IMG/VR virus record: IMGVR_UViG_3300044557_000292
Span: 64,001 to 128,000 of that record
Source: a virus
Lineage: Duplodnaviria > Heunggongvirae > Uroviricota > Caudoviricetes
Length of the DNA stretch: 64,000 bases
Strand: one strand, 5' to 3'
Part shown: piece after piece, positions 1-64,000 of the stretch
How the letters are laid out: every line of letters starts with the position of its first letter
How positions within the stretch are numbered: the stretch's first letter is position 1
The notes under the pieces: generated by a model
What the model was told of the DNA's origin: nothing
Database searches by the model: none
The model's input: only the letters and a program-made list of their open reading frames with translations
Translations under genes and position numbers: made by a program

Positions 1-110
1 ATCTTACGACCGTCACTACCACGCCAGTAACCCGACACGCTCACTCCCCCGCGTTCGTATGGCTCGACCCACGTAGCACCCTCCTCGGGTGGGTTACCAT
101 GATCACTCAT
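1..110 (-). CDS. GATWVExYxRxGVxVxGYWR-tag family protein, 5' part only (runs off window start)
   Basis: Not in ORF track. Reverse complement reads GGGAGG SD, then MSDHGNPPEEGATWVEPYERGGVSVSGYWRGSDGRK, open to base 1. Confidence 0.85.
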   Translation of the reverse strand, partial: MSDHGNPPEEGATWVEPYERGGVSVSGYWRGSDGRK

Positions 111-222
111 CTTTATTCCTCCCTATGTACTTGAACCTTTTCCGCTTCTATATTGATCTAACGTAGGATACGAGTTCAAGGCTCAACCCAGCAACGTGGG
201 GAATACACGGGGTTCATCCTAT

Positions 223-238
223 GTTACAATAGAATCGT
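223..238 (+). promoter_or_regulatory. Extended -10 promoter motif (T)GTTAYAATRGAATCGT; further copies at 1608-1623 and 30445-30460
   Basis: Three near-identical 16-mers with TGnTAYAAT, each 25-55 nt upstream of an SD plus ATG. Confidence 0.6.
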
Positions 239-267
239 AATCATTTACTTAGAGGGGAATCAGAATC

Positions 268-738
268 ATGCTTCGACTCGACATTGTCATCAACATCATC
301 GTCATGGGCGTCCTCATGCTCGCCCTCATCGCTCCAGTATCCCTGGTCGTGAGATCGTGGAGATCTAACGGTATAGAGGATCACAACCTAGCGGAGGTCT
401 TATCAGTCTTCCTCGGCGTCATTCTTATCTTCATCATGATCATCATAATCTTCCAGCTCGCACCGTTCAACCCGAAGTACTGGACGATCAACCAGTACCA
501 CGGCACGGTCACGAGCATCAGCAAGACCGTCGTGAGCACGGGAGACGGTGGGGCTAACGCGACACCGTCATTCCTCATCCACATGAAGAACAGTGATGGC
601 AGGCCAGACGGCAACGCTTATTTGTCAACAGATACCAGACTCCTTGGCTATGGTAGGGGTGACGACTTGAGCCTGGCCTGCACGTGGGATTGGAATTACG
701 CGGCTGCCGACAAGCTTGAGTGCACTGTGTCCAAGTAG
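268..738 (+). CDS. Hypothetical membrane protein (2 TM segments plus small beta-rich domain)
   Basis: 156-aa ORF, GAGGGG SD, two hydrophobic segments. Confidence 0.7.
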   Translation: MLRLDIVINIIVMGVLMLALIAPVSLVVRSWRSNGIEDHNLAEVLSVFLGVILIFIMIIIIFQLAPFNPKYWTINQYHGTVTSISKTVVSTGDGGANATPSFLIHMKNSDGRPDGNAYLSTDTRLLGYGRGDDLSLACTWDWNYAAADKLECTVSK

Positions 739-825
739 AACTCGATTGGGATCGGGGTTGGAATGGAATTTCCGGACACGATTGCAGCACGCCACGACCC
801 CGGGCTGGTCGAGCACACGTCTGTT

Positions 826-855
826 ATCCCCACCGCTTATTCGGTGGTTCATCCT
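826..855 (+). repeat. Solitary type I-E CRISPR-repeat-like unit
   Basis: ATCCCCACCGCTTATTCGGTGGTTCATCCT; stem CCACCG/CGGTGG plus TTCATCCT 3' tail. Confidence 0.5.
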
Positions 856-874
856 AGAAGTCAGGTCGAGTCTT

Positions 875-1441
875 ATGAGGAACAAGTGGATAGAGCAGGA
901 GATGGATGAAGTCGCGTTCTTCCATCGTCACCCGGCGAAGGCGATGGTCACCGTATTCCCCTGCTCACTGTCACGAAAGGCACGCAAGACCGCGCCAATA
1001 TCAGTCACCGAGTATGATGACAATGATGGGTTCAAGTACGTGATCAGACAGCCGCGGAGTGGAGAGACGCTGCCGTGCACCATGTTCAAGAACAACGATG
1101 ACGCGAATCGTATCACCGCGGAGATGAATGCTCGCTCGTTGTCTTACCGTGACATCGGAAGACTGTACGGGTATCCAGAGAGCGCTACCAGATTCTTCGA
1201 GTACATGGACGATAGTATTAGGGAATACCTGGAAGGCCATCAGGATGAAGGTCTTGATTCCATAAATGTCTACAAGCTTTACAACTCGCTCGACAGGGTG
1301 AGCTGTTGCTACGGGGGTCTGAACTTCATTACGAGTATGGATCTGGTGGACACCGCAAGGGAAGAGTTAGAATCAATGTACGGTGAGGATGGGTATGACG
1401 AGGAGTTCTCGTGGAGGCCGTTCATCCTCAGGGAAGAGTGA
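875..1441 (+). CDS. Hypothetical protein
   Basis: ORF track 716-1441; more plausible start MRNKW at 875, just after the repeat unit. Confidence 0.7.
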   Translation: MRNKWIEQEMDEVAFFHRHPAKAMVTVFPCSLSRKARKTAPISVTEYDDNDGFKYVIRQPRSGETLPCTMFKNNDDANRITAEMNARSLSYRDIGRLYGYPESATRFFEYMDDSIREYLEGHQDEGLDSINVYKLYNSLDRVSCCYGGLNFITSMDLVDTAREELESMYGEDGYDEEFSWRPFILREE

Positions 1442-1495
1442 CGATCAATGCAGGTTCAGAAGACTACTCGTAATGACGCGGTATCAATATAACGG

Positions 1496-1524
1496 GTATC
1501 CCCCGCTTATGCGGGGTTCATCCT
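1496..1524 (+). repeat. Solitary type I-E CRISPR-repeat-like unit
   Basis: 29-nt GTATCCCCCGCTTATGCGGGGTTCATCCT with CCCCGC/GCGGGG stem. Confidence 0.6.
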
Positions 1525-1635
1525 TGGATGCTGGCATCGAATGGGCGGAGTGATGGGCAGCGCGTCTCATGATCACGACACGCTGGTATTTCCTATTGCC
1601 GTTGGGTGTTATAATAGAATCGTAAGCAAATAGAA

Positions 1636-1663
1636 ATATCACCCGCGTTGCGGGGTTCATCCT
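1636..1663 (+). repeat. Solitary type I-E CRISPR-repeat-like unit in a 5' UTR
   Basis: ATATCACCCGCGTTGCGGGGTTCATCCT between the TATAAT promoter and the GGGAGG SD. Confidence 0.55.
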
Positions 1664-1674
1664 AGGGAGGAATC

Positions 1675-1851
1675 ATGTTCACACTCATCATGACCATCAT
1701 CGGCCTTACCGCCATTGCCGCACTGCTTTCACAACTGTCCATGGTCTCGTACAAGAATGAGCATCTTAGGAATCTTCGGGCGATGGAGCAGTATGACGCC
1801 CAGCCCCATGATGACAATGGCGACTTCACCGGCACGTTCGACTTGAGCTGA
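1675..1851 (+). CDS. Small protein with N-terminal hydrophobic segment (58 aa, possibly truncated)
   Basis: Strong SD GGGAGG, MFTLIMTIIGLTAIAALLSQ...; below ORF-track cutoff. Confidence 0.55.
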   Translation: MFTLIMTIIGLTAIAALLSQLSMVSYKNEHLRNLRAMEQYDAQPHDDNGDFTGTFDLS

Positions 1852-2465
1852 CCAGCTGATCCCATCACGGTATATGGGCTTGACCCCGCATCTAGCAATC
1901 TGGCTGGTTGGTTGGGATAAGACGTTCTTCATGAGGCAGAGCAGGGCGGGCTCGTAGCTCGGGCCACACCCGCGCGCTCCCCGCGGGCCATCCCAACTGT
2001 CAGCAGGGAGGGGCGAGCTCGTGGGATTCTTGAGCGATGATCCTACGAGGATCCTAGCAACCACGATCACGCCCGATCGAAGACCGTTCAGGATCATCAG
2101 GAACAGGTGACTCGCCGTGGGGAAGCGACTCAGACGGCACTACGCGAGGCACGCTAATGCTATTATCTACGGTTCAATAGCATTAGGATTGGCTCTAGCC
2201 CTCGCGTAACCCAGCCACGGCCTAGGCCAACTCAGTCCTCCTGCCGCCCTGGCCGCGGTCGCCCCTATACTGATTACAACACTCATGGCGTCCACTGCCT
2301 ACCACGCACCGAGGGGATGGCCCGCGCGTGGTAGGATTGAGGATGAGCGCGCCGCTAGCAGGAACAGGCCGCGGGTGGACGCACTGGCCATGAGCCCAGA
2401 GTACGTGTTCAGGACTATACCCGACCGGGACTTCTACTATCCTGGATATAGGCTCTCCCCCGCAC

Positions 2466-3225
2466 ATGATGACTACCGGAAGCCTGATCGTATGGTCTAA
2501 CGAAGACACGAGCACGACTAGCGCGGATGGTCGTGATGAGCGGGCTAAGACCAGTAATGATGCAACCGTTGACGAGCTCTTCAATGGTCTCACACGCGGA
2601 CGAGAGTATGATCGTGAGGACAGGATCGTGACCATGCCCTCCAGGATCGAGAGGCAGTACAGGCTCCGTCTGCCATCAGAATGAGAGACGGGGTCGAGGC
2701 CACCCGCCACCATCGCGCCCGTCAAGCTACCAGTGTTCTGTCCGGTAGACCCGAGCAACGCGAGGACCCTCGCCGCCATACTAGACGCCGCGCTCATCCA
2801 TGCTGCTCGTGACCCAATCATGGAGCCAGACCTGATGAACAATCGCCTACTCTATGACACCAGTACGATCACTAGAACAATCACGGGCAACCAGCCCGTT
2901 AGTACTGATAGCACCACGATCGTCACGCGGGACATCCAGGAGTGCAGGGCCCTCCTCGACGCGGCGCGGCGACCCGCCCAGGACCTCGGCATCAATGAGG
3001 ACAAGGTGGCCATGGCCCGTGAAGCCCCTAGACACCCTCACCAATTGCTATCCCACACTCGACGGGCAGGTTGACTCCTCTACTATCAAGGATTCCGTCA
3101 TGAGGATTAGAGGCCAGCTCACGAGGCTGAATGGAATCCTCTCCACTTATCATGATGACGTGGCCGTCGTGGCCGCTGCTATCGAATCACTGAAGACCAT
3201 GAACCAAAGACTGGAATCACTCTAG
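2466..3225 (+). pseudogene. Probable decayed/frameshifted coding region
   Basis: Consecutive protein-like ORF pieces in different frames (2466-2684, 2733-3074, 2854-3225, ending in a coiled-coil-like tail). Confidence 0.3.
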
Positions 3226-5897
3226 GAGACCACCCATAGTTGAGGGAGATCACCCGTGGAATGATACGACGATAATGATCACATTCTTAAACAATAAAGC
3301 ATAAGGAGTAGAACAGGTAAGCGTCGTCCACCAGGGCCCTGGTCTGACAACCCCATCCTCACCATGACCCCGAACGCGGCCTAGCGCACGCCACCCCACG
3401 GGGATCATCACCCGCCCACAATGAGACGCCCAGAGGATCCCACGATCTCGCCCGGCAACCGGGATCACGGGGACGCGCGACCCAACCCCATCAGACCCGA
3501 GGAGCAGTACGAGAGCAGCCCCTAGCCACCAATACCCCCACGGCTTGATTCCACTCCAAGAACACCACGCCCATCACCGCGGGCACACCGAGAGCAGGAT
3601 TAATGGTATAAACCACGGAGTACTCATCGTCCCCACACCAAGGATCAGCCTGCACGTCCACGCCCCGACATCCCCCGCAGCGCATGATCTCCCGTGATGG
3701 ATGTCGAAGCGCTCTCGCTTAGTGACCCCACGCCCCCAGCTCGTCATGATAATCGAAGGTGATCGTCCACACTCAACCCCCGCGCTGCACGGGCGATGAT
3801 AACAGTGACGAGCGCAAGAGTAATCACCCCTACTCCAGTCAAAGCGCCCACGCCACATCACGCATGACCATCCGCCATGATGATCCCCCCAACACCCAGC
3901 CATCCACAAGATGCTAACAAGAATACCGGCCACCCCCGTCAACTAGACCATGCCATGGAGTATCTTCCCCATCAACCCGCACGGGGACCCCTTCACATAA
4001 TGTTAAGACTGCGGCCCACACGCCGCGCCGATGGCCCCATATGATAGTAGAAGGATCAAGCTGAAGAATCGTCTGGTTGAACCCCACCCTCCGAGCCCGT
4101 GACGAGGCCTACTTCCCCTACCGCGTGCTCACCATCCACGCGCAAGACGAGGAATGGCTCACCACTCACCACCCACAGACAGCGTGACCATCCGTGGGGT
4201 GGAATCCATCACAAGCAGCCAGTCCCCCTCCACGCACAGGACCCCAATGCCAGCACGAGGCCGCTAAGCTAACGCTATCACCATCTTCCAGGTAGTATGT
4301 AGTACCCCATTAACAATCATCCTGCCATGACCGCGGCATCATCACGTGACGATAATCATCTCAGTAAGATCAAGATGATCACGAGCTGGTATCAGCTGCG
4401 CTATGCCTCCAGGGGATCACGCACACTCAAGCAAGATCGTGCACACCTCCAGGGGATCACGCACACTGATGACAAAGATCAAGATGATCACGCGCACTGA
4501 GGATGATCAGTATCACGCTTGTGAAGATTAGCATGATAATCGAAAAAGAAAAAGCCACCACCGCATACCATCCACGTCCACCGCCGTCCTCCCTGCCATC
4601 GTAGCCCGCGTCAACCAGTCTCCCATCTTACCGTCCCGTCTAGCATCCTCACCTCACCATCCTCCATCCGTTGATAGCCGTCTTTCCTCTCCTCCATCCT
4701 CTCATTGGGTTCTATCCTCTCCTTCAGCATTTCACGTTTGATCTTCACGGGTCTGTTTCCCGCCTCATCCGGTTACCGTCTTCCGCCCTTGCCTTCCACG
4801 CTTGTTTTCCATTCTCGTCTTCCAAGGACTACGATTCCCGCCTTCCACGCTCAGGTCTTACTGTGCTGTTAGCATTCATGCATCTCATCGCTTACCTCTT
4901 CTCCCCAGGGATACCGATTCCTCACGGTATCCCATACCACACGCTTACAGTACTGCACGCGATTCACTCTTGCATGATCACCGTCACCACTCGTTGGCAT
5001 CATGACGGCATCCTATTCCATCCTGTGATCACTGTCCTCACTGCGTACGATTGACAGCCCTGTTCACGATTACGCCATCGCTCCGCGTGTTCTTACCAGC
5101 ATGACTCGTGGTCTTGATGTTGTGGGGCGGCTCGCGGCCCATCACCATGGGTGATGATCCACTCACCGCTAGCCGGTAGTACTACTAGCAGGCTAGCATT
5201 ATTACACGGCATGATGCTAGTCCACCCCGCCCGCACTCCGTTACGGGCTCGCTGATCGTGCCGCTCGATTCCTCGCGTCACGGTCCACTCCCCCTCCACC
5301 ACCGCGCGGGCTCTCCTGCCACGCGTGCATGGTATAGCGCCTTGTCACTGGGTACAGGTGATAGCATTCGGGTACGATTGCTAGCACGTGGCCTCATCTT
5401 GATGACAGCGTGAGCCCACTCTTGTCCGCATCGGGAGCGCGTGGCGCTCTCGTTGCCATCAGCGGGTGTCAGCATGGCTGATCCCCGCGATCCCACGCGG
5501 TGCGTGGTGGACTCACGCGATCAGGGCCACGCGGAGCGTGGACGTGGTCGCGGCGTACCACGGGGACGCGCGGTGCGCGTCACCGTGGCGCTTGAGGACA
5601 TCCTGAGGGCACGATCATCCACCGGCATGGCAGCCTCCACGCGTATAGCCTGGAGGGTGCCGGGTCTGTGGTTCATGCCCGGTACTTGTGTCCAGTGAGA
5701 ACACGGTTCGGGAGAGCACGCGGAGTGTTAACGGACTTGGATCGCGTGAATCCCTCGCAAGATATGTACAATGATAGAACATTTTTGTGATTCACGCATA
5801 TCTAATACGTGATGGGTCTCATGGAGTGAGCATGTTCCTTGTGTTTTAATGACAGTGTTAATCTATCGAGGCTTGTACAAGATCTTGGAGGTGCGAG
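3226..5897. other. ~2.7-kb non-coding region, candidate oriV/oriT
   Basis: No credible ORFs, direct repeats, change in strand composition, lies directly upstream of the Replic_Relax-like gene. Confidence 0.4.
4366..4492. repeat. Nested direct repeats (iteron-like)
   Basis: CCTCCAGGGGATCACGCACACT at 4406-4427 and 4446-4467, flanked by AAGATCAAGATGATCACG at 4366-4383 and 4475-4492. Confidence 0.8.
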
Positions 5898-8800
5898 GTG
5901 GCCGGTAACCCGTTCATGTTTAACGATGATAGCAGTGAAGACAAGCCATCTGAGGATCCCGTCGTATTTAAGATACCGGAAGATACAGGTGAGAGTCTTA
6001 ATGAGGAGTCTTCAATTGGAGGTAATAGTGAAGACGATCTTATCGTGTTCACCCCGCCGGTGGGATCATCAGTCATAGATGATGGGAAGACTGCTCCTAA
6101 TACTCATGATGGACATACGCTAGATCCTAATAGGCAGTCAGGTGAAGACGCTATTAAATCTAACCCAGTCACGCATCCAAATGACGTGGACAGTATTGTT
6201 GATCATTCTAATGATGACAGTCCTGTTGAGACTGGCAACCCGTTCTTTAATCGGGGGTTACGAGAAGCAGGTGATCATACTCTTAGTAATGGGGATCATG
6301 ATGTGAGCACTAGTGCTCACGATGAGACTGACTCCCGTTTGAGAAGAACGGACGACGCGAAGGCTGATTCTCCTCACGTGAGTACTGCTGGTAGCCCATT
6401 CAGTTTCATGGGTGATGATGAGGATTCTACTATTGCTGACAGCGTGGATGTCTTCCAGGTGCCTGACGTTAATGAAGATGGGCTTAATGAGGATGGTCTT
6501 GTTAGTCAACCGGTTATGCTTAGTGGGGGTGACCAGGATGATGGGCTTCTCAATGGAGTAATTGATAGCGGGGTGAGGAGTGAAGATTCATCTGGTGGTG
6601 ATTCTCATCTTGATTCCAGCATCGATGATGGGATTAGTAGGCCATCTTCTACTAGCGTAAGGGATGATGATCGCGGGGATGATGATCGCCGGGAAGATGA
6701 AAGCGTTAGCCGTAATGAGGTTCTTAACGATGTTGGGGTGAATCCGTTCAGCCAGTCGGAAGGTAATGAGATTAATGATCCTGTTAGTGATTATAATAGT
6801 GCTGGTAATGATCGCGAGGGTGAAGATCATGTTAGCGTCTTCCCGCAAGGTGTAGACGTCTCGCAAGACGATCGGAACGATCATGAGGGTGAAGATACTC
6901 CAATCGTGTTCGTGACCCCGGAGGATGATCATGATGTGGATGCAGTACGGAATCCTGTTGATGGTGACGTTAAAGACGATGGGGAAGAGTCTGGTCAAGA
7001 TGATCTGGGTGATGGGGCCGATACGGGTGGTCACGTGACGACTGATCTTGAGTTCGATCGACCTGCTGGTAAGAATCCTGACCCGGGTGATAGTACTCGT
7101 GGCGGTCACGTGGATCATAATGGCAGGGCGGATGATTCTAATGATCATCCTGGTAATGGGGTCCATGCCGGCACCGGCGCGGGGGCGAGCACTGGTGGCG
7201 ATGGCTCTCACGAGCCGGGGTCTTCGACTGGTGGCGATGAGGATGGTCAGTCTACGGGTGGTGACTTGGGCGACGATGATCTTGATGATCGTGGGGGCGT
7301 GGTGTTCCCACTGGTGCCGTCACTTGATTCCCATGATGGGGACGATGATGGTGACAGCGTGGAGGATCATGATGATCCTCATAATGAGGCTAGTGTGACT
7401 CCTCCTAGTATTCCGATTAATCCCAATAGTTCTATCATGGATGACTCTAATGGGGGCGTCGGTGAGTGGGTTGAGGGTGATGACGATGCTTGGGCTGAGT
7501 GGTCTGGTGATGGCACCGAGGATGGTGGCGTTAAAGACGATGGGCAGGAGTCGGTTGATGGCGTGGGGTTCGATATTGGTGGTGAAGATTCCAGTGTTCA
7601 TACTGGATACGATGAGATCCTTGAGGACGATCATGTGGACGATCGTGGTGGGAGTGCTGGTCGTGAGGGGGATGGTGAGGGGGGAGAGCCCACCGGCGGG
7701 CTGAGGAAGGTGAGGGCGCCTGGCGCGCGGTACGCGGCTAGTATGGAGCGTGACCAGCGTGGACTTCATGATCCTACCTGGGAGCAGGATGATGGTAGCG
7801 TGCAGACGGGCGTTGCTCTCGGTGATGGCCGGGCTGCCGCGGAACGGGCTAGGAAGACTTATTCTGAGGTACGGGGTAAGCTCCATGAGTTCAGTGAGAT
7901 AGGGAGGTATGATCCCAATCTTGCCAGGTCGCTCCAGTTGTTAGAGTGGAAGCTTAAGAGGCCGATCGCGTTCACGATGAGGGATGTTAGGGCGCTTGAC
8001 TTCTTGTCACGATGGTCGTACGCGACAACAGCACAGGTTGCTCGTGTTGGTGGATGGCGTGATCGTGCTCATCATCGTATGGATAGGAGGTTCGAGAATT
8101 GGACTGAGTTCGGGTTCGCTAGATGGCAGCAGTTGTTCGGTGGACCACGCTTGTGGTATGTGACTGATCGTGGAGCCCTGCACTCACAGCACCCATGGAT
8201 GGGCGGCGTGAGCGTGGAGCGGTTGAACCCGATGAGCCAGTCTCACACGATTGGACTGTCTTCGGTGGCGTCATGGTTGCTTGCGCCCGACTCATCACTC
8301 ACGCGGCTACCCGCTGGTCCTCCTGACGTGCTTGGGCTTGGTGACGAGTGGCCTGGTCTCAGGGAGGAGATTGGTAGCGGTGAGGCTGTCATCATATCTG
8401 AGAGGGAGTACAGGAGTGGTTACTCGAAGATAAGGAACAGGCAGGCCGGCCTCCTCCCGGTCGAGTACAGGAGGGCGCTGCTCGGTGCGAGTCCGGGGAT
8501 GACGGGGGGAGATCCCATTGAGAGTCTCATGGGCGACTGGGCGAGCGCGTATAGGAAGGGCGTTGATGATCTTGGCGATGCTCCTGACTGGAGGACCCTC
8601 GAGTATGAGTCACAGGGTGCTGACATGTGGTTGTGGGTGATCTGGGGGAATTACGTGTGGTGCAAGGGTGACGTGGTGCCTATCGAGTCTCGTCTTGATC
8701 GTGCTACGAATCGTCCTAAGCTGCGTAGGGATCTTGGCGATGAGTTCGCTCTGCTTGATCATCTTCCCGACATGGTGGTCGCGAGGAAGAGGGATCCTAG

Positions 8801-9137
8801 TAGGGGGACGTCCAGGAGTATAGCCGTCGAGCTGGAGTTGAGTATGAAGGACGTGATTGACTACAGGAGGATCATGGCGTCATATCATTGTGATCTTGGC
8901 CGCACGCTGTATGACAGGGTGATCTGGCTTGTCCCGAATCATGTGGTCGGTGATGCTATCGCAGGCGCGGCGGATGATATTGGCATGGGGGAAGACGAGT
9001 ACTCGATCGTCCCGTTCGCCACCGCTGAGCGTAAGAACTCCTTCTTCACGGGTGCGGACATCATACCTGGTAGATGGGAGGGTAGGCATAAGCGTGTCGT
9101 TCCCCTTATCGATCCCGAGGGGGTGCTATTGTCATGA
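5898..9137 (+). CDS. Replication-relaxation (Replic_Relax-like, wHTH + PD-(D/E)xK) protein with ~600-aa acidic disordered N-terminus
   Basis: C-terminal motifs RDVRALDFLSRWSYATTAQVAR, LWYVTDRG, SHTIGL, HLPDMVV, IAVELELSMK; GGAGG SD before GTG. Confidence 0.65.
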   Translation: MAGNPFMFNDDSSEDKPSEDPVVFKIPEDTGESLNEESSIGGNSEDDLIVFTPPVGSSVIDDGKTAPNTHDGHTLDPNRQSGEDAIKSNPVTHPNDVDSIVDHSNDDSPVETGNPFFNRGLREAGDHTLSNGDHDVSTSAHDETDSRLRRTDDAKADSPHVSTAGSPFSFMGDDEDSTIADSVDVFQVPDVNEDGLNEDGLVSQPVMLSGGDQDDGLLNGVIDSGVRSEDSSGGDSHLDSSIDDGISRPSSTSVRDDDRGDDDRREDESVSRNEVLNDVGVNPFSQSEGNEINDPVSDYNSAGNDREGEDHVSVFPQGVDVSQDDRNDHEGEDTPIVFVTPEDDHDVDAVRNPVDGDVKDDGEESGQDDLGDGADTGGHVTTDLEFDRPAGKNPDPGDSTRGGHVDHNGRADDSNDHPGNGVHAGTGAGASTGGDGSHEPGSSTGGDEDGQSTGGDLGDDDLDDRGGVVFPLVPSLDSHDGDDDGDSVEDHDDPHNEASVTPPSIPINPNSSIMDDSNGGVGEWVEGDDDAWAEWSGDGTEDGGVKDDGQESVDGVGFDIGGEDSSVHTGYDEILEDDHVDDRGGSAGREGDGEGGEPTGGLRKVRAPGARYAASMERDQRGLHDPTWEQDDGSVQTGVALGDGRAAAERARKTYSEVRGKLHEFSEIGRYDPNLARSLQLLEWKLKRPIAFTMRDVRALDFLSRWSYATTAQVARVGGWRDRAHHRMDRRFENWTEFGFARWQQLFGGPRLWYVTDRGALHSQHPWMGGVSVERLNPMSQSHTIGLSSVASWLLAPDSSLTRLPAGPPDVLGLGDEWPGLREEIGSGEAVIISEREYRSGYSKIRNRQAGLLPVEYRRALLGASPGMTGGDPIESLMGDWASAYRKGVDDLGDAPDWRTLEYESQGADMWLWVIWGNYVWCKGDVVPIESRLDRATNRPKLRRDLGDEFALLDHLPDMVVARKRDPSRGTSRSIAVELELSMKDVIDYRRIMASYHCDLGRTLYDRVIWLVPNHVVGDAIAGAADDIGMGEDEYSIVPFATAERKNSFFTGADIIPGRWEGRHKRVVPLIDPEGVLLS

Positions 9138-11497
9138 CGCATAAGATGGATGACGACGATGCGGATTTGTGGATTGATCCCATGAGCCCCGCTAATACTT
9201 CCGGTTCTGATCGTTTGGATGACGGGGATCGTGGGGAGACTATTGCTAGCAATGGTGATGACAAGGAGGCTCGCGTTCATGAAGATCATGATACTGGTGG
9301 TAGCCGGGCTCGTGAGGATCACGGCGTGGTCGGGGATGGTGGTGGAATCATGAATGACTATGAGGCCATTCTGGACGACGATCTGGGCGAGTGGGATGCC
9401 GGTAATCCTGGATCCCAGGGTGGTGCTCATTCTAATAAGATCGATGGCGACTCGGAGGGTCTTATCAGGGCTCTTGAGCATGAGCACGACGTTGATATTA
9501 GCATCCCCGATTCTTACGGGGTCTCGGTTGATGATCCTGATGCTTCCGAGGTCAGGGTTGAGGATGCGCTCAATGATGAATGGGCTGATCCCGATGGCGA
9601 CGTCATCCTTGTGAGTGAGACGATACGACGAGACGAGGACGATGCTGGAGTCGCCCACTCGTCTCAGGAGTCGGGTGGGGGAGATCTTAGTGACGGGGGT
9701 GATGCGGGTGGTAATGCTCCCATTGATGACGATACGGAAGATGGCGGCGTATGGGATCAGCCTCAGGATGATGGTGAAGAATCACCCCAGGATGCTGTGG
9801 GGTCAGGTGTTGTGGAGTCCATAGGGAATGCTGATCGCTCTAATGATCATGCAGTCCCAGGGGAAGAGCAGGACGATCATCTTGAATCCAATGATGCTCA
9901 TGAAGAATTGGGGGGTAACGCTGGTGTTGATACCGGTGATGATCATGAGAATCCTCCTATTACTGATGACTCTTCTAACGCTAGTGCCAACGATCACATC
10001 AAGCCTGATGCCATGCTAGATCAAGATCATGATGGTGTTGATGATCGTGAGGAATCACAGTCTATTGATGCTATGGCCATGCGGGCTGGCAGTGGCCAAC
10101 GTAGTGATGACGGCAGCCCTGCTGCTGGTAATGGTTCTGTGAGTCGTGAAGAGCTTAAGCTGGTCGTCCGGAATCTTGAAGAGCGTGCAGCCGGGCTTGG
10201 GGTAGATGGTTCTGGTGGTCAATTGGAGTCCGGGCTGCCGTTGCCGTCTAGCGATGCTGCTGTTGAAGACGATCATGCTGATGCTGTTCAGGTGAAGCCT
10301 ACCGCTGATGGGCTGAACAGGCTCATCGGCCCGAGTGATGTTGGTAGGGAGGCATTCGACGTTGACGCTATCCTGAATGACGCGATTGATCATAGGGCGT
10401 CTGATGTTCACATTATGGCTGGTAGGATGATCAAGCTTCGTATTGATGGCATCATGTACGGGTTCACGAAGTATGAGCCGATGGACTCGTATGACATGAA
10501 CGCCTTCGTGACTGACCCTGGTAATGGGCTTGTTGATGCTGACAATATGAATGAGTTCAGGAGGACGAAGTCTGTTGATAAGGCCTACGTGGTGAAGACG
10601 GGCAGGCATGTTGGGGAGAGGTTCAGGGTCCACATGGCCGAGGAGTTCCACGGGTATGGGTTCGTGTTCAGGCACGTGCGTCCAGAGATCTTCACCCCGG
10701 AGGAGATAGGGATACCAGATGACGTGATGGGGTGGACTAGGCTAGGTCAGGGTCTCATCCTTGTTACCGGTCCTACTGGATCGGGGAAGTCAGCAACTCT
10801 AGCCACTCTCATTAGGTCTATACAGTTGAATCGCGCCGTCAAGATCATCACGCTTGAGGAGCCGATAGAGACGCTGTACCCTCTTGACGGTCTTGCGGAC
10901 ATCTGGCAGAAGGAGATTCCCGATAATGAGGACGAGTTCGAGCAGGGCGTTCGTGACGCGATGCGTGAGGATCCAGACGTCATGCTGATTGGAGAGATCA
11001 GGGATATCGGTACGCTGCGGGCGACTATGCAAGCGTGTAATACCGGTCACCTCGTGTTCGCCACGATCCACGCGTCGTCAGCTCCTGACGTGATTACTCG
11101 TGTGATGGAGTTCGCTGGTGATGGATCTGACAGGGAGCAGTTGAGGTCGGATCTCGCGCGGAATCTTAGGGGCATCCTCTCACAGCGCCTCCTCCTGAGG
11201 AAGGGTGGCGCGGGTAGGCTGGCGGTTAGGGAGATCATGCATGTTGACGCTAAGACTCGTAGGCTCATCATTGGTAACGATGTTGACAAGATGACGAGGA
11301 GTCTTAAGATGCGTGGTGAGGATCTTGACTCGCAGGCTCTCCTCCTCGCTCTTGAGGGTAGGGTGTCCGTTAGATCTGCTCTGTCCGTCAGTGCTGATCC
11401 CAATGGGTTCATTGCTATGACATCATTACTCAGTGATAGAGCTAGGAGGCTTATTGATGCGGTAGGTGATTGGACGGGAGCCCCTCATGATGAGTGA
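9134..11497 (+). CDS. PilT/PilU-like secretion ATPase with ~390-aa acidic N-terminal extension
   Basis: ASDVHI, GPTGSGKS, ITLEEPIE, MREDPDVMLIGEIRD, TGHLVFATIHA, LRGILSQRL; 4-bp overlap with upstream gene. Confidence 0.9.
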   Translation: MTHKMDDDDADLWIDPMSPANTSGSDRLDDGDRGETIASNGDDKEARVHEDHDTGGSRAREDHGVVGDGGGIMNDYEAILDDDLGEWDAGNPGSQGGAHSNKIDGDSEGLIRALEHEHDVDISIPDSYGVSVDDPDASEVRVEDALNDEWADPDGDVILVSETIRRDEDDAGVAHSSQESGGGDLSDGGDAGGNAPIDDDTEDGGVWDQPQDDGEESPQDAVGSGVVESIGNADRSNDHAVPGEEQDDHLESNDAHEELGGNAGVDTGDDHENPPITDDSSNASANDHIKPDAMLDQDHDGVDDREESQSIDAMAMRAGSGQRSDDGSPAAGNGSVSREELKLVVRNLEERAAGLGVDGSGGQLESGLPLPSSDAAVEDDHADAVQVKPTADGLNRLIGPSDVGREAFDVDAILNDAIDHRASDVHIMAGRMIKLRIDGIMYGFTKYEPMDSYDMNAFVTDPGNGLVDADNMNEFRRTKSVDKAYVVKTGRHVGERFRVHMAEEFHGYGFVFRHVRPEIFTPEEIGIPDDVMGWTRLGQGLILVTGPTGSGKSATLATLIRSIQLNRAVKIITLEEPIETLYPLDGLADIWQKEIPDNEDEFEQGVRDAMREDPDVMLIGEIRDIGTLRATMQACNTGHLVFATIHASSAPDVITRVMEFAGDGSDREQLRSDLARNLRGILSQRLLLRKGGAGRLAVREIMHVDAKTRRLIIGNDVDKMTRSLKMRGEDLDSQALLLALEGRVSVRSALSVSADPNGFIAMTSLLSDRARRLIDAVGDWTGAPHDE

Positions 11498-11844
11498 TGG
11501 AGTAGTCCTGTCCATCGTGGATGATCCTTTTAACAATCATCCTTCCTATAAGATCTTATGGGTGTAACTGATAATGCCGTAGATTCTCGTGCCTAAAACT
11601 GTAATTCTATAGTGATTTAGCCCAATGGAAGTTACGTTATACACTAGGCCGCTTTTACGCCCATTTCCATTCAGACTATCATCAGAATCATAGTAGACTG
11701 TTGCGTTCTTACTATACTCAAATCTCACGTCGTTACATGTGATGGATAATCATCCATTCGAGGGCAATCCTACGCAACATGCCGCTATTCTGAAAGGTAA
11801 GGATATCTTGAGATGGATTGATGATTCTTATCGATGCGGGGAGA

Positions 11845-12051
11845 TCACATCATGTGCTGCCGACCGATACCATGCTTGATAAGAGTCTTGTTCAGCGGCG
11901 TCGTGGTAATGAGGGCGATCAGCAGGGTCGTCCCCATTGACGCCCAGTATCTTAATGAGAATCCCGAGTCCATGGATCGCGGTAAGAATATCATTACCAG
12001 GTTGTGACTTTCCCCCACGGTTGAGACAGGGGTTACGCCGCTGTCCGGCAA
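11845..12051 (-). pseudogene. Fragment resembling the C-terminus of DUF4396 membrane proteins
   Basis: NLVMIFLPRSMDSG...YWASMGTTLLIALITTTPLNKTLIKHGIG; no full-length ORF. Confidence 0.35.
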
Positions 12052-12189
12052 TCATCCCCCTGGAAGATAAGATCATCTTCCAGTCTGCCAGTCTGTTCTT
12101 ACGAGCACATGAAGAGATATTGTGGATGAGCGCAAGCTTCTAATCAACCCCGTAGGGCGTAGATTGATCTTTAAGAGCATGATTACGGT

Positions 12190-12250
12190 ATGCGTGAAAA
12201 AAACACGTTCCGCAGAAGATCTCTCGTTAGAACGCATCCTGAGACGTATG
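12190..12250 (+). repeat. Partial copy of the dispersed hairpin element
   Basis: GTGAAAAAAACACG core followed by CGTTAGAACGCATCC right arm. Confidence 0.55.
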
Positions 12251-12337
12251 AGCGTGTGCTAGGAGTTACCGCTTAACCCCATCAGCGATAGACGCCGAAT
12301 CCGTGTCTTATGAGCACGGATAAGTGAGTGTGGTTAA

Positions 12338-13027
12338 CTACTTCTTCACTCCACTCATGATCTGTAGCAGGTTCAGGAAAATGTTCACGAAGTCAAGGTA
12401 CAAGCTGAGGGCAAGCATGGTCGTAAGATTCTCTGTTGACGTGCTTCCATCATACTGGACGTACTTCACCTTCTGGGCGTCATGCGCGGTAAGCCCGGCG
12501 AATATGATGAGGGAGACAGCGCTCGCGATCATCCATAATACTGGAGCGTTGATGAAGAAGAGAATGATCTCCACGACGATGAGTACGATGAGGGCGACGC
12601 TGGCAACAGTTCCAACCCTCGTGAGATCTTTACGCGTGGTTAGTCCGATGAACGCGAGCGCGGCGAAGTACAGGGCAGATACGATGAAAGCAACCAGTAT
12701 CATTCCAGGATCATAGTGCTGCAGTGCTCCTCCTGTGAGTGCGCCCATGTAGACAGACTCGAAGGCAAGCATCCCGTACATTGCGATCGGGTTCATGGTT
12801 TGTACCCTAGAACCCATCAAAATGTTCAGCACTATTACGATGATGAACCCTATGATTGATGGCCCGGTTGCCAGGTTAACCCCCTGCGATAGCATGAACC
12901 CAGCGGCGAGGGCGCTCACGATCACGGCCAGGGCCATCTTCCCGAAGACTCTACCAAGCGTTCTGGAGTCAACTCCAAGGGCGCTAGATTCCGTGTTGTT
13001 CTCAAGACCGGTATACAGATCCGACAT
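12338..13027 (-). CDS. Bax inhibitor-1/YccA family membrane protein
   Basis: About 7 TM segments; IFAGLTAHDAQK and ALSLYLDFVNIFLNLLQI signature. Confidence 0.92.
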   Translation of the reverse strand: MSDLYTGLENNTESSALGVDSRTLGRVFGKMALAVIVSALAAGFMLSQGVNLATGPSIIGFIIVIVLNILMGSRVQTMNPIAMYGMLAFESVYMGALTGGALQHYDPGMILVAFIVSALYFAALAFIGLTTRKDLTRVGTVASVALIVLIVVEIILFFINAPVLWMIASAVSLIIFAGLTAHDAQKVKYVQYDGSTSTENLTTMLALSLYLDFVNIFLNLLQIMSGVKK

Positions 13028-13083
13028 ATGTGTAACCTCCTATTAGATTTACATATGTAAGATATTCATGGTCGTATAACTAT

Positions 13084-13491
13084 TTATTCGACTGAATCCT
13101 CATCCTCATTAGAATATTCACCATCCTGATTCTCAACGATATCAGGATTGATTATGGCCACGTAGAATGTTCTATTATCAGGAGACTCGAACTTCTGGTA
13201 CTCGTTACGATCGCCCTCATCCCTCATGATTAGGATGCCCGCGTCGAGCATTGCGTCGAGGTACTTCTTCTTGTCTGACGGTATGTCGAATTCAGTTGAG
13301 TTCAAAGGAATGCCATGCAGTTCGGGATTAAACGTGATAATGTCCTCTCCGTCATCATTCCCGTCTTCATTATACTTCTTTACCTGAATCGCTGGAGCCC
13401 CGTTCTTATATGATGACATGAAGGGGATGAATGATCCCTTCTTATCATACGATATTTTCCTCTCGCTGAGCTGCTTGATCTCTCTTGACAT
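13084..13491 (-). CDS. Hypothetical protein
   Basis: 135-aa ORF with GGAGG SD. Confidence 0.7.
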   Translation of the reverse strand: MSREIKQLSERKISYDKKGSFIPFMSSYKNGAPAIQVKKYNEDGNDDGEDIITFNPELHGIPLNSTEFDIPSDKKKYLDAMLDAGILIMRDEGDRNEYQKFESPDNRTFYVAIINPDIVENQDGEYSNEDEDSVE

Positions 13492-13790
13492 TAAATCCTC
13501 CAGGTCTAGTATTCTTAGTGAGTACGATTAGTCGTATTCGCCTTACGTAATTCATTGTAACGTTTTATGAGGAAGATGTCATCTAGGATTAGAATGGCGT
13601 CCGTGACTGTAGGGGCTATCTTACTTTTGCTCTAGTCATCAGCATCCTCGAGATCGTCTAATCCACGGGCGATCTCATTGAAATCATCGCGCATGCGAGC
13701 CCTGTCATCCATGCGTTTCCTCGCATCCTCCATGATCCCGCTAACCACAGGCCAGCGCAATGACCCTCAACGTAGTCATGGATCCCTCGA

Positions 13791-14063
13791 TCACCTAACC
13801 TTCGAGACCATGTTAATGAATGCGTCAGCCTGATCGAGGGTGAGCTTGTTCTCAGCGACGAGGAGTAGAACATCGTCATAGGAATTGCCTGGGAGGGCAG
13901 TGTCTACGCTATCGTCCTCATATTGGTCATCAGGAGTGATCTGCTGGTACCTGGGGATCTTCTCGGCAAGCTCACTCGCGCGATTATCATCAATGTCACC
14001 ACGTCCCCATGCTAGGGCAATGCTCTTCAACGTGTTGGCCATGTCAACATCTCCTGTCATCAT
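13791..14063 (-). CDS. Small acidic protein downstream of zeta-like gene (possible antitoxin/partner)
   Basis: 90-aa ORF, co-oriented; function inferred from position only. Confidence 0.55.
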   Translation of the reverse strand: MMTGDVDMANTLKSIALAWGRGDIDDNRASELAEKIPRYQQITPDDQYEDDSVDTALPGNSYDDVLLLVAENKLTLDQADAFINMVSKVR

Positions 14064-14142
14064 TCCTGATTAGCTGCAATTTCATTGTATCATGGATTCC
14101 TGCATGATGTCATTTTATCAAGTCCCGCGCGTCTACTCTATA

Positions 14143-15258
14143 TTAGCCCATGATCATTGAGATGGAATCACCGGAGAAGTCAGAGTAACTCACCCTGGTG
14201 GGCTTGACACCATCTATGTTATTATTCCAAATCTCCGGTTCTTCCGTGAACACTCCGGCGCGGTGGAGCTCAACTACCGCCTTGGCATTCTTGCTCTTAA
14301 AGTTGGGATCATCAGATCTGTTCTTATCGATGACTGATTTGGGAAGCCATCGTCCACCGTTTCCGCGGCCAAGGGCAGTATAGTTGTCCATCCCGCGTTG
14401 ATATCGTGATTCTGCTCTACCTACGCTTACATCAGGATCAATGTCAACGAACACAGCCTTGATGTCTTTATAGCCGGACGATCTTAGAAGATCGATCTTA
14501 CTCTGGATCTTTTTAGCATTCCCCATGGTCCCATCAATGATGATGTTGATCTTCCTGGAGGCCGCTTCCATCAAGATCATCTTAGTTATGTCTGACGCCT
14601 CCTCATGGACTAACGGGCACGCCTCCATTGGTGTGAGACCCTTGATTCTCGGAATCTTACCCCTCCTGGCGAGCTCTTCCTTAATGTCATCGTTATTGAT
14701 GACAAGATATGATTTAGGATCATATCCGGCCATCTTAAGAACGGTGGTCTTACCCGCTCCCCCAAGCCCACCGGTAAACAGAACCTTGCCCTCACGCTTG
14801 ACGTTCTTAGCTGATTTCATTACCTTCTCCACAATGTCGAGATGAAGAGCTTGCCGTTCTTTATCATAAACACGAACGCCCTCCGGGAGGATTCTGGTGT
14901 GACTGCTCCTAGTGTCCTTATGAGCTTTCACGGCTGCGTTCGTCACGTCCTCAACGAACGCTTTACGGTAGTCACGATCTAGCTTGCTGATCTGAGTATG
15001 ATTCCTGATGGCGTCATTTAGGATTCGCTTCTGGTACTCAGCTCTTTCGACCAGGGATGGTGGAGTCCGTTTTGACAAAGCCTGCGTACTGGCGTTATTC
15101 TTATTGATCTGTTCTAGCCTATGTTCTAATTCCTTCCTGCTACCCGCAGTGAGGTGCTCTGATTCATTATGGATTCTACACGGTCTTCCTTCCTCGGTCA
15201 TGCATTGAGCCCATGACCCGTCGGGCTTCTGATGCCATGTTTCAGCAGGTCTCCTCAT
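14143..15258 (-). CDS. Zeta-toxin-family P-loop kinase with N-terminal Cys/His module
   Basis: FTGGLGGAGKTT, INNDDIKEEL, LVHEEAS, IIIDGTM, GGRWLP; start MRRPAETW after GGAG. Confidence 0.85.
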   Translation of the reverse strand: MRRPAETWHQKPDGSWAQCMTEEGRPCRIHNESEHLTAGSRKELEHRLEQINKNNASTQALSKRTPPSLVERAEYQKRILNDAIRNHTQISKLDRDYRKAFVEDVTNAAVKAHKDTRSSHTRILPEGVRVYDKERQALHLDIVEKVMKSAKNVKREGKVLFTGGLGGAGKTTVLKMAGYDPKSYLVINNDDIKEELARRGKIPRIKGLTPMEACPLVHEEASDITKMILMEAASRKINIIIDGTMGNAKKIQSKIDLLRSSGYKDIKAVFVDIDPDVSVGRAESRYQRGMDNYTALGRGNGGRWLPKSVIDKNRSDDPNFKSKNAKAVVELHRAGVFTEEPEIWNNNIDGVKPTRVSYSDFSGDSISMIMG

Positions 15259-15465
15259 GAGTTCACGCTCCGTTTGATACTTATAGTTTTTGCACGTTGT
15301 GAAAAGAAATCTAACTAAAAATGAACATGATGATAATACGATCAGCACCCACAGACTCTATCAAACAGATTGGTCAATTAGTACAGAAATAGTCTCTTGT
15401 AGAAGCATGGGCGCGGTACTATCTTCAATGATATTTTCATATTGCCATGTAAGGGAGGGATCATC

Positions 15466-15657
15466 ATGAGGAAGGATACGGTAATAGCCGCCATCATAGG
15501 GTTCATTGTCGGATGGTTGACGGCAGGATCTGTTATTAGAATCGTCAACTTGGATAGGACGAGGAAGGACTCATGGAGTGAAGCATGGAGGAACTCTGCT
15601 AGTCCTGTTAATCTTCACCCGATGGGTGATGGAAGGGAGGATGATTTCAAGTTATGA
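15466..15657 (+). CDS. Small membrane protein
   Basis: GGGAGG SD, MRKDTVIAAIIGFIVGWL; overlaps pyrD start by 4 bp. Confidence 0.6.
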   Translation: MRKDTVIAAIIGFIVGWLTAGSVIRIVNLDRTRKDSWSEAWRNSASPVNLHPMGDGREDDFKL

Positions 15658-16859
15658 GTGATAGTAATCCAAGCAGTGCCAGGAGGTTTGGGGGCGGAAG
15701 CCTCGTATCCAATTGGAATAATCTTAAGAGTACGAGGTATGGTAGAGCGCCGTTGGGGGTAAGATTCTTCCAATGTGGGTACAAGCGTGTTGGTAAACCG
15801 TTCATCTTCATGATGGAACCTGATAAGGCTCACGACCTCACGGTGACCATGTCGGAGAGGTTTGGTGGGATCGCCATGTTCGATCGGCTACTCCATGATC
15901 TACTATCTGTTGATGATGACAGGTTGAAGACGACTGTGATGGGCAATACGTACAATAACCCGTTCGGACTGGCCGCAGGTCTGGATAAGAACGCTCAACT
16001 GCTTAAGATTCTAGACGCGGCTGGGTTCGGATTCTCATCCTTCGGATCTATGACGTACGAGCAATGTGATGGTAACCCCCGCCCGTGGTTCCATCGTCTT
16101 CCACAATATGACTCCCTCCTCATCCACGCTGGGCTTCCCAATGTTGGTGCTGGTAAGGTACTTGATAAGAGTGACGAGATCACCACGCCGTACGGTCTGG
16201 TTCGGCACGCATCTGTTGGGTTCACAAATAAGACGTACCCCGGCGGCGTTAAGGAGATGATAGCAGACTTCACGAATGCTGTCAGACTTGACATGGAATC
16301 GAAGACGAATGTGGTCGAGGTGAATATCAGTTGTCCTAACCTTACCGAGGGGAAGCCCTTCCAGGAGCCGGGCAATCTTGATGAGCTCTTCACGATCATT
16401 GATGGCATCAGGCCGTCAGATGGTAGTAAGCGTAAGCCGATCCTTGTTAAGATGCCAAATGCTGACACCAGGTTACTCGGAGCTCTCCTAGAAGTTCTGA
16501 ACGATCATGACGTTCAGGGTGTGGCCACCTGTAACCTTCTTGAGGATAGGACTGGGTATGAAGTGCCCTCTGACTGGGAGGGCTCGATGAGCGGCAAGCC
16601 CTGTCATCAACAAGCGCTCGACGCGGTGAAGTACACGAGGGATACGTACGGTGACAGGTTCGCGGTTGAGGGCATTGGAGGCGTCTTCACGGTGGAAGAC
16701 GCTCTTGAGATGATTGATGCTGGCGCTGATCTTGTGGGGTTCGTATCCACGCTCATGTTCAATGGTCCACAGCAGGCGTCGCTGTTCGCGTCCGGCCTAT
16801 TGAACGTGATCTCGTATTCAGAGCTGAGCGAAGCGGGTAAGATTAGAAGTCTAAGGTAA
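15654..16859 (+). CDS. pyrD: Dihydroorotate dehydrogenase (class 2-like)
   Basis: NPFGLAAGLDKNA, GNPRPWFHRL, EVNISCPN, LVKMP, SMSGKP, EGIGGVFT, AGADLV. Confidence 0.92.
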   Translation: MSDSNPSSARRFGGGSLVSNWNNLKSTRYGRAPLGVRFFQCGYKRVGKPFIFMMEPDKAHDLTVTMSERFGGIAMFDRLLHDLLSVDDDRLKTTVMGNTYNNPFGLAAGLDKNAQLLKILDAAGFGFSSFGSMTYEQCDGNPRPWFHRLPQYDSLLIHAGLPNVGAGKVLDKSDEITTPYGLVRHASVGFTNKTYPGGVKEMIADFTNAVRLDMESKTNVVEVNISCPNLTEGKPFQEPGNLDELFTIIDGIRPSDGSKRKPILVKMPNADTRLLGALLEVLNDHDVQGVATCNLLEDRTGYEVPSDWEGSMSGKPCHQQALDAVKYTRDTYGDRFAVEGIGGVFTVEDALEMIDAGADLVGFVSTLMFNGPQQASLFASGLLNVISYSELSEAGKIRSLR

Positions 16860-16862
16860 AGA

Positions 16863-17897
16863 GTGATGGGAATGAAGGTAAGAATCTCGATAAACGGTAA
16901 GTGGAAGATCACTCGTAAACAAGAACCGTGGGGTGATCGTGCATGGTCTAAAGAGCACCCCTCTATCTACAACGCTGTTCTCTTCTATTCCAATGACTCT
17001 TCCAACCAGTATGTTGGCGCGGCGTTGTATCCAGACTTCAAACCCTATCCATCAAAGAAGCTAGGAGACGATCATCTTATCAACGAGGCTATTTCCGAGT
17101 GTAGGGAAGAGCTTTCCTCTATGCTCACAGACGACATTGACTATGAGATGTCTCACGGGTATAAGAATCACGGACGTTCATCTGAAGATAATGATGATCA
17201 TGCGGATGGTGATCAGAACGTCTCTGAATCGAAGACGCATGATGACGCTGATCACTACGTTGGCGTTCCCTGGGTTGATCTTTCAAAGAACGCAGCCGGA
17301 CAGACCATGATGAATAGTCAAGACATAAAGCGTAATCCCGCTTCTCGTGAGAAGGGCTATAATGGCGAGTTGCAGACAGCGCGGGTTCTAAACCAGATCT
17401 GTGAACAGCACGATTGTTCCTATACGCTGAATAGCATCCCATTGAGGAATAATCTTGACCTTGATCATGTTCTCATCTGTAGGAAGGGAATCTTCATCAT
17501 TGATTCCAAGATGATCAATAAGGGGTATCTGGTGGACGGATCTTCCACATGGTACTGGGGTGAGACTGATCGTCGGGGATTCTATGATTGGGTAGAATAT
17601 GATGTTCAGAACGATCTCCTGAAGAATAGGGATCTCATCAAGCAGAGGCTCAGGGATCGGGGGTACGGGAACGTACCCGACACTCAGGGTCTTATTAGTC
17701 CGCTGATTGCCATGTGGGATGGCCAAGCCAGATTGAGATCATCAGCATCTGCCAAGCCGGCTGTTGAGTTTGTTAATGCTAATGATAATGGTCTTTATCA
17801 TGCTATTGATAGCAGTATTGATCACCCGTCTATACTAGAACCAGATCTTGTGGACGCTCTTTACTCGGATATGCGCCGCAGCACGTTCTGGCTATGA
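16863..17897 (+). CDS. NERD nuclease-domain protein
   Basis: GYNGELQTARVL...DLDHVLICRKGIFIIDSK. Confidence 0.85.
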   Translation: MMGMKVRISINGKWKITRKQEPWGDRAWSKEHPSIYNAVLFYSNDSSNQYVGAALYPDFKPYPSKKLGDDHLINEAISECREELSSMLTDDIDYEMSHGYKNHGRSSEDNDDHADGDQNVSESKTHDDADHYVGVPWVDLSKNAAGQTMMNSQDIKRNPASREKGYNGELQTARVLNQICEQHDCSYTLNSIPLRNNLDLDHVLICRKGIFIIDSKMINKGYLVDGSSTWYWGETDRRGFYDWVEYDVQNDLLKNRDLIKQRLRDRGYGNVPDTQGLISPLIAMWDGQARLRSSASAKPAVEFVNANDNGLYHAIDSSIDHPSILEPDLVDALYSDMRRSTFWL

Positions 17898-18004
17898 ATT
17901 GGTAGAAACGGTTGACCTTTCTTATGATTTCAATTGGAAGAGTGGACGGAAGCATAACCATAATCGCCAGTATGGTGATAAGTCGTGAATTCTACTGTCA
18001 CTGA

Positions 18005-19054
18005 CTAAGCGTTTACCCTAAGATCGTCCTCGCAGACTGGAATCAGGGGGTGGTTAGAATCACGCATGGCCGTCACCAGTGAATCCGTATTGATAGCATA
18101 GAGCCCCGCGTTCATGATCGAGTTCAGCTCGATGATACCGAGCTTACCGTTAATCATGCCAACGTCCATCACGTAATGCGGGATACCGCTCTCATCAGTC
18201 ACATCTTTGGCAGCATCTCGAACGAATGGAAGCAGTTGGCTCTCAATGATGTCGGATTCATACTGTTCACCAGATCCACGAACATCTTCCGTCTTATGAT
18301 CATAATCACTTCCATCATTCTGCAATGGCGTGTTCTCCTCAATGCAGCCAGCGCCCGTTACCGGTATGCCGTCAATGATGAAGAATCTGGTCTCATTCCT
18401 TATAATCGCGTCTTCCTGTAATAGGAATACGGAATCAAGCCCCTCACTTCTAACGCACTCCCACGTGATTGCCTCCCACGTGTCACTGTTGAAGAATTCC
18501 TGATCTGTTATCTTCACCATAAGATTCTTGGGGTGAATCATATCCTTCAACCATACAGAATCATGATTAGAGAGCATAGACGCAATCTTATTCCTAATGA
18601 TGCTCTCATCTGCCGGCAATAGACTCCACTCGCGATTGAGCCTGGAGGTTACAGTGTTAAGACTAGCATACCGATTGATCTCACTGTATGGCTCTATGAT
18701 AGCATCTGGCGTGGGAGGAGAGGTAATGTATCCCAACTGCGCACGATGCATAACGTCTTCAGGATTCTTCACCATCTTTCCACTGCAATCGTATGCCCGC
18801 ATCTTTCCGTCACGAATCGAGACGATCGTGTCCTTTGGTAGGAGTCTTAACCCGCTCTCCAGTCTTACAGCTTGCTCAGCCCAATCCTCATAGTCAACCG
18901 GCCCTACTGGTGAGACGTGTGGTTCAATATGCTTCATCCACGCTTGAACTACCTTACGAGTTCTCGTGGATACAATTCCGCCCTTTTCTCTAGACGCGAT
19001 CCCAATCCATGTCGGCATGGGTTGTGGTATGATGCTGATCTTCCACTTGTCCAT
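18005..19054 (-). CDS. ATP-grasp domain protein (R2K/DUF4343-like)
   Basis: ETRFFIIDG, YVMDVG, IIELNSIMNAGLYA. Confidence 0.75.
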   Translation of the reverse strand: MDKWKISIIPQPMPTWIGIASREKGGIVSTRTRKVVQAWMKHIEPHVSPVGPVDYEDWAEQAVRLESGLRLLPKDTIVSIRDGKMRAYDCSGKMVKNPEDVMHRAQLGYITSPPTPDAIIEPYSEINRYASLNTVTSRLNREWSLLPADESIIRNKIASMLSNHDSVWLKDMIHPKNLMVKITDQEFFNSDTWEAITWECVRSEGLDSVFLLQEDAIIRNETRFFIIDGIPVTGAGCIEENTPLQNDGSDYDHKTEDVRGSGEQYESDIIESQLLPFVRDAAKDVTDESGIPHYVMDVGMINGKLGIIELNSIMNAGLYAINTDSLVTAMRDSNHPLIPVCEDDLRVNA

Positions 19055-19067
19055 AGAAATAAGTTCT

Positions 19068-19910
19068 CTATTCTTTTACTCTGTAATGATTGTGAACGTG
19101 GATGCCATTCCGATCATAGGACCTTACGTGAATAGCCTTATGATTAAATTCTGTTGATACTGTAATATCGGTATGATAACCACTTTTATTTTGGTCTTGA
19201 TTGCTATTGTTCTTACTCGGTGGTGAAGAATTGCCTTCTAAACTATGAATCTCATTAAGACCTGATTTGTCTTCATTGAAATCAGAGAGCCAATTAATAA
19301 TCTCGTCATTTCTGTCAAGATAATAATCTGACAGTTTTTCATTGAACTCTACAGATTTTGAACCGGATGGAACTGTAAAATATTCATTATCTATACCGTG
19401 CTTAAGGAGAAGGCCGTTAGCCGCCAGTAATGCTGTTCGCTTATTCCCATCCCAGAACGGTTGCATCTTGGCAAGCATGGCGAAGCATATTGATGCTGAC
19501 ATCGAGATATTATCATTTGCTTCAGAATCACATTCTTTCATGATGTTGTCAACAGCGTCCACATCTGGTATAGGAGGAATGTACTGTTCTCCATAGATGG
19601 TATTCACTCCAATGTTCTCATTGTCCCTAATCTTTCCAGGCCATAATGAGGCAGTCCTCGTGATTCCAGAGTTAATTGCTTGAAGGAGGGTGTGATCAAA
19701 TGGAAGATGATCATAATCGTACTCTAGAGCTATTCTAGAGCACTCCTTGAGGTCAAGCATGAGATCCCTATTCTGGACCGTTGATAGGACGTCGGTATTA
19801 CCCGTTCTCAGGAACTCTTCAGTTGACATTCTTGTCCCCTTGAAGTCATCAAAGACCGTTCCCATGTCATAGAGTAACCCGGCAAGTTTTTTCACGTCCA
19901 TATTACTCAC
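19068..19910 (-). CDS. Fic/DOC family protein with variant active-site motif and C-terminal tag-like motif
   Basis: QPFWDGNKRTA (His to Gln versus HPFxDGNGR), PGKIRD; tail HVRSYDRNGIHVHNHYR. Confidence 0.85.
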   Translation of the reverse strand: MSNMDVKKLAGLLYDMGTVFDDFKGTRMSTEEFLRTGNTDVLSTVQNRDLMLDLKECSRIALEYDYDHLPFDHTLLQAINSGITRTASLWPGKIRDNENIGVNTIYGEQYIPPIPDVDAVDNIMKECDSEANDNISMSASICFAMLAKMQPFWDGNKRTALLAANGLLLKHGIDNEYFTVPSGSKSVEFNEKLSDYYLDRNDEIINWLSDFNEDKSGLNEIHSLEGNSSPPSKNNSNQDQNKSGYHTDITVSTEFNHKAIHVRSYDRNGIHVHNHYRVKE

Positions 19911-19962
19911 CTCCTTACATGTGGGATTTTATCAACAGCCATTGACATTTACGTGGTCAGAC

Positions 19963-20754
19963 TCACGCCTCGCCGGCATCTGCCTTCAAGCGATCATCAA
20001 GATGATGATCCCCACCGTAACCGCTCACATCGTGCAGACGGTCCCAGATGTGAACACGACCCTCCTCATCTGACTTCTTCACGTCAATCACGCGCTGGTT
20101 GCTCGAACCGCGGAACTGGAGGTTTGGGTCCTTCCTGCCATACATGAATCGTCCATCTACAAGAACGTCAACATACGAGAGCAGTTCGAGCTTGTCGGGA
20201 GTCTCGCCCTCGAGATGCAGCTCTTCCCAGGTGAACCCAGTCCATGACCAGATGTCCTTACTGTTCCCATAGACCTCACGGACATGCTTACAGAGCTGGA
20301 TGAGCATTGGAGTGTTAGCGAATGGTTCGCCGCCTAGTAGGGTGAGCCCCTGAACGTAATCGTACTGGAGATCATCAATGATCTGATCTTCCAGTTCTTG
20401 CGTGTACGGGAACCCGGCGTTGAAATTAAAGATGGCAGGCTGGAAGCAGTCCTTGCAACGGAAGTTGCAGCCGCTCACGAAGAGGCTGTGACGAACGCCC
20501 TCTCCATCACTGACAACGAATCTCTTATAGTCAGCTATCTTCCATCTGCTGAGCCTCCTGCCATCATATTGTCCTGGACGGGGATTGTTCGAGTAAGCAT
20601 ACGGTATGCCTGGTCCTCGATCTCCGACGTACTCAGGGTCAAAATCATGCACCTTCTGTGCTACCATCTTGGCAATCTGATCTTTTGATATAGAGTTATA
20701 ATCTCCCGTCTTCCTGAATGCTCTCATCTGTACTTCCTTTCCATGATTCACCAT
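19963..20754 (-). CDS. nrdG: Anaerobic ribonucleotide reductase activating protein (radical SAM)
   Basis: DGEGVRHSLFVSGCNFRCKDC, GLTLLGGEPF, DVLVDGRF, FRGSSNQR. Confidence 0.96.
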   Translation of the reverse strand: MVNHGKEVQMRAFRKTGDYNSISKDQIAKMVAQKVHDFDPEYVGDRGPGIPYAYSNNPRPGQYDGRRLSRWKIADYKRFVVSDGEGVRHSLFVSGCNFRCKDCFQPAIFNFNAGFPYTQELEDQIIDDLQYDYVQGLTLLGGEPFANTPMLIQLCKHVREVYGNSKDIWSWTGFTWEELHLEGETPDKLELLSYVDVLVDGRFMYGRKDPNLQFRGSSNQRVIDVKKSDEEGRVHIWDRLHDVSGYGGDHHLDDRLKADAGEA

Positions 20755-20823
20755 GGTATCAATTAATGGTCAAGATAAGATATTTATGGGCTAGGTAATC
20801 TAACGCCTGCCTCATGCTTACTG

Positions 20824-21609
20824 TTAATCGTTTTCAGTATCGTTTGATGATTCTTCTGACTTCCTTATCTCACGCCATCTTCTAAGAATTTCCTCAGGTC
20901 TAGATCCCAATCCCCAGAATATTGAGAGCCTTATGATGTTGAAGATGGAATCAACAGAATCATCATCTATTACCACTGGCATGTTCAATATTGATTCTTT
21001 GAGACTACTGATTGGAATAAACTGACCGTAATCTGATTGCTTGATGACTGTCAGTGGCCCCAGTACAGAGAAGACGCAGGCAATGGGAAAATTGATGAGC
21101 GAAGCTCTCATATTAAGCTCAAATACGCCTTGATGCAGAGTCATTGATTTAAGATATTTATTAACTTTAGACGTGCACTTGCGAATGTCATCTTGTGCAA
21201 CGATTCTATGCGTGCTGTTCTTGGAATCAATGATCATTACACCACGATTACAGATGAGAATATGATCTATGTCCCCATGATCGGAATAGGTAATCGAGTG
21301 CAAGACATAAGCATGACAATCGTCTGGCAATGATTCTAGTATCTTTGCGGTAGCCTTCTCACCATATATGCCAGCTTTGAATCGCTGTGCCCATGGACAA
21401 TTCTTGTCCTTGAATCTCATATAAACCTTGATAAGGTTCCTAGCTGGTCTATTGTCATTCAGATCAAATCTCTTTGGATGTTTGTCAAAACTTGACTGAT
21501 AGCATTGGAGGATATCTCTCAACTCATCTGCAGTAGAGTAAGGAGTCTTCAATAGACGATAGCCCAGAGTACTCAAGTGAATGGGGTAAAGATCTTTTGC
21601 TGGCTTCAT
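20824..21609 (-). CDS. NERD nuclease-domain protein
   Basis: GIYGEKATAKIL...GDIDHILICNRGVMIIDSKN; AT-rich. Confidence 0.85.
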   Translation of the reverse strand: MKPAKDLYPIHLSTLGYRLLKTPYSTADELRDILQCYQSSFDKHPKRFDLNDNRPARNLIKVYMRFKDKNCPWAQRFKAGIYGEKATAKILESLPDDCHAYVLHSITYSDHGDIDHILICNRGVMIIDSKNSTHRIVAQDDIRKCTSKVNKYLKSMTLHQGVFELNMRASLINFPIACVFSVLGPLTVIKQSDYGQFIPISSLKESILNMPVVIDDDSVDSIFNIIRLSIFWGLGSRPEEILRRWREIRKSEESSNDTEND

Positions 21610-21875
21610 AAAGAATCATTGTAATATAGGCTTGTATAGAATGCAACTGCCGACAGTCTGTGATATGATGAAATAAGAGGAAATCTAATATAAGATTAAG
21701 AATAAAAACTTAATTAATGAAAAGATTGAAGATCAATTCGAAGACGCGCAGAAAGAGCACGATTCAATTGAAGAACAAGAACCAATTGGTGACGTTATAG
21801 CTCGTAGACATGTAAGAAGAGGAAAATCGATTAAGGAATACGTGAGAAGACCTTCATCACTAAGGGAAACAGATA

Positions 21876-22979
21876 ATGATGACGAATAAGAAGAGATTTG
21901 ATGTTGTTCTGCCAGAACCAAAGGATGGGCGTAAGACTGTCATGGTTGGAGAGCTGCCAGATCATGCTGATACTGTTCTAGATCCATCGGTGGAAAAGGC
22001 CGATAGTAGTGAGGGTGCTGCGGTAATGAGCGCTCTAGTGGCCAACATTATCGTAACCGCTTCAAAATTCATATGCGGACTATTCGGAGTGCAGTCGATG
22101 ATGTCAGAAGCTGTACACAGCCTGGCAGATTCCGTCAATGAGATTGTTCTTATCCTTGGAAAGAGGGTGAGCCATAGGCCTCCAACCAAGCTGCACCCGT
22201 TAGGAGGAAGCGGGACAAGGTACTTCTCTGGGTTTATTGTAGCTATGCTCTTATTCGGAGTTGGAGGGCTGTTCACCTTCAGCGAGGCCGTGAAGAAGGT
22301 GGGTGCCATTACTTCTGGAGGACCCAACGCCCACAATATAGATCAGAGGGCGCTGATAGCATCTATCATCGTCGCCTTACTGTCCATGGCAGCAGAGTCC
22401 TGGTCATTGCATAACTCTAAGAGGGAAGCGGTGGACATCTACGGTAAGACTGAGAATGGCGAGTTCAGCCTGTTGAAGTTCTGGATGACAACTAAGTCGT
22501 CAGATCTTACGTCTGTTATAGCGGAAGATGTTCTCGCGATATGCGGGCTTGTAATGGCGGTACTTGGATGCGGAATGAGTCTATGGACTAGGGATGAGAT
22601 TTGGGACTCCTTAGCATCCCTCATGATTGGTGCCATCCTAATAGCTGGAGCGATAGCTCTTGGCAGACAGAACGGCTCACTGCTCCTCGGTGAGGGTGCC
22701 AGCCAGTCTACAGATGATAAGATCATGAGCATCATTGATAACGATGATAACATTATAGCCGTTCTCAGGCCGCTCATTACGCTTCACCTGTCCGAGCGGA
22801 GGATAGAAGCAAAGATCAAGGTTCAGGTCCGTGATAACGTTGACATAGTTGATGCTATTAACCATCTTGAGGATGAGATCAGGGATACCTTCAAGAACGT
22901 GTACAGTGTTGACCTGTGGATTGAGCCTGACAGGTATGATCCAGAACTGGCCGGTAAGACCCCGCAGTACGTTGACTGA
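21876..22979 (+). CDS. Cation diffusion facilitator family transporter
   Basis: ALVANIIV, SEAVHSLADSVNE, HPLG, VIAEDVLA, WDSLAS, LLLGE. Confidence 0.92.
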   Translation: MMTNKKRFDVVLPEPKDGRKTVMVGELPDHADTVLDPSVEKADSSEGAAVMSALVANIIVTASKFICGLFGVQSMMSEAVHSLADSVNEIVLILGKRVSHRPPTKLHPLGGSGTRYFSGFIVAMLLFGVGGLFTFSEAVKKVGAITSGGPNAHNIDQRALIASIIVALLSMAAESWSLHNSKREAVDIYGKTENGEFSLLKFWMTTKSSDLTSVIAEDVLAICGLVMAVLGCGMSLWTRDEIWDSLASLMIGAILIAGAIALGRQNGSLLLGEGASQSTDDKIMSIIDNDDNIIAVLRPLITLHLSERRIEAKIKVQVRDNVDIVDAINHLEDEIRDTFKNVYSVDLWIEPDRYDPELAGKTPQYVD

Positions 22980-23102
22980 TTCCAGAATCGATTCATGTCA
23001 CACCTCATGATCATCTTATGACGATCATGGCATCTTAGTTAGATTCCAGAAACAGTTAGATTGTTTATAGAGTTGTTACAATACGAGACTATGGAGGAAT
23101 CA

Positions 23103-24680
23103 ATGAGCGTTTCTAATGAGGCCAGTGGAGTCCAGGATGATGGAGTAGATGCCCACGGTAACCCTCCAGTCAGTGGAGCTACGTGGGTGGAGCCTTACGA
23201 TCGCGCTGGAATTCATGTTTCCGGATACTGGCGAGGTCCGAATGGTGAGAAGATTCAAGTCGAGGATTCTGGAAGTCATAGTAAGTCTGATAGACTTGCA
23301 CCGCTTGACAAGAAGTACGATCCTGATGCCGCCAAGAGAGCGGCAGAAACCGTTCTCAGGGAGGCGAAGGCAAATAGGAAGCCGAGAGCAAAATCTTCAC
23401 CGAGGAGGAGTGGTGGTGGAGCAGCTGCCAGCAGTGTTAAGACGCCTGCAGGCGCGCCTGATGGGTTCAATCGTATCACGAGCATATCCGAGCTTAACTC
23501 TACCGATCATATTAACGTTGATGAGGCCATACTAGAACCGGGGTCATCTCCCGAATCATATTCTAGAGACCTGGCTGACGTGAAGCAAAGACTGAAGGAC
23601 TCATCTGAGGATAGCGTCGATAAAGGTCTTGAAGAGCGTAAGCAGTATTTGATACAAGACAACCAGAAGATGGATCGTATTATAGACGCCGCTCAAGCAT
23701 ACGCCCCTGATGATATAAAGAAAAATCAGAGGATCGCGAAGAACTACCTCCTTGGGAACAGGGCCAAGCTCACCGCACTGGAGAAGTCTTCGGCTATTAT
23801 GGACACAGCTGGTGATGAAGATGGTAGAATCCTTGCCCTTAACCAGGCAAGGAACATTCACCCTAAGAATTTTATTGACCCGATGTACATTAATGCCATA
23901 GCAAGACATGACGCAGTCTATGCTGAGGCTCTTCAAGATGAAGCCTTCGAGGTTAAGAGCGTTGAGCCAGTTGGCAACAGGGTGAAGTTCACGTTTAGGG
24001 GACAGAAACCCGGATCGTATTACCCAACTCAGGAATGGTCACAGTCTGTTCCCAAGGATCAGGTGAACCCCGATGGAATTGGGAACGAGATTCATGACAC
24101 GAGGAATACGATCAAGCTGTTAAGCTCATACACGAGTTATAATCCGTCTAATGACGCTCGGGGATTCAATGGGAGGATGACCGACGCGGTGAACCTGGCG
24201 AAGGCGTCTAGAAATCTTGGCGGGAGCATGACTTATGAAGACATTGATCCATCCATTGACAAACGCTTTAATGCGATAAGGAGCGCCAAGAATCATATCA
24301 AGTTCAATGAGGCCAATGAGGGGGCTTATTATAAAGAGGTAACTGACAGGATGCTCAAGAATCGTTCTTCCGCAGAGCATGATGCTGCACGTCTGGTCGG
24401 CATGAACGGAATGAAGAAGATTAATGTTAGAGATGAGAGGATAATCAGAATCGAGAAGACGTTGTCCTCATATGGAGGTAGACCACGGGTTATTGGGATG
24501 AGTGATGCGGATCATTACCTCGTGGAAAGCGAGTCAGACCCAGATTACCTACAGGCTGAGTACACGAGGGGACTAGGATCAGCTCATAATGACATTACAA
24601 GGTCGGTCGTGAATCATACTGGGGCTGTGCAATCATTCAGAGGTTCAAATGAAGACATTCCGTTGAGATGGAGGCTGTAG
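23103..24680 (+). CDS. GATWV-tag family protein, large unknown body
   Basis: DAHGNPPVSGATWVEPYDRAGIHVSGYWRGPNG near N-terminus; GGAGG SD before 23103. Confidence 0.85.
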   Translation: MSVSNEASGVQDDGVDAHGNPPVSGATWVEPYDRAGIHVSGYWRGPNGEKIQVEDSGSHSKSDRLAPLDKKYDPDAAKRAAETVLREAKANRKPRAKSSPRRSGGGAAASSVKTPAGAPDGFNRITSISELNSTDHINVDEAILEPGSSPESYSRDLADVKQRLKDSSEDSVDKGLEERKQYLIQDNQKMDRIIDAAQAYAPDDIKKNQRIAKNYLLGNRAKLTALEKSSAIMDTAGDEDGRILALNQARNIHPKNFIDPMYINAIARHDAVYAEALQDEAFEVKSVEPVGNRVKFTFRGQKPGSYYPTQEWSQSVPKDQVNPDGIGNEIHDTRNTIKLLSSYTSYNPSNDARGFNGRMTDAVNLAKASRNLGGSMTYEDIDPSIDKRFNAIRSAKNHIKFNEANEGAYYKEVTDRMLKNRSSAEHDAARLVGMNGMKKINVRDERIIRIEKTLSSYGGRPRVIGMSDADHYLVESESDPDYLQAEYTRGLGSAHNDITRSVVNHTGAVQSFRGSNEDIPLRWRL

Positions 24681-24745
24681 CATCTTCGACTGTTGACGCT
24701 TGTAGTTAGATTTGCATTATCTGCTTATTTTATAAGGGAGGGAAT

Positions 24746-25465
24746 ATGATGGGTGATCATGGTGAGCCACCTGAGGAGGGAGCCACGTGGGTCGAATCGT
24801 ACGAGAGAGCGGGCGTGAGCGTCTCCGGATACTGGCGCGGTAAGGATGGGAGGAGGATAGATCCATCAAAGATTGAGGCGGCCGGCTCAGCTGGTACATC
24901 GCCCTCGCCTTTGAATAAGAAGCTGTTATCGTATTCTGTTAATTCCGATGTGGACGGTGGGCAAGAGGCTACTGATAGACCGGGAGATCACGACACTATC
25001 GACGAACCTGGTCATACCGGATGGCTCACCGATTCCATGGCCGCATGCACTGATGACGATATAGATGAGGAGTACGAGAATTGGCTGGTGGAGAACGGAG
25101 ACTTCTATAACACTAGTGACGTTCCAGGAAAACCCAGCCCGTATACCGTATGGCCGGAGAATATTGACATGCCGATCTATAATGTAGGCCCGTACCACGT
25201 GTCCTTAGATAATCTTGAAGACGAATCAGACGAGGAGAGTCTCATGCTCTCGGCAACTAGATTAGGACGTGATCAGTATAATGATCCTATAGATGATGAC
25301 AAGTATTCGTCCATGTCGAATGATGAATGGGATCACGTGCTGTCAACCCCAGAACTCAGAGCGGAGGCCGTCAAGTATGCTGAGGAGAATGATCTTGTCA
25401 GCAGGGATGAGTATAGCAGTGACAGGGTGATAGAGAAGGTCGCGGACGGTTACCTGGATCTGTAA
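24746..25465 (+). CDS. GATWV-tag family protein, acidic body
   Basis: MMGDHGEPPEEGATWVESYERAGVSVSGYWRGKDG; GGGAGG SD. Confidence 0.85.
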   Translation: MMGDHGEPPEEGATWVESYERAGVSVSGYWRGKDGRRIDPSKIEAAGSAGTSPSPLNKKLLSYSVNSDVDGGQEATDRPGDHDTIDEPGHTGWLTDSMAACTDDDIDEEYENWLVENGDFYNTSDVPGKPSPYTVWPENIDMPIYNVGPYHVSLDNLEDESDEESLMLSATRLGRDQYNDPIDDDKYSSMSNDEWDHVLSTPELRAEAVKYAEENDLVSRDEYSSDRVIEKVADGYLDL

Positions 25466-25563
25466 CTTTTAATCAACCATTATTGCAATCTTATTAACGC
25501 TCATGGATTCAATCTCGTTAAACCGATTTTCATTCCTATGATGAGAAGTGTATTGTTGATCAT

Positions 25564-26544
25564 ATGGGTAAAGACAATAAGGGGAAGAACTCTGGGTCTG
25601 ATAGACCACTTCTTATAGGCGTGAGTTCTAGAAGCCTATTCGATCTTGACGTTGACTCCAAGATCTTCAAGCGGAACGGTCTTGACGCTTACATACGGAG
25701 GCAGAAGAGGCTCGTTGACCGCCCCCTCAAGCGTGGTATCGCGTTCACGTTCGTAGAGCGGATGCTTGCGTTGAACTCGATTGAGGATTCCGAGACTACG
25801 CCAGTTCCCCTCGTAGAAGTCGCTATACTCAGCCATATGGACCCAGACACTGGTCTCAGGGTCATGAACAGTATCCGTCACTACAAGCTTCCCATCAGGA
25901 TGACCGTGTTCACGAGTGGAGGCAACCTGTCCGACTATGTGAGGGCGCTGGGGATCAGACTCTACCTGTCCATGGATGAAGACGCTGTGAGGGACGCTGT
26001 GGACAAGGGACTCCCAGCTGGTCACATCTTGCCCACTAGGATCACACAGCATGATGCGGGCGACGGTGATGTCAGGCTTGCATTCGACTTCGATGGAGTG
26101 ATCGGTGATGACTCATCAGAACAGGTCTTCCAGAAGGGTGGTCTTCCCGCATTCAATAAGCATGAGTCCCGGAACGCCCGTAGGCCGATCACGCCAGGTC
26201 CACTCGCTCCGTTCGTCAAGTCCCTGTCCGTCATCCAACGGGCGGAGGAATTGAGGGTGAAGACTGATTCCTCCTATCAGAAGAAGCTGAAGATATCCGT
26301 GATCACGTCAAGGGGCAATCCTGCTGACATTAGGGTCATGAAGACGTTAGAATCATGGGGGATCACCCTAGACTCAGCATTCTTCATGAACGGGCATGAT
26401 AAGCGAGACGTTCTTAACACTCTGCACCCGCACTTGTTCTTCGATGATCAGCTGAAGCATCTTGATTCTGTTGACTACGGTGTCCACATACCATTCGGTG
26501 ACCTGAACAGGAGTATCAGTAGAACAGTTAGGTTAGACAAGTAA
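25564..26544 (+). CDS. 5'-nucleotidase (PF06189-like HAD family)
   Basis: LLIGVSSRSLFDL, TGLRVMNSIRHY, RLAFDFDGVIGDDSSE, PGPLAPF, PHLFFDDQ. Confidence 0.92.
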   Translation: MGKDNKGKNSGSDRPLLIGVSSRSLFDLDVDSKIFKRNGLDAYIRRQKRLVDRPLKRGIAFTFVERMLALNSIEDSETTPVPLVEVAILSHMDPDTGLRVMNSIRHYKLPIRMTVFTSGGNLSDYVRALGIRLYLSMDEDAVRDAVDKGLPAGHILPTRITQHDAGDGDVRLAFDFDGVIGDDSSEQVFQKGGLPAFNKHESRNARRPITPGPLAPFVKSLSVIQRAEELRVKTDSSYQKKLKISVITSRGNPADIRVMKTLESWGITLDSAFFMNGHDKRDVLNTLHPHLFFDDQLKHLDSVDYGVHIPFGDLNRSISRTVRLDK

Positions 26545-26585
26545 CCAGTTACAATATGAAACTATCGTGAAGGAATTAAATCGCA

Positions 26586-27452
26586 ATGAAGAGCTTGTTA
26601 GAGCGTAGTGACGTGTACCTGAGATCAACGTATGATCCCCATGACCATGCTGACATTGGCGGCATCGTCATGTACGATCCGGAGATCGTTATGAAAGAGC
26701 TCAACAGGAGGGAACTATTCTTTGAGAAGCATGATCTCAATCCATGGATTGTGGTGAACGATCACGCATCTACAGTAATCGTCTGTAGAATATGGATGGG
26801 ACGCTTTAAAGATCAGGATAACGCCGATGAGATTCAAGCCATGCACGATCGTGATTTTAGTATCGAACTTCCAGTAAGGACCAGGCCCAGCTGTCATAAT
26901 TTTATAGAAATTCGAGTAGATAAGGGAGAACCCATTATAGCGGAATCAGATCTGAATGATCTTCAATTGATGATGGGGTTCCTACAAGATTATGACAGAC
27001 ACGACGCAGATAAATATGATCATATCATTCATTGGATTCCGCAGACCATGCCACTCAAAGAGTTCATTGAGCGCTATTCCAATCTTGACAACATATGGAA
27101 AGATTATAGGATAGAAGAGCTCCACGCAACCACGAAGCCTTTGATCGCCCACATGAAAAGGGTCACCCTAAAGATGATGGGAACTGGTCTTGACACGCCA
27201 GACGTGAACCCCGCTCTTGAAATACTCCCAAAGGTCAAGAACATTGTGGAGACATATGAGGTTGAGGCAAATGATGCTATGAGTGATGCTATCAAAGATC
27301 TTTATGATAACAGTATAAACAAGATTGAGAATCTTATGATGGAGCTCGATCACGCGTGGATGACGATCGTTGATAACAAGATTGATTCCGATGTGAACAA
27401 GATTCATGAGAGCGTGTACAACTTCAACATGATCGCATCTACGATTGGTTGA
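26586..27452 (+). CDS. Hypothetical protein with helical C-terminus
   Basis: 288-aa ORF, AAGGA SD. Confidence 0.75.
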   Translation: MKSLLERSDVYLRSTYDPHDHADIGGIVMYDPEIVMKELNRRELFFEKHDLNPWIVVNDHASTVIVCRIWMGRFKDQDNADEIQAMHDRDFSIELPVRTRPSCHNFIEIRVDKGEPIIAESDLNDLQLMMGFLQDYDRHDADKYDHIIHWIPQTMPLKEFIERYSNLDNIWKDYRIEELHATTKPLIAHMKRVTLKMMGTGLDTPDVNPALEILPKVKNIVETYEVEANDAMSDAIKDLYDNSINKIENLMMELDHAWMTIVDNKIDSDVNKIHESVYNFNMIASTIG

Positions 27453-27483
27453 TCTAGAATTCTAACAAGCTACGAACGTGGAG

Positions 27484-27568
27484 GATGCGTTCTAACGCAC
27501 TGTGAGCCAGGTGAGTAAAAAACACGCGCCAAGTATGATCTTGCGTCTATGACACGTTAGAATGCGTC
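27484..27568 (+). repeat. Dispersed ~88-bp hairpin element
   Basis: GATGCGTTCTAACG...GTGAGTAAAAAACAC...CGTTAGAATGCGTC, between convergent genes. Confidence 0.85.
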
Positions 27569-27615
27569 TGATAGTGAGTCTATGCGTTTCCATTGAAAGT
27601 TTCTCGTAGAACGAG

Positions 27616-28668
27616 TCATGCTTCATGATCATCTGAATCATCGTCATCAGCAAACGTGAAGTCATTTAAGTCAATAACGTCGTCATCTGTACTGTCACCG
27701 TCGCCAGCACTGGAATCGCCACTCGTCTCCGGTTCTGCGGGCGACTCATCAACGCCGATCTTCGCCGCGTCGTCAGGCTCATCATTGGCGGCCTCCTGGA
27801 GAGCGTCCATACTGTTATCCCACGCATCCTCCGGTCGATCATTACCTCCAGTCTCGCCCCTCAACTCGGGTCGACCAATATGATAAGACTCGTCTTCCTC
27901 ACGGGTCACTCCCTCCTGGTACCCCTGTGCTTGATGATTGCTGCCATCACTTGCTATGGTCTCAGGTGCCTTCAAGCCGGGCATGTCCGTACTGATGCCC
28001 TGCTCGGCCATCTTACGCTCGTGCTCAGCGTTGATCCGCTCCTTCTCAGCCCGGGTGCGGGCGATGTACTTACTGTTATCAACACCCTGCAGGTTATCAA
28101 GATTACCGCCGCCCGTGACCCCGTCAAGCCCGCGGTCGATGAACGCAGATGGACCCGTTGTCTTCGGAGTGCCGTCACGATTGAGCCCACGCCTGTCAAG
28201 CCATCCATCAATCCACTCCTGGGGCGCGAAGTACACCTGCAGACGCTGCTCATGCCCGTACGTGCTGATGACAGCACGACCCTTCGGGTTCCCGGGGGTC
28301 TTCACGGCAGATCCAGACCCGAGGGTCATCGCTGAGGCCGTCATGTTCATGTTCCCGCACGCAAGACGCATTCCAAGGTTCGCCTTCAGCTCTCCCGGGA
28401 GAAGTTTCGCATCCGGCCTCTGAGTCGCAATAGAAAGGTGAACTCCAGCCGCTCGACCAAGACGCGCTATAGATCCAATCATAGATTGCGCTTCACCCTT
28501 CAAGGCCTGCTGGGCTTTAGCGTCATCACTGTTATGGGTGGGAACACCGTTCTTACCAATCAGGAACTCATGGTTCGGTGAGTCTACCCTAATGCAGTAT
28601 ATGGCTTCATCCGGAACATCTACTCTCTTAATGTCGGCAAGAGTAAACAATTCTTCATCATTCTTCAT
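27616..28668 (-). CDS. Fractured FtsK/SpoIIIE ATPase, last piece: split intein C-half (46 aa) + C-terminal extein
   Basis: IYCIRVDSPNHEFLIG...VPTHN|SDD, then IARLGRAAGVHLSIATQRPDA...LKANL...PGNPKGRA; acidic tail. Confidence 0.92.
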   Translation of the reverse strand: MKNDEELFTLADIKRVDVPDEAIYCIRVDSPNHEFLIGKNGVPTHNSDDAKAQQALKGEAQSMIGSIARLGRAAGVHLSIATQRPDAKLLPGELKANLGMRLACGNMNMTASAMTLGSGSAVKTPGNPKGRAVISTYGHEQRLQVYFAPQEWIDGWLDRRGLNRDGTPKTTGPSAFIDRGLDGVTGGGNLDNLQGVDNSKYIARTRAEKERINAEHERKMAEQGISTDMPGLKAPETIASDGSNHQAQGYQEGVTREEDESYHIGRPELRGETGGNDRPEDAWDNSMDALQEAANDEPDDAAKIGVDESPAEPETSGDSSAGDGDSTDDDVIDLNDFTFADDDDSDDHEA

Positions 28669-28862
28669 ATGAATAAGATATGCACGAAAACGTTAGAACT
28701 ATTCATTTTTAATGATCCGATTTCTTTCAGGAGAAACTCTAGCATCGGGACTCTGCATTGTAAATCGCGAATGTTAGCAACAAATTATGGTTGCATTATC
28801 TATCTTTTGAATTAAAATAGAATTATTAAATTAAAATCAACAATCTATAGGAGGATTCTTAA

Positions 28863-29402
28863 ATGAGTCAACCATTTGATCCTAATAGTATTATATATAC
28901 TCATATTTGCGCTTTATGCGGGAAGACCTTCACTGATCACCATAATACAACAAAATTTTGTAATGGAAGTCATTATAGAACATGTGAAGCCGTCATTGAC
29001 GGGAAAGTATGTGGAAAGAAATTCAAGCTTAAGAACGCTACTAGTAGAACGAGAACATGTTGTAGATCACATGCGGCCATACTTACTCATACGAAAGCTG
29101 CTGATGCCGCCCGATCAAAATCAATTAAACATAGTAAGAAATTTGATGAATCTATGAAGAAAAGATCCAAGTATCTTGATGAGAATCCTGATAAGGATAC
29201 TAGAGCTGGATCTGAAAAATTCAGAAACAATCTTATAGATAAATACGGTACTACAAATACGTCAAATATCGATAAGGTAAAAAGGAAAAGGATAGATACA
29301 ACGAAATCTAGGTATGGAGTTGACTATGATATGCAAGATTCTATTATCAAGGCAAGATGGCTAAAATCATTTACTAAAAAAGAACGTCATAATGAAAAAT
29401 GA
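28863..29402 (+). CDS. Zn-finger/KYG-repeat basic protein, probable DNA-binding part of a homing endonuclease
   Basis: CALCGK, CEA...VCGK, DKYGTTN, SRYGVDY; markedly AT-rich. Confidence 0.65.
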   Translation: MSQPFDPNSIIYTHICALCGKTFTDHHNTTKFCNGSHYRTCEAVIDGKVCGKKFKLKNATSRTRTCCRSHAAILTHTKAADAARSKSIKHSKKFDESMKKRSKYLDENPDKDTRAGSEKFRNNLIDKYGTTNTSNIDKVKRKRIDTTKSRYGVDYDMQDSIIKARWLKSFTKKERHNEK

Positions 29403-30087
29403 GATTAATTATCAAGAGAAACTAAGAAAGAATATACGCGATAAGGTGGCCTTATCTAAGTGGAAATATCCTCGTGAATGTAAAAACAAATTTTTCGATT
29501 CTAACAAAAATACCGATATTAAAGACTATTTGTCTATGATCTTTCACGATACTCAAGATTTCATTCACGACGAGGTCATACCAAATGAAATCTATTCTCA
29601 TAGAGGAATCAATCAATTCAGAAGGTTTAGACCAGATATGAGAAGTGAAGATCTAGGTTTAATCGTAGAATTTGATGGAGTAAATCATTACTCATCCCTT
29701 CACGTTGTTTTATCTGATAAGGATAAAGATGAATATTTAAGATCAGCGGGTTATAAGATTGTTCGTATTCCTTACTTCGTAGTTTTATCTCCTACGTCTA
29801 TTATGAGATTATTCGGAGTAGATGTGAATGACAGATTAAAAGATACTGGAGTTCTTGATTATGGTCTATTTGATAGTCCTGATAATGATTACGGATTAAA
29901 GATTTGCCCTCAATCATTCTGTCATCTTGGAATGATGAAATTCTTTAATGACGTAAAAGCTATGACTAAACATGAAAAGACTGTACTTGATAATGATCTT
30001 AATCTAGTTTCATTGTTTAATAAATATGGTATACCTTCTATCCCAGAAATATATCAAAATGAATATAATGAGATTATTAATAATTAA
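29392..30087 (+). CDS. Vsr/DUF559-like endonuclease (putative homing endonuclease catalytic part)
   Basis: FRPDMR...LIVEFDGVNHY...DKDKDEYLRSAGYKIVRIPY. Confidence 0.8.
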   Translation: MKNEINYQEKLRKNIRDKVALSKWKYPRECKNKFFDSNKNTDIKDYLSMIFHDTQDFIHDEVIPNEIYSHRGINQFRRFRPDMRSEDLGLIVEFDGVNHYSSLHVVLSDKDKDEYLRSAGYKIVRIPYFVVLSPTSIMRLFGVDVNDRLKDTGVLDYGLFDSPDNDYGLKICPQSFCHLGMMKFFNDVKAMTKHEKTVLDNDLNLVSLFNKYGIPSIPEIYQNEYNEIINN

Positions 30088-30486
30088 GATATTTTATGTG
30101 CGGAATGGGTAATAAGGATATTATGCTAAAGGAGGGATGGCTTCCAGTTTACACTCCAGGCAACGCTGTGTATGTGCTAGATTTTAGTGAATAAAATCAC
30201 AGCGTCCTCAGAGTTGTCGTCTGCCCGCACTATCATCAGGCTGCGACGTGATCGATGGCCTAATGGAATCAAAGCTCTTGATGACGCTGGATTCCGCGAG
30301 GCTAGTGGCCCGCGCTACAGTCAATCGCGTTATGAGAAGAACACGTCGCTATCTATAGGTTGTGACGGTAATCTATCATCGTTCGCTTTGAAGTACTGTT
30401 TTTTTTGGCACGGCGTGTCCCATTGCTTCCACGTTTGATCCCGTGTTATAATGGAATCGTTCAAAACGAATGGTTGAAGGAGATTC

Positions 30487-31005
30487 ATGATGGAAGCGCT
30501 GCAATCAAGGAAAATGCAAGCAACCGAATTGTTTAAGCCCGTTGAGAGCGCATGGTCTCGTCTCATCAATGAGTTCAGAGATATGGGGGCAGAGGTTGGA
30601 CCTGGCCCATGGTCTGATCACGTTGATGATGACAATGATCATAGCGTGATCATCAAGTACAGCAACGACCGGTACGGAACATTCCTCATCTGGCTCATTG
30701 ATCGTGCCGACGGCTTCAATGGGGACAAGCGGCGCGACGTGTGGTCTTGCTCATGGCTGATCCCCTCTGGCTCCGGTCGCGGCGGCGAGCGTGGATTAAC
30801 TGATCGGAGCGGTCATCCATTTGACACCACGATTACCGCCCAGGAATTAATTGACAGGCTTCAGACTATTGCTGACACTGACCCGTATACCGGCAAGAAT
30901 GTTGGATGGCAGAACATGCACCACGTGGGGTTCGCCGGGTTCGCATCTGATGAGTCCATTGACCGGGCGCGTCGTGAGCAGGAATACCCGGGGTGGTACG
31001 ACTGA
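30487..31005 (+). CDS. Hypothetical protein
   Basis: 172-aa ORF with AAGGAG SD and upstream TGTTATAAT. Confidence 0.75.
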   Translation: MMEALQSRKMQATELFKPVESAWSRLINEFRDMGAEVGPGPWSDHVDDDNDHSVIIKYSNDRYGTFLIWLIDRADGFNGDKRRDVWSCSWLIPSGSGRGGERGLTDRSGHPFDTTITAQELIDRLQTIADTDPYTGKNVGWQNMHHVGFAGFASDESIDRARREQEYPGWYD

Positions 31006-31033
31006 GCTGTCGCAAAAATTGCGACAGCTCAGT
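31001..31033. terminator. Perfect 15-bp hairpin between convergent genes
   Basis: ACTGAGCTGTCGCAA-AAA-TTGCGACAGCTCAGT; no U tract. Confidence 0.65.
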
Positions 31034-31101
31034 GCGAAGATGAGAACACTCGGTACGGTATGACTGATCCAACTCAGTTCTAATCGTACTGATGAATTCC
31101 C

Positions 31102-31890
31102 TCATTGTCCTTCGCCCGCCTCAAGATCCTCACCGGTCCTCCTCCACCTAGCCTGGCGGAGGTAATCCCTTAACTCCTTAGGAGTGTTCACGTTATAGGA
31201 GACGGTCTCTCTAACATTCCAATCTGGATCTTTAGCCAACTCACGAAGCGTTTCCTCTGGAGTACTATGATTCCGGACTACCTCAATCTTCACGGTTTCA
31301 TCATCGTTCTTCGCCAAAATGGAGAGGACATCCGGCGGCGTGTTCTCGTTCGCAGCCACCAATTTTCTCAATCCCGTCCCACGTTGTCTGCCAAGGACGT
31401 CAAGCACTTCAGGTTGAGTGTCAGGATCCGCTGCAAGCATGTGCTTCACCTTACGCTCAGCGCCCCACGCGAGATGTAGACGTTTAGTAGAGACTGTAGA
31501 TCTCGTATACGGACTTCCATTATCGGAGGAACTCCGCGCGAGTTCCATATCGGTAACATGTCCGTTCTTATATGAATTCCATATCTCCCGGGTTGTGGCG
31601 TCGGGGCTTCTCATTATATGTCTTCCATAACTCCTGGGCCGTGATGTTTTTCTCCTCACTGTGAGACTTCTTCATGGCGGCGGGCAATGATTGGGCTTCT
31701 GCATCAATCTTCTTCCTCTCGCCATTCTTCATTGTCTTGTGGAGTTCAGATGACGTTAACACTGTCTATACTGGTTCGAGATGCTCACCGTTCGGCACCC
31801 CTTCCGGTACCCGGTGACGTGGACGCCCGCGCGATCGCAATCCTCGACCCAGGTAGCGCCCTGTACCGGTGGCTCACCATGATCACTCGT
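31102..31890 (-). pseudogene. Decayed GATWV-tag gene with HEAT/LRV-repeat body
   Basis: SD AAGGAGG then ACG instead of ATG; tag SDHGEPPVQGATWVEDCDRAGVHVTGYR; +2 insertion, in-frame TAG, second frameshift into 31102-31659 (VAANENTPPDVLSILAKN repeats). Confidence 0.8.
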
Positions 31891-32007
31891 CTTATTCCTC
31901 CTTCATATCACGTCACTCATATTAGAACAGTGTTGATTCAACGAATTGGTTTTCGACACAACATGTGTCCCGAAGCACGCCGCTCCGGCCGTGGGACATC
32001 GATCTTA

Positions 32008-32412
32008 TCAAGATTCGAGCTCATAGTGATCTTGGCTGAATGACCCACCCTGCAGCTCGCGGACGCACTTGTTAAGCGCGTTAACGAGCGACTTACCGCC
32101 GCGTGGGTTGAGCGAGATGCTGTGATTCCAACTGTTACCGCATTCGAGGGTGTAATGGAAGTACTCGGTAAGCTCCTGTACGGTGCCCGTTTGCTTTGAG
32201 ACTCGACCGCGATGCGTCTTGATGATCGTGTATGTTCTCGCGCCCTTCTTCTTCAATGTCTTGCTGGGCGCGTCCGGCGCTGACGTAACCTCTACTGGTT
32301 CGAGATGCTCACCGTTCGGCCCTCTCCAGTACCCGGAGACGTGGACGCCCGCGCGATCATAATCCTCGACCCAGGTAGCGCCCTGTACCGGTGGTTCACC
32401 ATGATCACTCAT
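32008..32412 (-). CDS. GATWV-tag family protein, short phage-like body
   Basis: MSDHGEPPVQGATWVEDYDRAGVHVSGYWRGPNG; GGGAGG SD. Confidence 0.88.
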   Translation of the reverse strand: MSDHGEPPVQGATWVEDYDRAGVHVSGYWRGPNGEHLEPVEVTSAPDAPSKTLKKKGARTYTIIKTHRGRVSKQTGTVQELTEYFHYTLECGNSWNHSISLNPRGGKSLVNALNKCVRELQGGSFSQDHYELES

Positions 32413-32879
32413 CTTATCCTCCCTTATTGCGTTATAGTCATATTAACGTGCCATTGATCTAACGGTTACGTTAGCATACCATTAATCTAACGAATCAATG
32501 CTCTTCTTACTAGAAATCACTGTACTCCATCGTTTCAGCCATGTGGATACGGGGATGCAAAACGTTTATACCAGATAGTAGGGCGTGATGGAATATAAGC
32601 ACCGCAGCGCGCACGGAGTCAACGCTTGATTTGAGTCTTGTTTTAAGCTCTTCACCAGATAATCCATTAATCAAGTTGTGAGATCGCAGTAAGGCTGTTA
32701 TTGGATAGTTAACCAATAACAGCCTTTTTCTAAAGCTCTTGAATTAAATGATGTGGCCGATAACCTCATTGGCTATTCCATCATTGAACCCAATCTAATC
32801 TGCCTCTGCGATCTCACAAGGCTTGTTCCCGTCATTTAGAATATGATGCCTACTACTCTAAACAACGCGCTATGATGGA

Positions 32880-35423
32880 TCAATACTTCAGATCACTTCC
32901 CGTCTTATCAATACTGATTGACCTGTCCTCATAGAACTCATCTATATCGCCATTAGAATCAGCAATGCGTCCAGTCTCACCCTCAAGCTGCTTAGCCCGG
33001 TGAATGATCTCCTCGTGGCGCCCGTGGACCATTGGCCTTGCGGATGGTTCACCAAGATAACCGCACACCCTCTTCACCACCTGTACCGTCGTAGGATCGT
33101 CGTTACCACATTCCGGGCACTTGTATCCATCTGACGTTGGGGCGAAGTCGCCCTGATAACCGCATAGCTCGCAGGAATCGATTGGGGTGTTAGATCCAAG
33201 GAATGGCACACCCTTCTCATAAGCATAATCCCACATGGCCTCAAGACCCTTAAGATTCTGCCTCATGGACGGGTACTCGACGTAGATGATATTCCCGCCC
33301 GCACTGTACTTCGGGCACTCGCACTCGAAGTCGATCTTACTCGCCGCCGAACCATTATCAGCGTAATGGAAGTGCGGTCTGTTCACGACCTCGAGCACGG
33401 ACGCTGTTGGCTCGTGTGGCTCTGATCCTATCCAAACGGGCCGATGGAAGCTATTCGTATAGAAATCATGGTCGGTGATACCGGGGATCACCCCGAACTT
33501 CTCCTTGTCAAGACGGGCAAGCTTGTCAGTGAGAGACTCGGCAGGTGTACCGTAAACAGAACAATGAACACCCTCCTCATCCTCCCACTGCTTGCAGAGC
33601 TTAGTGAGCTTCTTAAGGATTGAGAGCATGAACTTGTGAGCATCCTCATCCCAACCGTAGTCATTCGCCCAGTCCTTACCATAGAACATGGCCGTGGTCT
33701 CGTAGAGTCCAATGTAACCGAGGGATATGGTCGCCCTCGACCTGAGCATAAGCTTGGACACGTCATCACCATCGTGCAGACGTCCGAACCCACCGTGCTC
33801 CCATAAGCCGGGCGCGTTCTCAGGAAGCGCTTCCTGAGTCCTCTTGATCCTGAACTGGAGGGCGTGATGCGCGACCTCCATCCTCTGATTGAAGATCCTC
33901 CAGAACTTCCTCCTGTTACCATGCGACTCGATGGCGATGCGCGGGATGTTCACGGTCACCACTCCGAGGTTCATGCGGCCATCTTCCTCATCCTCGCCGG
34001 TATCTGGGTTCACCCAGCCCTGCAGGAATGAACGGCAGCCCATTGGCGCTTTGAATGAGCCAGTGACCTTGACCACATTCTCATAGAAGAGAACGTCTGG
34101 GTACATGCGCTTGCTCGTGCACTCTAAGGCAAGCTGCTTCATGTCATAATTCGGAGTGCCGGGGGCATCATTCAGGCCATGCTTGATCGTGAACGTGAGC
34201 TTGGGGAAGATGGCCGTCTTGTGCTTTGAACCGAGGCCGTTGATCCTGATGAGTAAGATGCAGCGTTGGATCTCCCTCTCGAACCAGTCCTCACCGAGAC
34301 CGAATCCAATCGTGACGAACGGAGTCTGTCCAGTGGTAGCGTGCTGCGTGTTCACCTGGTACTCGATTGTCTGCATGGCGTCATAGATGTTCTTGCGGGT
34401 GAGAATCTTCACGTAGAGGTCACGCTCGCGATCGAGTGGATCTTTGATGCCCTCATCTGGATGGTCAATGATCGTCGCTCGATTAGGAATATGAAGATTC
34501 TTGTTCTCATTCCTCTTCGCGATCACGACCATCTTGCGTGCAGTCTCGGGGTCCGTGCCGTCGGGCATGAGGGTCTTCACGATCTCCATGTTCTTGTCAT
34601 AATTCTTGCGGGCGTAGATGGAGAGAACCTCGTCTGCACGGTTGAATGACTGTCCACCATACTGGCTCGACGCCACGTCAAGCATGATCTGCGTGACTTG
34701 GGTGGCAGCAGTCTCAATGCTCTGTGGTGATCCCATCTCAGCATTGCCAAGCATGAACCCATTGGCAAGCATGTCTTTGAAGTTCGGTAGAGAACAGTTC
34801 GTCATTGGAGTGAATGGCGAATAGTCAGCGTCATGGAAGTGGATGTCGCCCTTCGCATGAGCGTTCGCCACATCAGCTGGCAGCATCTTAAGGGCTATCG
34901 AACGCGACACGGTTCCAGCGAGAAGATCCCTCTGCGTGGAGTAAACGCGGGAGTCCTTATTAGCGTTCTCGTTCACGAGGGTCTTATCCTTGCCGACGAA
35001 CCTCTCGATCTCGTGGTTGATGTCTAGGGACTTAGCGCGCTTGATGTCCCTGGAGAGCCTGTAGTCAGTGTATGACTTGGCCACGTCATACCATCCATGA
35101 TTGATGATCTCATGCTCGACCAGGTTCTGGATGTCCTCGATATGGACGGGCTGCGTGTACCTTTCCTTCACCGTCGACTCGATCTCGGCTGCTATAGAGC
35201 TGATCTGGTCGTCCTGACCCTTAGTGGTAGTCTTGCCGACATCATGGAAGGCAAGACTGATGGCTCGTATGATGTTCTCACCGTCGAAGTCAACGATCCT
35301 ACCATCCCTCTTCAGAACGTTGATCGGCTCATAATTGTCAAGATCATCCCCGTCATACTGATGCTCATCGGTCTTGTCGTCTACTTGAGCTCTTACCTCT
35401 GGTTCTATCAATAATGCTGTCAA
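32880..35423 (-). CDS. nrdD: Class III anaerobic ribonucleoside-triphosphate reductase with ATP-cone
   Basis: VLKRDGR cone, NENANKD, IHFHDAD, QYGGQS, PMGCRSF, YGTPAESL, CxxC pairs, KRVCGYLG glycyl-radical motif. Confidence 0.97.
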   Translation of the reverse strand: MTALLIEPEVRAQVDDKTDEHQYDGDDLDNYEPINVLKRDGRIVDFDGENIIRAISLAFHDVGKTTTKGQDDQISSIAAEIESTVKERYTQPVHIEDIQNLVEHEIINHGWYDVAKSYTDYRLSRDIKRAKSLDINHEIERFVGKDKTLVNENANKDSRVYSTQRDLLAGTVSRSIALKMLPADVANAHAKGDIHFHDADYSPFTPMTNCSLPNFKDMLANGFMLGNAEMGSPQSIETAATQVTQIMLDVASSQYGGQSFNRADEVLSIYARKNYDKNMEIVKTLMPDGTDPETARKMVVIAKRNENKNLHIPNRATIIDHPDEGIKDPLDRERDLYVKILTRKNIYDAMQTIEYQVNTQHATTGQTPFVTIGFGLGEDWFEREIQRCILLIRINGLGSKHKTAIFPKLTFTIKHGLNDAPGTPNYDMKQLALECTSKRMYPDVLFYENVVKVTGSFKAPMGCRSFLQGWVNPDTGEDEEDGRMNLGVVTVNIPRIAIESHGNRRKFWRIFNQRMEVAHHALQFRIKRTQEALPENAPGLWEHGGFGRLHDGDDVSKLMLRSRATISLGYIGLYETTAMFYGKDWANDYGWDEDAHKFMLSILKKLTKLCKQWEDEEGVHCSVYGTPAESLTDKLARLDKEKFGVIPGITDHDFYTNSFHRPVWIGSEPHEPTASVLEVVNRPHFHYADNGSAASKIDFECECPKYSAGGNIIYVEYPSMRQNLKGLEAMWDYAYEKGVPFLGSNTPIDSCELCGYQGDFAPTSDGYKCPECGNDDPTTVQVVKRVCGYLGEPSARPMVHGRHEEIIHRAKQLEGETGRIADSNGDIDEFYEDRSISIDKTGSDLKY

Positions 35424-35599
35424 CTCTTATACTCCTTCTGCTACCTGTTCTAGGGGAGTCTTCACCTAGGTCGCCCCCTACCTGCTGATCATTCCGTTTC
35501 ACTGGATTCACCTCGGGATCCCGTGAATGCGTGTAATGAAAATCTAACGCGCTGATGTATCCTACAGTGTTAAGATATGTATATGGTACCCCTCAGGAA

Positions 35600-35647
35600 A
35601 CACTACGGGTTGCGTTGCTATACAATGAATCTCACTACATATTGCGC
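35600..35647. promoter_or_regulatory. Tandem NrdR boxes upstream of nrdD
   Basis: ACACTACGGGTTGCGT (35600-35615) and TCACTACATATTGCGC (35632-35647), 32-bp period, resembling acaCwAtATaTwGtgt. Confidence 0.7.
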
Positions 35648-35831
35648 TTTTGAGCTCATTGATCCTTATAGAATTCTATAGAATATTGTAGAATTTCCTT
35701 CCACTCTCCGCGGGCTTATTGACCTTAAGACGATCTTATTTGTGAGTCTACAGTAGTTAGATTTAACGTGATGATATTTATTATGATGAAACATCATATT
35801 ATAGGGGTTATAGTACGAGGAGAGTTTGGAC

Positions 35832-36392
35832 ATGAGTGTGAACGAAGCGGTAAGAGACGCAATATGGGTGAAGCCGTACGAACGAGCTGGAGTACATGTC
35901 CGCGGGTACTGGAAGAGTCCCAACGTGGGTAAGATTCATGACGAGTCTCCTAACGTAGATCAACGCGAGCAGATTCTTGGAAGGTCAACTGCAATTGATC
36001 ATTACGCCCGCCGTCCAATGATTCGAGACTACACGTTCGAGGGCGTGAAGTTCAGGGTTGATGGGGCCACGTCGTCCGGTAGAGCTATCATAGGGGCGTT
36101 CACATCAGTCGCAGAGCATCTTCACCATGTGGATGGGGTGTTCCCATGGATGAACGATGAGGAGCTTGATGAGAAGATCAGGAATGAGAACATCGCCCTC
36201 ACGAATCCGCATAACGATGCTGATTCCATTAGAAGGAAGATCGGCGCGCTTGAGGAGGAGTACTCTGATAGGACTCATGAGAAGGTTCGAGATCATATGG
36301 ATGAGGTCATTACCGAGCTGTCGCGCCATAAGGTGAAGTATCAATCCCTGCGGTCTGTTCTCAAGACCATGCTTGAATCATATAAACTGTAA
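35832..36392 (+). CDS. Divergent GATWV-tag family protein
   Basis: DAIWVKPYERAGVHVRGYWKSPN; GAGGAG SD. Confidence 0.8.
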   Translation: MSVNEAVRDAIWVKPYERAGVHVRGYWKSPNVGKIHDESPNVDQREQILGRSTAIDHYARRPMIRDYTFEGVKFRVDGATSSGRAIIGAFTSVAEHLHHVDGVFPWMNDEELDEKIRNENIALTNPHNDADSIRRKIGALEEEYSDRTHEKVRDHMDEVITELSRHKVKYQSLRSVLKTMLESYKL

Positions 36393-36452
36393 CAGGGCCC
36401 CCGTCTCTTTAATAGTATAAGAGGCTCTGTTAACCGCGATCACGCTTAGCGT

Positions 36453-36767
36453 TTACGCCCAGGTACCGTTCCTCTTGGCCTCATCAAGGAGACGATCATG
36501 CTCTTCCTCAATCCTAGCATAATGTTCTATATCTTCATCATTGGCGTTCTTCCACTCAGCTATGGCAGCATCGTCAACAGCGCGATTCGCATTATGGACT
36601 ATTCTTGACAGGTATGACGCCCTTCTAGCAGGACCAAACTTGTATCCAGACGTTATAGTTCTCAGTCGACCGAATAGGTATGCTAGCGAAGCAACGCCTG
36701 ATATGATGGCCGCCAGCCCCGTTACTGCTAAGCCGCCCCTAATGATCTTTCCTATTGTCCTCATCAT
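36453..36767 (-). CDS. Small membrane-anchored hypothetical protein
   Basis: 104 aa, one hydrophobic segment, GAGGGG SD. Confidence 0.65.
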   Translation of the reverse strand: MMRTIGKIIRGGLAVTGLAAIISGVASLAYLFGRLRTITSGYKFGPARRASYLSRIVHNANRAVDDAAIAEWKNANDEDIEHYARIEEEHDRLLDEAKRNGTWA

Positions 36768-36858
36768 AACCCCCTCGACTTTCGTTCAGAATGATAGTTA
36801 ACAGTTACACTGTTATTATAACGGTAATAAGATATGTGGAAAGAGTAAGCTATAGTAA

Positions 36859-37818
36859 TCATTCCGCCTTATTGATCTCATTGAGGGCGTTGCCCACAGA
36901 CGACCTCTTGAACTTGATGTTCTTACGCTCTGACTCTGGGGTGGACTCCCATATGCTCATGAGCTGATCTGTGGTCACGGTCAAAGGCTCATCATCCCCA
37001 CCACTGGGGTACACTGTCCACGAGTGCTGCGCACCACACGTGAAGTCCTCGGTGGAATCATCTGAATCCCTCTTCACCGTGACCCTATAAGCCTCACTCG
37101 TTAACGGCTCGTACTTCTCGATCACACGATGCCATTCCCCGTCATCACCGACCACATGATCGCCAACCTTAAGCTCACCTAGATTCCTCCTGCCCTCAAG
37201 ACTGGGGACGATCGTGGCGGCAGCAAGCGCCTTGGCGGGTGATGACGTGTCGAGCAGCTCGCCGGCCTCGTCGACCATGACCATGAGAGCGCTACCGGCG
37301 TTCTCCATGTCGAGGAAGTTGTTATGGCCGGCTGCCTCCATGTCCCCATACCTGTCCATCATGGTCTCCTGGGCGAAACGGAGAACCTCGATCGCGTCCT
37401 CCAGGGTCGTGGCCACACCGATGATCGCGTTCGTGTACGGCTTGTAGGCAGAGAGCTCCACACGCTTTAGATCAATGGCAAGCATCTTGATCTCTTTAGA
37501 ATGCGTGATGATATGATCAACGATGTTACGCTGGGCGACGCTCTTACCGCCTCCAGTGTTATGGGTTAGCAATACCGAATCTGACGATTTGTCACGGAGT
37601 TCATATGAATGTGTTTTGTGTTCTACTCGGATGCACCTGACCGGTTCTTGTGGAAGATCATCAACAGATTTGATTCTCATCCATCCATGGCTGATGGAAG
37701 ATGGAATCAGGTAACGATCATATCCATCTTCAACAAGCTTCTTCATGTCAATGACTCTGACGCGCTTAAGATTACGATCCCATACCGTCCAGAGGTGTTC
37801 CTCATCGCACTTAATCAT
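36859..37818 (-). CDS. Fractured FtsK/SpoIIIE ATPase, middle piece: intein C-half (87 aa) + 109-aa extein + intein N-half (123 aa)
   Basis: CDEEHLW...VRCIRV...LLTHN|TGGGKS...AIDLKRVEL...MVMVDEAGELL...PAK|ALAAATIVP...LKVGD...CGAQHSW. Confidence 0.93.
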   Translation of the reverse strand: MIKCDEEHLWTVWDRNLKRVRVIDMKKLVEDGYDRYLIPSSISHGWMRIKSVDDLPQEPVRCIRVEHKTHSYELRDKSSDSVLLTHNTGGGKSVAQRNIVDHIITHSKEIKMLAIDLKRVELSAYKPYTNAIIGVATTLEDAIEVLRFAQETMMDRYGDMEAAGHNNFLDMENAGSALMVMVDEAGELLDTSSPAKALAAATIVPSLEGRRNLGELKVGDHVVGDDGEWHRVIEKYEPLTSEAYRVTVKRDSDDSTEDFTCGAQHSWTVYPSGGDDEPLTVTTDQLMSIWESTPESERKNIKFKRSSVGNALNEINKAE

Positions 37819-37929
37819 ATGTGCAAGATATCATTGGGTGATATTCCCGTTAACGGTTGCAACGTCTGTCGCATAAACGTTTTATTTTTATGACGTAAGA
37901 TATTGTTTCATCTGTAATAGAATGGTATA

Positions 37930-40779
37930 ATGTATTGTATGTTGACTTTATTAGAATCTAAGCCCTTAGCATCTAAGTTATGGGATAAGACCAAGAATAG
38001 CACGCCATTGGAATCAATTGATTCCAACGATGATAAGGAATATTATTGGACATGCAAGAATCATGGTCATAGCTTCAAGATGTCCCCAAAGAATATTCCC
38101 AATGATTCCAGATTCTGTCCCTTTCATACGCTTTTGCTTATACCAGGTCTTAATGATCTACAAACGGTAGATCCTTCGATAGCCAGTTGGTTTGCTGAGG
38201 ATCTTAACGGCGTGCCAGCAAGCAGAATCAGGGCGAATTCAGGGAAAAGGTTCTGGTGGCGCGACCCCAGGCATCATGATCATGTTTGGCAGTCCTCTCT
38301 TTCCAATAGACGAGGGCAACGATCTGGTTGCCCAATATGTAGCGGTCATGTTCTTCTATCGGGAGTGAATGACATAGCCACAATGGATCCAGTTGAGTCA
38401 GAAATGCTGGATACGGAAAAGAATCACGGGTTGACTCCTGATAAGATTCGATATGGATCTAATGCGAAAATATGGTGGAAATGTTCTAGGGGCCACTCGT
38501 TCCTCAAATCGCCCTCATGGATGAGGAATAATGGTGGTAAGTGCGAGCAGTGTGAGATGGAAGACACTTTATCGATAGCGGCTATGTACCCGGATTTAAT
38601 TCCTTGGTTTGATGATGGTTGCAATAAAGATTCCGCCGATCATACCCCGGCAAAGACCATGATGAAAGTTCATTGGAGGTGTTTTAAGGGTCATGCGTTC
38701 ACCATGAGGCCGTATGATATAGAACATGCTTCTCATAAGTGCGTAAGATGTTATGGGAAGGTGAAGAAACGTGTTGTTGAGGGGATAAACGATCTTGCAT
38801 CTCAACGTCCTGACTTATTAAAGCGGTGGGCTTATGATCGTAATAAAGATGATCCCAAAACGGTCAGGATTACTTCTAATAAAGAGTACTGGTGGACGTG
38901 CAAAGAACATCCTGATCATTTGTTCAAGTGCTCTGTGAAGAGAATGAGCTCTCTCGCTAAGAATCAGTGCCCGTATTGCTCTGGAGAAGAGACTCTAGTT
39001 GGGTTCAATGACCTCTTCACCATGATTCCAGAGTTCAAAGGAATATGGGATTACGAGAACAATGCGATTGATCCATCAACAATCCGCGTACAAACTAGAG
39101 GTACTGGAGCTTGGTGCAATAATGATGATGTTCTTTCCTGGAGGTGTTCTAAGGGTCATCACTGGAAATGCAAGATTTCAGATCTTCGAAGAGGCAATCA
39201 CAAGCATTGTCCATACTGCTTGGGAAAGATTATGCTTCCTGATCATTCTAATAGCATTGCGTCAGATTATCCAATTGTTCTTAAGGAATGGTTTTCTGAT
39301 AAGAATGGCGACCCCAACAATATAACTACAGGATCTTCGATAAGAAGCAAGATCTATTGGAAATGCTCTAATTGCGGAGGAATATGGAAGACGCGACCGT
39401 TCTACTATATTAACAACGTATCTTTTAAGCATGACAATAACTGTCCTTATTGCCACGATCGGGAGTTACTGACCGGTCTCAACGATCTTGCCACCAGGCG
39501 GCCAGATCTGATTCCAATGTGGTCAGAGAAGAATGACAAGGGTCCAGGTGAGTACATCTTCAACAGTCATGAAGAGGTGATATGGAAGTGCCCGGCTGGT
39601 CATCATCGTGAATGGAGAGATTCCATTCGCAATGAGGTCAACGGAGGGTACACTGCTGGATGCTACGTCTGCAAGAATAAGGTCTATTCGCTTGGAGAGA
39701 ACGATCTTGCTACGCTGCGCCCAGATCTGGTAAAAGAATGGGCGTATGATCTCAATAAGACCAGACCAGAAGATCATATGATCAATGATAGAACGCCAAT
39801 TATGTGGAGGTGCAAGAATGGCCATGTATGGACTTGTTCTATTTCCGGAAGAGCATTTGATCATAATGGGTCTTGTTTCAGATGCGCATCTGGTCTTCAT
39901 ACGAGTGAACCAGAGAATGAGATTACCAGTTATCTAAGATCTATTCTTGGACATGATGAGATAATCGTTAATAACGATAGAAAGATTCTTGGAGGACCCG
40001 AGCTTGACATTTATCTTCCTAACCGTCATGTCGCTATTGAATATAATGGTCTCTATTGGCATTCGGTTCTAGTAGACAATCAATTCAATAAGACTCGTCA
40101 TTATGAGAAATACACGTCTTGCAAGCAATTGGGAATCCGCCTCATACAGATCTGGGAAGATCAGTGGCTCGATCACCCCGATATTGTTAAGGACTCATTG
40201 AGAGCAATACTGAAGCCTGAGACCATGATTAAGGAGAACGCTCGGTCACTTCATGTCGAAGAACCAGAGAGATCATATGCTCAGAAGTTTCTTGATGAGA
40301 ATCACATTCAAGGGCATGCGGGAGGATGCTCATACCTCGCTCTCGTCGATGATCATCATATGATTAAGGCCTGCATGGCTTACAGGGTGAATGATTCCGA
40401 GTTCAATCTTGTTCGATATGCGTCCGAGCTAGGTCATAACGTAAGAGGTGGATTGAGCAAGCTTTTAAAGCATTCGATAAGCATCGTGAATAAAGACGAT
40501 AAACGGGTAGATCATGTGGTGACATTCAGTGATAACACGATTAGCGAGGGTGCGTCATATGAGAAGATAGGATTCCACATTGATAAGGAAATTCCTCCAG
40601 ATTACTCTTACGTGAGTGGGAAGCATCGTTTCCACAAGTTCTTGTATCGTAAGAAGAGATTCCGTGATGATCCTGATCTTAAGTATGATCCAACTGCTCA
40701 TGAGTCAGAGCTTGCTGAGATGAATGGTCTTAATCGTATCTACGATGCGGGTAAGATCCGCTGGAGGATGAACGTCTAG
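37930..40779 (+). CDS. Zinc-ribbon repeat (DUF4379-like) protein with C-terminal Vsr-like/Hef-like endonuclease; putative free-standing homing endonuclease
   Basis: About 10 WWxC..GH.....CPYC...G.NDL repeats; ELDIYLPNRHVAIEYNGLYWHS, LIQIWEDQW, FLDENHIQG, RIYDAGKIRW. Confidence 0.88.
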   Translation: MYCMLTLLESKPLASKLWDKTKNSTPLESIDSNDDKEYYWTCKNHGHSFKMSPKNIPNDSRFCPFHTLLLIPGLNDLQTVDPSIASWFAEDLNGVPASRIRANSGKRFWWRDPRHHDHVWQSSLSNRRGQRSGCPICSGHVLLSGVNDIATMDPVESEMLDTEKNHGLTPDKIRYGSNAKIWWKCSRGHSFLKSPSWMRNNGGKCEQCEMEDTLSIAAMYPDLIPWFDDGCNKDSADHTPAKTMMKVHWRCFKGHAFTMRPYDIEHASHKCVRCYGKVKKRVVEGINDLASQRPDLLKRWAYDRNKDDPKTVRITSNKEYWWTCKEHPDHLFKCSVKRMSSLAKNQCPYCSGEETLVGFNDLFTMIPEFKGIWDYENNAIDPSTIRVQTRGTGAWCNNDDVLSWRCSKGHHWKCKISDLRRGNHKHCPYCLGKIMLPDHSNSIASDYPIVLKEWFSDKNGDPNNITTGSSIRSKIYWKCSNCGGIWKTRPFYYINNVSFKHDNNCPYCHDRELLTGLNDLATRRPDLIPMWSEKNDKGPGEYIFNSHEEVIWKCPAGHHREWRDSIRNEVNGGYTAGCYVCKNKVYSLGENDLATLRPDLVKEWAYDLNKTRPEDHMINDRTPIMWRCKNGHVWTCSISGRAFDHNGSCFRCASGLHTSEPENEITSYLRSILGHDEIIVNNDRKILGGPELDIYLPNRHVAIEYNGLYWHSVLVDNQFNKTRHYEKYTSCKQLGIRLIQIWEDQWLDHPDIVKDSLRAILKPETMIKENARSLHVEEPERSYAQKFLDENHIQGHAGGCSYLALVDDHHMIKACMAYRVNDSEFNLVRYASELGHNVRGGLSKLLKHSISIVNKDDKRVDHVVTFSDNTISEGASYEKIGFHIDKEIPPDYSYVSGKHRFHKFLYRKKRFRDDPDLKYDPTAHESELAEMNGLNRIYDAGKIRWRMNV

Positions 40780-41639
40780 TCCCTGGTAAGAGATTCCTCG
40801 TACTCATCCTCCGCATCTGCAAGTACGTCTGCCGTCCATTCCGGGACGTCGTCCCAGGGATAGGGTTCTAGGGTGAGGCCATACAGGCAGTCTGCCTGCA
40901 TGATTTGGCTCACACCGTCAACCCTGGTGGGCCCATCTGGTCCAATGACCATATCACCGATCTTAACCCCGCCCATCGTCGTCTCTGTTCCATCGGCCAG
41001 TGGGATGATCGTGTCGAGGGTGAGTGGTCCTCCGCAGTTATGGGTCGGCACGCCGCTCTTCATGACCTCATCGTACTCATCCTTGTCAACGCGATACTCG
41101 ACACCGTTGCTCGATGGGATCGTCTTCAAATCGGGCTGATCGGTATTCGACCAATTGCCCTTCTGATCAGTATGCTCGAGTAGGCTAGAGTCATTGCTAG
41201 ATGCGAGTAGGAATGTGTGCGTCGGTGAGTCAACCCTAAGGCACTGCACCTTGATCTTGTCAGCATCATTGTCATCAACGAGCAGGCAACTCTTCACCAT
41301 CCAATGCTTGACTGCACCATCCGGCGTCATGATCGGCGCGAGGATTGGGTGATGACCCCTGGTAGTCCACGTGGCGATGTCCCCCGTGCTCGCCTCAGTC
41401 TCCCCCCTGTATGCTAGGGGGACGTCTGACGATGATGGGTCAAGTGGCCATACGTGACCAGCGTCAGCATTGTATGAATCCACATGACCATACGTGTCAA
41501 CGAACGTGATCCTGTAAAGCTCGCTCGGAGTCTCAGCACTAGTCTTGGAGAGGACTATCGAGATTCTTCCATCGGCATCAATAGTCCTATCGCCAGTCTT
41601 CACGTCAGCAAGACGCTTCGGCATCATCATCCATCTCAT
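40776..41639 (-). CDS. Fractured FtsK/SpoIIIE ATPase, micro-extein piece: long intein C-part + CGG + short intein N-part
   Basis: KRLADVKTGD...ADAGHVW...VQCLRVDSPTHTFL...VPTHN|CGG|PLTLDTIIPLADG...VKIGD...LYGLTL; start placed at the ATG 6 nt after CATATCTT (ORF track start 41675). Confidence 0.88.
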   Translation of the reverse strand: MRWMMMPKRLADVKTGDRTIDADGRISIVLSKTSAETPSELYRITFVDTYGHVDSYNADAGHVWPLDPSSSDVPLAYRGETEASTGDIATWTTRGHHPILAPIMTPDGAVKHWMVKSCLLVDDNDADKIKVQCLRVDSPTHTFLLASSNDSSLLEHTDQKGNWSNTDQPDLKTIPSSNGVEYRVDKDEYDEVMKSGVPTHNCGGPLTLDTIIPLADGTETTMGGVKIGDMVIGPDGPTRVDGVSQIMQADCLYGLTLEPYPWDDVPEWTADVLADAEDEYEESLTRD

Positions 41640-41766
41640 GTCATGAAGATATGAGTCTTCAATCATTCTATGCATATGTGATCACGTGTGTCCATATTGA
41701 ATTCGATGATAGATTACATGTGTTATTAATGGTGTCTGATCTTGATTGATTATAATGATGGAGGAT

Positions 41767-42558
41767 ATGATGGGTGATCATGGGGAGCCACCGGAGGAGG
41801 GCGCTACCTGGGTGGAGGACTACGAGCGCGCGGGCGTCCACGTCTCCGGGTACTGGCGTGGTAGGGATGGGCATAAGATCTATCAGGTGGAGGAGTCGGG
41901 GCCACGGTCCCTTGGAGGCGGCTTTGACCCTGGGGATTCTAACGTTCTTAGGAAGAAGAGACCTGGCGAGCGTGACTGGGATCGCGTGAACGTGAGGATC
42001 GAGAATCTTATCCATAAGGAAGGTCGTCTATCGAAGGGGGACGTTGAGGGTCTTAAGGACACGACCGTACAGCTCATCATGTCAAAGCGTAAGATTAACA
42101 GGGGTACCTATGATAACGCTCGCGTCGCATACGAGATAGATCCAGACTCTGCCAGCATGGATGAGTACGTTGCCCTCAGTCTTTACTCCCACATCACCGC
42201 CGTCAAACTAGCTGAGTCAAAGAAACTTGACAAGAACAAGGTTGGTCTCCTCATTCATAATGGTGGTGATCTAGCCATTGAAGCCCTGGCGTCTAATCCA
42301 GATCTCCCAGACGACTGCTGGGAGATGGTTGAGTCGCAGTGCAGCTGGAATGAGGGCGTGTGCGCAAGACTTGCCTGCAATCCGTCATGGCCTAACGCTA
42401 ATGCAGCCGGGAGGCTGTATGCGAGTGGACAATGGGGTGAGATACCGGCCATGGGCGTTACGTTATTAGAACGCGGTGATCTTGATGATGACGTGAAGCG
42501 GGGTATCTTGAAGATGAATGATCAGTGGAATAAGGATCGTCGCTGGTATAATGGTTAA
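41767..42558 (+). CDS. GATWV-tag family protein with LRV/HEAT-like helical body
   Basis: MMGDHGEPPEEGATWVEDYERAGVHVSGYWRGRDG; ALASNPDLP, LACNPSWP. Confidence 0.87.
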   Translation: MMGDHGEPPEEGATWVEDYERAGVHVSGYWRGRDGHKIYQVEESGPRSLGGGFDPGDSNVLRKKRPGERDWDRVNVRIENLIHKEGRLSKGDVEGLKDTTVQLIMSKRKINRGTYDNARVAYEIDPDSASMDEYVALSLYSHITAVKLAESKKLDKNKVGLLIHNGGDLAIEALASNPDLPDDCWEMVESQCSWNEGVCARLACNPSWPNANAAGRLYASGQWGEIPAMGVTLLERGDLDDDVKRGILKMNDQWNKDRRWYNG

Positions 42559-42717
42559 TCCCGTAAGACGGGGCAATGATTCCTAATATGACTACTCAAC
42601 AGAATCATATCCTGATGGTCCAGATGGCTATCACTCTAACACTCTTTAATCGGCCAGCATGAGATAAGAGGATAGACGCGAGATTGCAAGAATGAAACAC
42701 TGGGTACCATACAATGC

Positions 42718-43119
42718 ATGAGGTTGATAAAGAGCGCGATGCAAGAACATGATCAAACGATAATCGGATGCAGCCTGCTCATCGAGTATGATGGTCTTGC
42801 TAGCGAGCAGAGGGTTATTATCGTCCCCATTGAGGGATGCAACTCCTACACGATTAGGAAGCTCAAGGAATGTCATTCACCTCTTCATGATCTTACCAGC
42901 GAGCCCAACGTATCATTACTGAGGCCAATGTTCCTTGGATCCATCCTCACTGGCAGTAATGCTATTCTTGATGAGGGTACGTTGCGCACACTATCTGTAA
43001 GAAAGATTATTAGGATGATGATCACCGGCACTATGCTTGATGGATCCGTGGTGAAGATCGACATTGATCCGAATGATTCCAATCTGCGTGATGATCTCAA
43101 CCAGGTGTTAGGATTGTAG
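42718..43119 (+). CDS. Hypothetical protein
   Basis: 133-aa ORF only; start uncertain. Confidence 0.5.
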   Translation: MRLIKSAMQEHDQTIIGCSLLIEYDGLASEQRVIIVPIEGCNSYTIRKLKECHSPLHDLTSEPNVSLLRPMFLGSILTGSNAILDEGTLRTLSVRKIIRMMITGTMLDGSVVKIDIDPNDSNLRDDLNQVLGL

Positions 43120-43434
43120 GGATAACAGAAATAGTCGATTTTCGTTAAACAAGTAGATCTAATCTACAAGCTCTATAAGATAATTGGGGCGCTTGGACCA
43201 CGTTTCAGGGTGGCTGCTAATTGGGGGGCGGACGGCAGAGAATAAGAATGCTGATTGACCTTGTAATTAGATCTCGTGATTCTATGACGATTCAGCGCTC
43301 AGGAAGTAACGTTATACATGAGGACGCTTTTCCAAGCATCATCGTTAAGATTATCATCAGAAGCACAGTAGCCCGTTACGTTCTGGCAATAGTTGAATCT
43401 CATTTGATCTTATGGATCATATAATGCCGCAATC

Positions 43435-44091
43435 TCACTGCTCTTTACGCAGTATAGCATTCTTGATGAGTGTCATGGTCGTGTCACTGCTGGATATCTC
43501 ATCCGCGCACTTCTTGAGCAGCTCGTGAATAGAGCCATCCTCGTCTCTAACATTCCTCTTATAGTTGATCTGATGCTCTAGTGATGACCATGCGTCCATT
43601 GCGATCGTCCTGATTTGAATCTCCGCCTTGATCTTCCCATCACCTGGAATCGTGACGATAAGGTGATAACTCCTGTAACCACTAGGCTTGGGACGGGCTA
43701 TGTAGTCTTTCTCCTCGATGACTGAGCCTCCCCTTCCTACGATAAGATCTTTTATGATTCCAACGGCGTCATAGACGTTGTCCGTGAAGCTGCACACGAC
43801 GCGAACACCAACCACATCATGCATCATGTTAACGGCCGTGCGCCCATCTAAACCCATATTGTTTTTTGAGAGCTTCTCCATCATTGACGACGGATCTTTG
43901 ATCCTACCATTCACGTACTCAATCGGCTCGACGCCGGGCTCCTCACCCCTGCCCATCTGGTCAGAGCAGTCGCGGAGTATCTTCATAAGCCATTGGTACG
44001 CTGAGGTCAACATTTGTAATGATTCACCATAATATTCTTCATAGGAAGTCCTGTCCCCAATGATTCCATCTGGAGCGGCCATTGTGATCAT
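43435..44091 (-). CDS. Small alarmone (p)ppGpp synthetase (RelA_SpoT domain, RelP/RelQ-like)
   Basis: GRIKDPSSMMEKL, DVVGVRVVC, KDYIARPKPSGYRSYHL, EIQIRTIAMDAWSSLEH. Confidence 0.95.
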   Translation of the reverse strand: MITMAAPDGIIGDRTSYEEYYGESLQMLTSAYQWLMKILRDCSDQMGRGEEPGVEPIEYVNGRIKDPSSMMEKLSKNNMGLDGRTAVNMMHDVVGVRVVCSFTDNVYDAVGIIKDLIVGRGGSVIEEKDYIARPKPSGYRSYHLIVTIPGDGKIKAEIQIRTIAMDAWSSLEHQINYKRNVRDEDGSIHELLKKCADEISSSDTTMTLIKNAILRKEQ

Positions 44092-44261
44092 ATTCCCAGC
44101 ATCCTTCTAATTCTCATATGACCTATGATATCATTTTATTGTTATCTTGTCACATCATGTCCAATAGATGAGCTCACGATTCGGCTTAATCTTAACTATA
44201 TCTTATTAGTGACGGGAATTAGCATCAGGTTAATTTTAATTATATAGAGAAGATAAGAAGA

Positions 44262-45284
44262 GTGACTATGAAAGAGGGCCAACAGGTTAAAAAGGATGCG
44301 ATCAATAAGGAAGATCTTGAGGCAGATAAGACGAATCACACGTCTAATGTTCAGATTAGTCGCAAGAGCAAGAAGAGTCTATTCACAACTACGATTATAG
44401 CGTCCGCGGGCGCTGCGGTCACTGCGTCATTATTGACTAGCAAACTTACAGGCTATCTTAACAGTATGGCTATTGTTGCTGTAACGTCAATCGTGATAGC
44501 CATAGCTTCAGAAGCGTACTCTAGAGTACTAAAGAAGATGAGGAAGGTAAGCGCTAAAGCTCTCACGATCATACCTCTTCCAGAGCAAACGCAAAGACGA
44601 TTAGAACTCGCCGCAGCTGACACCGCGCAGATTGAACCGATAGTAACCACGCTAACCAGCAATGCATCTACAGATCATGATAGCATTGACATGCCGGTTG
44701 ATGACACGATTCCCCATAAGACGGTTAGGAGTAGGTTAAAGTCAATTGTTGATCGTCTTAGCTGGACTACGAGAATGATCATCATGGTTATGATCATAGC
44801 CATCATGTCTATAGGAGCTAGCTGGCTCATGACGACGATCATTGACCGTCCTAACGTGACGAACGTGACTGAGAGCGTGACGAGGAAAGAAGTGATCAAC
44901 CTATCTGATTCCGAGAAGAAGGCTATTCAAGATGCTGCCGTCAACGCTGTTCAGGATAAGATCTCATCATTGACTGCTAAGATAAACGATCAATCGTACA
45001 TGATAATCAAGCTTGATGATAGGATTAGTGTTCTGGAATCTAGTAAATCAAACAATGATTCAAACAATTCAACAGCAAGCCAATCACCATCAATGAGATC
45101 ATCAAATGGCACCACGCCCGGCAATCAAGATGAACAGGATGAGATTGACTCGCTGAATGATCAGATGGCAGATTTGAAGAAGTCTATGTCTAGTCTTCAA
45201 AATGAGGTCAACACGTTGAAGAGTGAAGCGTCATCAACCAGCAGTAGTGATAATCCCCGAGCGGGATCATCGTCCAATGATTAG
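44262..45284 (+). CDS. Membrane protein with coiled-coil C-terminus
   Basis: Three hydrophobic segments, heptad-like stretches, Ser/Asn-rich linkers. Confidence 0.75.
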   Translation: MTMKEGQQVKKDAINKEDLEADKTNHTSNVQISRKSKKSLFTTTIIASAGAAVTASLLTSKLTGYLNSMAIVAVTSIVIAIASEAYSRVLKKMRKVSAKALTIIPLPEQTQRRLELAAADTAQIEPIVTTLTSNASTDHDSIDMPVDDTIPHKTVRSRLKSIVDRLSWTTRMIIMVMIIAIMSIGASWLMTTIIDRPNVTNVTESVTRKEVINLSDSEKKAIQDAAVNAVQDKISSLTAKINDQSYMIIKLDDRISVLESSKSNNDSNNSTASQSPSMRSSNGTTPGNQDEQDEIDSLNDQMADLKKSMSSLQNEVNTLKSEASSTSSSDNPRAGSSSND

Positions 45285-45497
45285 ATGCACGATTAGTGAA
45301 AGATCGTTAGGAGTAGTCTTAGCAATATTGTTGAACGTCCTGCTCCCAGTGAAGATATCCTTTACCGCATCTATGGACCATACGATCCAGTCAAACACCC
45401 AGGCGAAGAACTTGAACGGGTTTCCGAACACGGATATGATCGCGAGACCAAGACCAATGGCCAGTATCATGATTAAGATCTTCTTGATCATAAGCAC
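45267..45497 (-). CDS. Small membrane protein
   Basis: 76 aa, hydrophobic N-half. Confidence 0.55.
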   Translation of the reverse strand: MLMIKKILIMILAIGLGLAIISVFGNPFKFFAWVFDWIVWSIDAVKDIFTGSRTFNNIAKTTPNDLSLIVHLIIGR

Positions 45498-45667
45498 GCC
45501 CCTTGTTCACATGAAGTAAGAACAATATGAAATCTATCATTGTAATGAAGATATCAATGGATTGCCACTAAAACTCAAATAAGAATTATCTTGATCTGGG
45601 ATATCTTGTATACAAATGTATACATTCTCTATTAAAATGTCTTTATTAAGGAATCGTTAGGAGCATC

Positions 45668-46540
45668 ATGCAGAGAATCGTAACCCATAGCAGAAGATCA
45701 ATAGGAATCATAGCCGTCATCACGTCAGTCATACTGACTGCGGGATGCTCCTCATCATGGCTAGTTGAGAAAACCAATCAGTCCTATGAGTCTCATGGAG
45801 TGTCGTCTGCCCCATCGTCTTCAAGTGAAGGCGCTAATGATTCTGGGAGCACGTCAGATTCTAATGGTAATGACGAGACAAGCAGCCCAGATGATCTTAC
45901 CCTTCTGTCATCATGGAATTCTAGCGAAGCGCCGAACTATTACGCCGTGACCGGTAAGGCGAATCTCCCATCTGATCTGGTGGCACCAGGCAAGGTTGAC
46001 TACCAGGGACTGGATAGCCTTGGCAGGACTGGATACGCTCACGCTAACATCACGGGGAAGATGATATCCGACTCCGCGGGGTGGCGCGCACCGTTTGATG
46101 ATACAGCGGACGAGATCTCAGGATGGAGGAATCCCACGACCGGGAGGAGTAATAACGGTAAGACTAGCATCGTGCTTGACACGGGCAAGACCTACCACGG
46201 GTACTTCTACAACAGGTCTCACCTCGTGGCCGACTCCCTGGGCGGGGCGGCCACGAGAACCAACCTGATAACCGGTACGAGGATGCAGAACGTTGGCGAT
46301 AACTCCTCCAAACCGGGCGGCATGGCCTACACGGAATCACAAGTCCGTGATTATTCTAAAACCCATAATGCCGTGACGTTCGCATATTACGTTCAACCAG
46401 TCTATAAGGGCAACGAGATTGTACCTAGGGGCGTCACGGTAGACGTGAAGAGTTCTGACGGTGCTATTGACGAGCACGTGGTCGTGTGGAATTACGCGAA
46501 CGGGCACACGATAGACTATAATACTGGAGCATGGAAGTAA
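45668..46540 (+). CDS. Lipoprotein DNA/RNA non-specific endonuclease (streptodornase/EndA-like)
   Basis: Lipobox LTAGC; LDSLGRT, NRSHLVADSLGG, NLITGTRMQN, GGMAYTE, PVYKGNEIVPRG. Confidence 0.92.
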   Translation: MQRIVTHSRRSIGIIAVITSVILTAGCSSSWLVEKTNQSYESHGVSSAPSSSSEGANDSGSTSDSNGNDETSSPDDLTLLSSWNSSEAPNYYAVTGKANLPSDLVAPGKVDYQGLDSLGRTGYAHANITGKMISDSAGWRAPFDDTADEISGWRNPTTGRSNNGKTSIVLDTGKTYHGYFYNRSHLVADSLGGAATRTNLITGTRMQNVGDNSSKPGGMAYTESQVRDYSKTHNAVTFAYYVQPVYKGNEIVPRGVTVDVKSSDGAIDEHVVVWNYANGHTIDYNTGAWK

Positions 46541-46589
46541 ACAGTACGTATGATCTTATGAATCAGTGGGATCAGTAATGATCGCCTTG

Positions 46590-47219
46590 CTAATCTGGAA
46601 GGGCAGATCGTCCATCAGATGAATACACGCCATCTGGTTCATCGTTTACCTCGTCATCTTGATAATATTCAAGAAGTTTGTCTGATGTTTCCTTCTTCAT
46701 GGCTAAACGCAAGTTCGACTCGACCACATTACGATTCTTATCTCGATGCACCGTCTCATCGGCATAGACGTCTCCGTACTTCGTTGGTATAAGATACGTC
46801 TCGCGAGTATATGAGTCATTGGGATCATTGACTGCTGACGAGAAGTCATCGGGTTCTATAGGAGTAATTCGGAGTAATTCTGGCTTACCTATTGGATACT
46901 TGGCCGGCGCGCCGTTGATCAGCACGTCGTTCATGTTACTGAGAACAGTGCCATCCTCCATATCCTCACCGAAACCAGAGTATGTCGCATAATCCCCCTT
47001 GGGAAGAATGGGCTGGCCATTCCTGTCGATTTTTGGACTAGTTTTAACTAGATTCTCCTTCTTGAGCACTGGACTAGCAAACGTTGTACTAGTTGATTCC
47101 AGTGATTGAAGTCTCTTCCCGTTCGGCCCCCTCCAGTACCCGGTGACGTGGACGCCCGCGCGCTCGTAGTCCTCGACCCAGGTAGCGCCCTGTACTGGTG
47201 GCTCACCATGATCACTCAT
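46590..47219 (-). CDS. GATWV-tag family protein
   Basis: MSDHGEPPVQGATWVEDYERAGVHVTGYWRGPNG; AAGGAGG SD. Confidence 0.88.
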   Translation of the reverse strand: MSDHGEPPVQGATWVEDYERAGVHVTGYWRGPNGKRLQSLESTSTTFASPVLKKENLVKTSPKIDRNGQPILPKGDYATYSGFGEDMEDGTVLSNMNDVLINGAPAKYPIGKPELLRITPIEPDDFSSAVNDPNDSYTRETYLIPTKYGDVYADETVHRDKNRNVVESNLRLAMKKETSDKLLEYYQDDEVNDEPDGVYSSDGRSALPD

Positions 47220-47258
47220 CTTATTCCTCCTTCATTACACGTTATTGAATAAATTAAG

Positions 47259-48275
47259 CTACCTGTTCATATATTCTGGGAGTACGTCCCTAATCATGTC
47301 CGCGGCCTCATGGAAGCTGGCTGCCGCCCATTGGTCGCCGTCATATTCAGCATCGTCTCCCGCATCGTCATACTGATCAACTTTGTCCAGGAGTTCGTGG
47401 GCAGCTATTGACGCCGATGTGGAATCAATGAATGAGTTGTGTTTAACGATGCCATCAATATCGCTCGCAACCGACCCATAAACAATCTTTGAGTGGTCAT
47501 CAGTAACGTCTCTCCTAGACCTCATGTAGGAATCTTTGAGCTTGGACACCCTGTCCTTGAATTCTAATCCAATTGGGCTGGTATCACTAACGGGTATCTT
47601 CCAAGCGTCATTCTTATCTACGCCCTCGTACACGTCTGAGGTCAATTCCCCATCACTGCTCATGTGGAGGATCACAGCGTCATCATTGCCCGTCTTGTCA
47701 TTGTACACGTATCCTCTGTAATCACCTGGTAACAAGCGATTGGAAAGAACAGCACCGTAAGCCTCATCTACGTCTCCATCCTGGTCTCCTATAACGCTGA
47801 GGTAGAGGTTCCTGGTTGACCCAGAATCTAGCCTTAGAGTCGGAGCGTAATTGCTCTCATCAACGGAGCTAACGGAAGGATCGATGATTAGTGATGCCTC
47901 TTCAACGTGAGCGCCATTAAGATCTGCTTCCATTGCCTTCGTAATCTCGGTTTGAGACCTTACCCGGCCTCCATTCCCTAGATCGTTCATGATGCGTCTA
48001 ATATTACCCGGATTGCCATTATGGTCAGCCTTGCTCGCAGCGGTCTGAAGGGCTGTCCATTGAGCTTTGGCTTCCTTGCTGGCAAAATTGGAGTGGCCAG
48101 CCTTCTTCTTACTCAAGACGTTTACAGGAGTGCTTGGCCTGCCACCATTAGATTCTCCGATGATGATCTTATGGCCATCTTTACCCCTCCAGTAGCCTGA
48201 CACGTGAGAGCCGGCTCTCTCGTACCCCTCAACCCACGTAGCACCCTGTTCTGGTGGTTCCACATGATCTTCCAT
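47259..48275 (-). CDS. GATWV-tag family protein
   Basis: MEDHVEPPEQGATWVEGYERAGSHVSGYWRGKDG; GGAGG SD before 48275. Confidence 0.87.
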   Translation of the reverse strand: MEDHVEPPEQGATWVEGYERAGSHVSGYWRGKDGHKIIIGESNGGRPSTPVNVLSKKKAGHSNFASKEAKAQWTALQTAASKADHNGNPGNIRRIMNDLGNGGRVRSQTEITKAMEADLNGAHVEEASLIIDPSVSSVDESNYAPTLRLDSGSTRNLYLSVIGDQDGDVDEAYGAVLSNRLLPGDYRGYVYNDKTGNDDAVILHMSSDGELTSDVYEGVDKNDAWKIPVSDTSPIGLEFKDRVSKLKDSYMRSRRDVTDDHSKIVYGSVASDIDGIVKHNSFIDSTSASIAAHELLDKVDQYDDAGDDAEYDGDQWAAASFHEAADMIRDVLPEYMNR

Positions 48276-48364
48276 TCTATCCTCCATTCGTATGCCTTTG
48301 TAAAAATCTAACGAAGGATTAATCAATGGAATTCGCTCAAGAAGGTCTAGTTAGGGTAACCGTC

Positions 48365-48685
48365 TCATTCTGACATAAGATCTTCAATGAACTTACGCAC
48401 GACTGGTATGGGGGCCCGCACTCCCTGCGATTTGGCCTGAAGATTAATTCTTATAGCCAGCTTCCGCGCGTCAACATCGTGACTACCCCCGTTAAGAGCG
48501 TAGATCCTCTGGCGCAATGCTTCCCTCTTCGCCGGATCAGACTCAACGGCTGATCCCAACGCTGCGAATCCTGCAAGTGATGGGACTCCTGATTTCCTTG
48601 ACTTCTTATCCATAATCATCTTCTCCAGTTCAATAGGAACAATGAACCGTACAGCATCATGAACACGCCGATTACAAGATTCCAC
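48365..48685 (-). CDS. Small basic hypothetical protein (true start probably near 48616)
   Basis: ORF coupled to the stop of the upstream gene. Confidence 0.55.
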   Translation of the reverse strand: MESCNRRVHDAVRFIVPIELEKMIMDKKSRKSGVPSLAGFAALGSAVESDPAKREALRQRIYALNGGSHDVDARKLAIRINLQAKSQGVRAPIPVVRKFIEDLMSE

Positions 48686-49191
48686 GAGCCAATGAATGGT
48701 ATTGGCCAGGCGAGGGACGAGAGTAGCGAGATGACCGTAAACACGAGACCAATGCCCATGATTGTAAAGATGAACGTCATCATCCCCTGGGAGTATGATG
48801 AGGATTTGTCATCATATCCTTCCTTGTGAAGAGTGTCCTTAGTCTTATTAGCATCATCTTGAGTCATCGCGTCAATGAACTTCATGATGTCGGAATCAGC
48901 ATCAATATCGGGAGTGACATTAGCTTCAGACGTATTGTCCTCTTCTGCGGAAGAACTAACATTGGAATCGTCAGACAGGCCAGATTGTCTATCAACGTCA
49001 CGTTTGCTAGCACCCTTGGACATTGCAGAGTCGACTGAATCAACTATGGAATCAATGTCATGATCAGATTCGTCTTTAGTTAAATGATCATGATCAATAA
49101 CGTCCTCATTGTTGTCCTCATGATCAAGTCCGTCATACATCTTGTTAATCTCATTCTGAATCGTGTCATTCAGCTTATTCTCTACGGCCAT
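48616..49191 (-). CDS. Acidic protein with two C-terminal TM segments
   Basis: 191 aa; leaderless CATATCTT-N6-ATG start. Confidence 0.75.
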   Translation of the reverse strand: MAVENKLNDTIQNEINKMYDGLDHEDNNEDVIDHDHLTKDESDHDIDSIVDSVDSAMSKGASKRDVDRQSGLSDDSNVSSSAEEDNTSEANVTPDIDADSDIMKFIDAMTQDDANKTKDTLHKEGYDDKSSSYSQGMMTFIFTIMGIGLVFTVISLLSSLAWPIPFIGSWNLVIGVFMMLYGSLFLLNWRR

Positions 49192-49273
49192 GAGGATAAG
49201 ATATGTTAGCGCGGCGCCCCTCCCTGTTCTTGTTTAAGGGCGCTTCGATCGGTAAGACGCATATCTTAATCAT

Positions 49274-50539
49274 ATGCCTGATAACTCATTCCTGAAAGAC
49301 CCATATACTAGGGATACGATCTTCTCCCTCATGGCTGGGATAAAAGCTCATAATAGTCAGATGATTGTTGGCAATCCTGGTCTTGGCAAGTCAGCGTTAG
49401 TTAAGATGCTGGCTCGGGAGATGCTTCACGCTGACATGATAACGATCATAGGATCACAAAAGGAACCTCAGGACATCACTGGCTTCCCGAGGATGGTCGA
49501 CAAACCACTCACGGAAGGCAATAAGATCAGTATCACCAAGTATGCTATACCCGAATGGGAGTTCATCATCCTTACCAGGAAGGTCGTCCTCCTATTCCTC
49601 GATGAGTTCAGCAATTCTACACCGCCAGTACAGTCGTCAATGCTCCAGATACTTAACGAGAGGGAATTCCCTGATGGCATGAAGGTTCCAAAGGAGACCG
49701 TCATCATAGGGGCTATGAACCCGGTGGAGACCGCCGCTGATGGATACGAGCTCGGACTTCCCGTGTCTAATCGTCTCAAATTCATACCGTGGGAGCCATC
49801 ATTCGAGTCATGGGCGTCTGGAATGCTTTCCAATTGGGGTCACCCTGGGGACATTAGTGCTGACGAGATGTACTGGAGGAAGAAGATCGTAGCATTCCTC
49901 AACAAGAACAGGAAGCTCGTGTACAAGCTCCCTGAGAAGAATCAGAAGAGTGATCCGAATATCGTGTATCGTTTGAACGACTCGCCGGCTGAGAATGATA
50001 TCTTCAAGAAGGCCTACCCAACGAATAGGTCGTGGACTAATCTTGCCAAAGAGCTTCCGTACTGCAGGTACTCTGAAGGCGCCGGGAAATATGCGCCATC
50101 ACTCATCAGCAAGTCGGCTAACGGGCTGGTCGGTTATGAGGCGGCGAAGAGCTTCATGGAATTCCTATCTGTAAGCCAGACGAACATACCAACCCCAGAA
50201 CAGGCCTTATCGCATCCTGAATCAATACCGTACAAGTCACTTGACTTCAATGAGCTCGGCAAGCTTTATGAGAATTGCATCACGTATGCTGGCAAGAATG
50301 GTGACAGGGCTATCAAACGTCTCTTCATGCTCACCGAGCAGTACATTAAGAACGGCCAGTCGGGAATGTATACCATGCAGCATGCTCCTGCCGTCAAGGT
50401 CATGAGGATGATACCCGAGGGTAAGGAGGCTGTTAGAAAACTGGACAAGATGGTGTCTTCTAGTAACGTTGGAGAGATCTTGTCGGGATGGGGTGATCGT
50501 AATAATGACGTTACGAGCCAGGCAACGGATATAATCTGA
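49274..50539 (+). CDS. MoxR-like AAA+ ATPase
   Basis: GNPGLGKS, EPQDITGFP, LLFLDEFSN, IIGAMNP, NRL, PTNRSW. Confidence 0.92.
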   Translation: MPDNSFLKDPYTRDTIFSLMAGIKAHNSQMIVGNPGLGKSALVKMLAREMLHADMITIIGSQKEPQDITGFPRMVDKPLTEGNKISITKYAIPEWEFIILTRKVVLLFLDEFSNSTPPVQSSMLQILNEREFPDGMKVPKETVIIGAMNPVETAADGYELGLPVSNRLKFIPWEPSFESWASGMLSNWGHPGDISADEMYWRKKIVAFLNKNRKLVYKLPEKNQKSDPNIVYRLNDSPAENDIFKKAYPTNRSWTNLAKELPYCRYSEGAGKYAPSLISKSANGLVGYEAAKSFMEFLSVSQTNIPTPEQALSHPESIPYKSLDFNELGKLYENCITYAGKNGDRAIKRLFMLTEQYIKNGQSGMYTMQHAPAVKVMRMIPEGKEAVRKLDKMVSSSNVGEILSGWGDRNNDVTSQATDII

Positions 50540-52344
50540 TGCTTAGGAGGAGAAGAGATCGCTCATATGATCTCACTGATGATGAGGAAAAGATATGGAT
50601 CGCATCAGTGAGCGGAGCAGCGTTAGCGTCATCACTTCTACGTGAGACCATGATGCTACTAAGACCCTACAAGTCGAAGATTGTTGATGTGGCAGGTATA
50701 GACGATGATTGGAGGGTCGCTATTGGTCCAAAGTTCTTCACGTACCGTCAGGCCGAGCGTGAGGCAATCGTAATCCATCTTTGCCTTCACGCCGTGTGCA
50801 ATTACTCGAATCGTTCACGGAATGCGGGCCAGAATGACTCCAGCATGTCGAGGATCGCTCAGGATCTTGAGATCAATCAGATGGTCATTACGCTGAGCAG
50901 GGTGAGGCTGCCCGCGGGATCGGTTATCCCGAAGATAAGTGGAGCGGAGCATAGTGATCTTAGGGTAATTGACGTACCTGTTGGTAAGAGCATGGAACAG
51001 TATTACCAGATACTATCGCATGATTATGGAGGCAATGCTGACGACAGCAGTCAAGACGCTTCTGATTCTAATCAGCCTACTCCTATGCAAGCTAGTCAAA
51101 GTCAATCTGATAGGAACGATCAGCCACAATCAGATCGTGAGCAATCTTCAAGTGAACCGTCAAGTCGTTCACAGAAACCATCAGGTCAATCAGAAGAAAG
51201 TGATAGGAATAAAAAGCAGGATAAGAGACCTGGTAGCGCACCTCCTGAAGATCGGGAGGATTCGAACGATAGGGGAAACGGGGCTGTCGATGACTCCAAA
51301 TCTGATGATCAGAATGACAGCAATGAGCAATCTGATTCTTATGGTCAGGCTAATCCTAATGATCAATCTAATAGATCTAATCAGCCTAAGCCTGGTGGTG
51401 ATGAAGATGCGGGTAATAGATCTGAAGATGGTGGTCGTGATGAATCGAAGGACGATGATCCTGGCGACACCTGGTCGATGACTGATGATGAAGATGAGAG
51501 CTCGTCAGATTCTGATAGCAGTCAATCAGAAAAGAATCACGATGTCTGTGCTAATGCGTCTGAGTCTGACATCTCGTCGGAAGCAGATCAGGCGGGCGTA
51601 CCGAAGTCTCGTAATGACCAGAAGGTGACAGCTACATCTAAGATGATAGAGCAGGCTAATCACATAGCTGCCATTACTGGCAGAATGCCCGGACTGGGCT
51701 CAAAGGACAAGCAGTTCGCGGTCGACGTGTCTAAGGCCGCGAGCCCACCAGATCTTGATTGGAGGAGGAAGCTGCTGGCCGTCAGTCAAGATCTCATGAG
51801 CAAGCAGGCGTACAAGAAGACTGATTATTCCTTCAAGAGGGTGAATCGACGAGGATCAGCATTCATGAGGGATGTAGCCTTCCCGAGCATCATTGGATAC
51901 AATCCTAAGATCATGATGGGGATAGACACGTCATACTCCGTGTCTCATGATGAGCGCCAGATGGCATCGATTGTTAGGAATGCTCAGGAGATCATGAAGA
52001 CTGTCACTAGGGGCGGTAAGGGGGCGTTCAAAGCGTTCTGCGTTGATACTCATCTTAAGGACACGCAGATCGTTGATAATGTTGACGATCTTAACCTTAC
52101 CGGCGGTGGTGGGACAGACATGAGCCCAGCGTTCGAGTATATTAGCAACATGAATCGTAGGGATAGGCCGGACGTGTTCATCTTGGCCACAGATGGAGAG
52201 TTGAGTGAATCCACGTGGAATAAGTGCGCTAAGGCTTGGCCTAAGAATGTGAAGGTCATCATTCTGATAACAGACTCTTACTACATGGACAAGATTCCGA
52301 AGTGGCTCTTTGATGAAGCGTCGGTTATCGACATCTCCGGGTGA
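50539..52344 (+). CDS. DUF2201-type VWA partner protein (peptidase-like N-domain, disordered linker, VWA)
   Basis: HLCLH (degenerate HExxH), AQDLEINQ, GIDTSYS, GGGGTDM, ATDGE; coupled to the ATPase gene. Confidence 0.88.
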   Translation: MLRRRRDRSYDLTDDEEKIWIASVSGAALASSLLRETMMLLRPYKSKIVDVAGIDDDWRVAIGPKFFTYRQAEREAIVIHLCLHAVCNYSNRSRNAGQNDSSMSRIAQDLEINQMVITLSRVRLPAGSVIPKISGAEHSDLRVIDVPVGKSMEQYYQILSHDYGGNADDSSQDASDSNQPTPMQASQSQSDRNDQPQSDREQSSSEPSSRSQKPSGQSEESDRNKKQDKRPGSAPPEDREDSNDRGNGAVDDSKSDDQNDSNEQSDSYGQANPNDQSNRSNQPKPGGDEDAGNRSEDGGRDESKDDDPGDTWSMTDDEDESSSDSDSSQSEKNHDVCANASESDISSEADQAGVPKSRNDQKVTATSKMIEQANHIAAITGRMPGLGSKDKQFAVDVSKAASPPDLDWRRKLLAVSQDLMSKQAYKKTDYSFKRVNRRGSAFMRDVAFPSIIGYNPKIMMGIDTSYSVSHDERQMASIVRNAQEIMKTVTRGGKGAFKAFCVDTHLKDTQIVDNVDDLNLTGGGGTDMSPAFEYISNMNRRDRPDVFILATDGELSESTWNKCAKAWPKNVKVIILITDSYYMDKIPKWLFDEASVIDISG

Positions 52345-52432
52345 ACGGCTAGGTCTTAACCGTATCTGCGCTCAAGATTCACTCTTAGAGTGTGGAAATA
52401 AACTGAAACTTTATGATAATATCATAATCTAA

Positions 52433-53545
52433 ATGCGCGTATGGCGAGCCGATTGGTACCATATTACACGTCACACAAGGGATGTGGCCTTTACCATAAG
52501 CAGGGAGAAGATTATGACAGATCAATTGTATTCGGCTAGACCATTCGTGTCTCACGCCGGGCCGGATGGGAACGGATTCCGAGAGGAAGTCCTCGTCACG
52601 AAGGGCCGCGGAACAGTCGTAGACATCAGTAAGGAGAATGCATCTTCGGTTCAGGTGGAGATTAACGTTCCAACCCTCAAGTACGGAAATCTGAACGGAT
52701 GGCTGAACAAGTACATTCACTATGATGACGCTAAGAGCGCGGATGAACAGGAAATCAACCCAGAGTACCAGTTGGCATTGGACGCTATCAACGATGGATT
52801 CCCAGTGGATTTCCGGATTGAGCATCAGCGTAGGAAGAAGACGAAGAGGGATAAGGATCCAATTGATCCAAAGACTCCAATATATGAGCTTATGGGGGCT
52901 GACGAGAATGGATCTAATAAGCAGATGAATCTTGTCGGTGATACGACAGTGAAGCTTTTGGTTGGTCTTGGTAGGCCAGGTGAGCACATGCTGTTCACGC
53001 AGGATACAACAGATCCAGCTGAGGATCCTGATAATTCTGGTCCAACGTCAGCAAGACTATCAGGCCATGCTGAACGTGCTACACCCCAGCGTCACTCGAA
53101 TGGGTTCAATGAGGTACAACCTTGGGTAGGACAGAATCCCAGCGGAGAGGTCAATCCAGGATCGTATGCTGTAGACGCTTCGATTGACTTCTTCTTCTGG
53201 TTGAAAGACTATGCTCTCACCCATAATGTTGATGGCCTTGAGGGCAAGAGGGTTAGGATACTAGCCATTCACCTCGTGAGACTGGCTGATGACCTGCAAT
53301 TGGCCATTTACAATGATCGTCTCGACGCTCCCGATCGTAATATCGGATCATATCGTGAGGTTAGGTCAATCATCAAGAAGACTATTGATCATTTGTGTCC
53401 GTTGACGAATGATGACGTTGCTTCCAAGGACGCTATCAAAACGTGGATACAAAGGGTGTATGACCTTTCCCTTGACGTATGGAAGTGGGCTGTGGAGGAT
53501 TACGCCGAGTCAATTGACGTCAGCCCGTATGGTGAAGATGAATAA
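52433..53545 (+). CDS. Hypothetical protein (start possibly MTDQLY near 52514)
   Basis: 370-aa ORF; no recognised motif. Confidence 0.75.
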   Translation: MRVWRADWYHITRHTRDVAFTISREKIMTDQLYSARPFVSHAGPDGNGFREEVLVTKGRGTVVDISKENASSVQVEINVPTLKYGNLNGWLNKYIHYDDAKSADEQEINPEYQLALDAINDGFPVDFRIEHQRRKKTKRDKDPIDPKTPIYELMGADENGSNKQMNLVGDTTVKLLVGLGRPGEHMLFTQDTTDPAEDPDNSGPTSARLSGHAERATPQRHSNGFNEVQPWVGQNPSGEVNPGSYAVDASIDFFFWLKDYALTHNVDGLEGKRVRILAIHLVRLADDLQLAIYNDRLDAPDRNIGSYREVRSIIKKTIDHLCPLTNDDVASKDAIKTWIQRVYDLSLDVWKWAVEDYAESIDVSPYGEDE

Positions 53546-53570
53546 CAACGATCATGCATATCTTAATCTA

Positions 53571-53729
53571 GGAATGACCGAAGGGGAATGACTACAGGAG
53601 AAACCACACAGGTTGTGTTTACGGGTTTCACCCGGATCATTGATTCTCCTTGCCCCTTCGGTTGTTCTTTTCATTGATGTGCCTCCTGGGATTGGGCGGG
53701 GCTGCCTGAGGCAGCCCCGCCCAATTTTT
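53571..53729 (+). ncRNA. Candidate structured small RNA
   Basis: Own CATATCTT promoter 6 nt upstream, long closing stem with G-U pairs, two inner hairpins, ends in a strong terminator. Confidence 0.6.
53691..53729 (+). terminator. Intrinsic terminator
   Basis: ATTGGGCGGGGCTGCCT-G-AGGCAGCCCCGCCCAAT followed by TTTT. Confidence 0.85.
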
Positions 53730-53730
53730 C

Positions 53731-55080
53731 GTGTTAGATACGATTCGTTTTGGTACTATTATCATCATGAATGTAAACGGGGATAGAAACAAGAATCATA
53801 ACAAGAATACGAAGATTCCACTAAGAGGTGGAAGATATGATTCCCTTCCCTACGCTATACAGACGGCTACGGATTGGTTCCAGTCCCTGGGGATAGGCTA
53901 TGAATCGGTGAAGAGACTAACGGTAAATGCTCCAACGCATCCAAACCTGAAGAACATGAGGCCAAAGAATCAAAGAGAGATCATTGATCATGATAAGATC
54001 GCTCTTAAGAGCATGATAGAAAATAATGTGGCCACTCCAACCATGTTCGGATCAGTCGGAACGCTCCTCATCCTCAACGATAAGACGTCTGTAGAAGCTC
54101 TTCTATCATTAGTGACGGGTGATGATCCCCATCCGGGAGGAGTAAACGTTGAGGGGAAGCTCAGGAAGATCGCTTCAGACGGAATGTTCATTGTCATCAC
54201 TGCCCCAGGGAACATTTCAGCCGTTGGGAAGATTAGAGAGTACGTTAACAATCTTGGTATGGGTTTCAGCGACCCGAAGAAAGATTCCAACGGTGAGATC
54301 AACGCTATTCTAGGCTCATGCTCGTTGACATCATCTGTGATAAGCGAGTTGCGATCGTATGTTGGTGACAATTATGAGATTCTGCTTCCCGTAATACGAT
54401 CAATATCACAAGACTCCAGTCGTGAACAGAAGTCAATGACGTTTGAGGATATTCTCATGAGAATACCCAACCCTCCCGGTGAGATCCAACCATGGAGCGT
54501 CCGCGAGGATAAGGAATCTGGTGTTAAAAGTCGCGAAGGGCTTGACGAGCTGTGTGCTAGGGGAGATGTTGATGGTGCAGTCCAACTCTTCAACAGAATC
54601 ATGAAGGGAGGAAAGCTCCCGATCATTTACTCCTCATGGTTCTTGAGGAGAATGATCAATCTGAGCATCATGCTTATATTGATGGACGATGGCTACTCAC
54701 AGGAAGATGCGGCACACGCGGTGGGATCCGGAGGACCAGGGTACACGAAGGGTAGACCAGATCCGTTCAACGGTCTCGGCGGCTGGTCTGACAATCATCT
54801 CATCGCAATAGCTACTAATGGTGATACCTGGCATGGACGCGCGGGTGAGGGCAAGACGCCTGGGCGCGATGATCTTATATGGCTCATTCTAGAATTGAAT
54901 GCTGACAATGCGGCCATTCATGGGGTCAGCAACGGTCACGCGGTGTCCGGAAATGATCTAGGGGACGGGTCAAATGATAACAGTAATACTATAATGGTTG
55001 ACATGATCGTTAAGTCCGCATTGATCTTCAGTGGCGTGCATCGTGAAGACATTGATGTTGACTTGGAGGTAGTCCTGTGA
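53731..55080 (+). CDS. Putative DNA polymerase III delta (HolA)-like protein, divergent
   Basis: Pattern ELRSYVGDNYEIL...PW..LDELCARGDVDGAVQLFNRI...PII resembles delta lid/collar; start likely 53767. Confidence 0.45.
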   Translation: MLDTIRFGTIIIMNVNGDRNKNHNKNTKIPLRGGRYDSLPYAIQTATDWFQSLGIGYESVKRLTVNAPTHPNLKNMRPKNQREIIDHDKIALKSMIENNVATPTMFGSVGTLLILNDKTSVEALLSLVTGDDPHPGGVNVEGKLRKIASDGMFIVITAPGNISAVGKIREYVNNLGMGFSDPKKDSNGEINAILGSCSLTSSVISELRSYVGDNYEILLPVIRSISQDSSREQKSMTFEDILMRIPNPPGEIQPWSVREDKESGVKSREGLDELCARGDVDGAVQLFNRIMKGGKLPIIYSSWFLRRMINLSIMLILMDDGYSQEDAAHAVGSGGPGYTKGRPDPFNGLGGWSDNHLIAIATNGDTWHGRAGEGKTPGRDDLIWLILELNADNAAIHGVSNGHAVSGNDLGDGSNDNSNTIMVDMIVKSALIFSGVHREDIDVDLEVVL

Positions 55081-57311
55081 AGATTAAACTTAAGAGCATT
55101 CACCTGAGGAATTTCAGGATCCATGAAGATTACACTTTCACGCCAGATGAGACTGGAATCACGGCTATCGTCGGGGCTAACGGCAAGGGCAAGTCTTCAA
55201 TCATAGATGGGCTTGCCTGGGCGCTGTACGGTACTCGTCCGAACAGTAGCATGAAGAACTCCTCGTGGAGGAGGATACAAGCATCAGAAGATGATCCGTC
55301 ATATGTTCAAGCCGATATGTCTATCAATGATCAGAATATAACGATCAAACGTTCGATAGTCAACGCTAAGAACGGCGCCCAGCAGTGTGAGTGCTTTGTT
55401 GACGGTAATCTTATAGCAGGACCTGCCGTCAGTCATGCTGAGAAGTGGATCACTAAAACCATAGGATTAGACGAGGATAGCTTCCTGTCGACGATACTCG
55501 TCCAACAGAAGCATGTTGACGAGCTAGTGTCAGCAGGTCAGGCGGAGAGACGACGGATTCTAGAGCGTCTCACCGGGATCGAGGCCGTGTCAAGAGCATG
55601 GCAGTCAGCTAAAGATGATGCCAAATCTTATAGTAAGACGGCCGAGATGTACGGAGTAGATGACGATAAGCTGACAGAGCTTGAAGCTGAGGTCCAGAAG
55701 AATGATGCTCTGAAGAGGAAGTCTGAAGACAAACTCGAAAAGCTCAACGAGAAGTTCAATAAGATTGACGATGCTGGAAGGGCGTTGAGGAGGAGGGTTG
55801 ATGAGCTTGAACAGAAGGGACGGAATTATCGTGATCTTAAGAACTCAGAATCAAGACTCAGTGCTGAATCGTCAATGCTTTCAGACAGGCTGGTTAAGCT
55901 GTCAAAGCGTAGAGATGATCTGAAGAAGGTGCTCCCCAAGGTCATAGCTTCATCTGAGGACATGGAGGTCATGCAGGGCAGGCTCACAGAGCTTAATAGG
56001 AAACTTACCGAGCTTAGGGTCCAATTGTCCTCATGCAATGCGGCCATTAGTAGCAAGCCTACAGATGAGGAGGTAGCAGGAGCGGAATCAAAACGATCCG
56101 TGTTGTCTGATTCGATAAGTAAGATCGACTATCAGTCACTGATTGATAAGATTGCTAGTATCAATGATTCCATAGCATATGATCAGGCTAGGATCAAGCA
56201 GTCGAAGAAGTCCATGAGGGAGCTTGATCGCGACGGGGTGACGGAATGCCCAACCTGCCTGCAGCCGATAAGTGATCCAGAGCACGTCAGGAAAGAGTTG
56301 AACGGGAGGATTGACGAGGCTACCCATGACGAGGAATCAAAGCGCGGTGAGCTAGACGATGCTTCTAGACAGTTGAATGACTATCAGAACATGGTCAATG
56401 ATCTTAAGCAGATAAATGACGATATTAAGATCATGAGAGATCGCATTGACGGGGCGAAGAGATCTGAAGAGCAGTCTATAATCATTAACTCTGACATTGA
56501 TAGCGTGGAATCAGAGGTAAAGAGTCTTAACCAGACGATGAGGAGATTTGACGCTGATTCCGTCAAGAGAGACGAGTATGAGAGAGTGAGAGACGATCTT
56601 GCGGACGTCATGGGAAGGTCATCGTCAATCGACGCTGATCTTAATAATATTCGTAAGCAATTGTCCTCCGTGTCGGGTGGGTTCAGTGAGGACAAGCTTA
56701 AGAGTCTTCGCGAGGAGTTAGACACTAAGAGGGATGCTAGGGGTAAGGTCAATGCTGACCTGGCTGCTGTCAAGGGTGATATTAAGCTGTATGATAGCAA
56801 TATTCAATCCACGTCACGGACGATAGACATGGTAAAGAAGCAGATCGACGCTAGGAAGACGCTCCTGTCAGAATTGGAGATAAGCACTAGTTCTGTAGAG
56901 GTGTTGGGCAAGTTCAGATCCCACATGATCTTATCGTCTATACCCCAGGTTACGGACTATGCTTCAGATCTTGTCATGAAGATTACGGATGGGAGATTCA
57001 CGTCTATCCATATTGATGGCAAATTCGCCATCAACGTGGAGAGGGATGATGGGATAGTGGAGAACGTGTCGCAGCTCAGTGGTGGAGAGATGAGTCTCGT
57101 GGCTATCTGTCTACGGCTTGCCATCAGCGTCATGCTGTCTAACGGGTCACCATCACTCCTAATCCTAGATGAGATCTTGACGGCCATGGATGAGGACAGG
57201 GCTAGCGAGATCTTGACGGCCATGCAGAAACTCTCTAATGGCGGACAGATCATTATCGTAGCCCATAATGAGATCATTAAGAGCATAGCGGACAAGGTCG
57301 TAGAACTGTAA
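55077..57311 (+). CDS. sbcC: SbcC/Rad50-like SMC ATPase
   Basis: GANGKGKSS, coiled coils, CPTC zinc hook, LSGGE, LILDE, IVAH. Confidence 0.9.
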   Translation: MKIKLKSIHLRNFRIHEDYTFTPDETGITAIVGANGKGKSSIIDGLAWALYGTRPNSSMKNSSWRRIQASEDDPSYVQADMSINDQNITIKRSIVNAKNGAQQCECFVDGNLIAGPAVSHAEKWITKTIGLDEDSFLSTILVQQKHVDELVSAGQAERRRILERLTGIEAVSRAWQSAKDDAKSYSKTAEMYGVDDDKLTELEAEVQKNDALKRKSEDKLEKLNEKFNKIDDAGRALRRRVDELEQKGRNYRDLKNSESRLSAESSMLSDRLVKLSKRRDDLKKVLPKVIASSEDMEVMQGRLTELNRKLTELRVQLSSCNAAISSKPTDEEVAGAESKRSVLSDSISKIDYQSLIDKIASINDSIAYDQARIKQSKKSMRELDRDGVTECPTCLQPISDPEHVRKELNGRIDEATHDEESKRGELDDASRQLNDYQNMVNDLKQINDDIKIMRDRIDGAKRSEEQSIIINSDIDSVESEVKSLNQTMRRFDADSVKRDEYERVRDDLADVMGRSSSIDADLNNIRKQLSSVSGGFSEDKLKSLREELDTKRDARGKVNADLAAVKGDIKLYDSNIQSTSRTIDMVKKQIDARKTLLSELEISTSSVEVLGKFRSHMILSSIPQVTDYASDLVMKITDGRFTSIHIDGKFAINVERDDGIVENVSQLSGGEMSLVAICLRLAISVMLSNGSPSLLILDEILTAMDEDRASEILTAMQKLSNGGQIIIVAHNEIIKSIADKVVEL

Positions 57312-57390
57312 ATCTACGCGTCTAGCTCTTTTCTATGATAGTTAACGTTTACCGATTCATAAGATTATTACAGTGCGCTCAGGCATCAGA

Positions 57391-57478
57391 AGATGCGTTC
57401 TAACGCGCTGTGATCCGTGTGAGTAAAAAAACACATGCCACGCAGGGTCGAGCGTCTATGGCGCGTTAGAATGCGTCT
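57391..57478 (+). repeat. Dispersed ~88-bp hairpin element
   Basis: AGATGCGTTCTAACGCGC...GTGAGTAAAAAAACAC...GCGCGTTAGAATGCGTCT. Confidence 0.88.
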
Positions 57479-57578
57479 AATGACGTATAGGCAGTCCATT
57501 GACTATTAATTCCTCACGGAATAAGATAAGGTATGACTGACGTTAAAGCCCACGTCGCTCAAGACATATCTTGAGCAT

Positions 57579-57956
57579 ATGAAAATGATGTTGAACAATG
57601 CTGAACTTGAGGAAGAACTTGAGGACATTTGGGAGCACGTTCTAGATCAATATGATGCTCCACGGCTCAGCATTGTCTGCGATGAGCCTAACGAATCAAC
57701 AGATACGATGAATGGCACGTGGTTGTGGATGCAGGAAGATGGGTATAATCTCCTCAAGGTTGATAACGGGCACGCTAAAAAGATTGTTACAGATGATCTT
57801 GACGAGATTCTGTTCAGGGCATTACTCCCGAGTGTTCATGATATAGCATCTAGCATTGACGGTGATTGTTCAGAGAATGAGATTAACGTCTTCTCCTCAT
57901 TGGGAGAACGATGGGAGCATAGAATGGTGGATGAGCTCAATCGTCATCATGAGTGA
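57579..57956 (+). CDS. Imm63-like immunity-family protein (tentative)
   Basis: YNLLKVDNG...TDDLDEILF...LGERWEHRM pattern; leaderless start. Confidence 0.45.
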   Translation: MKMMLNNAELEEELEDIWEHVLDQYDAPRLSIVCDEPNESTDTMNGTWLWMQEDGYNLLKVDNGHAKKIVTDDLDEILFRALLPSVHDIASSIDGDCSENEINVFSSLGERWEHRMVDELNRHHE

Positions 57957-57963
57957 CTGATTC

Positions 57964-59739
57964 TTAGTCTTGCTTAGAGAAGAGGCCGTTGAATAATCCC
58001 ATGATCTCATTCTTGTGCTTGAGCAGTGGCTCGTAATCAAACTTGTGATCGTACTCGTCTGTAGTAGCGGTGAACGATGAGTCAGAAGCAATGCCATCAT
58101 CTTGATTCCTCCAATGCATCCATAGCTCACCCGCCCTGGCAAAGATCTCGGTTGGCGCGATGTAATTATCGATGTTAGTGCCAACGGCCTGCGTCCTGTC
58201 AATGCTTGCCTGGTAGTCTTTTATGATTGATCTGAACTCTGGCCTCATGGACAGTTGACGGCCACCGGAGTCCTGCGTGAAGTCCAAGTGATGCATGTAC
58301 TCGTGGGTGAATGCGCTTGGTGATCTTGGATCAACCGCTATGTTCACGAACCTCGGGGTGTAGACTCCGAGCGCATGATGTCTTCCGGTCTTCCTGAACC
58401 GGAAGTTGGCCCGCACCCTGGCCTTGGGTAGGCGAGACCTGTACGCATCATACTCCCCGGATATCCTTCTCAGCTTGTCAAGATCAACGGAATCGTCTAT
58501 CTCAATGTGGGCGAAGTCCTTACTGAACACGCTAGCGCCTGCTGCTCTCAAATGATCATCATCAATGTTCTTCTTGTCCTCAAACACGGTAGCACTGTGC
58601 TGAGCATTAATCCTCATAGAGTATGCTCGGTTAAGCTCACCGTTCCTCTCATCGTCAAGCGTATCAGATAGATAGCTCATCACATGCTCATTAGCATTGG
58701 TCATCGCGTAGGGAAGCATCTTCCTTTCCCTATCAATCTCAAATAAATCAAAGTCTTCCCTATTCTTCAAATCATACCAATTACCAAGCATTCTCTTGTG
58801 AGCGTTATCATACTCTCTTCTGATCTCACTGAAAGCCCTGTTCTCATAGTCCGGTAGTGCGGATTCTCCCTGGCTTGACAGGAACTTGTTCAGCTCTTTT
58901 GGACCCCTCATGTCATCTGTTATACTCTTATTGACGATTGTCCGTTTACTCCTGTTAAGGATACTGCCTACAATCTCGTACTTGAATCTTCTCCGATCCT
59001 CATCGTCATCAATAACATGGAATGGAATCGTGTTGATAGCCTGACTGGTAGCAATCATAGACCCAAGATTCACCATGTGAACCTTAATGCCAGATCTACG
59101 GTACTGCGCGTAAGCCTTCAACCATTTGCCTGGAGTCTTCCTCGTAACGATATACCATTCACCATCTTCGTCTTTATAGACATGCGGATCTGACTTGGGA
59201 TTCTTGTTCATATCCATCAGCGTCCAGTGAACACTCTGGGGGACATCACCGTCATTTTTGGTCACATGCTTTCCGTAGAGATTGGAAAGAGCAATGGTAG
59301 AATCACCATCAACATCTCCATCATAATTGTTCTCAATGTACTTCCCCAGCTTTGATAGACCAGAGACGACCGTATCATCTGATTTAAGCTCGGGGACTTT
59401 GCCCGTACGATCGTCTTTAAGAGGCACGTTGTCCGTAAGGAGCGTCGTGATGCGTTCAGTATTGACAGCACTTTCCCGGCGTGGGTCATCTTCAGTACTG
59501 TCGTTATCTCGTGGAGAATCGTTCCCAGTATGATTCTTCTTTCTTAGCTTATGACCGTTATCTTGGAGAGCCCCCAGGGCATCATCCTTAGATTTCCTCT
59601 CGTTGAATGCTTCCATAGCGCTTTCATCGTACTGGACGTGTGATTCCGGCGCGTGGAATCTACAGTGCGATGGATCTTTAGCCCTGCATCTGCTCATGTA
59701 CCCAGTCTTTGTAGACAATCCCATCCAAGCCATATCCAC
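57964..59739 (-). CDS. Polyvalent-protein-like zincin/LPD1-type protein with N-terminal Cys/His module
   Basis: CRAKDPSHCRFH N-terminus; FRFRKTGRHHALGVY, FTHEYMHHLD, PTEIFARAGE. Confidence 0.7.
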   Translation of the reverse strand: MDMAWMGLSTKTGYMSRCRAKDPSHCRFHAPESHVQYDESAMEAFNERKSKDDALGALQDNGHKLRKKNHTGNDSPRDNDSTEDDPRRESAVNTERITTLLTDNVPLKDDRTGKVPELKSDDTVVSGLSKLGKYIENNYDGDVDGDSTIALSNLYGKHVTKNDGDVPQSVHWTLMDMNKNPKSDPHVYKDEDGEWYIVTRKTPGKWLKAYAQYRRSGIKVHMVNLGSMIATSQAINTIPFHVIDDDEDRRRFKYEIVGSILNRSKRTIVNKSITDDMRGPKELNKFLSSQGESALPDYENRAFSEIRREYDNAHKRMLGNWYDLKNREDFDLFEIDRERKMLPYAMTNANEHVMSYLSDTLDDERNGELNRAYSMRINAQHSATVFEDKKNIDDDHLRAAGASVFSKDFAHIEIDDSVDLDKLRRISGEYDAYRSRLPKARVRANFRFRKTGRHHALGVYTPRFVNIAVDPRSPSAFTHEYMHHLDFTQDSGGRQLSMRPEFRSIIKDYQASIDRTQAVGTNIDNYIAPTEIFARAGELWMHWRNQDDGIASDSSFTATTDEYDHKFDYEPLLKHKNEIMGLFNGLFSKQD

Positions 59740-59855
59740 ATGCTCCTATGATTGATCTTCAACCATCATGAATCTAACCATCCGGTATCGGTGGTCATTG
59801 ATTCTATTCTTAAAGAGCGCATAGGCGGGAGTGGCGGTGAGCAGGAGCGTCATTC

Positions 59856-59942
59856 AGACGTATTCTAACGCGCCATAGACGCTCGACCCTGCTTTGTGCG
59901 TGTTTTTTATTCAATAGATCTACGGGTTGTTAGAATGCATCC
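59856..59942 (-). repeat. Dispersed ~88-bp hairpin element (inverted orientation)
   Basis: Reverse complement matches the 57391-57478 copy, including GCAGGGTCGAGCGTCTATGGCGCGTTAGAAT. Confidence 0.88.
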
Positions 59943-60026
59943 TCCGCATTCTAGTAGTTTCACTGAAACTGATGCTTGGTTATAAGCGTCCATTCAGTCT
60001 AAGAGGAATATCTGAGGTTGATTACC

Positions 60027-60995
60027 TTACAGCTTCTTAATGTTGTCCACCTGATGCTTAGCAATCCAAATGCCGAGTAGGTAGAGGGCGATAACCACGA
60101 GGAGTAGAACCCAACTCAGAAGGCTATGGAACCAGAAGCTCTTTGCTATCGGCTGAGCTAGGTACGTGTACAAGAACATTCCAGGGATGAATATCGACGC
60201 CACCCATATGGTGGGCATGATGGACGCAACAGCCTTATCAAGGTGTCTGGTTACTTCCATCCTAGCCTCAACGACCCCCTGGATGATAGCAAGCTGATCC
60301 TTAATGTCTTTACCGGACTCATCAGCCATGATGACGCAGGCGATGAAGAACCGTAGTTCTTCAATAGAGGTAGAGTTATAGAAGTCCCATAATACGGTCT
60401 TCAACTGGCCGCCTGCCTGCAGATTGTCCTCCATTGGCTTCAATTCTTCATGAAGCTCATTCGGAGTAGTCCCTATCGCCTGGATGAGAGACGCCTGGAG
60501 GGATCCACTAGCATCGTTGGCAGCTCCGAATGCGGATAGGAATTCCGGCACCTGACCAGATAAGGTCTTCTGCTTCCTCTCGGCAAGGAATCCAAGCGCG
60601 GCAGCCGCGACCACGTTAGATGCAACTACCACTAGCAATGCGCCGAAGATCGACCCCTGAAAGAGCAGGGTGAGAACTGCTAAGAGGCCAAGATCAAAAT
60701 AGATTATGATCTTACCAGCATTATTCCTATTAGCCGCCATAAAGTTGACACCGGAGTCAACCAGACGCTTCTCCCAGTACCGATCCCACTTGAGAACAAG
60801 ATTAGACTTCTTCTTTTTAACAGCGCCTGCTTCCGGCAACAACTGCTCATCAAACTGCTTCTCAAGAGCAAGCTTGTTCGAGTATCGTAACCAATACGTC
60901 TGTATGGTCGTATAGATAAGCATGATAAGCCCAACTACGGCCACGGCCACGGCTATCTCTACAAGAATGATAGCATTATTACTCACAATATTCAT
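60027..60995 (-). CDS. tadB: TadB-like type II secretion system F-family membrane protein
   Basis: TM pattern, QVPEFL...ASGSL...EEL...; directly downstream of TadA. Confidence 0.8.
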   Translation of the reverse strand: MNIVSNNAIILVEIAVAVAVVGLIMLIYTTIQTYWLRYSNKLALEKQFDEQLLPEAGAVKKKKSNLVLKWDRYWEKRLVDSGVNFMAANRNNAGKIIIYFDLGLLAVLTLLFQGSIFGALLVVVASNVVAAAALGFLAERKQKTLSGQVPEFLSAFGAANDASGSLQASLIQAIGTTPNELHEELKPMEDNLQAGGQLKTVLWDFYNSTSIEELRFFIACVIMADESGKDIKDQLAIIQGVVEARMEVTRHLDKAVASIMPTIWVASIFIPGMFLYTYLAQPIAKSFWFHSLLSWVLLLVVIALYLLGIWIAKHQVDNIKKL

Positions 60996-61030
60996 GACAG
61001 GAAGATATCAAGGGCGCGTTGATTGGATCC

Positions 61031-62641
61031 TCAGAGCTTGCTTGGGATCTTGGTGGCAACACCGTTCGGGAATCCTTCAAGCTTCACGCAGTCATCCCAC
61101 GTGAAGTCTGGGAGGAAGTTGATTCTGTGCCTGTTCGTGGTCAAGGGCGTAAGACTCCCGACCTTCTCATACTCACCAATGATCTTTCCATTGCTGGCCA
61201 CTCCAGTCTGCTTGTACTGCCATATCGGGAACGTGGCGACAGATGACTCGCCGGTAGTCTTGTTCTTACGAGCGAAGGAGTCAATCTCGCTGATGCTCAT
61301 GACCTTACGTGAGCCATCTGACAGGCGGTCAAGATACACGATGAGATCGAATGCCGATGCGATCATTGGGAGCGCAGCCGGGCCGCTTATCTCACCGCCC
61401 ATGGATATCAGGTTGGTGAGACGAACGATAGCGTCATCAGGTCCATTCGCGTGGATGGTTGAGTACACGTTATGACCAGTGTTCGCAGCGTCAACAAGAT
61501 CATATGCAGCCTGATCCCTGACCTCACCGATCACCACGATATCGGGCGCCATTCGAAGGGTCATCTTAACGTGATTACGAATACTGAATCCTCCATCACC
61601 GGCCTTATTCGGCTCACGCTTCTCACCGCCAGGAACCTTGAACGGCTTATTTGGGTTCAGCTCAAGCTCAAGGACGTCCTCTATCGTCATGATCCTAGCA
61701 TCATTCGGGAATAATCCTGAAAGAGCGTCAAGGAATGACGTCTTACCAGACCCAGTCTCACCGATGACTAGTATCGACAGTCTTGCATTCACCCACTTGG
61801 CGAGATCACACCACATGGCCTTACTGCACGTTCCCCACTTGTCAAGCTGCGTGATCGTGAAATACTCAGACGGGTGACGCCTGATTGATACAAGCGGTCC
61901 ACCTGGAACAATGTCTGTTGACGCGATGGCCACACGAGAGAGATCACGTAGACGAGCGTCGACGTACGGATTCTTCGTATCAATGTGAAGATCTGTACGA
62001 TTCGCCTGACGGAGAATACTATCACAGAATGACATCACGTGATTAGCGTCCTTGAACTTGGCGGCCCGCACGATCCTCTTCTTGCCATTCACCGATATTC
62101 GCACACGATCAGGGCCGTCGATCCATACCTCTTCCACGTTCAACTTGCCATCAGTATTATTCCATATCGGCTCAATGATACCCAGACCTAAGATCTCGTT
62201 GACTACTAGCTGGTACGCGATGCCGACGTCCAACTGTCGACCGCTCACATACATGGCAGAACCAGATGTGACTGTCGTGAAGTATTCTGACGCCATCGTC
62301 CTGATTCTGGACACTCCACGCTCATAATCCTGCTGCCCCCGCTTCGTCCCCCTATCAGCAGAAGATGCGGCCGCCATCAATTCCGTGATATTCCTATTAG
62401 ACGCCTCAGAGTAAATCCAATCCACACAGTTAAGAACAGTCTCCCAGTACGGCTTGATGAAATTCTCATCAGCTGTCATGAGAGTTTTCAGATCAATCTG
62501 CCGGATGTTATCATCATTACCTCCTGGTAATAGCTTCTTCCTGATAATGTTATGCTCGGATAAATCAATCTGCGATTCAATTCTATCGGGCTTGTCCATC
62601 CTGTTAGACAGACCCCTCTTAAAACCCCTATCAATAGCCAT
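61031..62641 (-). CDS. tadA: TadA/CpaF (VirB11-like) pilus assembly ATPase
   Basis: GLGIIEP, PYVDARL, SIRRH, GETGSGKTS, TIEDVLEL, LRMAPDIVVIGEVR, NTGH, STIHAN. Confidence 0.93.
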   Translation of the reverse strand: MAIDRGFKRGLSNRMDKPDRIESQIDLSEHNIIRKKLLPGGNDDNIRQIDLKTLMTADENFIKPYWETVLNCVDWIYSEASNRNITELMAAASSADRGTKRGQQDYERGVSRIRTMASEYFTTVTSGSAMYVSGRQLDVGIAYQLVVNEILGLGIIEPIWNNTDGKLNVEEVWIDGPDRVRISVNGKKRIVRAAKFKDANHVMSFCDSILRQANRTDLHIDTKNPYVDARLRDLSRVAIASTDIVPGGPLVSIRRHPSEYFTITQLDKWGTCSKAMWCDLAKWVNARLSILVIGETGSGKTSFLDALSGLFPNDARIMTIEDVLELELNPNKPFKVPGGEKREPNKAGDGGFSIRNHVKMTLRMAPDIVVIGEVRDQAAYDLVDAANTGHNVYSTIHANGPDDAIVRLTNLISMGGEISGPAALPMIASAFDLIVYLDRLSDGSRKVMSISEIDSFARKNKTTGESSVATFPIWQYKQTGVASNGKIIGEYEKVGSLTPLTTNRHRINFLPDFTWDDCVKLEGFPNGVATKIPSKL

Positions 62642-62700
62642 ATAATATGGATATGCGTGATCTACTCAATCCTTGGCTCTATAAGACTAGAGTATGGGGG

Positions 62701-63777
62701 CTAGTTCCCTAGGCTATCAAGCCTCTTGTACATGACGTCAGGATCGTACAGATTGAACTTACCGACATCAGAGAGATTCTCATTATCTAGGTAGAATGCC
62801 GGTATCACCTCAACCGAGTTCTTATTCGTCATGATTCTTGCCCACTGAATGAACGATCCTGCCTTAATAGAGTTCTTCGTGATCGAGCTCTCCTTGGAAT
62901 CAGTCTTCATCCCGTCATTCTTCAAAGTGTCAACAGTGTTCAGAATTGATTTCACCATGTCATCAGAATTACCGAACGTGCTGGTATCAACGTCAATAAG
63001 ATCTTTAATAGCCACCCACGTGAAGCTAGGATCATTATAGTCAATCTCACCAAGAGCCTCGGTCGCGAGCGCAGAATACTCACTACTCGTGAGTAGTAGG
63101 CATACTTCAGTTGACAGGGTTCCCTTCTTCATAGCGTATGAGAGCGTTGAGGCCTGCTCGTCAAGGAAGTTTCTTGATTTATCATCACCAAGCGAGAGCA
63201 CGACCTTGGCGTGATGTGCTGGATTACTACCAGAGCCCTTGAAGACAAAGCAGCTTGTTGATGATGATCTTCCAATATCATCATTACTAGGGAGGTTAGC
63301 GTATTTGATCGAGTACTGATTCTCATTCACGTCAAGATCATCAACAATTTTCTTATTCAACTTGCCACTCTTCCATGAGTGATCATACGTGACGATCTTG
63401 GATGTACCTATCTTATTCGCCTGAGATTCTTGTATGGCTGGTAGCACTAGTTTGAACCATGAGACCGGTCCTCCTATGGCCAGCGCGAAGGTTAGAGCAA
63501 TCACGATGAGACGCCATGACCAGAAGAATTCCTTTACCGTGATTCTGCGAGTAGATCCGGGGGCGCTTTTTCCATTCACGTCGCTTGAGACGTCTGTCCC
63601 GGCAGTTTCAGGAGAATCGGGATCATGATTTTCGTCAGCTGCACTGTTTGTGGAATCATCCCCGTCTTGTGGATCTTCAGGGCTAGAAGACCTCACAGCA
63701 TCATCCGTGTCTTCATCCATGTTCTCATCTCCATTTACAAGATCATTAGCCATCTTACCATTCTCCTTAATGGTCAC
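62701..63777 (-). CDS. Membrane-anchored protein, possible degenerate DsbA/thioredoxin fold
   Basis: Acidic N-terminus, one TM, C-terminal VEVIPAFYLDN; no CxxC. Confidence 0.55.
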   Translation of the reverse strand: MTIKENGKMANDLVNGDENMDEDTDDAVRSSSPEDPQDGDDSTNSAADENHDPDSPETAGTDVSSDVNGKSAPGSTRRITVKEFFWSWRLIVIALTFALAIGGPVSWFKLVLPAIQESQANKIGTSKIVTYDHSWKSGKLNKKIVDDLDVNENQYSIKYANLPSNDDIGRSSSTSCFVFKGSGSNPAHHAKVVLSLGDDKSRNFLDEQASTLSYAMKKGTLSTEVCLLLTSSEYSALATEALGEIDYNDPSFTWVAIKDLIDVDTSTFGNSDDMVKSILNTVDTLKNDGMKTDSKESSITKNSIKAGSFIQWARIMTNKNSVEVIPAFYLDNENLSDVGKFNLYDPDVMYKRLDSLGN

Positions 63778-64000
63778 GCTTCGTCTAGGACGGAGTCCTG
63801 CCCCTGCTTGATGAGTCTCCTCGTCTCCTCGGCAACCTTATCCCTAATGTCATCGTGCAGACGCTTGTACTCATCGCTATCAGTAAGCCACGCGTTGAAC
63901 TGCTCAGATATCGTTCCAGTCGGCTGACCGAGACGAACAATCGAATCACCCTCCTCGGGATCATCATTGCTCTTCAACGCTAATCCCCATGTGAGTGCAC
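63774..64000 (-). CDS. 3' end of a gene extending beyond the window
   Basis: Frame open to window end; 4-bp overlap with the next gene. Confidence 0.6.
   Translation of the reverse strand, partial: ALTWGLALKSNDDPEEGDSIVRLGQPTGTISEQFNAWLTDSDEYKRLHDDIRDKVAEETRRLIKQGQDSVLDEA

Follow-up and report, generated by a model that had tools for sequence, protein, structure and literature searches.

A plasmid-like element of about 420 kb (419,707 bp) encodes 13 intact proteins that open with a common N-terminal leader of about 55 residues, here called the W leader, and continue into otherwise unrelated bodies. The leader is built of a predicted β-hairpin (WVxxYxRxGxxVxGYWR), a variable linker and a closing L-x-K-[KR] motif, and by comparison of sequences it is a portable module, gained or lost in front of complete genes. 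We consider it plausible, if somewhat short of probable, that the leader sorts proteins for co-transfer into a recipient cell, with L-x-K acting as a release site or a second recognition site.

Anatomy and portability of the W leader

In the 64,000-nucleotide stretch of the element analyzed here (the window; Table 1), six-frame translation recovered the tag at 9/9 starts named in the original prediction, and a strict tag pattern matched 9 times in the window, 14 times in the genome and 0 times in each of 30 base-shuffled windows. Five further intact copies lie on the rest of the element. The count of nine therefore stands for the window, to which a tenth, degenerate hairpin can be added at the C-terminus of a Fic protein. 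Eight of the nine copies begin with ATG, and the copy at 31890 begins with ACG and is broken by frameshifts and a stop, as expected of the pseudogene it had been taken for; intact leader-plus-LRV proteins occur elsewhere (P0019, P0027, P0033, P0037). Broken leader copies and fragments are present on the element. A sequencing run from a different strain covers the 41767 tag with 7 differences over 634 bases and the 47219 tag with 12 over 443 bases, and the tags are thus not an assembly artefact. Contigs from an RNA run also overlap the 47219 tag, though these cannot serve as a measure of expression; runs in which the element had a small share were left aside.

The tag had been described as about 33 residues followed by a lysine cluster; the tag is real, and because the cluster is a positioned L-x-K-[KR] motif 20–29 residues C-terminal to GYWR, the module is about 55 residues long. 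L-x-K stands behind the hairpin in 12/13 of the element's own proteins, compared with 12.3% of 3722 background windows, and L-x-K-[KR] in 9/13 compared with 2.1%; with relatives included, the figures are 35/40 and 28/40 leader sequences. The leucine is encoded by five different codons, and the linker ahead of it has no DNA similarity among copies. In the hairpin the aromatic and arginine residues are invariant, the AF2 model predicts a hairpin at residues 13–30 (pLDDT 86–87), and the leader is conserved at the protein level, with a pN/pS of 0.25 over 78 pairs and only 3/20 third codon positions invariant in the core, compared with 10 and 11 for the other two. Near-identity in DNA, previously ascribed to several copies, holds for a subgroup of five (85–95% over a 60-nt core, some alike through the ribosome site too); the remaining copies are at most 83% alike, and the 36-nt string quoted for them occurs exactly once. 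Signal peptides and membrane helices were found in none of the 13 W-leader proteins.

The bodies, earlier put at 100–500 aa, measure 73–455 aa, and each window protein (127–525 aa) carries a single body rather than several disparate effector domains. Their lack of homology was borne out, the best pairwise alignment among the 13 intact proteins and 3 relatives being no better than E = 0.15, and at least 23 body families are represented among 37 leader-bearing proteins. Pfam, PHROG and NCBIfam returned no family for any intact W-leader protein of the window, which leaves an anti-defence role unsupported for the nine. The body of the 32412 protein has two leaderless copies, 90–95% identical, elsewhere on the element, and the homology begins directly after LKKKG; leaderless copies also exist for the g387382 body and for the exonuclease body of the relative P0016. 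Protein-level selection, leaderless paralogs of three bodies and the number of body families agree with the predicted spread of a portable module by recombination onto a variable repertoire. In one cargo family, g323637, HEYxH...EF is kept in 4/4 sequences, at the level of a motif only; the most frequent domain of polyvalent proteins has this zincin pattern. The model places this motif on a predicted helix and the glutamate on a second helix with a pLDDT of 57.5; no profile matched, and a PDB sequence search with the family's alignment gave chance matches.

Table 1. Leader genes, upstream motifs and neighboring transfer genes in the window
Feature	Position	Strand	Remarks
W-leader gene (w110), 127 aa	1..110	-	crosses window edge; LSKK 43 bases past edge
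Upstream motif GTTAGATC	155..162	-	52 nt ahead of w110
TadA/VirB11-like ATPase gene (further copy)	9134-11497	+	
Second (Cys/His) leader on zeta-toxin/AAA_33-like kinase	14143..15258	-	LSKR at 15078
Upstream motif GTTAGATT	15308..15315	-	
Fic protein with degenerate C-terminal hairpin	19068..19910	-	hairpin ~19071-19136, 9-10 bits; no L-x-K
Upstream motif GTTAGATT, two copies	23038..23062	+	
W-leader gene, 525 aa	23103..24680	+	leader 23103-23315, end LDKK; body without family
Upstream motif GTTAGATT	24705..24712	+	
W-leader gene, 239 aa	24746..25465	+	leader 24746-24922, end LNKK; body very acidic
Broken W-leader gene with LRV-repeat body	31102..31890	-	body 31102-31659; ACG start, frameshifts, stop
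W-leader gene (w32412), 134 aa	32008..32412	-	leader 32245-32412, end LKKK
Upstream motifs, two (GTTAGATT, GTTAGATC)	32456..32491	-	
Upstream motif GTTAGATT	35756..35763	+	
Divergent W-leader gene, 186 aa	35832..36392	+	LGRS where others have L-x-K-K
Upstream motif GATAGATT	41708..41715	+	
W-leader gene, 263 aa	41767..42558	+	leader 41767-41958, end LRKK
Leaderless lipoprotein-type non-specific nuclease	45668..46540	+	paralog carries second leader elsewhere
W-leader gene, 209 aa	46590..47219	-	leader 47055-47219, end LKKE
W-leader gene, 338 aa	47259..48275	-	leader 48105-48275, end LSKK
Upstream motif GTTAGATT	48305..48312	-	
Second (Cys/His) leader on 589-aa protein	57964..59733	-	LRKK at 59547
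Upstream motif GTTAGATT	59771..59778	-	
TadB-like (T2SSF) and TadA/VirB11-like ATPase genes	60027..62641	-	transfer-apparatus context

A second leader and a common upstream motif

A second, Cys/His leader, which from its C/C/H spacing looks like a zinc knuckle, is found on 10 ORFs of at least 100 aa and on one short ORF. It ends in L-x-K in 8/11 cases, with the motif absent from 3/11, and L-x-K-[KR] is present in 5/10 second-leader ORFs compared with 7/326 other ORFs. The cargo includes Toprim primase-like, NAD ligase, helicase, nuclease and zeta-like proteins and a weak LPD1 match at the C-terminus of the 57964..59733 protein (E = 0.012, below the cut-off), and judged by family such functions are what a recipient would need early. 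The nuclease with this leader, at genome position 144698, is 88% identical over 232 aa to the leaderless nuclease of the window. In two second-leader proteins the leader is followed by a lipoprotein-type signal or by a membrane helix, and one leader precedes a complete lipoprotein-type signal peptide. PLSDB plasmids gave only chance matches to the second leader, and none was found (0/401) in sampled genomes of the phylum around a Mobiluncus genome, a survey run without a positive control.

The motif G[TA]TAGAT[TC] lies upstream of 11/13 W-leader and 7/10 second-leader genes, compared with 9/342 others, and an unbiased ranking puts TAGATT first among hexamers (Bonferroni p = 6e-6). The 47219 gene has no motif of its own and lies 40 bases behind the 48275 gene. 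This motif, the second leader and L-x-K were all overlooked in the original prediction. The motif may represent a promoter element of the -10 type, recognized by a sigma factor of the element, which encodes a sigma-70 protein; in that case the cargo genes would be switched on together. It also precedes a 2370-aa VirB6-like gene and a gene that itself lies before the RcpC/ParA-like pair. With nrdD and nrdG among the genes that follow it, and no copy found within 150 nt of the starts of VirB4 and VirD4, the motif may mark a regulon other than that of transfer. Rfam gave no match in the window.

The element and candidate roles of the leader

The element encodes VirB4 (AAA_10/TraG P-loop), VirD4 (TraG-D_C/TrwB), three VirB11/TadA-like T2SSE ATPases and a weak TrbL/VirB6 match (E = 8e-5) with two paralogs. 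Terminase, XkdF protease, portal, capsid and tail structural families were not found by Pfam (276 ORFs) or PHROG (226 ORFs), though very divergent genes may escape profiles, and the "tail" matches are lysozyme/transglycosylase domains. From the VirB4, VirB6, VirD4 and Tad genes and the lack of detected head genes we infer a conjugative megaplasmid, probably of an actinobacterial host. Conjugation itself is part of that inference because no relaxase was found, either by a TrwC search or among the Pfam families of 276 ORFs; a readily found relaxase is also missing from other megaplasmids (PMC12934698). The Hodor megaplasmids of that report, which are Bacillota plasmids with Rep_3, type I-C and sortases, were rejected as the element's class.

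Under co-transfer, which the original prediction had proposed and which we rank first, the leader would act as an address label, and cargo would reach the recipient cell by way of the transfer machinery that the plasmid itself encodes. A type IV receptor or chaperone would be bound by the hairpin or the Cys/His knuckle, and L-x-K-[KR] would be either a cut site that removes the leader or another recognition site, common to both leaders. Proteins known to be co-transferred include primases (PMC8406263; PMC5512222). Set against co-transfer are the lipoprotein-type signal or membrane helix in two second-leader proteins, which is awkward for type IV cargo, and the lack of L-x-K in the 35832 gene and 3/11 second-leader genes. 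Type IV signals can be C-terminal. They are also described as internal (PMC8406263), and a shared N-terminal signal would be unusual. No candidate leader protease was identified; two trypsin-like genes were rejected since both have N-terminal signal peptides.

The bare hairpin is widespread, being found on HipA tails (8/40 proteins scanned end in it), at the end of small secreted proteins, on phage head-module proteins and on giant polyvalent-type proteins, and the HipA and secreted examples indicate that the hairpin alone is not a transfer signal. Among 58 representative matches, 11 were dropped as false, among them Ig repeats, ankyrins and a synthetic construct. At four of five hand-picked loci the bare hairpin lies in a phage head module; hairpin genes are flanked there by portal and head-morphogenesis genes, and one hairpin is fused to an XkdF protease that adjoins a major head gene. 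In 7 giant polyvalent-type proteins, 34 hairpin copies head modules, and as many as 13 copies occur in proteins whose domains are GNAT, Pol-beta NTase, ART, zeta and DdrB-ParB; several disparate effector domains are combined in the relatives P0020, P0031 and P0046. The element's hairpin was probably recruited from this mini-domain.

These loci raise the alternative that the leader is a capsid-targeting propeptide, packing cargo into the head of an unrecognized particle of the element or of a helper phage, where a protease of the head would cut it at L-x-K. The order would be that of the T4 capsid targeting sequence, with targeting first and the cleavage site last (PMC9026906). In favor are the viral classification of the record and the presence on the element of rIIB-like, PhoH, Thy1 and RNA ligase genes together with 50 tRNAs. 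We regard this as unlikely, given that head families were not found in the scans above, that none of the 7/326 other ORFs with an N-terminal L-x-K-[KR] is shell-protein-like, and that the type IV core genes are present as a full set. A role as regulatory pro-domain or degron, holding cargo inactive or sending it to the element's own Clp proteases (two genes for ClpP and two for Clp-type ATPases) until a cut at L-x-K activates it in the same cell, is rather unlikely: removal would expose the complete lipoprotein-type signal peptide and zeta-like and nuclease cargo could be harmful, but the bodies are tolerated without a leader, since leaderless copies persist, and such a device needs fewer than two structurally different heads.

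A nucleic-acid tether, in which the hairpin would hold cargo on single-stranded plasmid DNA or RNA, draws on the invariant aromatic and arginine residues, on the putative knuckle and on the basic charge of the generic hairpin (mean +1.85, n = 105), which occurs on nucleases, kinases and tape-measure proteins. The element's own hairpin cores are neutral (+0.15, n = 13; p = 0.0014), whole W leaders are mostly acidic (-6 to +2) and L-x-K is left unexplained, making the tether quite improbable and weakening, for this lineage, the nucleic-acid-binding hairpin first proposed. Docking without export on an intracellular scaffold, either at the cell pole or at a focus of plasmid replication or partition, would suit soluble cargo, DNA-metabolic functions and co-regulation with nrdD/nrdG, but it seems decidedly improbable with no scaffold candidate, some membrane-anchored cargo and small mobile-element-type bodies that have no clear replication-focus role. 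A DNA expression cassette made up of promoter, ribosome site and first codons, spreading by recombination with the peptide as passenger, is very improbable: the five similar cores, the upstream motif, the broken copies and the clustering of 9/14 copies inside 50 kb (p = 0.00025) fit it, but the variable third codon positions, the low pN/pS, the retention of L-x-K past a dissimilar linker and the same ending on an unrelated second leader do not.

A bolder form of the co-transfer reading, possible but doubtful, is a modular delivery code of giant actinobacterial plasmids, with two swappable heads, an L-x-K-K release site, one sigma regulon and cargo injected during mating. If it holds, any gene behind the cassette would become cargo, the hairpin head would have been taken from phage head-packaging proteins, and an undescribed hairpin would serve phages and plasmids alike as a general handle for packaging or delivery. 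A leader that marks its own cargo bears directly on how conjugation systems choose cargo proteins, above all in Gram-positive Actinomycetota. Most of the bodies have no known function and are thus candidate early-establishment or counter-defence proteins. A short portable leader with a sharp boundary could also become a protein-delivery handle, and because the same hairpin marks phage head and polyvalent modules, finding its partner would annotate many proteins.

Comparison with known systems

Neither leader could be assigned to a family in the collections searched. Pfam, PF12779 included, matched 0/9 tag sequences even with the threshold relaxed to E = 10; PHROGs and NCBIfam gave no family for either leader, PDB sequences one chance match (E = 2.2), and ESM Atlas features no family. 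VIA-align against 48,161 chains returned one row, too short to be meaningful (Z = 2.1). PLSDB plasmids gave no match to a tagged protein, viral and metagenome contigs, from which close records may be missing, no genomic context for related leaders, and the open-access literature no description of either leader. The nearest ESM Atlas predicted structures are WXXGXW/YXWGXW repeats (PF12779; TM 0.40–0.50 over 32–41 residues), which may resemble the tag in a Trp/Tyr-rich two-strand hairpin with V-x-G-Y-W, although they are tandem repeats in secreted proteins, whereas the element's hairpin is single, N-terminal and on soluble proteins.

Conjugative type IV systems co-transfer SogL/TraC primases, ArdC, F-plasmid ParA, SSB and PsiB, and FicT (PMC8406263; PMC5512222). 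The element resembles them in its VirB4 and VirD4 genes and in primase-like, Fic and zincin-motif proteins among the hairpin or leader bearers; it differs in having no relaxase found, and the portions of those reports concerned with substrates describe no common N-terminal signal. Polyvalent proteins (PMC5512222) have the repeated hairpin beside their domains, and the cargo includes the weak LPD1 match and the zincin motif, but on the element the cargo is split into separate genes with one leader each; the main text of that paper on hairpins, repeats and signals does not name the hairpin. The Bifidobacterium breve plasmid pMP7017 (PMC10832533) is a conjugative megaplasmid that resembles the element in type I-E CRISPR, tmRNA and a plasmid-specific promoter motif ahead of a dispersed regulon, although it is 190 kb rather than 420 kb long, its motif spans 34 bp around TATACT, and no common protein leader is mentioned in the parts of the report that describe it; pMP7017 was not among the plasmid matches for VirB4, VirD4 or DnaE. 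In logic the closest likeness is to the capsid targeting sequence of T4 IPI–III (PMC9026906), a short common N-terminal address on unrelated variable cargo with the boundary motif last. That sequence is 10–19 aa, is cut after Glu by gp21 and requires a prohead, whereas the element's leader is about 55 aa with a predicted hairpin, a lysine motif and two alternative heads, and head genes are undetected. Were the modular code correct, the leader would play for conjugation the part that the T4 capsid targeting sequence plays for the phage.

The W leader and its cargo

All nine tags noted for the window are present at their stated starts, eight opening with ATG and the 31890 copy with ACG. A strict tag pattern found nine matches in the window and 14 in the full 419,707-bp record, and none in 30 base-shuffled windows. 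The 31890 copy, which lies ahead of an LRV-repeat body, contains frameshifts and a stop, and is the one pseudogene beside 13 intact W-leader genes on the whole element. The copies are clustered, with 9 of the 14 inside 50 kb (p = 0.00025), and a sequencing run of another strain spans two tags with scattered differences, so the tags are not assembly repeats. In the region at window ~1-56000, which contains 9/14 copies, GC skew is positive and plus-strand genes are numerous, in contrast to a strong minus-strand bias across the rest of the element. A dispersed non-coding repeat (GTGAGTAAAAAAAACAC...GATAGATC...TCTAAGG), present in several copies of which one lies beside a leader fragment, is possibly a small mobile repeat.

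The tag was originally given as ~33 residues, but the module is longer, in that a variable linker and L-x-K come after GYWR. This boundary motif follows GYWR in 12/13 of the element's own proteins, compared with 12.3% of 3722 background windows, and its longer form L-x-K-[KR] in 9/13 compared with 2.1%, the Leu being encoded by TTG, CTT, CTC, CTA or TTA. In an AlphaFold2 model of the leader, residues 13-30 are predicted to form a two-stranded hairpin (pLDDT 86-87), the rest being disordered. The tag is conserved at the protein level, as judged from a pooled pN/pS of 0.25 over a 20-codon core (78 pairs, uncorrected, pS 0.69) and from the number of invariant columns, which is 10, 11 and 3 out of 20 for codon positions 1, 2 and 3. 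The original statement on several near-identical DNA copies that included a quoted string holds less well: the string occurs once only, and near-identity is limited to a five-copy subgroup, whose DNA identity of 85-95% indicates that these copies were duplicated or converted recently.

When 1.84 billion representatives were searched with a leader profile, 58 matches came back. By our own reading, 37 are leader-type proteins (7 of them from the studied element or from a strain nearly identical to it), seven are large proteins carrying bare hairpins, three are small generic hairpins, and the other 11 are false. Among 40 leader sequences, own included, L-x-K is found in 35, in one of them at a wrong place, and L-x-K-[KR] in 28, mostly 17-22 residues after the hairpin; of the five lacking L-x-K, two belong to the 35832 family and the other three are short or truncated.

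The bodies are unrelated, as had been proposed, with no pair among the 13 proteins and three relatives aligning better than E = 0.15. Searches of the 13 bodies against Pfam, PHROG and NCBIfam gave no family, and the 13 proteins have no signal peptides or membrane helices; for the nine proteins of the window, the suggested anti-defence role is not supported. The 37 bodies of the leader-type proteins group into 23 families. In one of these cargo families (g323637), the zincin-type pattern HEYxH...EF is kept in 4/4 sequences and placed on helices by a low-confidence model. The 32412 body, joined to its leader directly after LKKKG, has two leaderless copies elsewhere on the element that are 90-95% identical, the g387382 body has a leaderless and probably frameshifted paralog there, and the database relative P0016 joins the leader to an exonuclease whose ortholog on the studied element is leaderless. 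By these comparisons, the leader is an add-on that whole genes have either gained or lost.

The bare hairpin outside the element

A degenerate hairpin pattern identified at least 120 loci in species genomes (~200 estimated) and 22 in viral contigs, and among 105 distinct in-frame hairpins 56 are C-terminal, 18 N-terminal, and 31 internal. The 40 hairpin proteins scanned include eight HipA kinases, two staphylococcal-type nucleases, one tape-measure protein, and one XkdF head-protease fusion. Of five hand-picked phage-like loci, four have the hairpin gene inside the head module, and two of these are alike in layout. Six loci (L165, L169, L172, L177, L179, and L051) have a bare hairpin, followed by a Lys/Ser-rich linker, inside Bacillus prophage tape-measure-type proteins of ~1920 aa. 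The 34 hairpin copies in the seven large proteins, whose domains include GNAT, nucleotidyltransferase, ART, zeta or DdrB-ParB, have Lys four residues before the Trp in 24 cases and Arg two residues before it in 32. The generic hairpin is basic (mean charge +1.85) and has L-x-K-[KR] behind it once only, whereas the plasmid form is neutral (+0.15), which makes the full leader a lineage-specific elaboration of a widespread mini-domain. Neither the full W leader nor the bare hairpin matched any entry in Pfam, PHROGs, NCBIfam or PDB; the nearest predicted shapes to the hairpin are WXXGXW repeats, a weak likeness.

A second leader family and the motif upstream of both gene sets

The motif G[TA]TAGAT[TC] lies 37-122 nt upstream of 11/13 W-leader genes, and one of the two exceptions sits directly behind another leader gene. 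Because the motif was discovered in the W-leader set itself, all hexamers were ranked as an unbiased check, and TAGATT came first (10/13 W-leader genes compared with 21/342 others, Bonferroni p 6e-6). Listing all 73 motif sites exposed another N-terminal family, with the pattern G-x-x-x-x-C-x-A-x(4-5)-C-x-x-H followed by a helix, found on 10 ORFs of at least 100 aa and one short ORF, six genes being first noticed via the motif and the others via the protein pattern. The motif precedes 7/10 second-leader genes compared with 9/342 other genes. L-x-K is found in 8/11 second leaders, at residues 36-84, and L-x-K-[KR] in 5/10 compared with 7/326 other ORFs. The second-leader bodies include a Toprim primase-like protein, an NAD-dependent ligase, a helicase, a zeta-like kinase, one weak LPD1 match, and a non-specific nuclease whose leader precedes a lipoprotein-type signal and which has a leaderless paralog in the window; another second-leader protein has a membrane helix. 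The nine other motif-bearing genes include nrdD, nrdG, a 2370-aa VirB6-like gene, and a gene ahead of RcpC; no motif was found within 150 nt of the start of VirB4 or VirD4. We infer that it may be the -10 element for a plasmid sigma; pMP7017 (PMC10832533) offers a precedent of a plasmid-specific motif upstream of a dispersed regulon.

The leader observation is real, and both leaders are undescribed as far as searched: the open-access literature yielded no description of either, including the accessible parts of PMC5512222, PMC9503650, PMC7824862, PMC10832533, and PMC12934698, and the supplementary alignments of PMC5512222 could hold the hairpin.

The element and the possible role of the leaders

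The record's classification is viral, with direct terminal repeats. Its ends overlap within one of several type I-E CRISPR arrays, which makes circle closure uncertain; the arrays have two repeat variants, and some spacers are in tandem repeats. The element encodes VirB4-, VirB6- and VirD4-like proteins, three VirB11/TadA-like ATPases, TadB/C and RcpC, together with a Replicase-family protein, DnaE, gyrase, type I-E Cas genes, a sigma-70 protein, two ClpP, two Clp ATPases, 50 tRNAs, and tmRNA. Searches for head genes (Pfam, 276 ORFs; PHROG, 226 ORFs; six-frame Terminase_6N and XkdF searches) revealed neither terminase nor portal, capsid or head protease, and a TrwC search and the Pfam scans showed no relaxase. 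From this gene content, we read the element as a conjugative megaplasmid of ~420 kb. PLSDB contains no close relative (VirB4 <30%, VirD4 <30%, DnaE 35%), and the best 25 DnaE matches listed are all Actinomycetota records, at 33-35%. A bifidobacterial host is a guess, made because the element resembles pMP7017. Ten bioreactor-sludge runs from a single year, which may be one campaign, contain 72-97% of sampled words.

The element also has jumbo-phage-like genes (rIIB-like, PhoH, Thy1, RNA ligase) and a leaderless metallo-beta-lactamase-fold protein with an anti-Pycsar Apyc1 match just under the cut-off (E 8e-11). An FtsK/SpoIIIE-like gene seems to be split among several ORFs over 14 kb. Endonuclease-like genes lie on the opposite strand between the pieces, whose Hint/intein ends show THN in three cases, two of these at the P-loop. 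The arrangement resembles naturally split inteins that would require trans-splicing; no N-terminal piece was located.

Positions of features on the element
Feature	Frame	Position	Strand
MoxR-vWA pair	window	49274-52344	+
R2K-clade ATP-grasp protein	window	18005-19054	-
Small RelA/SpoT protein	window	43435-44091	-
Degenerate C-terminal hairpin copy, in Fic protein	window	19068-19910	
FtsK/SpoIIIE-like piece	window	40776-41675	-
FtsK/SpoIIIE-like piece	window	36859-37818	-
FtsK/SpoIIIE-like piece	window	27616-28668	-
Leaderless nuclease paralog	window	45668	
Metallo-beta-lactamase-fold protein	locus L009	8673-9449	-
W-leader fragment	genome	381265	
Dispersed non-coding repeat	genome	17985, 210063, 397983, 381300-381400	
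CRISPR array at contig ends	genome	1-1150 and 419309-419707	
Further CRISPR arrays	genome	near 243900 and 332200-332700	

A folded head with a fixed boundary motif would suit a sorting signal, as would the existence of two alternative heads, the unrelated cargo, and the regulation in common. We tentatively rank first the possibility that the leader sends cargo into the recipient by co-transfer, since no head genes were detected, a type IV core is present, known co-transferred proteins include primase, Fic toxins and the zincin-bearing ArdC/TraC (PMC8406263, PMC5512222), and one W-leader cargo family keeps the HEYxH...EF pattern. Against co-transfer stand the relaxase that was not found, the sharing of the motif with nrdD/nrdG, and cargo with membrane targeting. 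Packaging of the T4 capsid-targeting type is an unlikely second, followed by a pro-domain or degron, which is less probable again; a nucleic-acid tether is improbable, docking of the cargo on a scaffold slightly more so, and a passive cassette least credible of all. The T4 capsid targeting sequence is the closest worked-out case, as presented in PMC9026906, but the studied element differs in having no detected head genes and in possessing a type IV core.

Follow-up and report, generated by a model that had tools for sequence, protein, structure and literature searches.

A predicted FtsK/SpoIIIE-family DNA translocase encoded in four genes that carry the halves of three class 3 split inteins

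One gene product in four pieces

The consecutive parts of a single ATPase of the FtsK/SpoIIIE family are encoded in four separate genes, spaced by up to ~117 kb on an element of ~420 kb, with halves of three class 3 inteins at the edges of the parts. On the evidence of the sequence we hold with good confidence that the intein halves would likely pair and splice in trans, giving one membrane-anchored chain of ~846 residues. Three of the genes lie in the window, the 64,000-nucleotide stretch (C1:64001-128000) of a 419,707-base record that has direct terminal repeats and is rated complete; the fourth, which carries the N-terminal piece, lies outside it. The features are as follows, in window positions unless a record or contig is named.

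G000:C1:208552-209979 (L009:8552-9979), plus strand, outside the window: piece 1, a 430-aa membrane-anchored extein followed by IntN1 and a tail
End of piece 1: IntN1, a Pro-started core of ~11 residues with a 34-aa acidic tail
41037..41639, minus strand: IntC1 of piece 2, 201 aa if counted from 41639, with a basic N-terminal patch
41028..41036, minus strand: extein of piece 2, Cys-Gly-Gly, the start of Walker A, invariant in 26/26 stand-alone clusters
40776..41027, minus strand: IntN2 of piece 2, 83 aa, Pro at position 1, motifs N1-N2, stopping before N3
37930..40779, plus strand: predicted free-standing homing endonuclease, treble-clef repeats and a nuclease domain, antisense between IntN2 and IntC2
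37558..37818, minus strand: IntC2 of piece 3, 87 aa, beginning at N3 with His-x-Trp; block-F Cys and Thr-His-Asn
37231..37557, minus strand: extein of piece 3, 109 aa, the remainder of Walker A through Walker B, Pfam PF01580
36859..37230, minus strand: IntN3 of piece 3, 123 aa, Ala at position 1, N1-N3 with His-x-Trp, canonical split
28531..28668, minus strand: IntC3 of piece 4, 46 aa, block-F Cys and Thr-His-Asn
27616..28530, minus strand: extein of piece 4, 304 aa, RLGRAAG and ATQRP motifs and an acidic tail
28863..30087, plus strand: two endonuclease-like ORFs adjoining IntC3 (Pfam DUF7487 and DUF559/RAP), missing in some strains

The initial annotation of this DNA had described three minus-strand ORFs, and all three translate over the spans it assigned to them without internal stops; each IntC, as it had also noted, ends in Thr-His-Asn and is followed by Cys, Thr or Ser. 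The ORF of piece 2 likewise stands, with a start at 41639 that is uncertain, 41666 (the public gene call P0118) and 41675 being alternatives. The intein 1 part of this piece runs from about position 15 to the terminal Asn.

Membership of the FtsK/SpoIIIE ATPases follows from Walker A, Walker B, RLGRAAG and ATQRP, which stand in register, together with Pfam PF01580. The core extein matches Pfam FtsK_SpoIIIE at E 1.6e-9, and when the piece 3 extein is aligned over 106-109 residues to 14 intein-free homologues, 46-66 positions are identical; pieces 1, 2 and 4 have no Pfam match. Across the 6,987 six-frame ORFs of the 420-kb record, a regular expression for the intein C-terminal junction gives 5 matches, a search for the block-F motif returns exactly pieces 2, 3 and 4, and profiles of related inteins find no other intein-like ORF at E<=1. 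At that threshold the profiles match only pieces 2, 3 and 4, so the replicon has no rival long intein part.

Piece 1

It had been predicted from the window that a first piece would be found elsewhere on the replicon and would end in a short block-A fragment. Such a gene exists ~103 kb from piece 2, on the opposite strand, and its Pro-started fragment of ~11 residues is followed by an acidic tail. A block-A regular expression run across the genome did not find it; homology to intact N-termini did. The first 330 residues of 10 longer homologues served as queries against all ORFs, and eight of the ten matched C1:208552-209979 (+), with a best E of 5e-6. The protein has two hydrophobic segments, as in intact homologues. 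Its first codon is GTG in other runs and TTG in this record, which is consistent with a start codon.

The last five extein residues, before the Cys of the Walker A Cys-Gly-Gly, are PMSLI, followed by the block-A fragment and the acidic tail; an ending of this build is present in 17/17 clusters of piece-1 homologues (this one included), where the net charge after the junction is -5 to -14. The acidic tail of IntN1 varies from 8 to 79 aa among these homologues, and a basic patch precedes the first conserved IntC1 motif in 33 of 37 homologues. The acidic tail and the basic start of IntC1 may help the two halves to capture one another. A predicted complex between IntC1 and IntN1 scored 0.88, but a control reached 0.72, and the result is weighed on neither side.

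Searches with the piece-1 alignment returned two matches in metagenome contigs and none in viral contigs. The GTDB search gave a single 3.2-kb contig, in a Pararhizobium MAG, too short for host naming. With P0002 as query there were no usable loci in viral or genome contigs, no plasmid match, and one weak phage match.

Collinearity with single-chain relatives

A lack of collinearity with intact homologues would have counted against the reading in the initial annotation; the exteins are in fact collinear with both intact and cis-intein relatives. The register at the junctions was taken from anchor motifs and from the relative P0168 because MAFFT fragment mapping misplaced the fragment ends. Measured from a conserved Pro, the Walker A Ser/Thr comes at 14 residues in 15/15 homologues with an uninterrupted Walker A, and pieces 1-3 reproduce this exactly (5+3+6=14). 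From Walker B to RLGRAAG the pieces give 43 residues, as compared with 42 in 13 of 14 intein-free homologues (in the fourteenth the regular expression was mis-anchored); the third junction is longer by one residue, a form common to cis-intein-3 relatives such as P0008.

P0168 is one natural chain of 859 residues that carries intein 1 in cis, and all the exteins map to it in order. Extein 1 aligns to residues 47-325 (E 4e-47), IntN1 to 333-341, and IntC1 to 351-509, part of the contiguous intein (E 1e-15). After Cys-Gly-Ser, which lies between intein and extein, extein 3 aligns to residues 523-627 and extein 4 to 632-856 (E 6e-54). P0166 is built in the same way.

Three inteins, three cut points

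By their motifs inteins 1, 2 and 3 are all class 3. The signature of this class is a position 1 without Cys or Ser together with a Trp-Cys-Thr triplet (PMC7891396). Here position 1, as fixed by cis relatives, is Pro in intein 1, Pro in intein 2 and Ala in intein 3, and a motif search places Trp in N3, Cys in block F (C2) and Thr before His-Asn (C1) in all three. The catalytic residues are intact in all six halves. The cut points differ, which like the class goes beyond the initial annotation: intein 1 is divided after ~11 residues, intein 2 just before N3, and intein 3 at the usual endonuclease site.

Profiles built from 27 cis-intein-2 and 40 cis-intein-3 sequences assign the halves of inteins 2 and 3 to their partners. 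On the cis-intein-2 profile IntN2 occupies positions 1-76 (31.8 bits, as opposed to 7.8 on the cis-intein-3 profile) and IntC2 positions 212-285 (66.2 against 5.7); on the cis-intein-3 profile IntN3 occupies positions 1-121 (114.4 bits, against 10.3 for cis intein 2) and IntC3 positions 141-187 (51.6 against 14.0). Each half scores 24-104 bits higher on its own cis profile than on the other, and paired halves occupy non-overlapping stretches. IntN1 is too short for scoring on either profile. Over short shared blocks the three inteins are mutually only 33-50% identical.

Among solved structures, the class 3 DnaB inteins 6bs8/6rix come closest in both sequence and fold. The sequence profile matches them at E 5e-14, the IntN2 region of the alignment profile corresponding to their residues 1-55. 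The HINT fold was recovered with low-confidence models (mean pLDDT 52 and 55) of cis relatives instead of the split halves: P0012 matches 6bs8 at E 2.7e-7 with a target TM of 0.86, and P0008 gives E 1.3e-4 and TM 0.48.

Three-piece inteins were also considered for this locus and rejected, as each pair is already complete with N1-N3, C2 and C1. Elsewhere, a free-standing ORF resembling the middle of an intein (L044:3027-3482, in G002) lies two genes behind an FtsK N-piece whose IntN and IntC are both very short. Another N-piece (L042:1273-2706, in G001) has a Cys-started contiguous intein three residues before the first site of the present locus; its last part, past the Walker A Lys, is a short IntN. 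Taken across the family, the intein sites that fall within ~12 codons of Walker A number at least four.

Empty, contiguous and split states

Each of the three inteins is contiguous in some relatives and absent in others. Fifty-one longer relatives were sorted in this way: 6 join IntC2 to a cis intein 3; 11 run from IntC1 through Cys-Gly-Gly and a cis intein 2 to IntN3; 18 open on an IntC that belongs to a fourth site, past the Walker A Lys, and carry a contiguous intein 3; in 2 the only intein is intein 3; and 14 are intein-free, so that intein 3 is in cis in 26 of the 51. Within the best 150 of 735 matches from an exhaustive homologue search, 21 of which were examined, site 2 is empty in P0147 and site 3 in P0152/P0153.

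Stand-alone forms of the pieces recur as well. Piece 2 forms 26 clusters (34-100% identity), and all 26 keep His-Asn-Cys-Gly-Gly-Pro, Trp, Cys and Thr (Trp and Cys by regular expression). Since piece 2 thus retains two catalytic sets around an extein of three residues, which gives no other evident reason for their retention, we infer that it splices on both sides. Stand-alone piece-3 types make up at least four further 50%-identity clusters, at 48-52% identity, among the matches listed. In three other elements the N-terminal extein and the C-terminal one lie in separate genes 90-118 kb apart, and the piece types found across elements suggest a four-piece state in relatives too.

Two further observations concern the copies themselves. 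Immediately upstream of the gene that bears the IntC, at L031/L032:8758-9899 and L034:9863-10429, are short paralogues of the ATPase core that are degenerate and have no intein. In the 437-kb record G002 the FtsK N-piece occurs twice, inverted (C1:71802-72281, plus strand, and 365296-365775, minus strand), as either a long inverted repeat or an assembly duplication.

Endonuclease genes and strain variants

The ORF at 37930..40779 encodes 949 residues with Pfam DUF4379 and matches PHROG 559 ('HNH endonuclease', E 1e-87) and PHROG 3339 ('homing endonuclease', E 7e-80); the endonuclease-like ORFs at 28863..30087 match PHROG 3339/559 weakly. In contigs from 2 of 4 runs a joint omits 28695-30329, which takes out the endonuclease-like ORFs beside IntC3. 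A 6,237-base contig from another run covers 35611-41844 with 58 differing letters and the same layout of pieces 2 and 3 and the endonuclease. In ten bioreactor-sludge runs, one of them possibly the source run, 85% or more of the words from 36859-41675 are found; in one run, guessed to be RNA, the share is just 0.05. For piece 1, 3 of 4 runs give coverage in each of the 30 bins. Rejoining at the RNA or DNA level was rejected, as no joint in contigs of other runs connects the ends of the pieces. A promoter scan gave 40 sites, as compared with 28.6 +/- 5.8 in shuffles, a difference that is given no weight here.

Of the strain variants of piece 1, 40 of 72 rows were counted, 35 of them inside the ORF. 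Extein variants are synonymous in 17 cases (one being the start-codon swap) and non-synonymous in 4, with 22% of sites synonymous. The IntN1 core has one synonymous variant and no non-synonymous one, and the tail has 7 and 6.

The element

The record is filed in IMG/VR; the phage label was rejected, as no virion genes were found. Pfam names no terminase, portal or capsid among 269 ORFs outside the window and 49 window queries, and PHROGs likewise give none among 111 mostly Pfam-blank ORFs, one of which matches transglycosylase/tape-measure families and one RIIB. Outside the window the scan took in ORFs from 130 aa upward, and virion genes of high divergence could escape it. Among five related elements PF03237 is found in none and the VirB4 C-half in all five. 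What Pfam does name is a replicase, DnaE, gyrase, DnaB, DnaG, RecA and ligase, along with Tad pilus genes, TcpE, VirB4/TcpF in two genes, VirB6-like and VirD4-like proteins and type I-E Cas; a CD3337/EF1877-family membrane protein, CrgA, PBP and NucS are also encoded, and ARAGORN counts 51 tRNA/tmRNA genes. From this gene content the element looks like a conjugative megaplasmid. Its host is probably an actinobacterium, judging only from CrgA, NucS and plasmid homologues; host assignment failed for RecA, Fba and the VirD4-like protein, with best identities of <=50%.

The type I-E Cas set lies at G000:C1:~244900-253500, the tRNA cluster begins at ~306500, and the tmRNA is at 267185-267540. The two VirB4/TcpF halves (model positions 6-428 and 467-810) are unlinked, at G000:C1:206357-207811 (+) and 223038-224264 (-) (L016, L017), and have no intein; as the C-half is a frame of ~400 aa in 5/5 related elements, the split is family-wide. 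Topoisomerase I occupies two adjacent minus-strand ORFs, G000:C1:344355-345776 and 343248-344354 (L023; Pfam positions 2-288 and 298-410). An anaerobic ribonucleotide reductase (window 32880-35423, minus) sits between pieces 3 and 4, and nearby minus-strand genes at 19963-20754, 43435-44091 and 14143-15348 encode, respectively, its probable activase, a small protein of the RelA/SpoT type and a member of the zeta-toxin family.

Proposed assembly and origin

Each pair would fold as a HINT domain and take the class 3 route, in which an internal Cys forms the thioester, the chain is transferred to the +1 Cys, Thr or Ser, and Asn cyclizes (PMC7891396). Because Walker A spans pieces 2 and 3 directly after piece 1, and because the third site sits just after Walker B, all three splicing reactions would be needed. 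Pair specificity may come largely from the different cut places: a wrong pair would lack a motif or have one twice, and specificity could then be had without much sequence divergence. As to origin, three invasions by cis inteins were probably followed by one-by-one cutting by endonuclease genes or rearrangements. A sequence of cis invasion, cutting and drifting apart fits the states seen in relatives. Pieces 2 and 3, with their IntC-extein-IntN order, could self-cyclize if a non-cognate IntN inserted in cis.

We consider it probable, although somewhat less so than the splicing itself, that this would be the first natural protein made by serial trans-splicing: four gene products and three class 3 split inteins separated by cut points, with one 290-residue gene that solely donates three residues of the P-loop. 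That the serial assembly evolved as a four-input AND gate on DNA transfer is doubtful.

Alternative readings

The initial annotation called the product a DNA translocase/coupling protein; Tcp-type T4SS genes are present, but the element also encodes, beyond what that annotation noted, a second coupling protein of the VirD4 kind, so that more than one job is conceivable for the motor. Coupling proteins of the TcpA type resemble FtsK and are limited to some MPF-FA systems (PMC12857230). Taken together, the gene neighborhood and the fold comparison tilt somewhat toward a TcpA-like DNA translocase with a T4SS coupling role in conjugation. The other reading, which we hold to be the less probable of the two while giving it real weight, keeps the splicing as described and makes the product a DNA translocase of the septal or segregation type that serves the 420-kb replicon, or else a TraB-like pump that carries out transfer by itself. 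It would account for the separate TraG/VirD4-like gene and for CrgA and PBP on the element; the best PDB sequence matches are to FtsK, slightly above a 'DNA translocase coupling protein', and the homologues on Rhodococcus and Corynebacterium plasmids adjoin ssb, with no annotated T4SS gene within 25 kb. Yet TcpA is the top ATPase in the fold search, and piece 1 lies two genes behind the TcpF N-half, after a signal peptidase gene, both here and in the relative L038, on an element that also has TcpE, the TcpF C-half and the CD3337/EF1877-family protein. The scores against the NCBIfam FtsK and TraB models are far under their cut-offs, the intact relative P0049 reaching 64 bits on PRK10263 (chromosomal FtsK), where the cut-off is 1566, and no Pfam match to a gamma domain is found on piece 4.

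The splicing itself might be incomplete, such that only some junctions splice and the motor is partly held together non-covalently, or intramolecular mis-splicing consumes much of the precursor. TcpF, encoded on this element too, is made from two genes without an intein, so that non-covalent complementation seems to be tolerated there, and the layout of pieces 2 and 3 is prone to cyclization. Structural reasoning makes this improbable, however, as a tripeptide between two intein domains could not complete a P-loop unless both of its flanks spliced, and the intact catalytic residues of the six halves, conserved for piece 2 in every one of its clusters, argue the same way. Still more remote, to the point of being hardly credible, is the reading of the pieces as decaying remnants of a broken multi-intein gene or as an artefact of assembly. 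The record is a metagenomic assembly, and endonuclease-like genes do lie between the pieces. Against decay or artefact stand the recurrence of stand-alone pieces (17 clusters for piece 1, 26 for piece 2 and at least four more for piece-3 types), the synonymous excess among strain variants, and the same layout in contigs of other runs.

Comparison with known systems

If the splicing is as predicted, nature performs tandem protein ligation of the sort that engineers arrive at through screens of orthogonal pairs, and the locus would supply three co-evolved class 3 split inteins, one with an N-fragment core of ~11 residues that can be synthesized. Two of the three have Thr or Ser at +1. The series of empty, contiguous and split states at each site makes intein splitting and the gain of specificity directly testable. 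Annotation would then be overlooking whole enzymes of this kind, pieces 1, 2 and 4 being invisible to Pfam.

With regard to the motor, TcpA of pCW3 and the FtsK/SpoIIIE translocases (PDB 6o1w-z, 2iuu; PMC12857230) have the same N-terminal hydrophobic segments and RecA-like motor motifs, and Tcp-type T4SS genes are found on this element also. An intact relative, however, is only ~30% identical to them, no gamma domain is detected, and here there is a second coupling protein.

The closest precedent for the gene layout is the set of fractured genes described by Dassa et al. (2009; PMC2677866), in which, as here, the gene of a host enzyme is cut inside an intein and a free-standing putative homing endonuclease lies between the halves, as it does at intein 2. 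In the cases presented there, each gene is broken once and its halves adjoin. The present locus has three breaks, middle precursors that bear both an IntC and an IntN, a host protein of the FtsK family, and one piece ~103 kb away on the other strand.

With regard to the inteins, AceL NrdHF was introduced as the first natural split class 3 intein, no split form having been found among 1,701 class 3 inteins in the database (Hoffmann et al., PMC7891396). It shares with the present inteins the class 3 signature, a natural split and a fractured-gene layout, and its 98/48 aa division is comparable to the 123/46 aa of intein 3. AceL NrdHF is a single intein, whereas three are found here in one protein, with the full Trp-Cys-Thr and two atypical cuts. 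The very short IntN1 has its counterpart in the atypically split PolB16 OarG, whose 15-aa IntN is called the shortest characterized (PMC10189870). That intein is class 1 with a single break, whereas IntN1 is class 3, with ~11 conserved residues and a variable tail.

The initial annotation knew of no natural four-piece case, and none was found in the literature searched (subscription journals and supplements lay outside its scope), where no natural protein with two or more split inteins is described and serial assembly appears only as a laboratory construct. The chemistry, then, is known; as far as this literature was searched, the serial four-gene architecture is new. Its nearest analog is engineered tandem trans-splicing, in which at least three segments are joined by orthogonal pairs (PMC12707363, PMC7090010). 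Those systems were constructed in the laboratory, whereas the arrangement described here is natural and conserved.

Follow-up and report, generated by a model that had tools for sequence, protein, structure and literature searches.

In the literature, as far as its text is available, natural split inteins are described as uniting two fragments, and among class 3 inteins a single naturally split one is named. That intein, AceL NrdHF, was reported as the first of its kind in a paper whose accessible text describes no split form among 1701 class 3 inteins (PMC7891396); by the available text it is a single intein in two pieces, with a typical 98/48 split, an MCT triplet and an endonuclease gene between its halves. 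The fractured genes of Dassa et al. 2009, as their accessible text presents them, also have a free-standing gene for a Vsr-like endonuclease between the two halves of an intein; there the fractured gene is in two parts, with all three frames on one strand (PMC2677866). In the PolB16 intein, which begins with Ser1 and has class 1 hallmarks, a short N-half docks on a near-complete C-half. Closely spaced P-loop intein sites are known from mycobacteriophage TerL1-a and -b, which lie one residue apart (PMC5050341), and from haloarchaeal MCM (PMC10643990); these inteins are contiguous, and two occupied neighbouring sites that are both split are not described in the available text of either source. 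Engineered tandem trans-splicing, by the accessible text of two reports, uses a middle piece composed of a C-half, a short peptide and an N-half (PMC12707363; PMC7210297).

How does the locus described here compare? The window that we analysed is a 64,000-nucleotide stretch, bases 64001-128000 of a 419,707 bp record with terminal repeats that is filed as a virus. Its gene at 41639-40776 (-) is, judging from sequence comparison and modelling, likely the second of four pieces of one FtsK/SpoIIIE-family ATPase and likely serves as an obligatory trans-splicing adaptor. The exteins of the four ORFs tile unbroken relatives in register, and their six intein halves form three complementary class 3 pairs, inteins a, b and c. 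The class 3 signature, the natural split and the endonuclease gene between halves are shared with AceL NrdHF, whose structure (6zgq) matches the model of piece 2 with Z 11.1 (rmsd 2.9 A, 135 aligned), whereas here three split class 3 inteins lie in one protein, with the full WCT triplet, two atypical split sites and Pro1 starts. Site b resembles the fractured genes, but the protein is in four parts, with the endonuclease gene in opposite orientation and one piece at a distance of 103 kb. Intein a is like PolB16 in that a short N-half would dock on a near-complete C-half, and unlike it in being class 3, with ~11 conserved N-half residues and a C-extein of three residues; the shortest N-half a among relatives has 19 aa (P0092). 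As in TerL1 and MCM, several intein sites fall within Walker A. The class 3 mycobacterial DnaB mini-inteins (6bs8, 6riy, 6rix) give the best sequence match (E 1e-13) and the best fold match (Z 14.2), but are contiguous and reside in a helicase, whereas the present inteins are split and reside in an FtsK-type ATPase. Tandem trans-splicing constructs, as the accessible texts describe them, and SICLOPPS constructs are laboratory systems of three segments, in contrast to this natural arrangement of four segments with a three-residue insert. SICLOPPS constructs have the order C-half, short peptide, N-half, like piece 2, and the SICLOPPS structure 5ol6 is among the fold matches.

In the open-access literature, as far as its text could be seen, a search turned up no natural case of split inteins joining a protein from at least three genes; FtsK-family genes with a split intein and genes for a three-residue extein were likewise not encountered. 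The parts are of known kinds; apparently new is their combination, in which three split class 3 inteins link four genes in a chain and a middle piece contributes three residues.

The adaptor gene

The reverse complement of 41028-41036 is TGC GGA GGA, which encodes Cys-Gly-Gly in frame, and these residues sit between ...GVPTHN and PLTLDT... in the ORF 41675-40776 (-). Reading the window at these positions bears out the initial annotation, which had placed Cys-Gly-Gly between the end of one intein and the start of the next. That annotation had also described a gene of ~290 aa, about 99% of it splicing machinery, and this holds at 287 aa and 1.0% extein from the likely start. The real start is likely the Met at 41639, since only that Met has the gene-start motif of the element and relatives begin there; a start at 41675 was rejected on the same grounds.

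Piece 2 then comprises the C-half of intein a (41037..41639 (-), 201 aa, with block B H-x-W, block F Cys and a C-terminal THN), the CGG extein (41028..41036 (-)), whose Cys is the +1 nucleophile of intein a and whose final Gly occupies position -1 of intein b, and the N-half of intein b (40776..41027 (-), 83 aa: Pro1, a ~55-aa core and an acidic helical tail). Piece 2 and the neighbouring endonuclease gene have overlapping stop codons, which lie in one CTAG palindrome (window 40776-40779).

The gene-start motif ATATCTT lies at 41646..41652 (-), six bases before the ATG at 41639. ATATCTT-N6-ATG occurs at 20 sites in the genome, 17 of which open frames of at least 100 aa, against 3 of 50 for ATATCTT at other spacers of 2-13; pieces 2, 3 and 4 each carry it. 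ATATCTT is likely the -10 box of a leaderless promoter; a sigma-70 scan was not above chance (12 versus 9.9). The motif recurs across the whole genome and at piece 3 of a related locus, L002; its sites in the window are at 21144, which lies inside a longer ORF, 28668, 37818, 41639, 49191, 49274, 57579 and 60995.

Register and conservation of the three residues

The CGG extein would supply the first Gly of Walker A (GxxxxGKS), and the motif is complete only with it: piece 3 reads ...LLTHN-TGGGKS, and unbroken relatives are in register, as had been proposed from the sequence. We collected 51 longer relatives of the piece 3 extein, 15 of them with an unbroken Walker A. The initial annotation had proposed comparing intein-free homologues for these residues; all 15 have exactly three, x-G-x, between the hydrophobic strand and TG[GS]GKS. 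Cys comes first in 10 of the 15, and CGG itself occurs in two, P0038 and P0046, which read HILI-CGG-TGGGKS.

Among proteins P0001-P0093, 36 bear intein a, and exactly CGG stands between THN and the Pro-Leu of the next intein in 35 of them (one being that of the window itself). The 36th, P0065, has no intein b and runs THN-CGG-TGSGKS. A wide profile search returned 2813 proteins at E 0.001, the best 150 of which were considered and 21 in full. Among these best 150, P0148 and P0152 have an unsplit intein a, lack b and c and read THN-CGSTGGGKS, while P0140 and P0141 have an unsplit intein a followed by CGS, N-half b and a stop. Both junctions are fixed because there are relatives without intein b or with an unsplit intein a. 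The same best 150 of 2813 include further adaptors, P0136, P0137 and P0139 with CGG and P0138 and P0156 with CGS.

Piece 2 has 25 matches of similar length: itself, P0065 and 23 stand-alone proteins of the same layout, some of which are on short contigs and could be cut; L002 is a complete copy at the DNA level. In an alignment of 24 at 35-77% identity, H74, W76, C145 and T211-N213 are invariant in 24/24, as is PTHN-CGG-PL. The Gly codons differ across three loci (GGA GGA, GGT GGG, GGT GGC) while the residues do not vary, so the constraint acts on the protein. Window positions 36000-42600 are represented by 81-92% of sampled words in nine further sequencing runs, all from bioreactor sludge of 2021 and perhaps one campaign. 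The CGG layout is not a product of chance or of assembly artefact.

Related loci were sought in several collections. Metagenome contigs yielded three loci, two of them useful, with the piece-2 alignment as query and none with piece 2 alone; viral contigs yielded none for any of three queries (piece 3, P0065 and the piece-2 alignment); genome contigs gave two weak partial matches. With piece 3, PLSDB plasmids gave no match and phages one weak match. In L002, piece 3 is upstream of piece 2, with an unrelated gene between them. Elsewhere the pieces of a relative were taken as co-located from contigs of equal size (349703, 491046, 111568 and 69405).

The Walker A of this family has a third intein site, GK|S, in 18/51 relatives, which makes three intein sites within nine P-loop residues. 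In a related clade, the intein at GK|S is split and its C-half is very short (~40 aa where read), and longer relatives such as P0181 have large contiguous inteins there; the proteins concerned are P0018-P0029, P0031-P0036, P0181, P0165, P0147 and P0159. Also among the best 150 of 2813 are proteins that, by our reading of their sequences, are terminase-like, with two to four large class 3-like inteins and short exteins of ~30 residues between them (P0145, P0150, P0162, P0163, P0166, P0167, P0180, P0182 and P0193).

Pieces 1, 3 and 4 and the endonuclease genes

Piece 1 lies outside the window, at G000:C1:208552-209979 (+), ~103 kb from piece 2 and on the other strand, so that the four pieces are spread over ~117 kb and both strands. 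It was the sole ORF over threshold (E 3e-10) in a search with a profile from the N-termini of the 15 relatives with an unbroken Walker A. Its 430-aa extein has hydrophobic stretches at residues ~1-25 and ~150-190 (hydropathy window), the feature of an N-terminal membrane anchor, and ends in TTPMSLI; the N-half of intein a follows, 45 aa with Pro1, ~11 conserved residues (PLDVDTMVWTL) and an acidic tail. All 17 piece-1 matches (one being piece 1 itself) end PM.L[IV]-PL..T.V[WY], with 19-90 residues after the junction, and piece 1 aligns straight through this junction to unsplit P0148.

Piece 3 begins with the C-half of intein b (37558..37818 (-), 87 aa), which has its own ATATCTT-N6-ATG, starts at block B (CDEEHLW) and contains the block F Cys and THN, with Thr at +1. 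Its 109-aa extein (37231..37557 (-)) runs from TGGGKS, the rest of Walker A, to Walker B (MVDEAGE); it matches PF01580 over the cut-off (E 1.6e-9) and is identical to P0148 at 61/105 positions. The N-half of intein c (36859..37230 (-), 123 aa, Ala1, block B H-S-W) is split at the usual endonuclease site and aligns to positions 1-131 of the unsplit intein c of P0005 with probability 99.8. Piece 4 opens with the matching C-half (28531..28668 (-), 46 aa, with its own start motif, block F Cys, THN and Ser at +1), which aligns to positions 145-190 of unsplit intein c with probability 98.9. Its 304-aa extein (27616..28530 (-)) holds the rest of the FtsK-type motor (ARLGRAAG, ATQRPD) and an acidic tail, is identical to P0148 at 73/128 positions and matches phrog_1358 (E 4e-21). 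At site c, 14+21 = 35 residues separate Walker B from ARLGRAAG, as in P0152 and, by a count made by eye, in P0148; the pattern read three intein-free relatives correctly, and in these the distance is 34.

All four frames are intact, the exteins are 57-58% identical to unbroken P0148, and together they amount to 430 + 3 + 109 + 304 = 846 aa. Six intein halves are available for three pairs, and a search of the 420-kb genome with two Pfam models and with profiles of these inteins gave no further halves.

Between the halves of intein b, on the strand opposite to pieces 2 and 3, is a free-standing homing-endonuclease-like gene (37930..40779 (+), 949 aa) with zinc-finger repeats and a Vsr-like nuclease (PF14311 E 3e-68; phrog_559 E 1e-87; phrog_3339 E 7e-80). 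Much of this gene is without cover in run X14, an observation that carries no weight. Beside piece 4, two ORFs (28863..30087 (+)) show weak similarity to separate parts of the same endonuclease families (phrog_3339 E 1e-4, phrog_559 E 5e-6; DUF7487, DUF559) and probably represent a decayed endonuclease gene at split site c. No endonuclease gene was seen by eye among the ORFs that flank piece 1.

Intein class, split sites and structure models

All three inteins carry class 3 signatures in their sequences. Position 1 is without a nucleophile, being Pro in a (17/17), Pro in b and Ala in c; across 38 proteins, position 1 of intein c is Ala in 35 and Ser in 3. The WCT triplet, defined in the accessible text of PMC7891396 (Trp N3:12, Cys C2:4, Thr C1:5), is present in all three inteins in the window. 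By pattern among P0001-P0093, its W, C and T are found in 35/36, 36/36 and 36/36 for intein a, 16/17, 17/17 and 17/17 for b, and 38/38, 26/26 and 26/26 for c. Each intein ends in His-Asn with a nucleophile at +1 (THN|C, THN|T, THN|S), and the catalytic Cys and THN end are kept in 36/36 C-halves of a and 17/17 of b. Annotation likely overlooks these inteins because the Pfam intein models miss them (PF14890, no match; PF07591, E 0.03).

The AlphaFold model of piece 2 (mean pLDDT 79.8) matches, over residues 16-214, residues 11-146 of the class 3 MchDnaB-1 intein 6riy with Z 14.2 (rmsd 1.7 A, 120 aligned), and C-half a is, by this model, a Hint domain minus its first ~10 residues. N-half b profile-matches residues 2-55 of the class 3 DnaB inteins 6bs8/6riy, and the Hint fold of b and c is assigned by sequence. 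In hhalign comparison with the reference, N-half a reached probability 0.1 and was thus unplaced, and C-half b was placed by its last 44 residues alone; N-half a and block B of C-half b were therefore positioned through unsplit relatives and by eye. The unsplit intein a of P0152 has a Thr/Asn/Ser/Asp-rich insert of ~300 aa between blocks F and G, and piece 2 has a ~50-aa variable insert at the same place.

The split sites move along the fold, from after residue ~11 in a, to just before block B in b, to the usual site in c. Because the cuts are staggered from a to c, the forward skips 1-3, 1-4 and 2-4 would leave a gap in the domain. We infer that every pairing that skips a piece would give an incomplete intein fold, and that this is the structural reason why piece 2 would be obligatory. 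An intein in three parts was considered and rejected, as each pair covers the domain (where the positions of N-half a and of block B of b come from unsplit relatives and from visual reading).

The modelled complex comprised piece 2, the C-terminal 61 residues of piece 1 and the N-terminal 100 of piece 3. Residues 430-451 of piece 1 are predicted on the first strands of piece 2, beside His74 and Cys145. The docking score was 0.67, against 0.10 for the best of three controls, a score that halves of known fold can also pass by likeness to solved inteins; the docking mark is reached by 116/157 solved and 2/215 mismatched pairs. Docking runs agree in at least 56% of contacts, and partner pLDDT is at least 49. 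The complex model supports binding of piece 1 to piece 2. With pieces 1 and 3 kept and piece 2 replaced, the modelled score was 0.00. Direct splicing of pieces 1 and 3, named at the outset as the outcome that would make the adaptor dispensable, appears structurally implausible, both from this control and from the halves involved, a tip of ~11 residues and a half that starts at block B. Comparison and modelling together favour the earlier suggestion of an obligatory adaptor between pieces 1 and 3.

History of the inteins

How might such an adaptor have arisen? Among relatives, intein a is unsplit or split, b is absent, split or unsplit, and c is absent, unsplit (26/38 proteins) or split (12/38). 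The initial annotation had two inteins invading and both later splitting. For a this history is in keeping with the unsplit forms in P0140, P0141, P0148 and P0152; for b it probably does not hold, since the only unsplit forms nest deep among split ones and have an acidic linker of 119-176 aa. In a 30-row tree of intein a, one branch (99/94) parts unsplit from split forms. Unsplit b is deeply nested as sister to split P0071 (97/94), with similar nesting in a 49-row tree, and its 119-176 extra residues are rich in D, E, S and G. Such a long linker fits re-fusion of neighbouring genes. Unsplit b was rejected as the ancestor for its nested position and long linker and, by its sequence, looks like a later re-fusion.

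Intein b is absent three times beside split-b sisters, and one such protein, P0065, is sister to the clade of the window (96/86). The mobile form of intein b is probably a cassette, already split, built around the homing-endonuclease gene. The cassette (N-half b, endonuclease gene, C-half b) would have homed into a P0065-like gene, and its entry three codons after the end of intein a would have cut out the adaptor gene in one step. Entry of a split cassette is the simplest account of the origin of the adaptor; repeated loss of b fits the tree equally well.

The extein trees do not fix the deep order. A piece-1 tree of 28 rows does not separate the unsplit-a group and two split-a groups in order, and another of 30 rows has at its base P0092 and P0093, two proteins on contigs equal in size to those of split-b genes. 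The piece-3 tree, built from 30 of 33 chosen rows, does not place unsplit b. All trees are of subsets of the proteins, and P0012, with its duplicated stretches, was excluded.

Proposed assembly and its alternatives

In the assembly that we favour, the ~11-residue tip of piece 1 would dock as first strand into the near-complete Hint domain of piece 2, the block F Cys would attack the Ile-Pro bond, and the extein would move to Cys+1. The N-half of piece 2 and the C-half of piece 3 would then join Gly to Thr+1, and the N-half of piece 3 and the 46-aa half of piece 4 would join Lys to Ser+1. The product would have ~846 aa and the loop LI-CGG-TGGGKS. The main risk is that a glycine-rich extein of three residues between two bulky inteins may hinder one or both reactions.

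Could the intein halves instead clamp the pieces together as a non-covalent scaffold? There is a precedent in a fragmented phage ribonucleotide reductase assembled by interaction domains of a mobile element, as the accessible text describes it (PMC3045599), and our complex model speaks to docking, not to chemistry. We nevertheless consider such a scaffold improbable: the catalytic Cys and THN are kept in 36/36 C-halves of a and 17/17 of b, and two domains of ~140-200 aa within a nine-residue P-loop would, from the P-loop fold, be expected to block its closure.

A little less probable still is that the pieces are relics of a gene disrupted by selfish elements and now in decay, yielding no active ATPase. 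The scatter of the pieces over ~117 kb and both strands, beside endonuclease genes of which one is apparently decayed, would suit a relic, as would the second FtsK/coupling-type ATPase in the genome. Against it stand the four intact frames, exteins 57-58% identical to P0148, a layout that recurs down to 35% identity, Gly codons that vary while the residues do not, and start motifs on three pieces.

We give equally little credence to piece 2 acting on itself in the manner of SICLOPPS, with the strand of its own N-half b in the groove of C-half a and with auto-inhibition, cleavage or cyclic CGG as outcome. The two N-halves do have similar initial strands, Pro-Leu-x-x-x-Thr, and the model of piece 2 by itself is confident (mean pLDDT 79.8), but the strand of piece 1 is still predicted in the groove when the N-half of piece 2 is present in the model, and a nine-membered cyclic tripeptide is strained. 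Least credible is rejoining at the DNA or RNA level, by excision of the endonuclease gene or an intron, with inteins splicing in cis: relatives have fused forms of b and c, but piece 1 is 103 kb off on the other strand, piece 3 of L002 is upstream of piece 2, pieces 2-4 have their own start motifs, the window contains no Rfam family, and four runs, with patchy contigs, show no joint of pieces 2 and 3. None of these alternatives accounts together for the invariant catalytic residues, the independent start motifs and the scrambled gene order.

An extension of the trans-splicing model is speculative, and we hold it to be rather unlikely. The host protein would have domesticated its parasites into an ordered, self-proofreading assembly line, in which three orthogonal, staggered split inteins act as a four-input AND gate and the adaptor gene, with its own promoter and exposed catalytic cysteines, is the switch for the P-loop and for transfer of the element. 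If true, the adaptor would also be a SICLOPPS-shaped protein of natural origin and a ready kit for placing three residues of choice in an active site.

The element and the function of the ATPase

What kind of element encodes this protein? Three tailed-phage terminase and capsid families were tried (PF03237, PF03354, PF05065), and none was over cut-off in the element; nor was there a TrwC relaxase match over cut-off. The element encodes a VirB4-type AAA_10 ATPase (E 1e-48) and two T2SSE pilus ATPases, which together point to a conjugative element, and the record is likely a giant conjugative, plasmid-like element. The VirB4-type ATPase is seemingly in two genes 15 kb apart, with no intein (G000:C1:206357-207811 (+), equivalent to L001:6357-7811, and 223038-224264 (-)); the 408-aa gene is the AAA_10 domain alone. 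The 479-aa VirB4-like protein, without a Pfam match, heads the gene cluster of piece 1 and is presumably, by likeness, the N-terminal half of VirB4.

Several cargo genes lie in the window (14143-15348 (-), 16863-17897 (+), 20824-21609 (-), 43435-44091 (-), 49274-52344 (+)); they include a small RelA/SpoT protein, a MoxR ATPase followed by a likely VWA partner and, we assume, a zeta-toxin-like P-loop protein and two NERD-like nucleases. At least seven otherwise unrelated genes share a leader of ~35 aa near their start, with the core W-V-x-x-Y-x-R-A-G-x-x-V-x-G-Y-W (window 23061, 24746, 32412, 35826, 41746, 47219, 48326). Those at 41746, 35826 and 32412 match no Pfam family, and contigs from other runs also end at the 41746 copy.

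Unbroken relatives of the four-piece ATPase match PF01580 with E 1e-12 to 1e-21. The KOPS-reading gamma domain of chromosomal FtsK was sought on piece 4, with no such Pfam family at E up to 1, which makes the protein FtsK-like and not a chromosomal FtsK. The ATPase is probably anchored in the membrane and translocates DNA, in all likelihood for the element's transfer or segregation; conjugation is a plausible role. The second FtsK/coupling-type ATPase of the genome is a separate 916-aa P-loop protein, which we take to resemble a coupling protein; given its presence, that role is not required of the four-piece ATPase.

Implications

For protein engineering, the locus offers three probably orthogonal split inteins, an N-half of ~11 residues, short enough for peptide synthesis, a split position ahead of block B and a middle segment of three residues that would be tolerated. 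In the element, four genes and three trans-splicing reactions would go into one protein, and a whole gene would be kept for three active-site residues. Since its relatives keep nearly every intermediate, the origin, spread and re-fusion of split inteins would be testable in one family.
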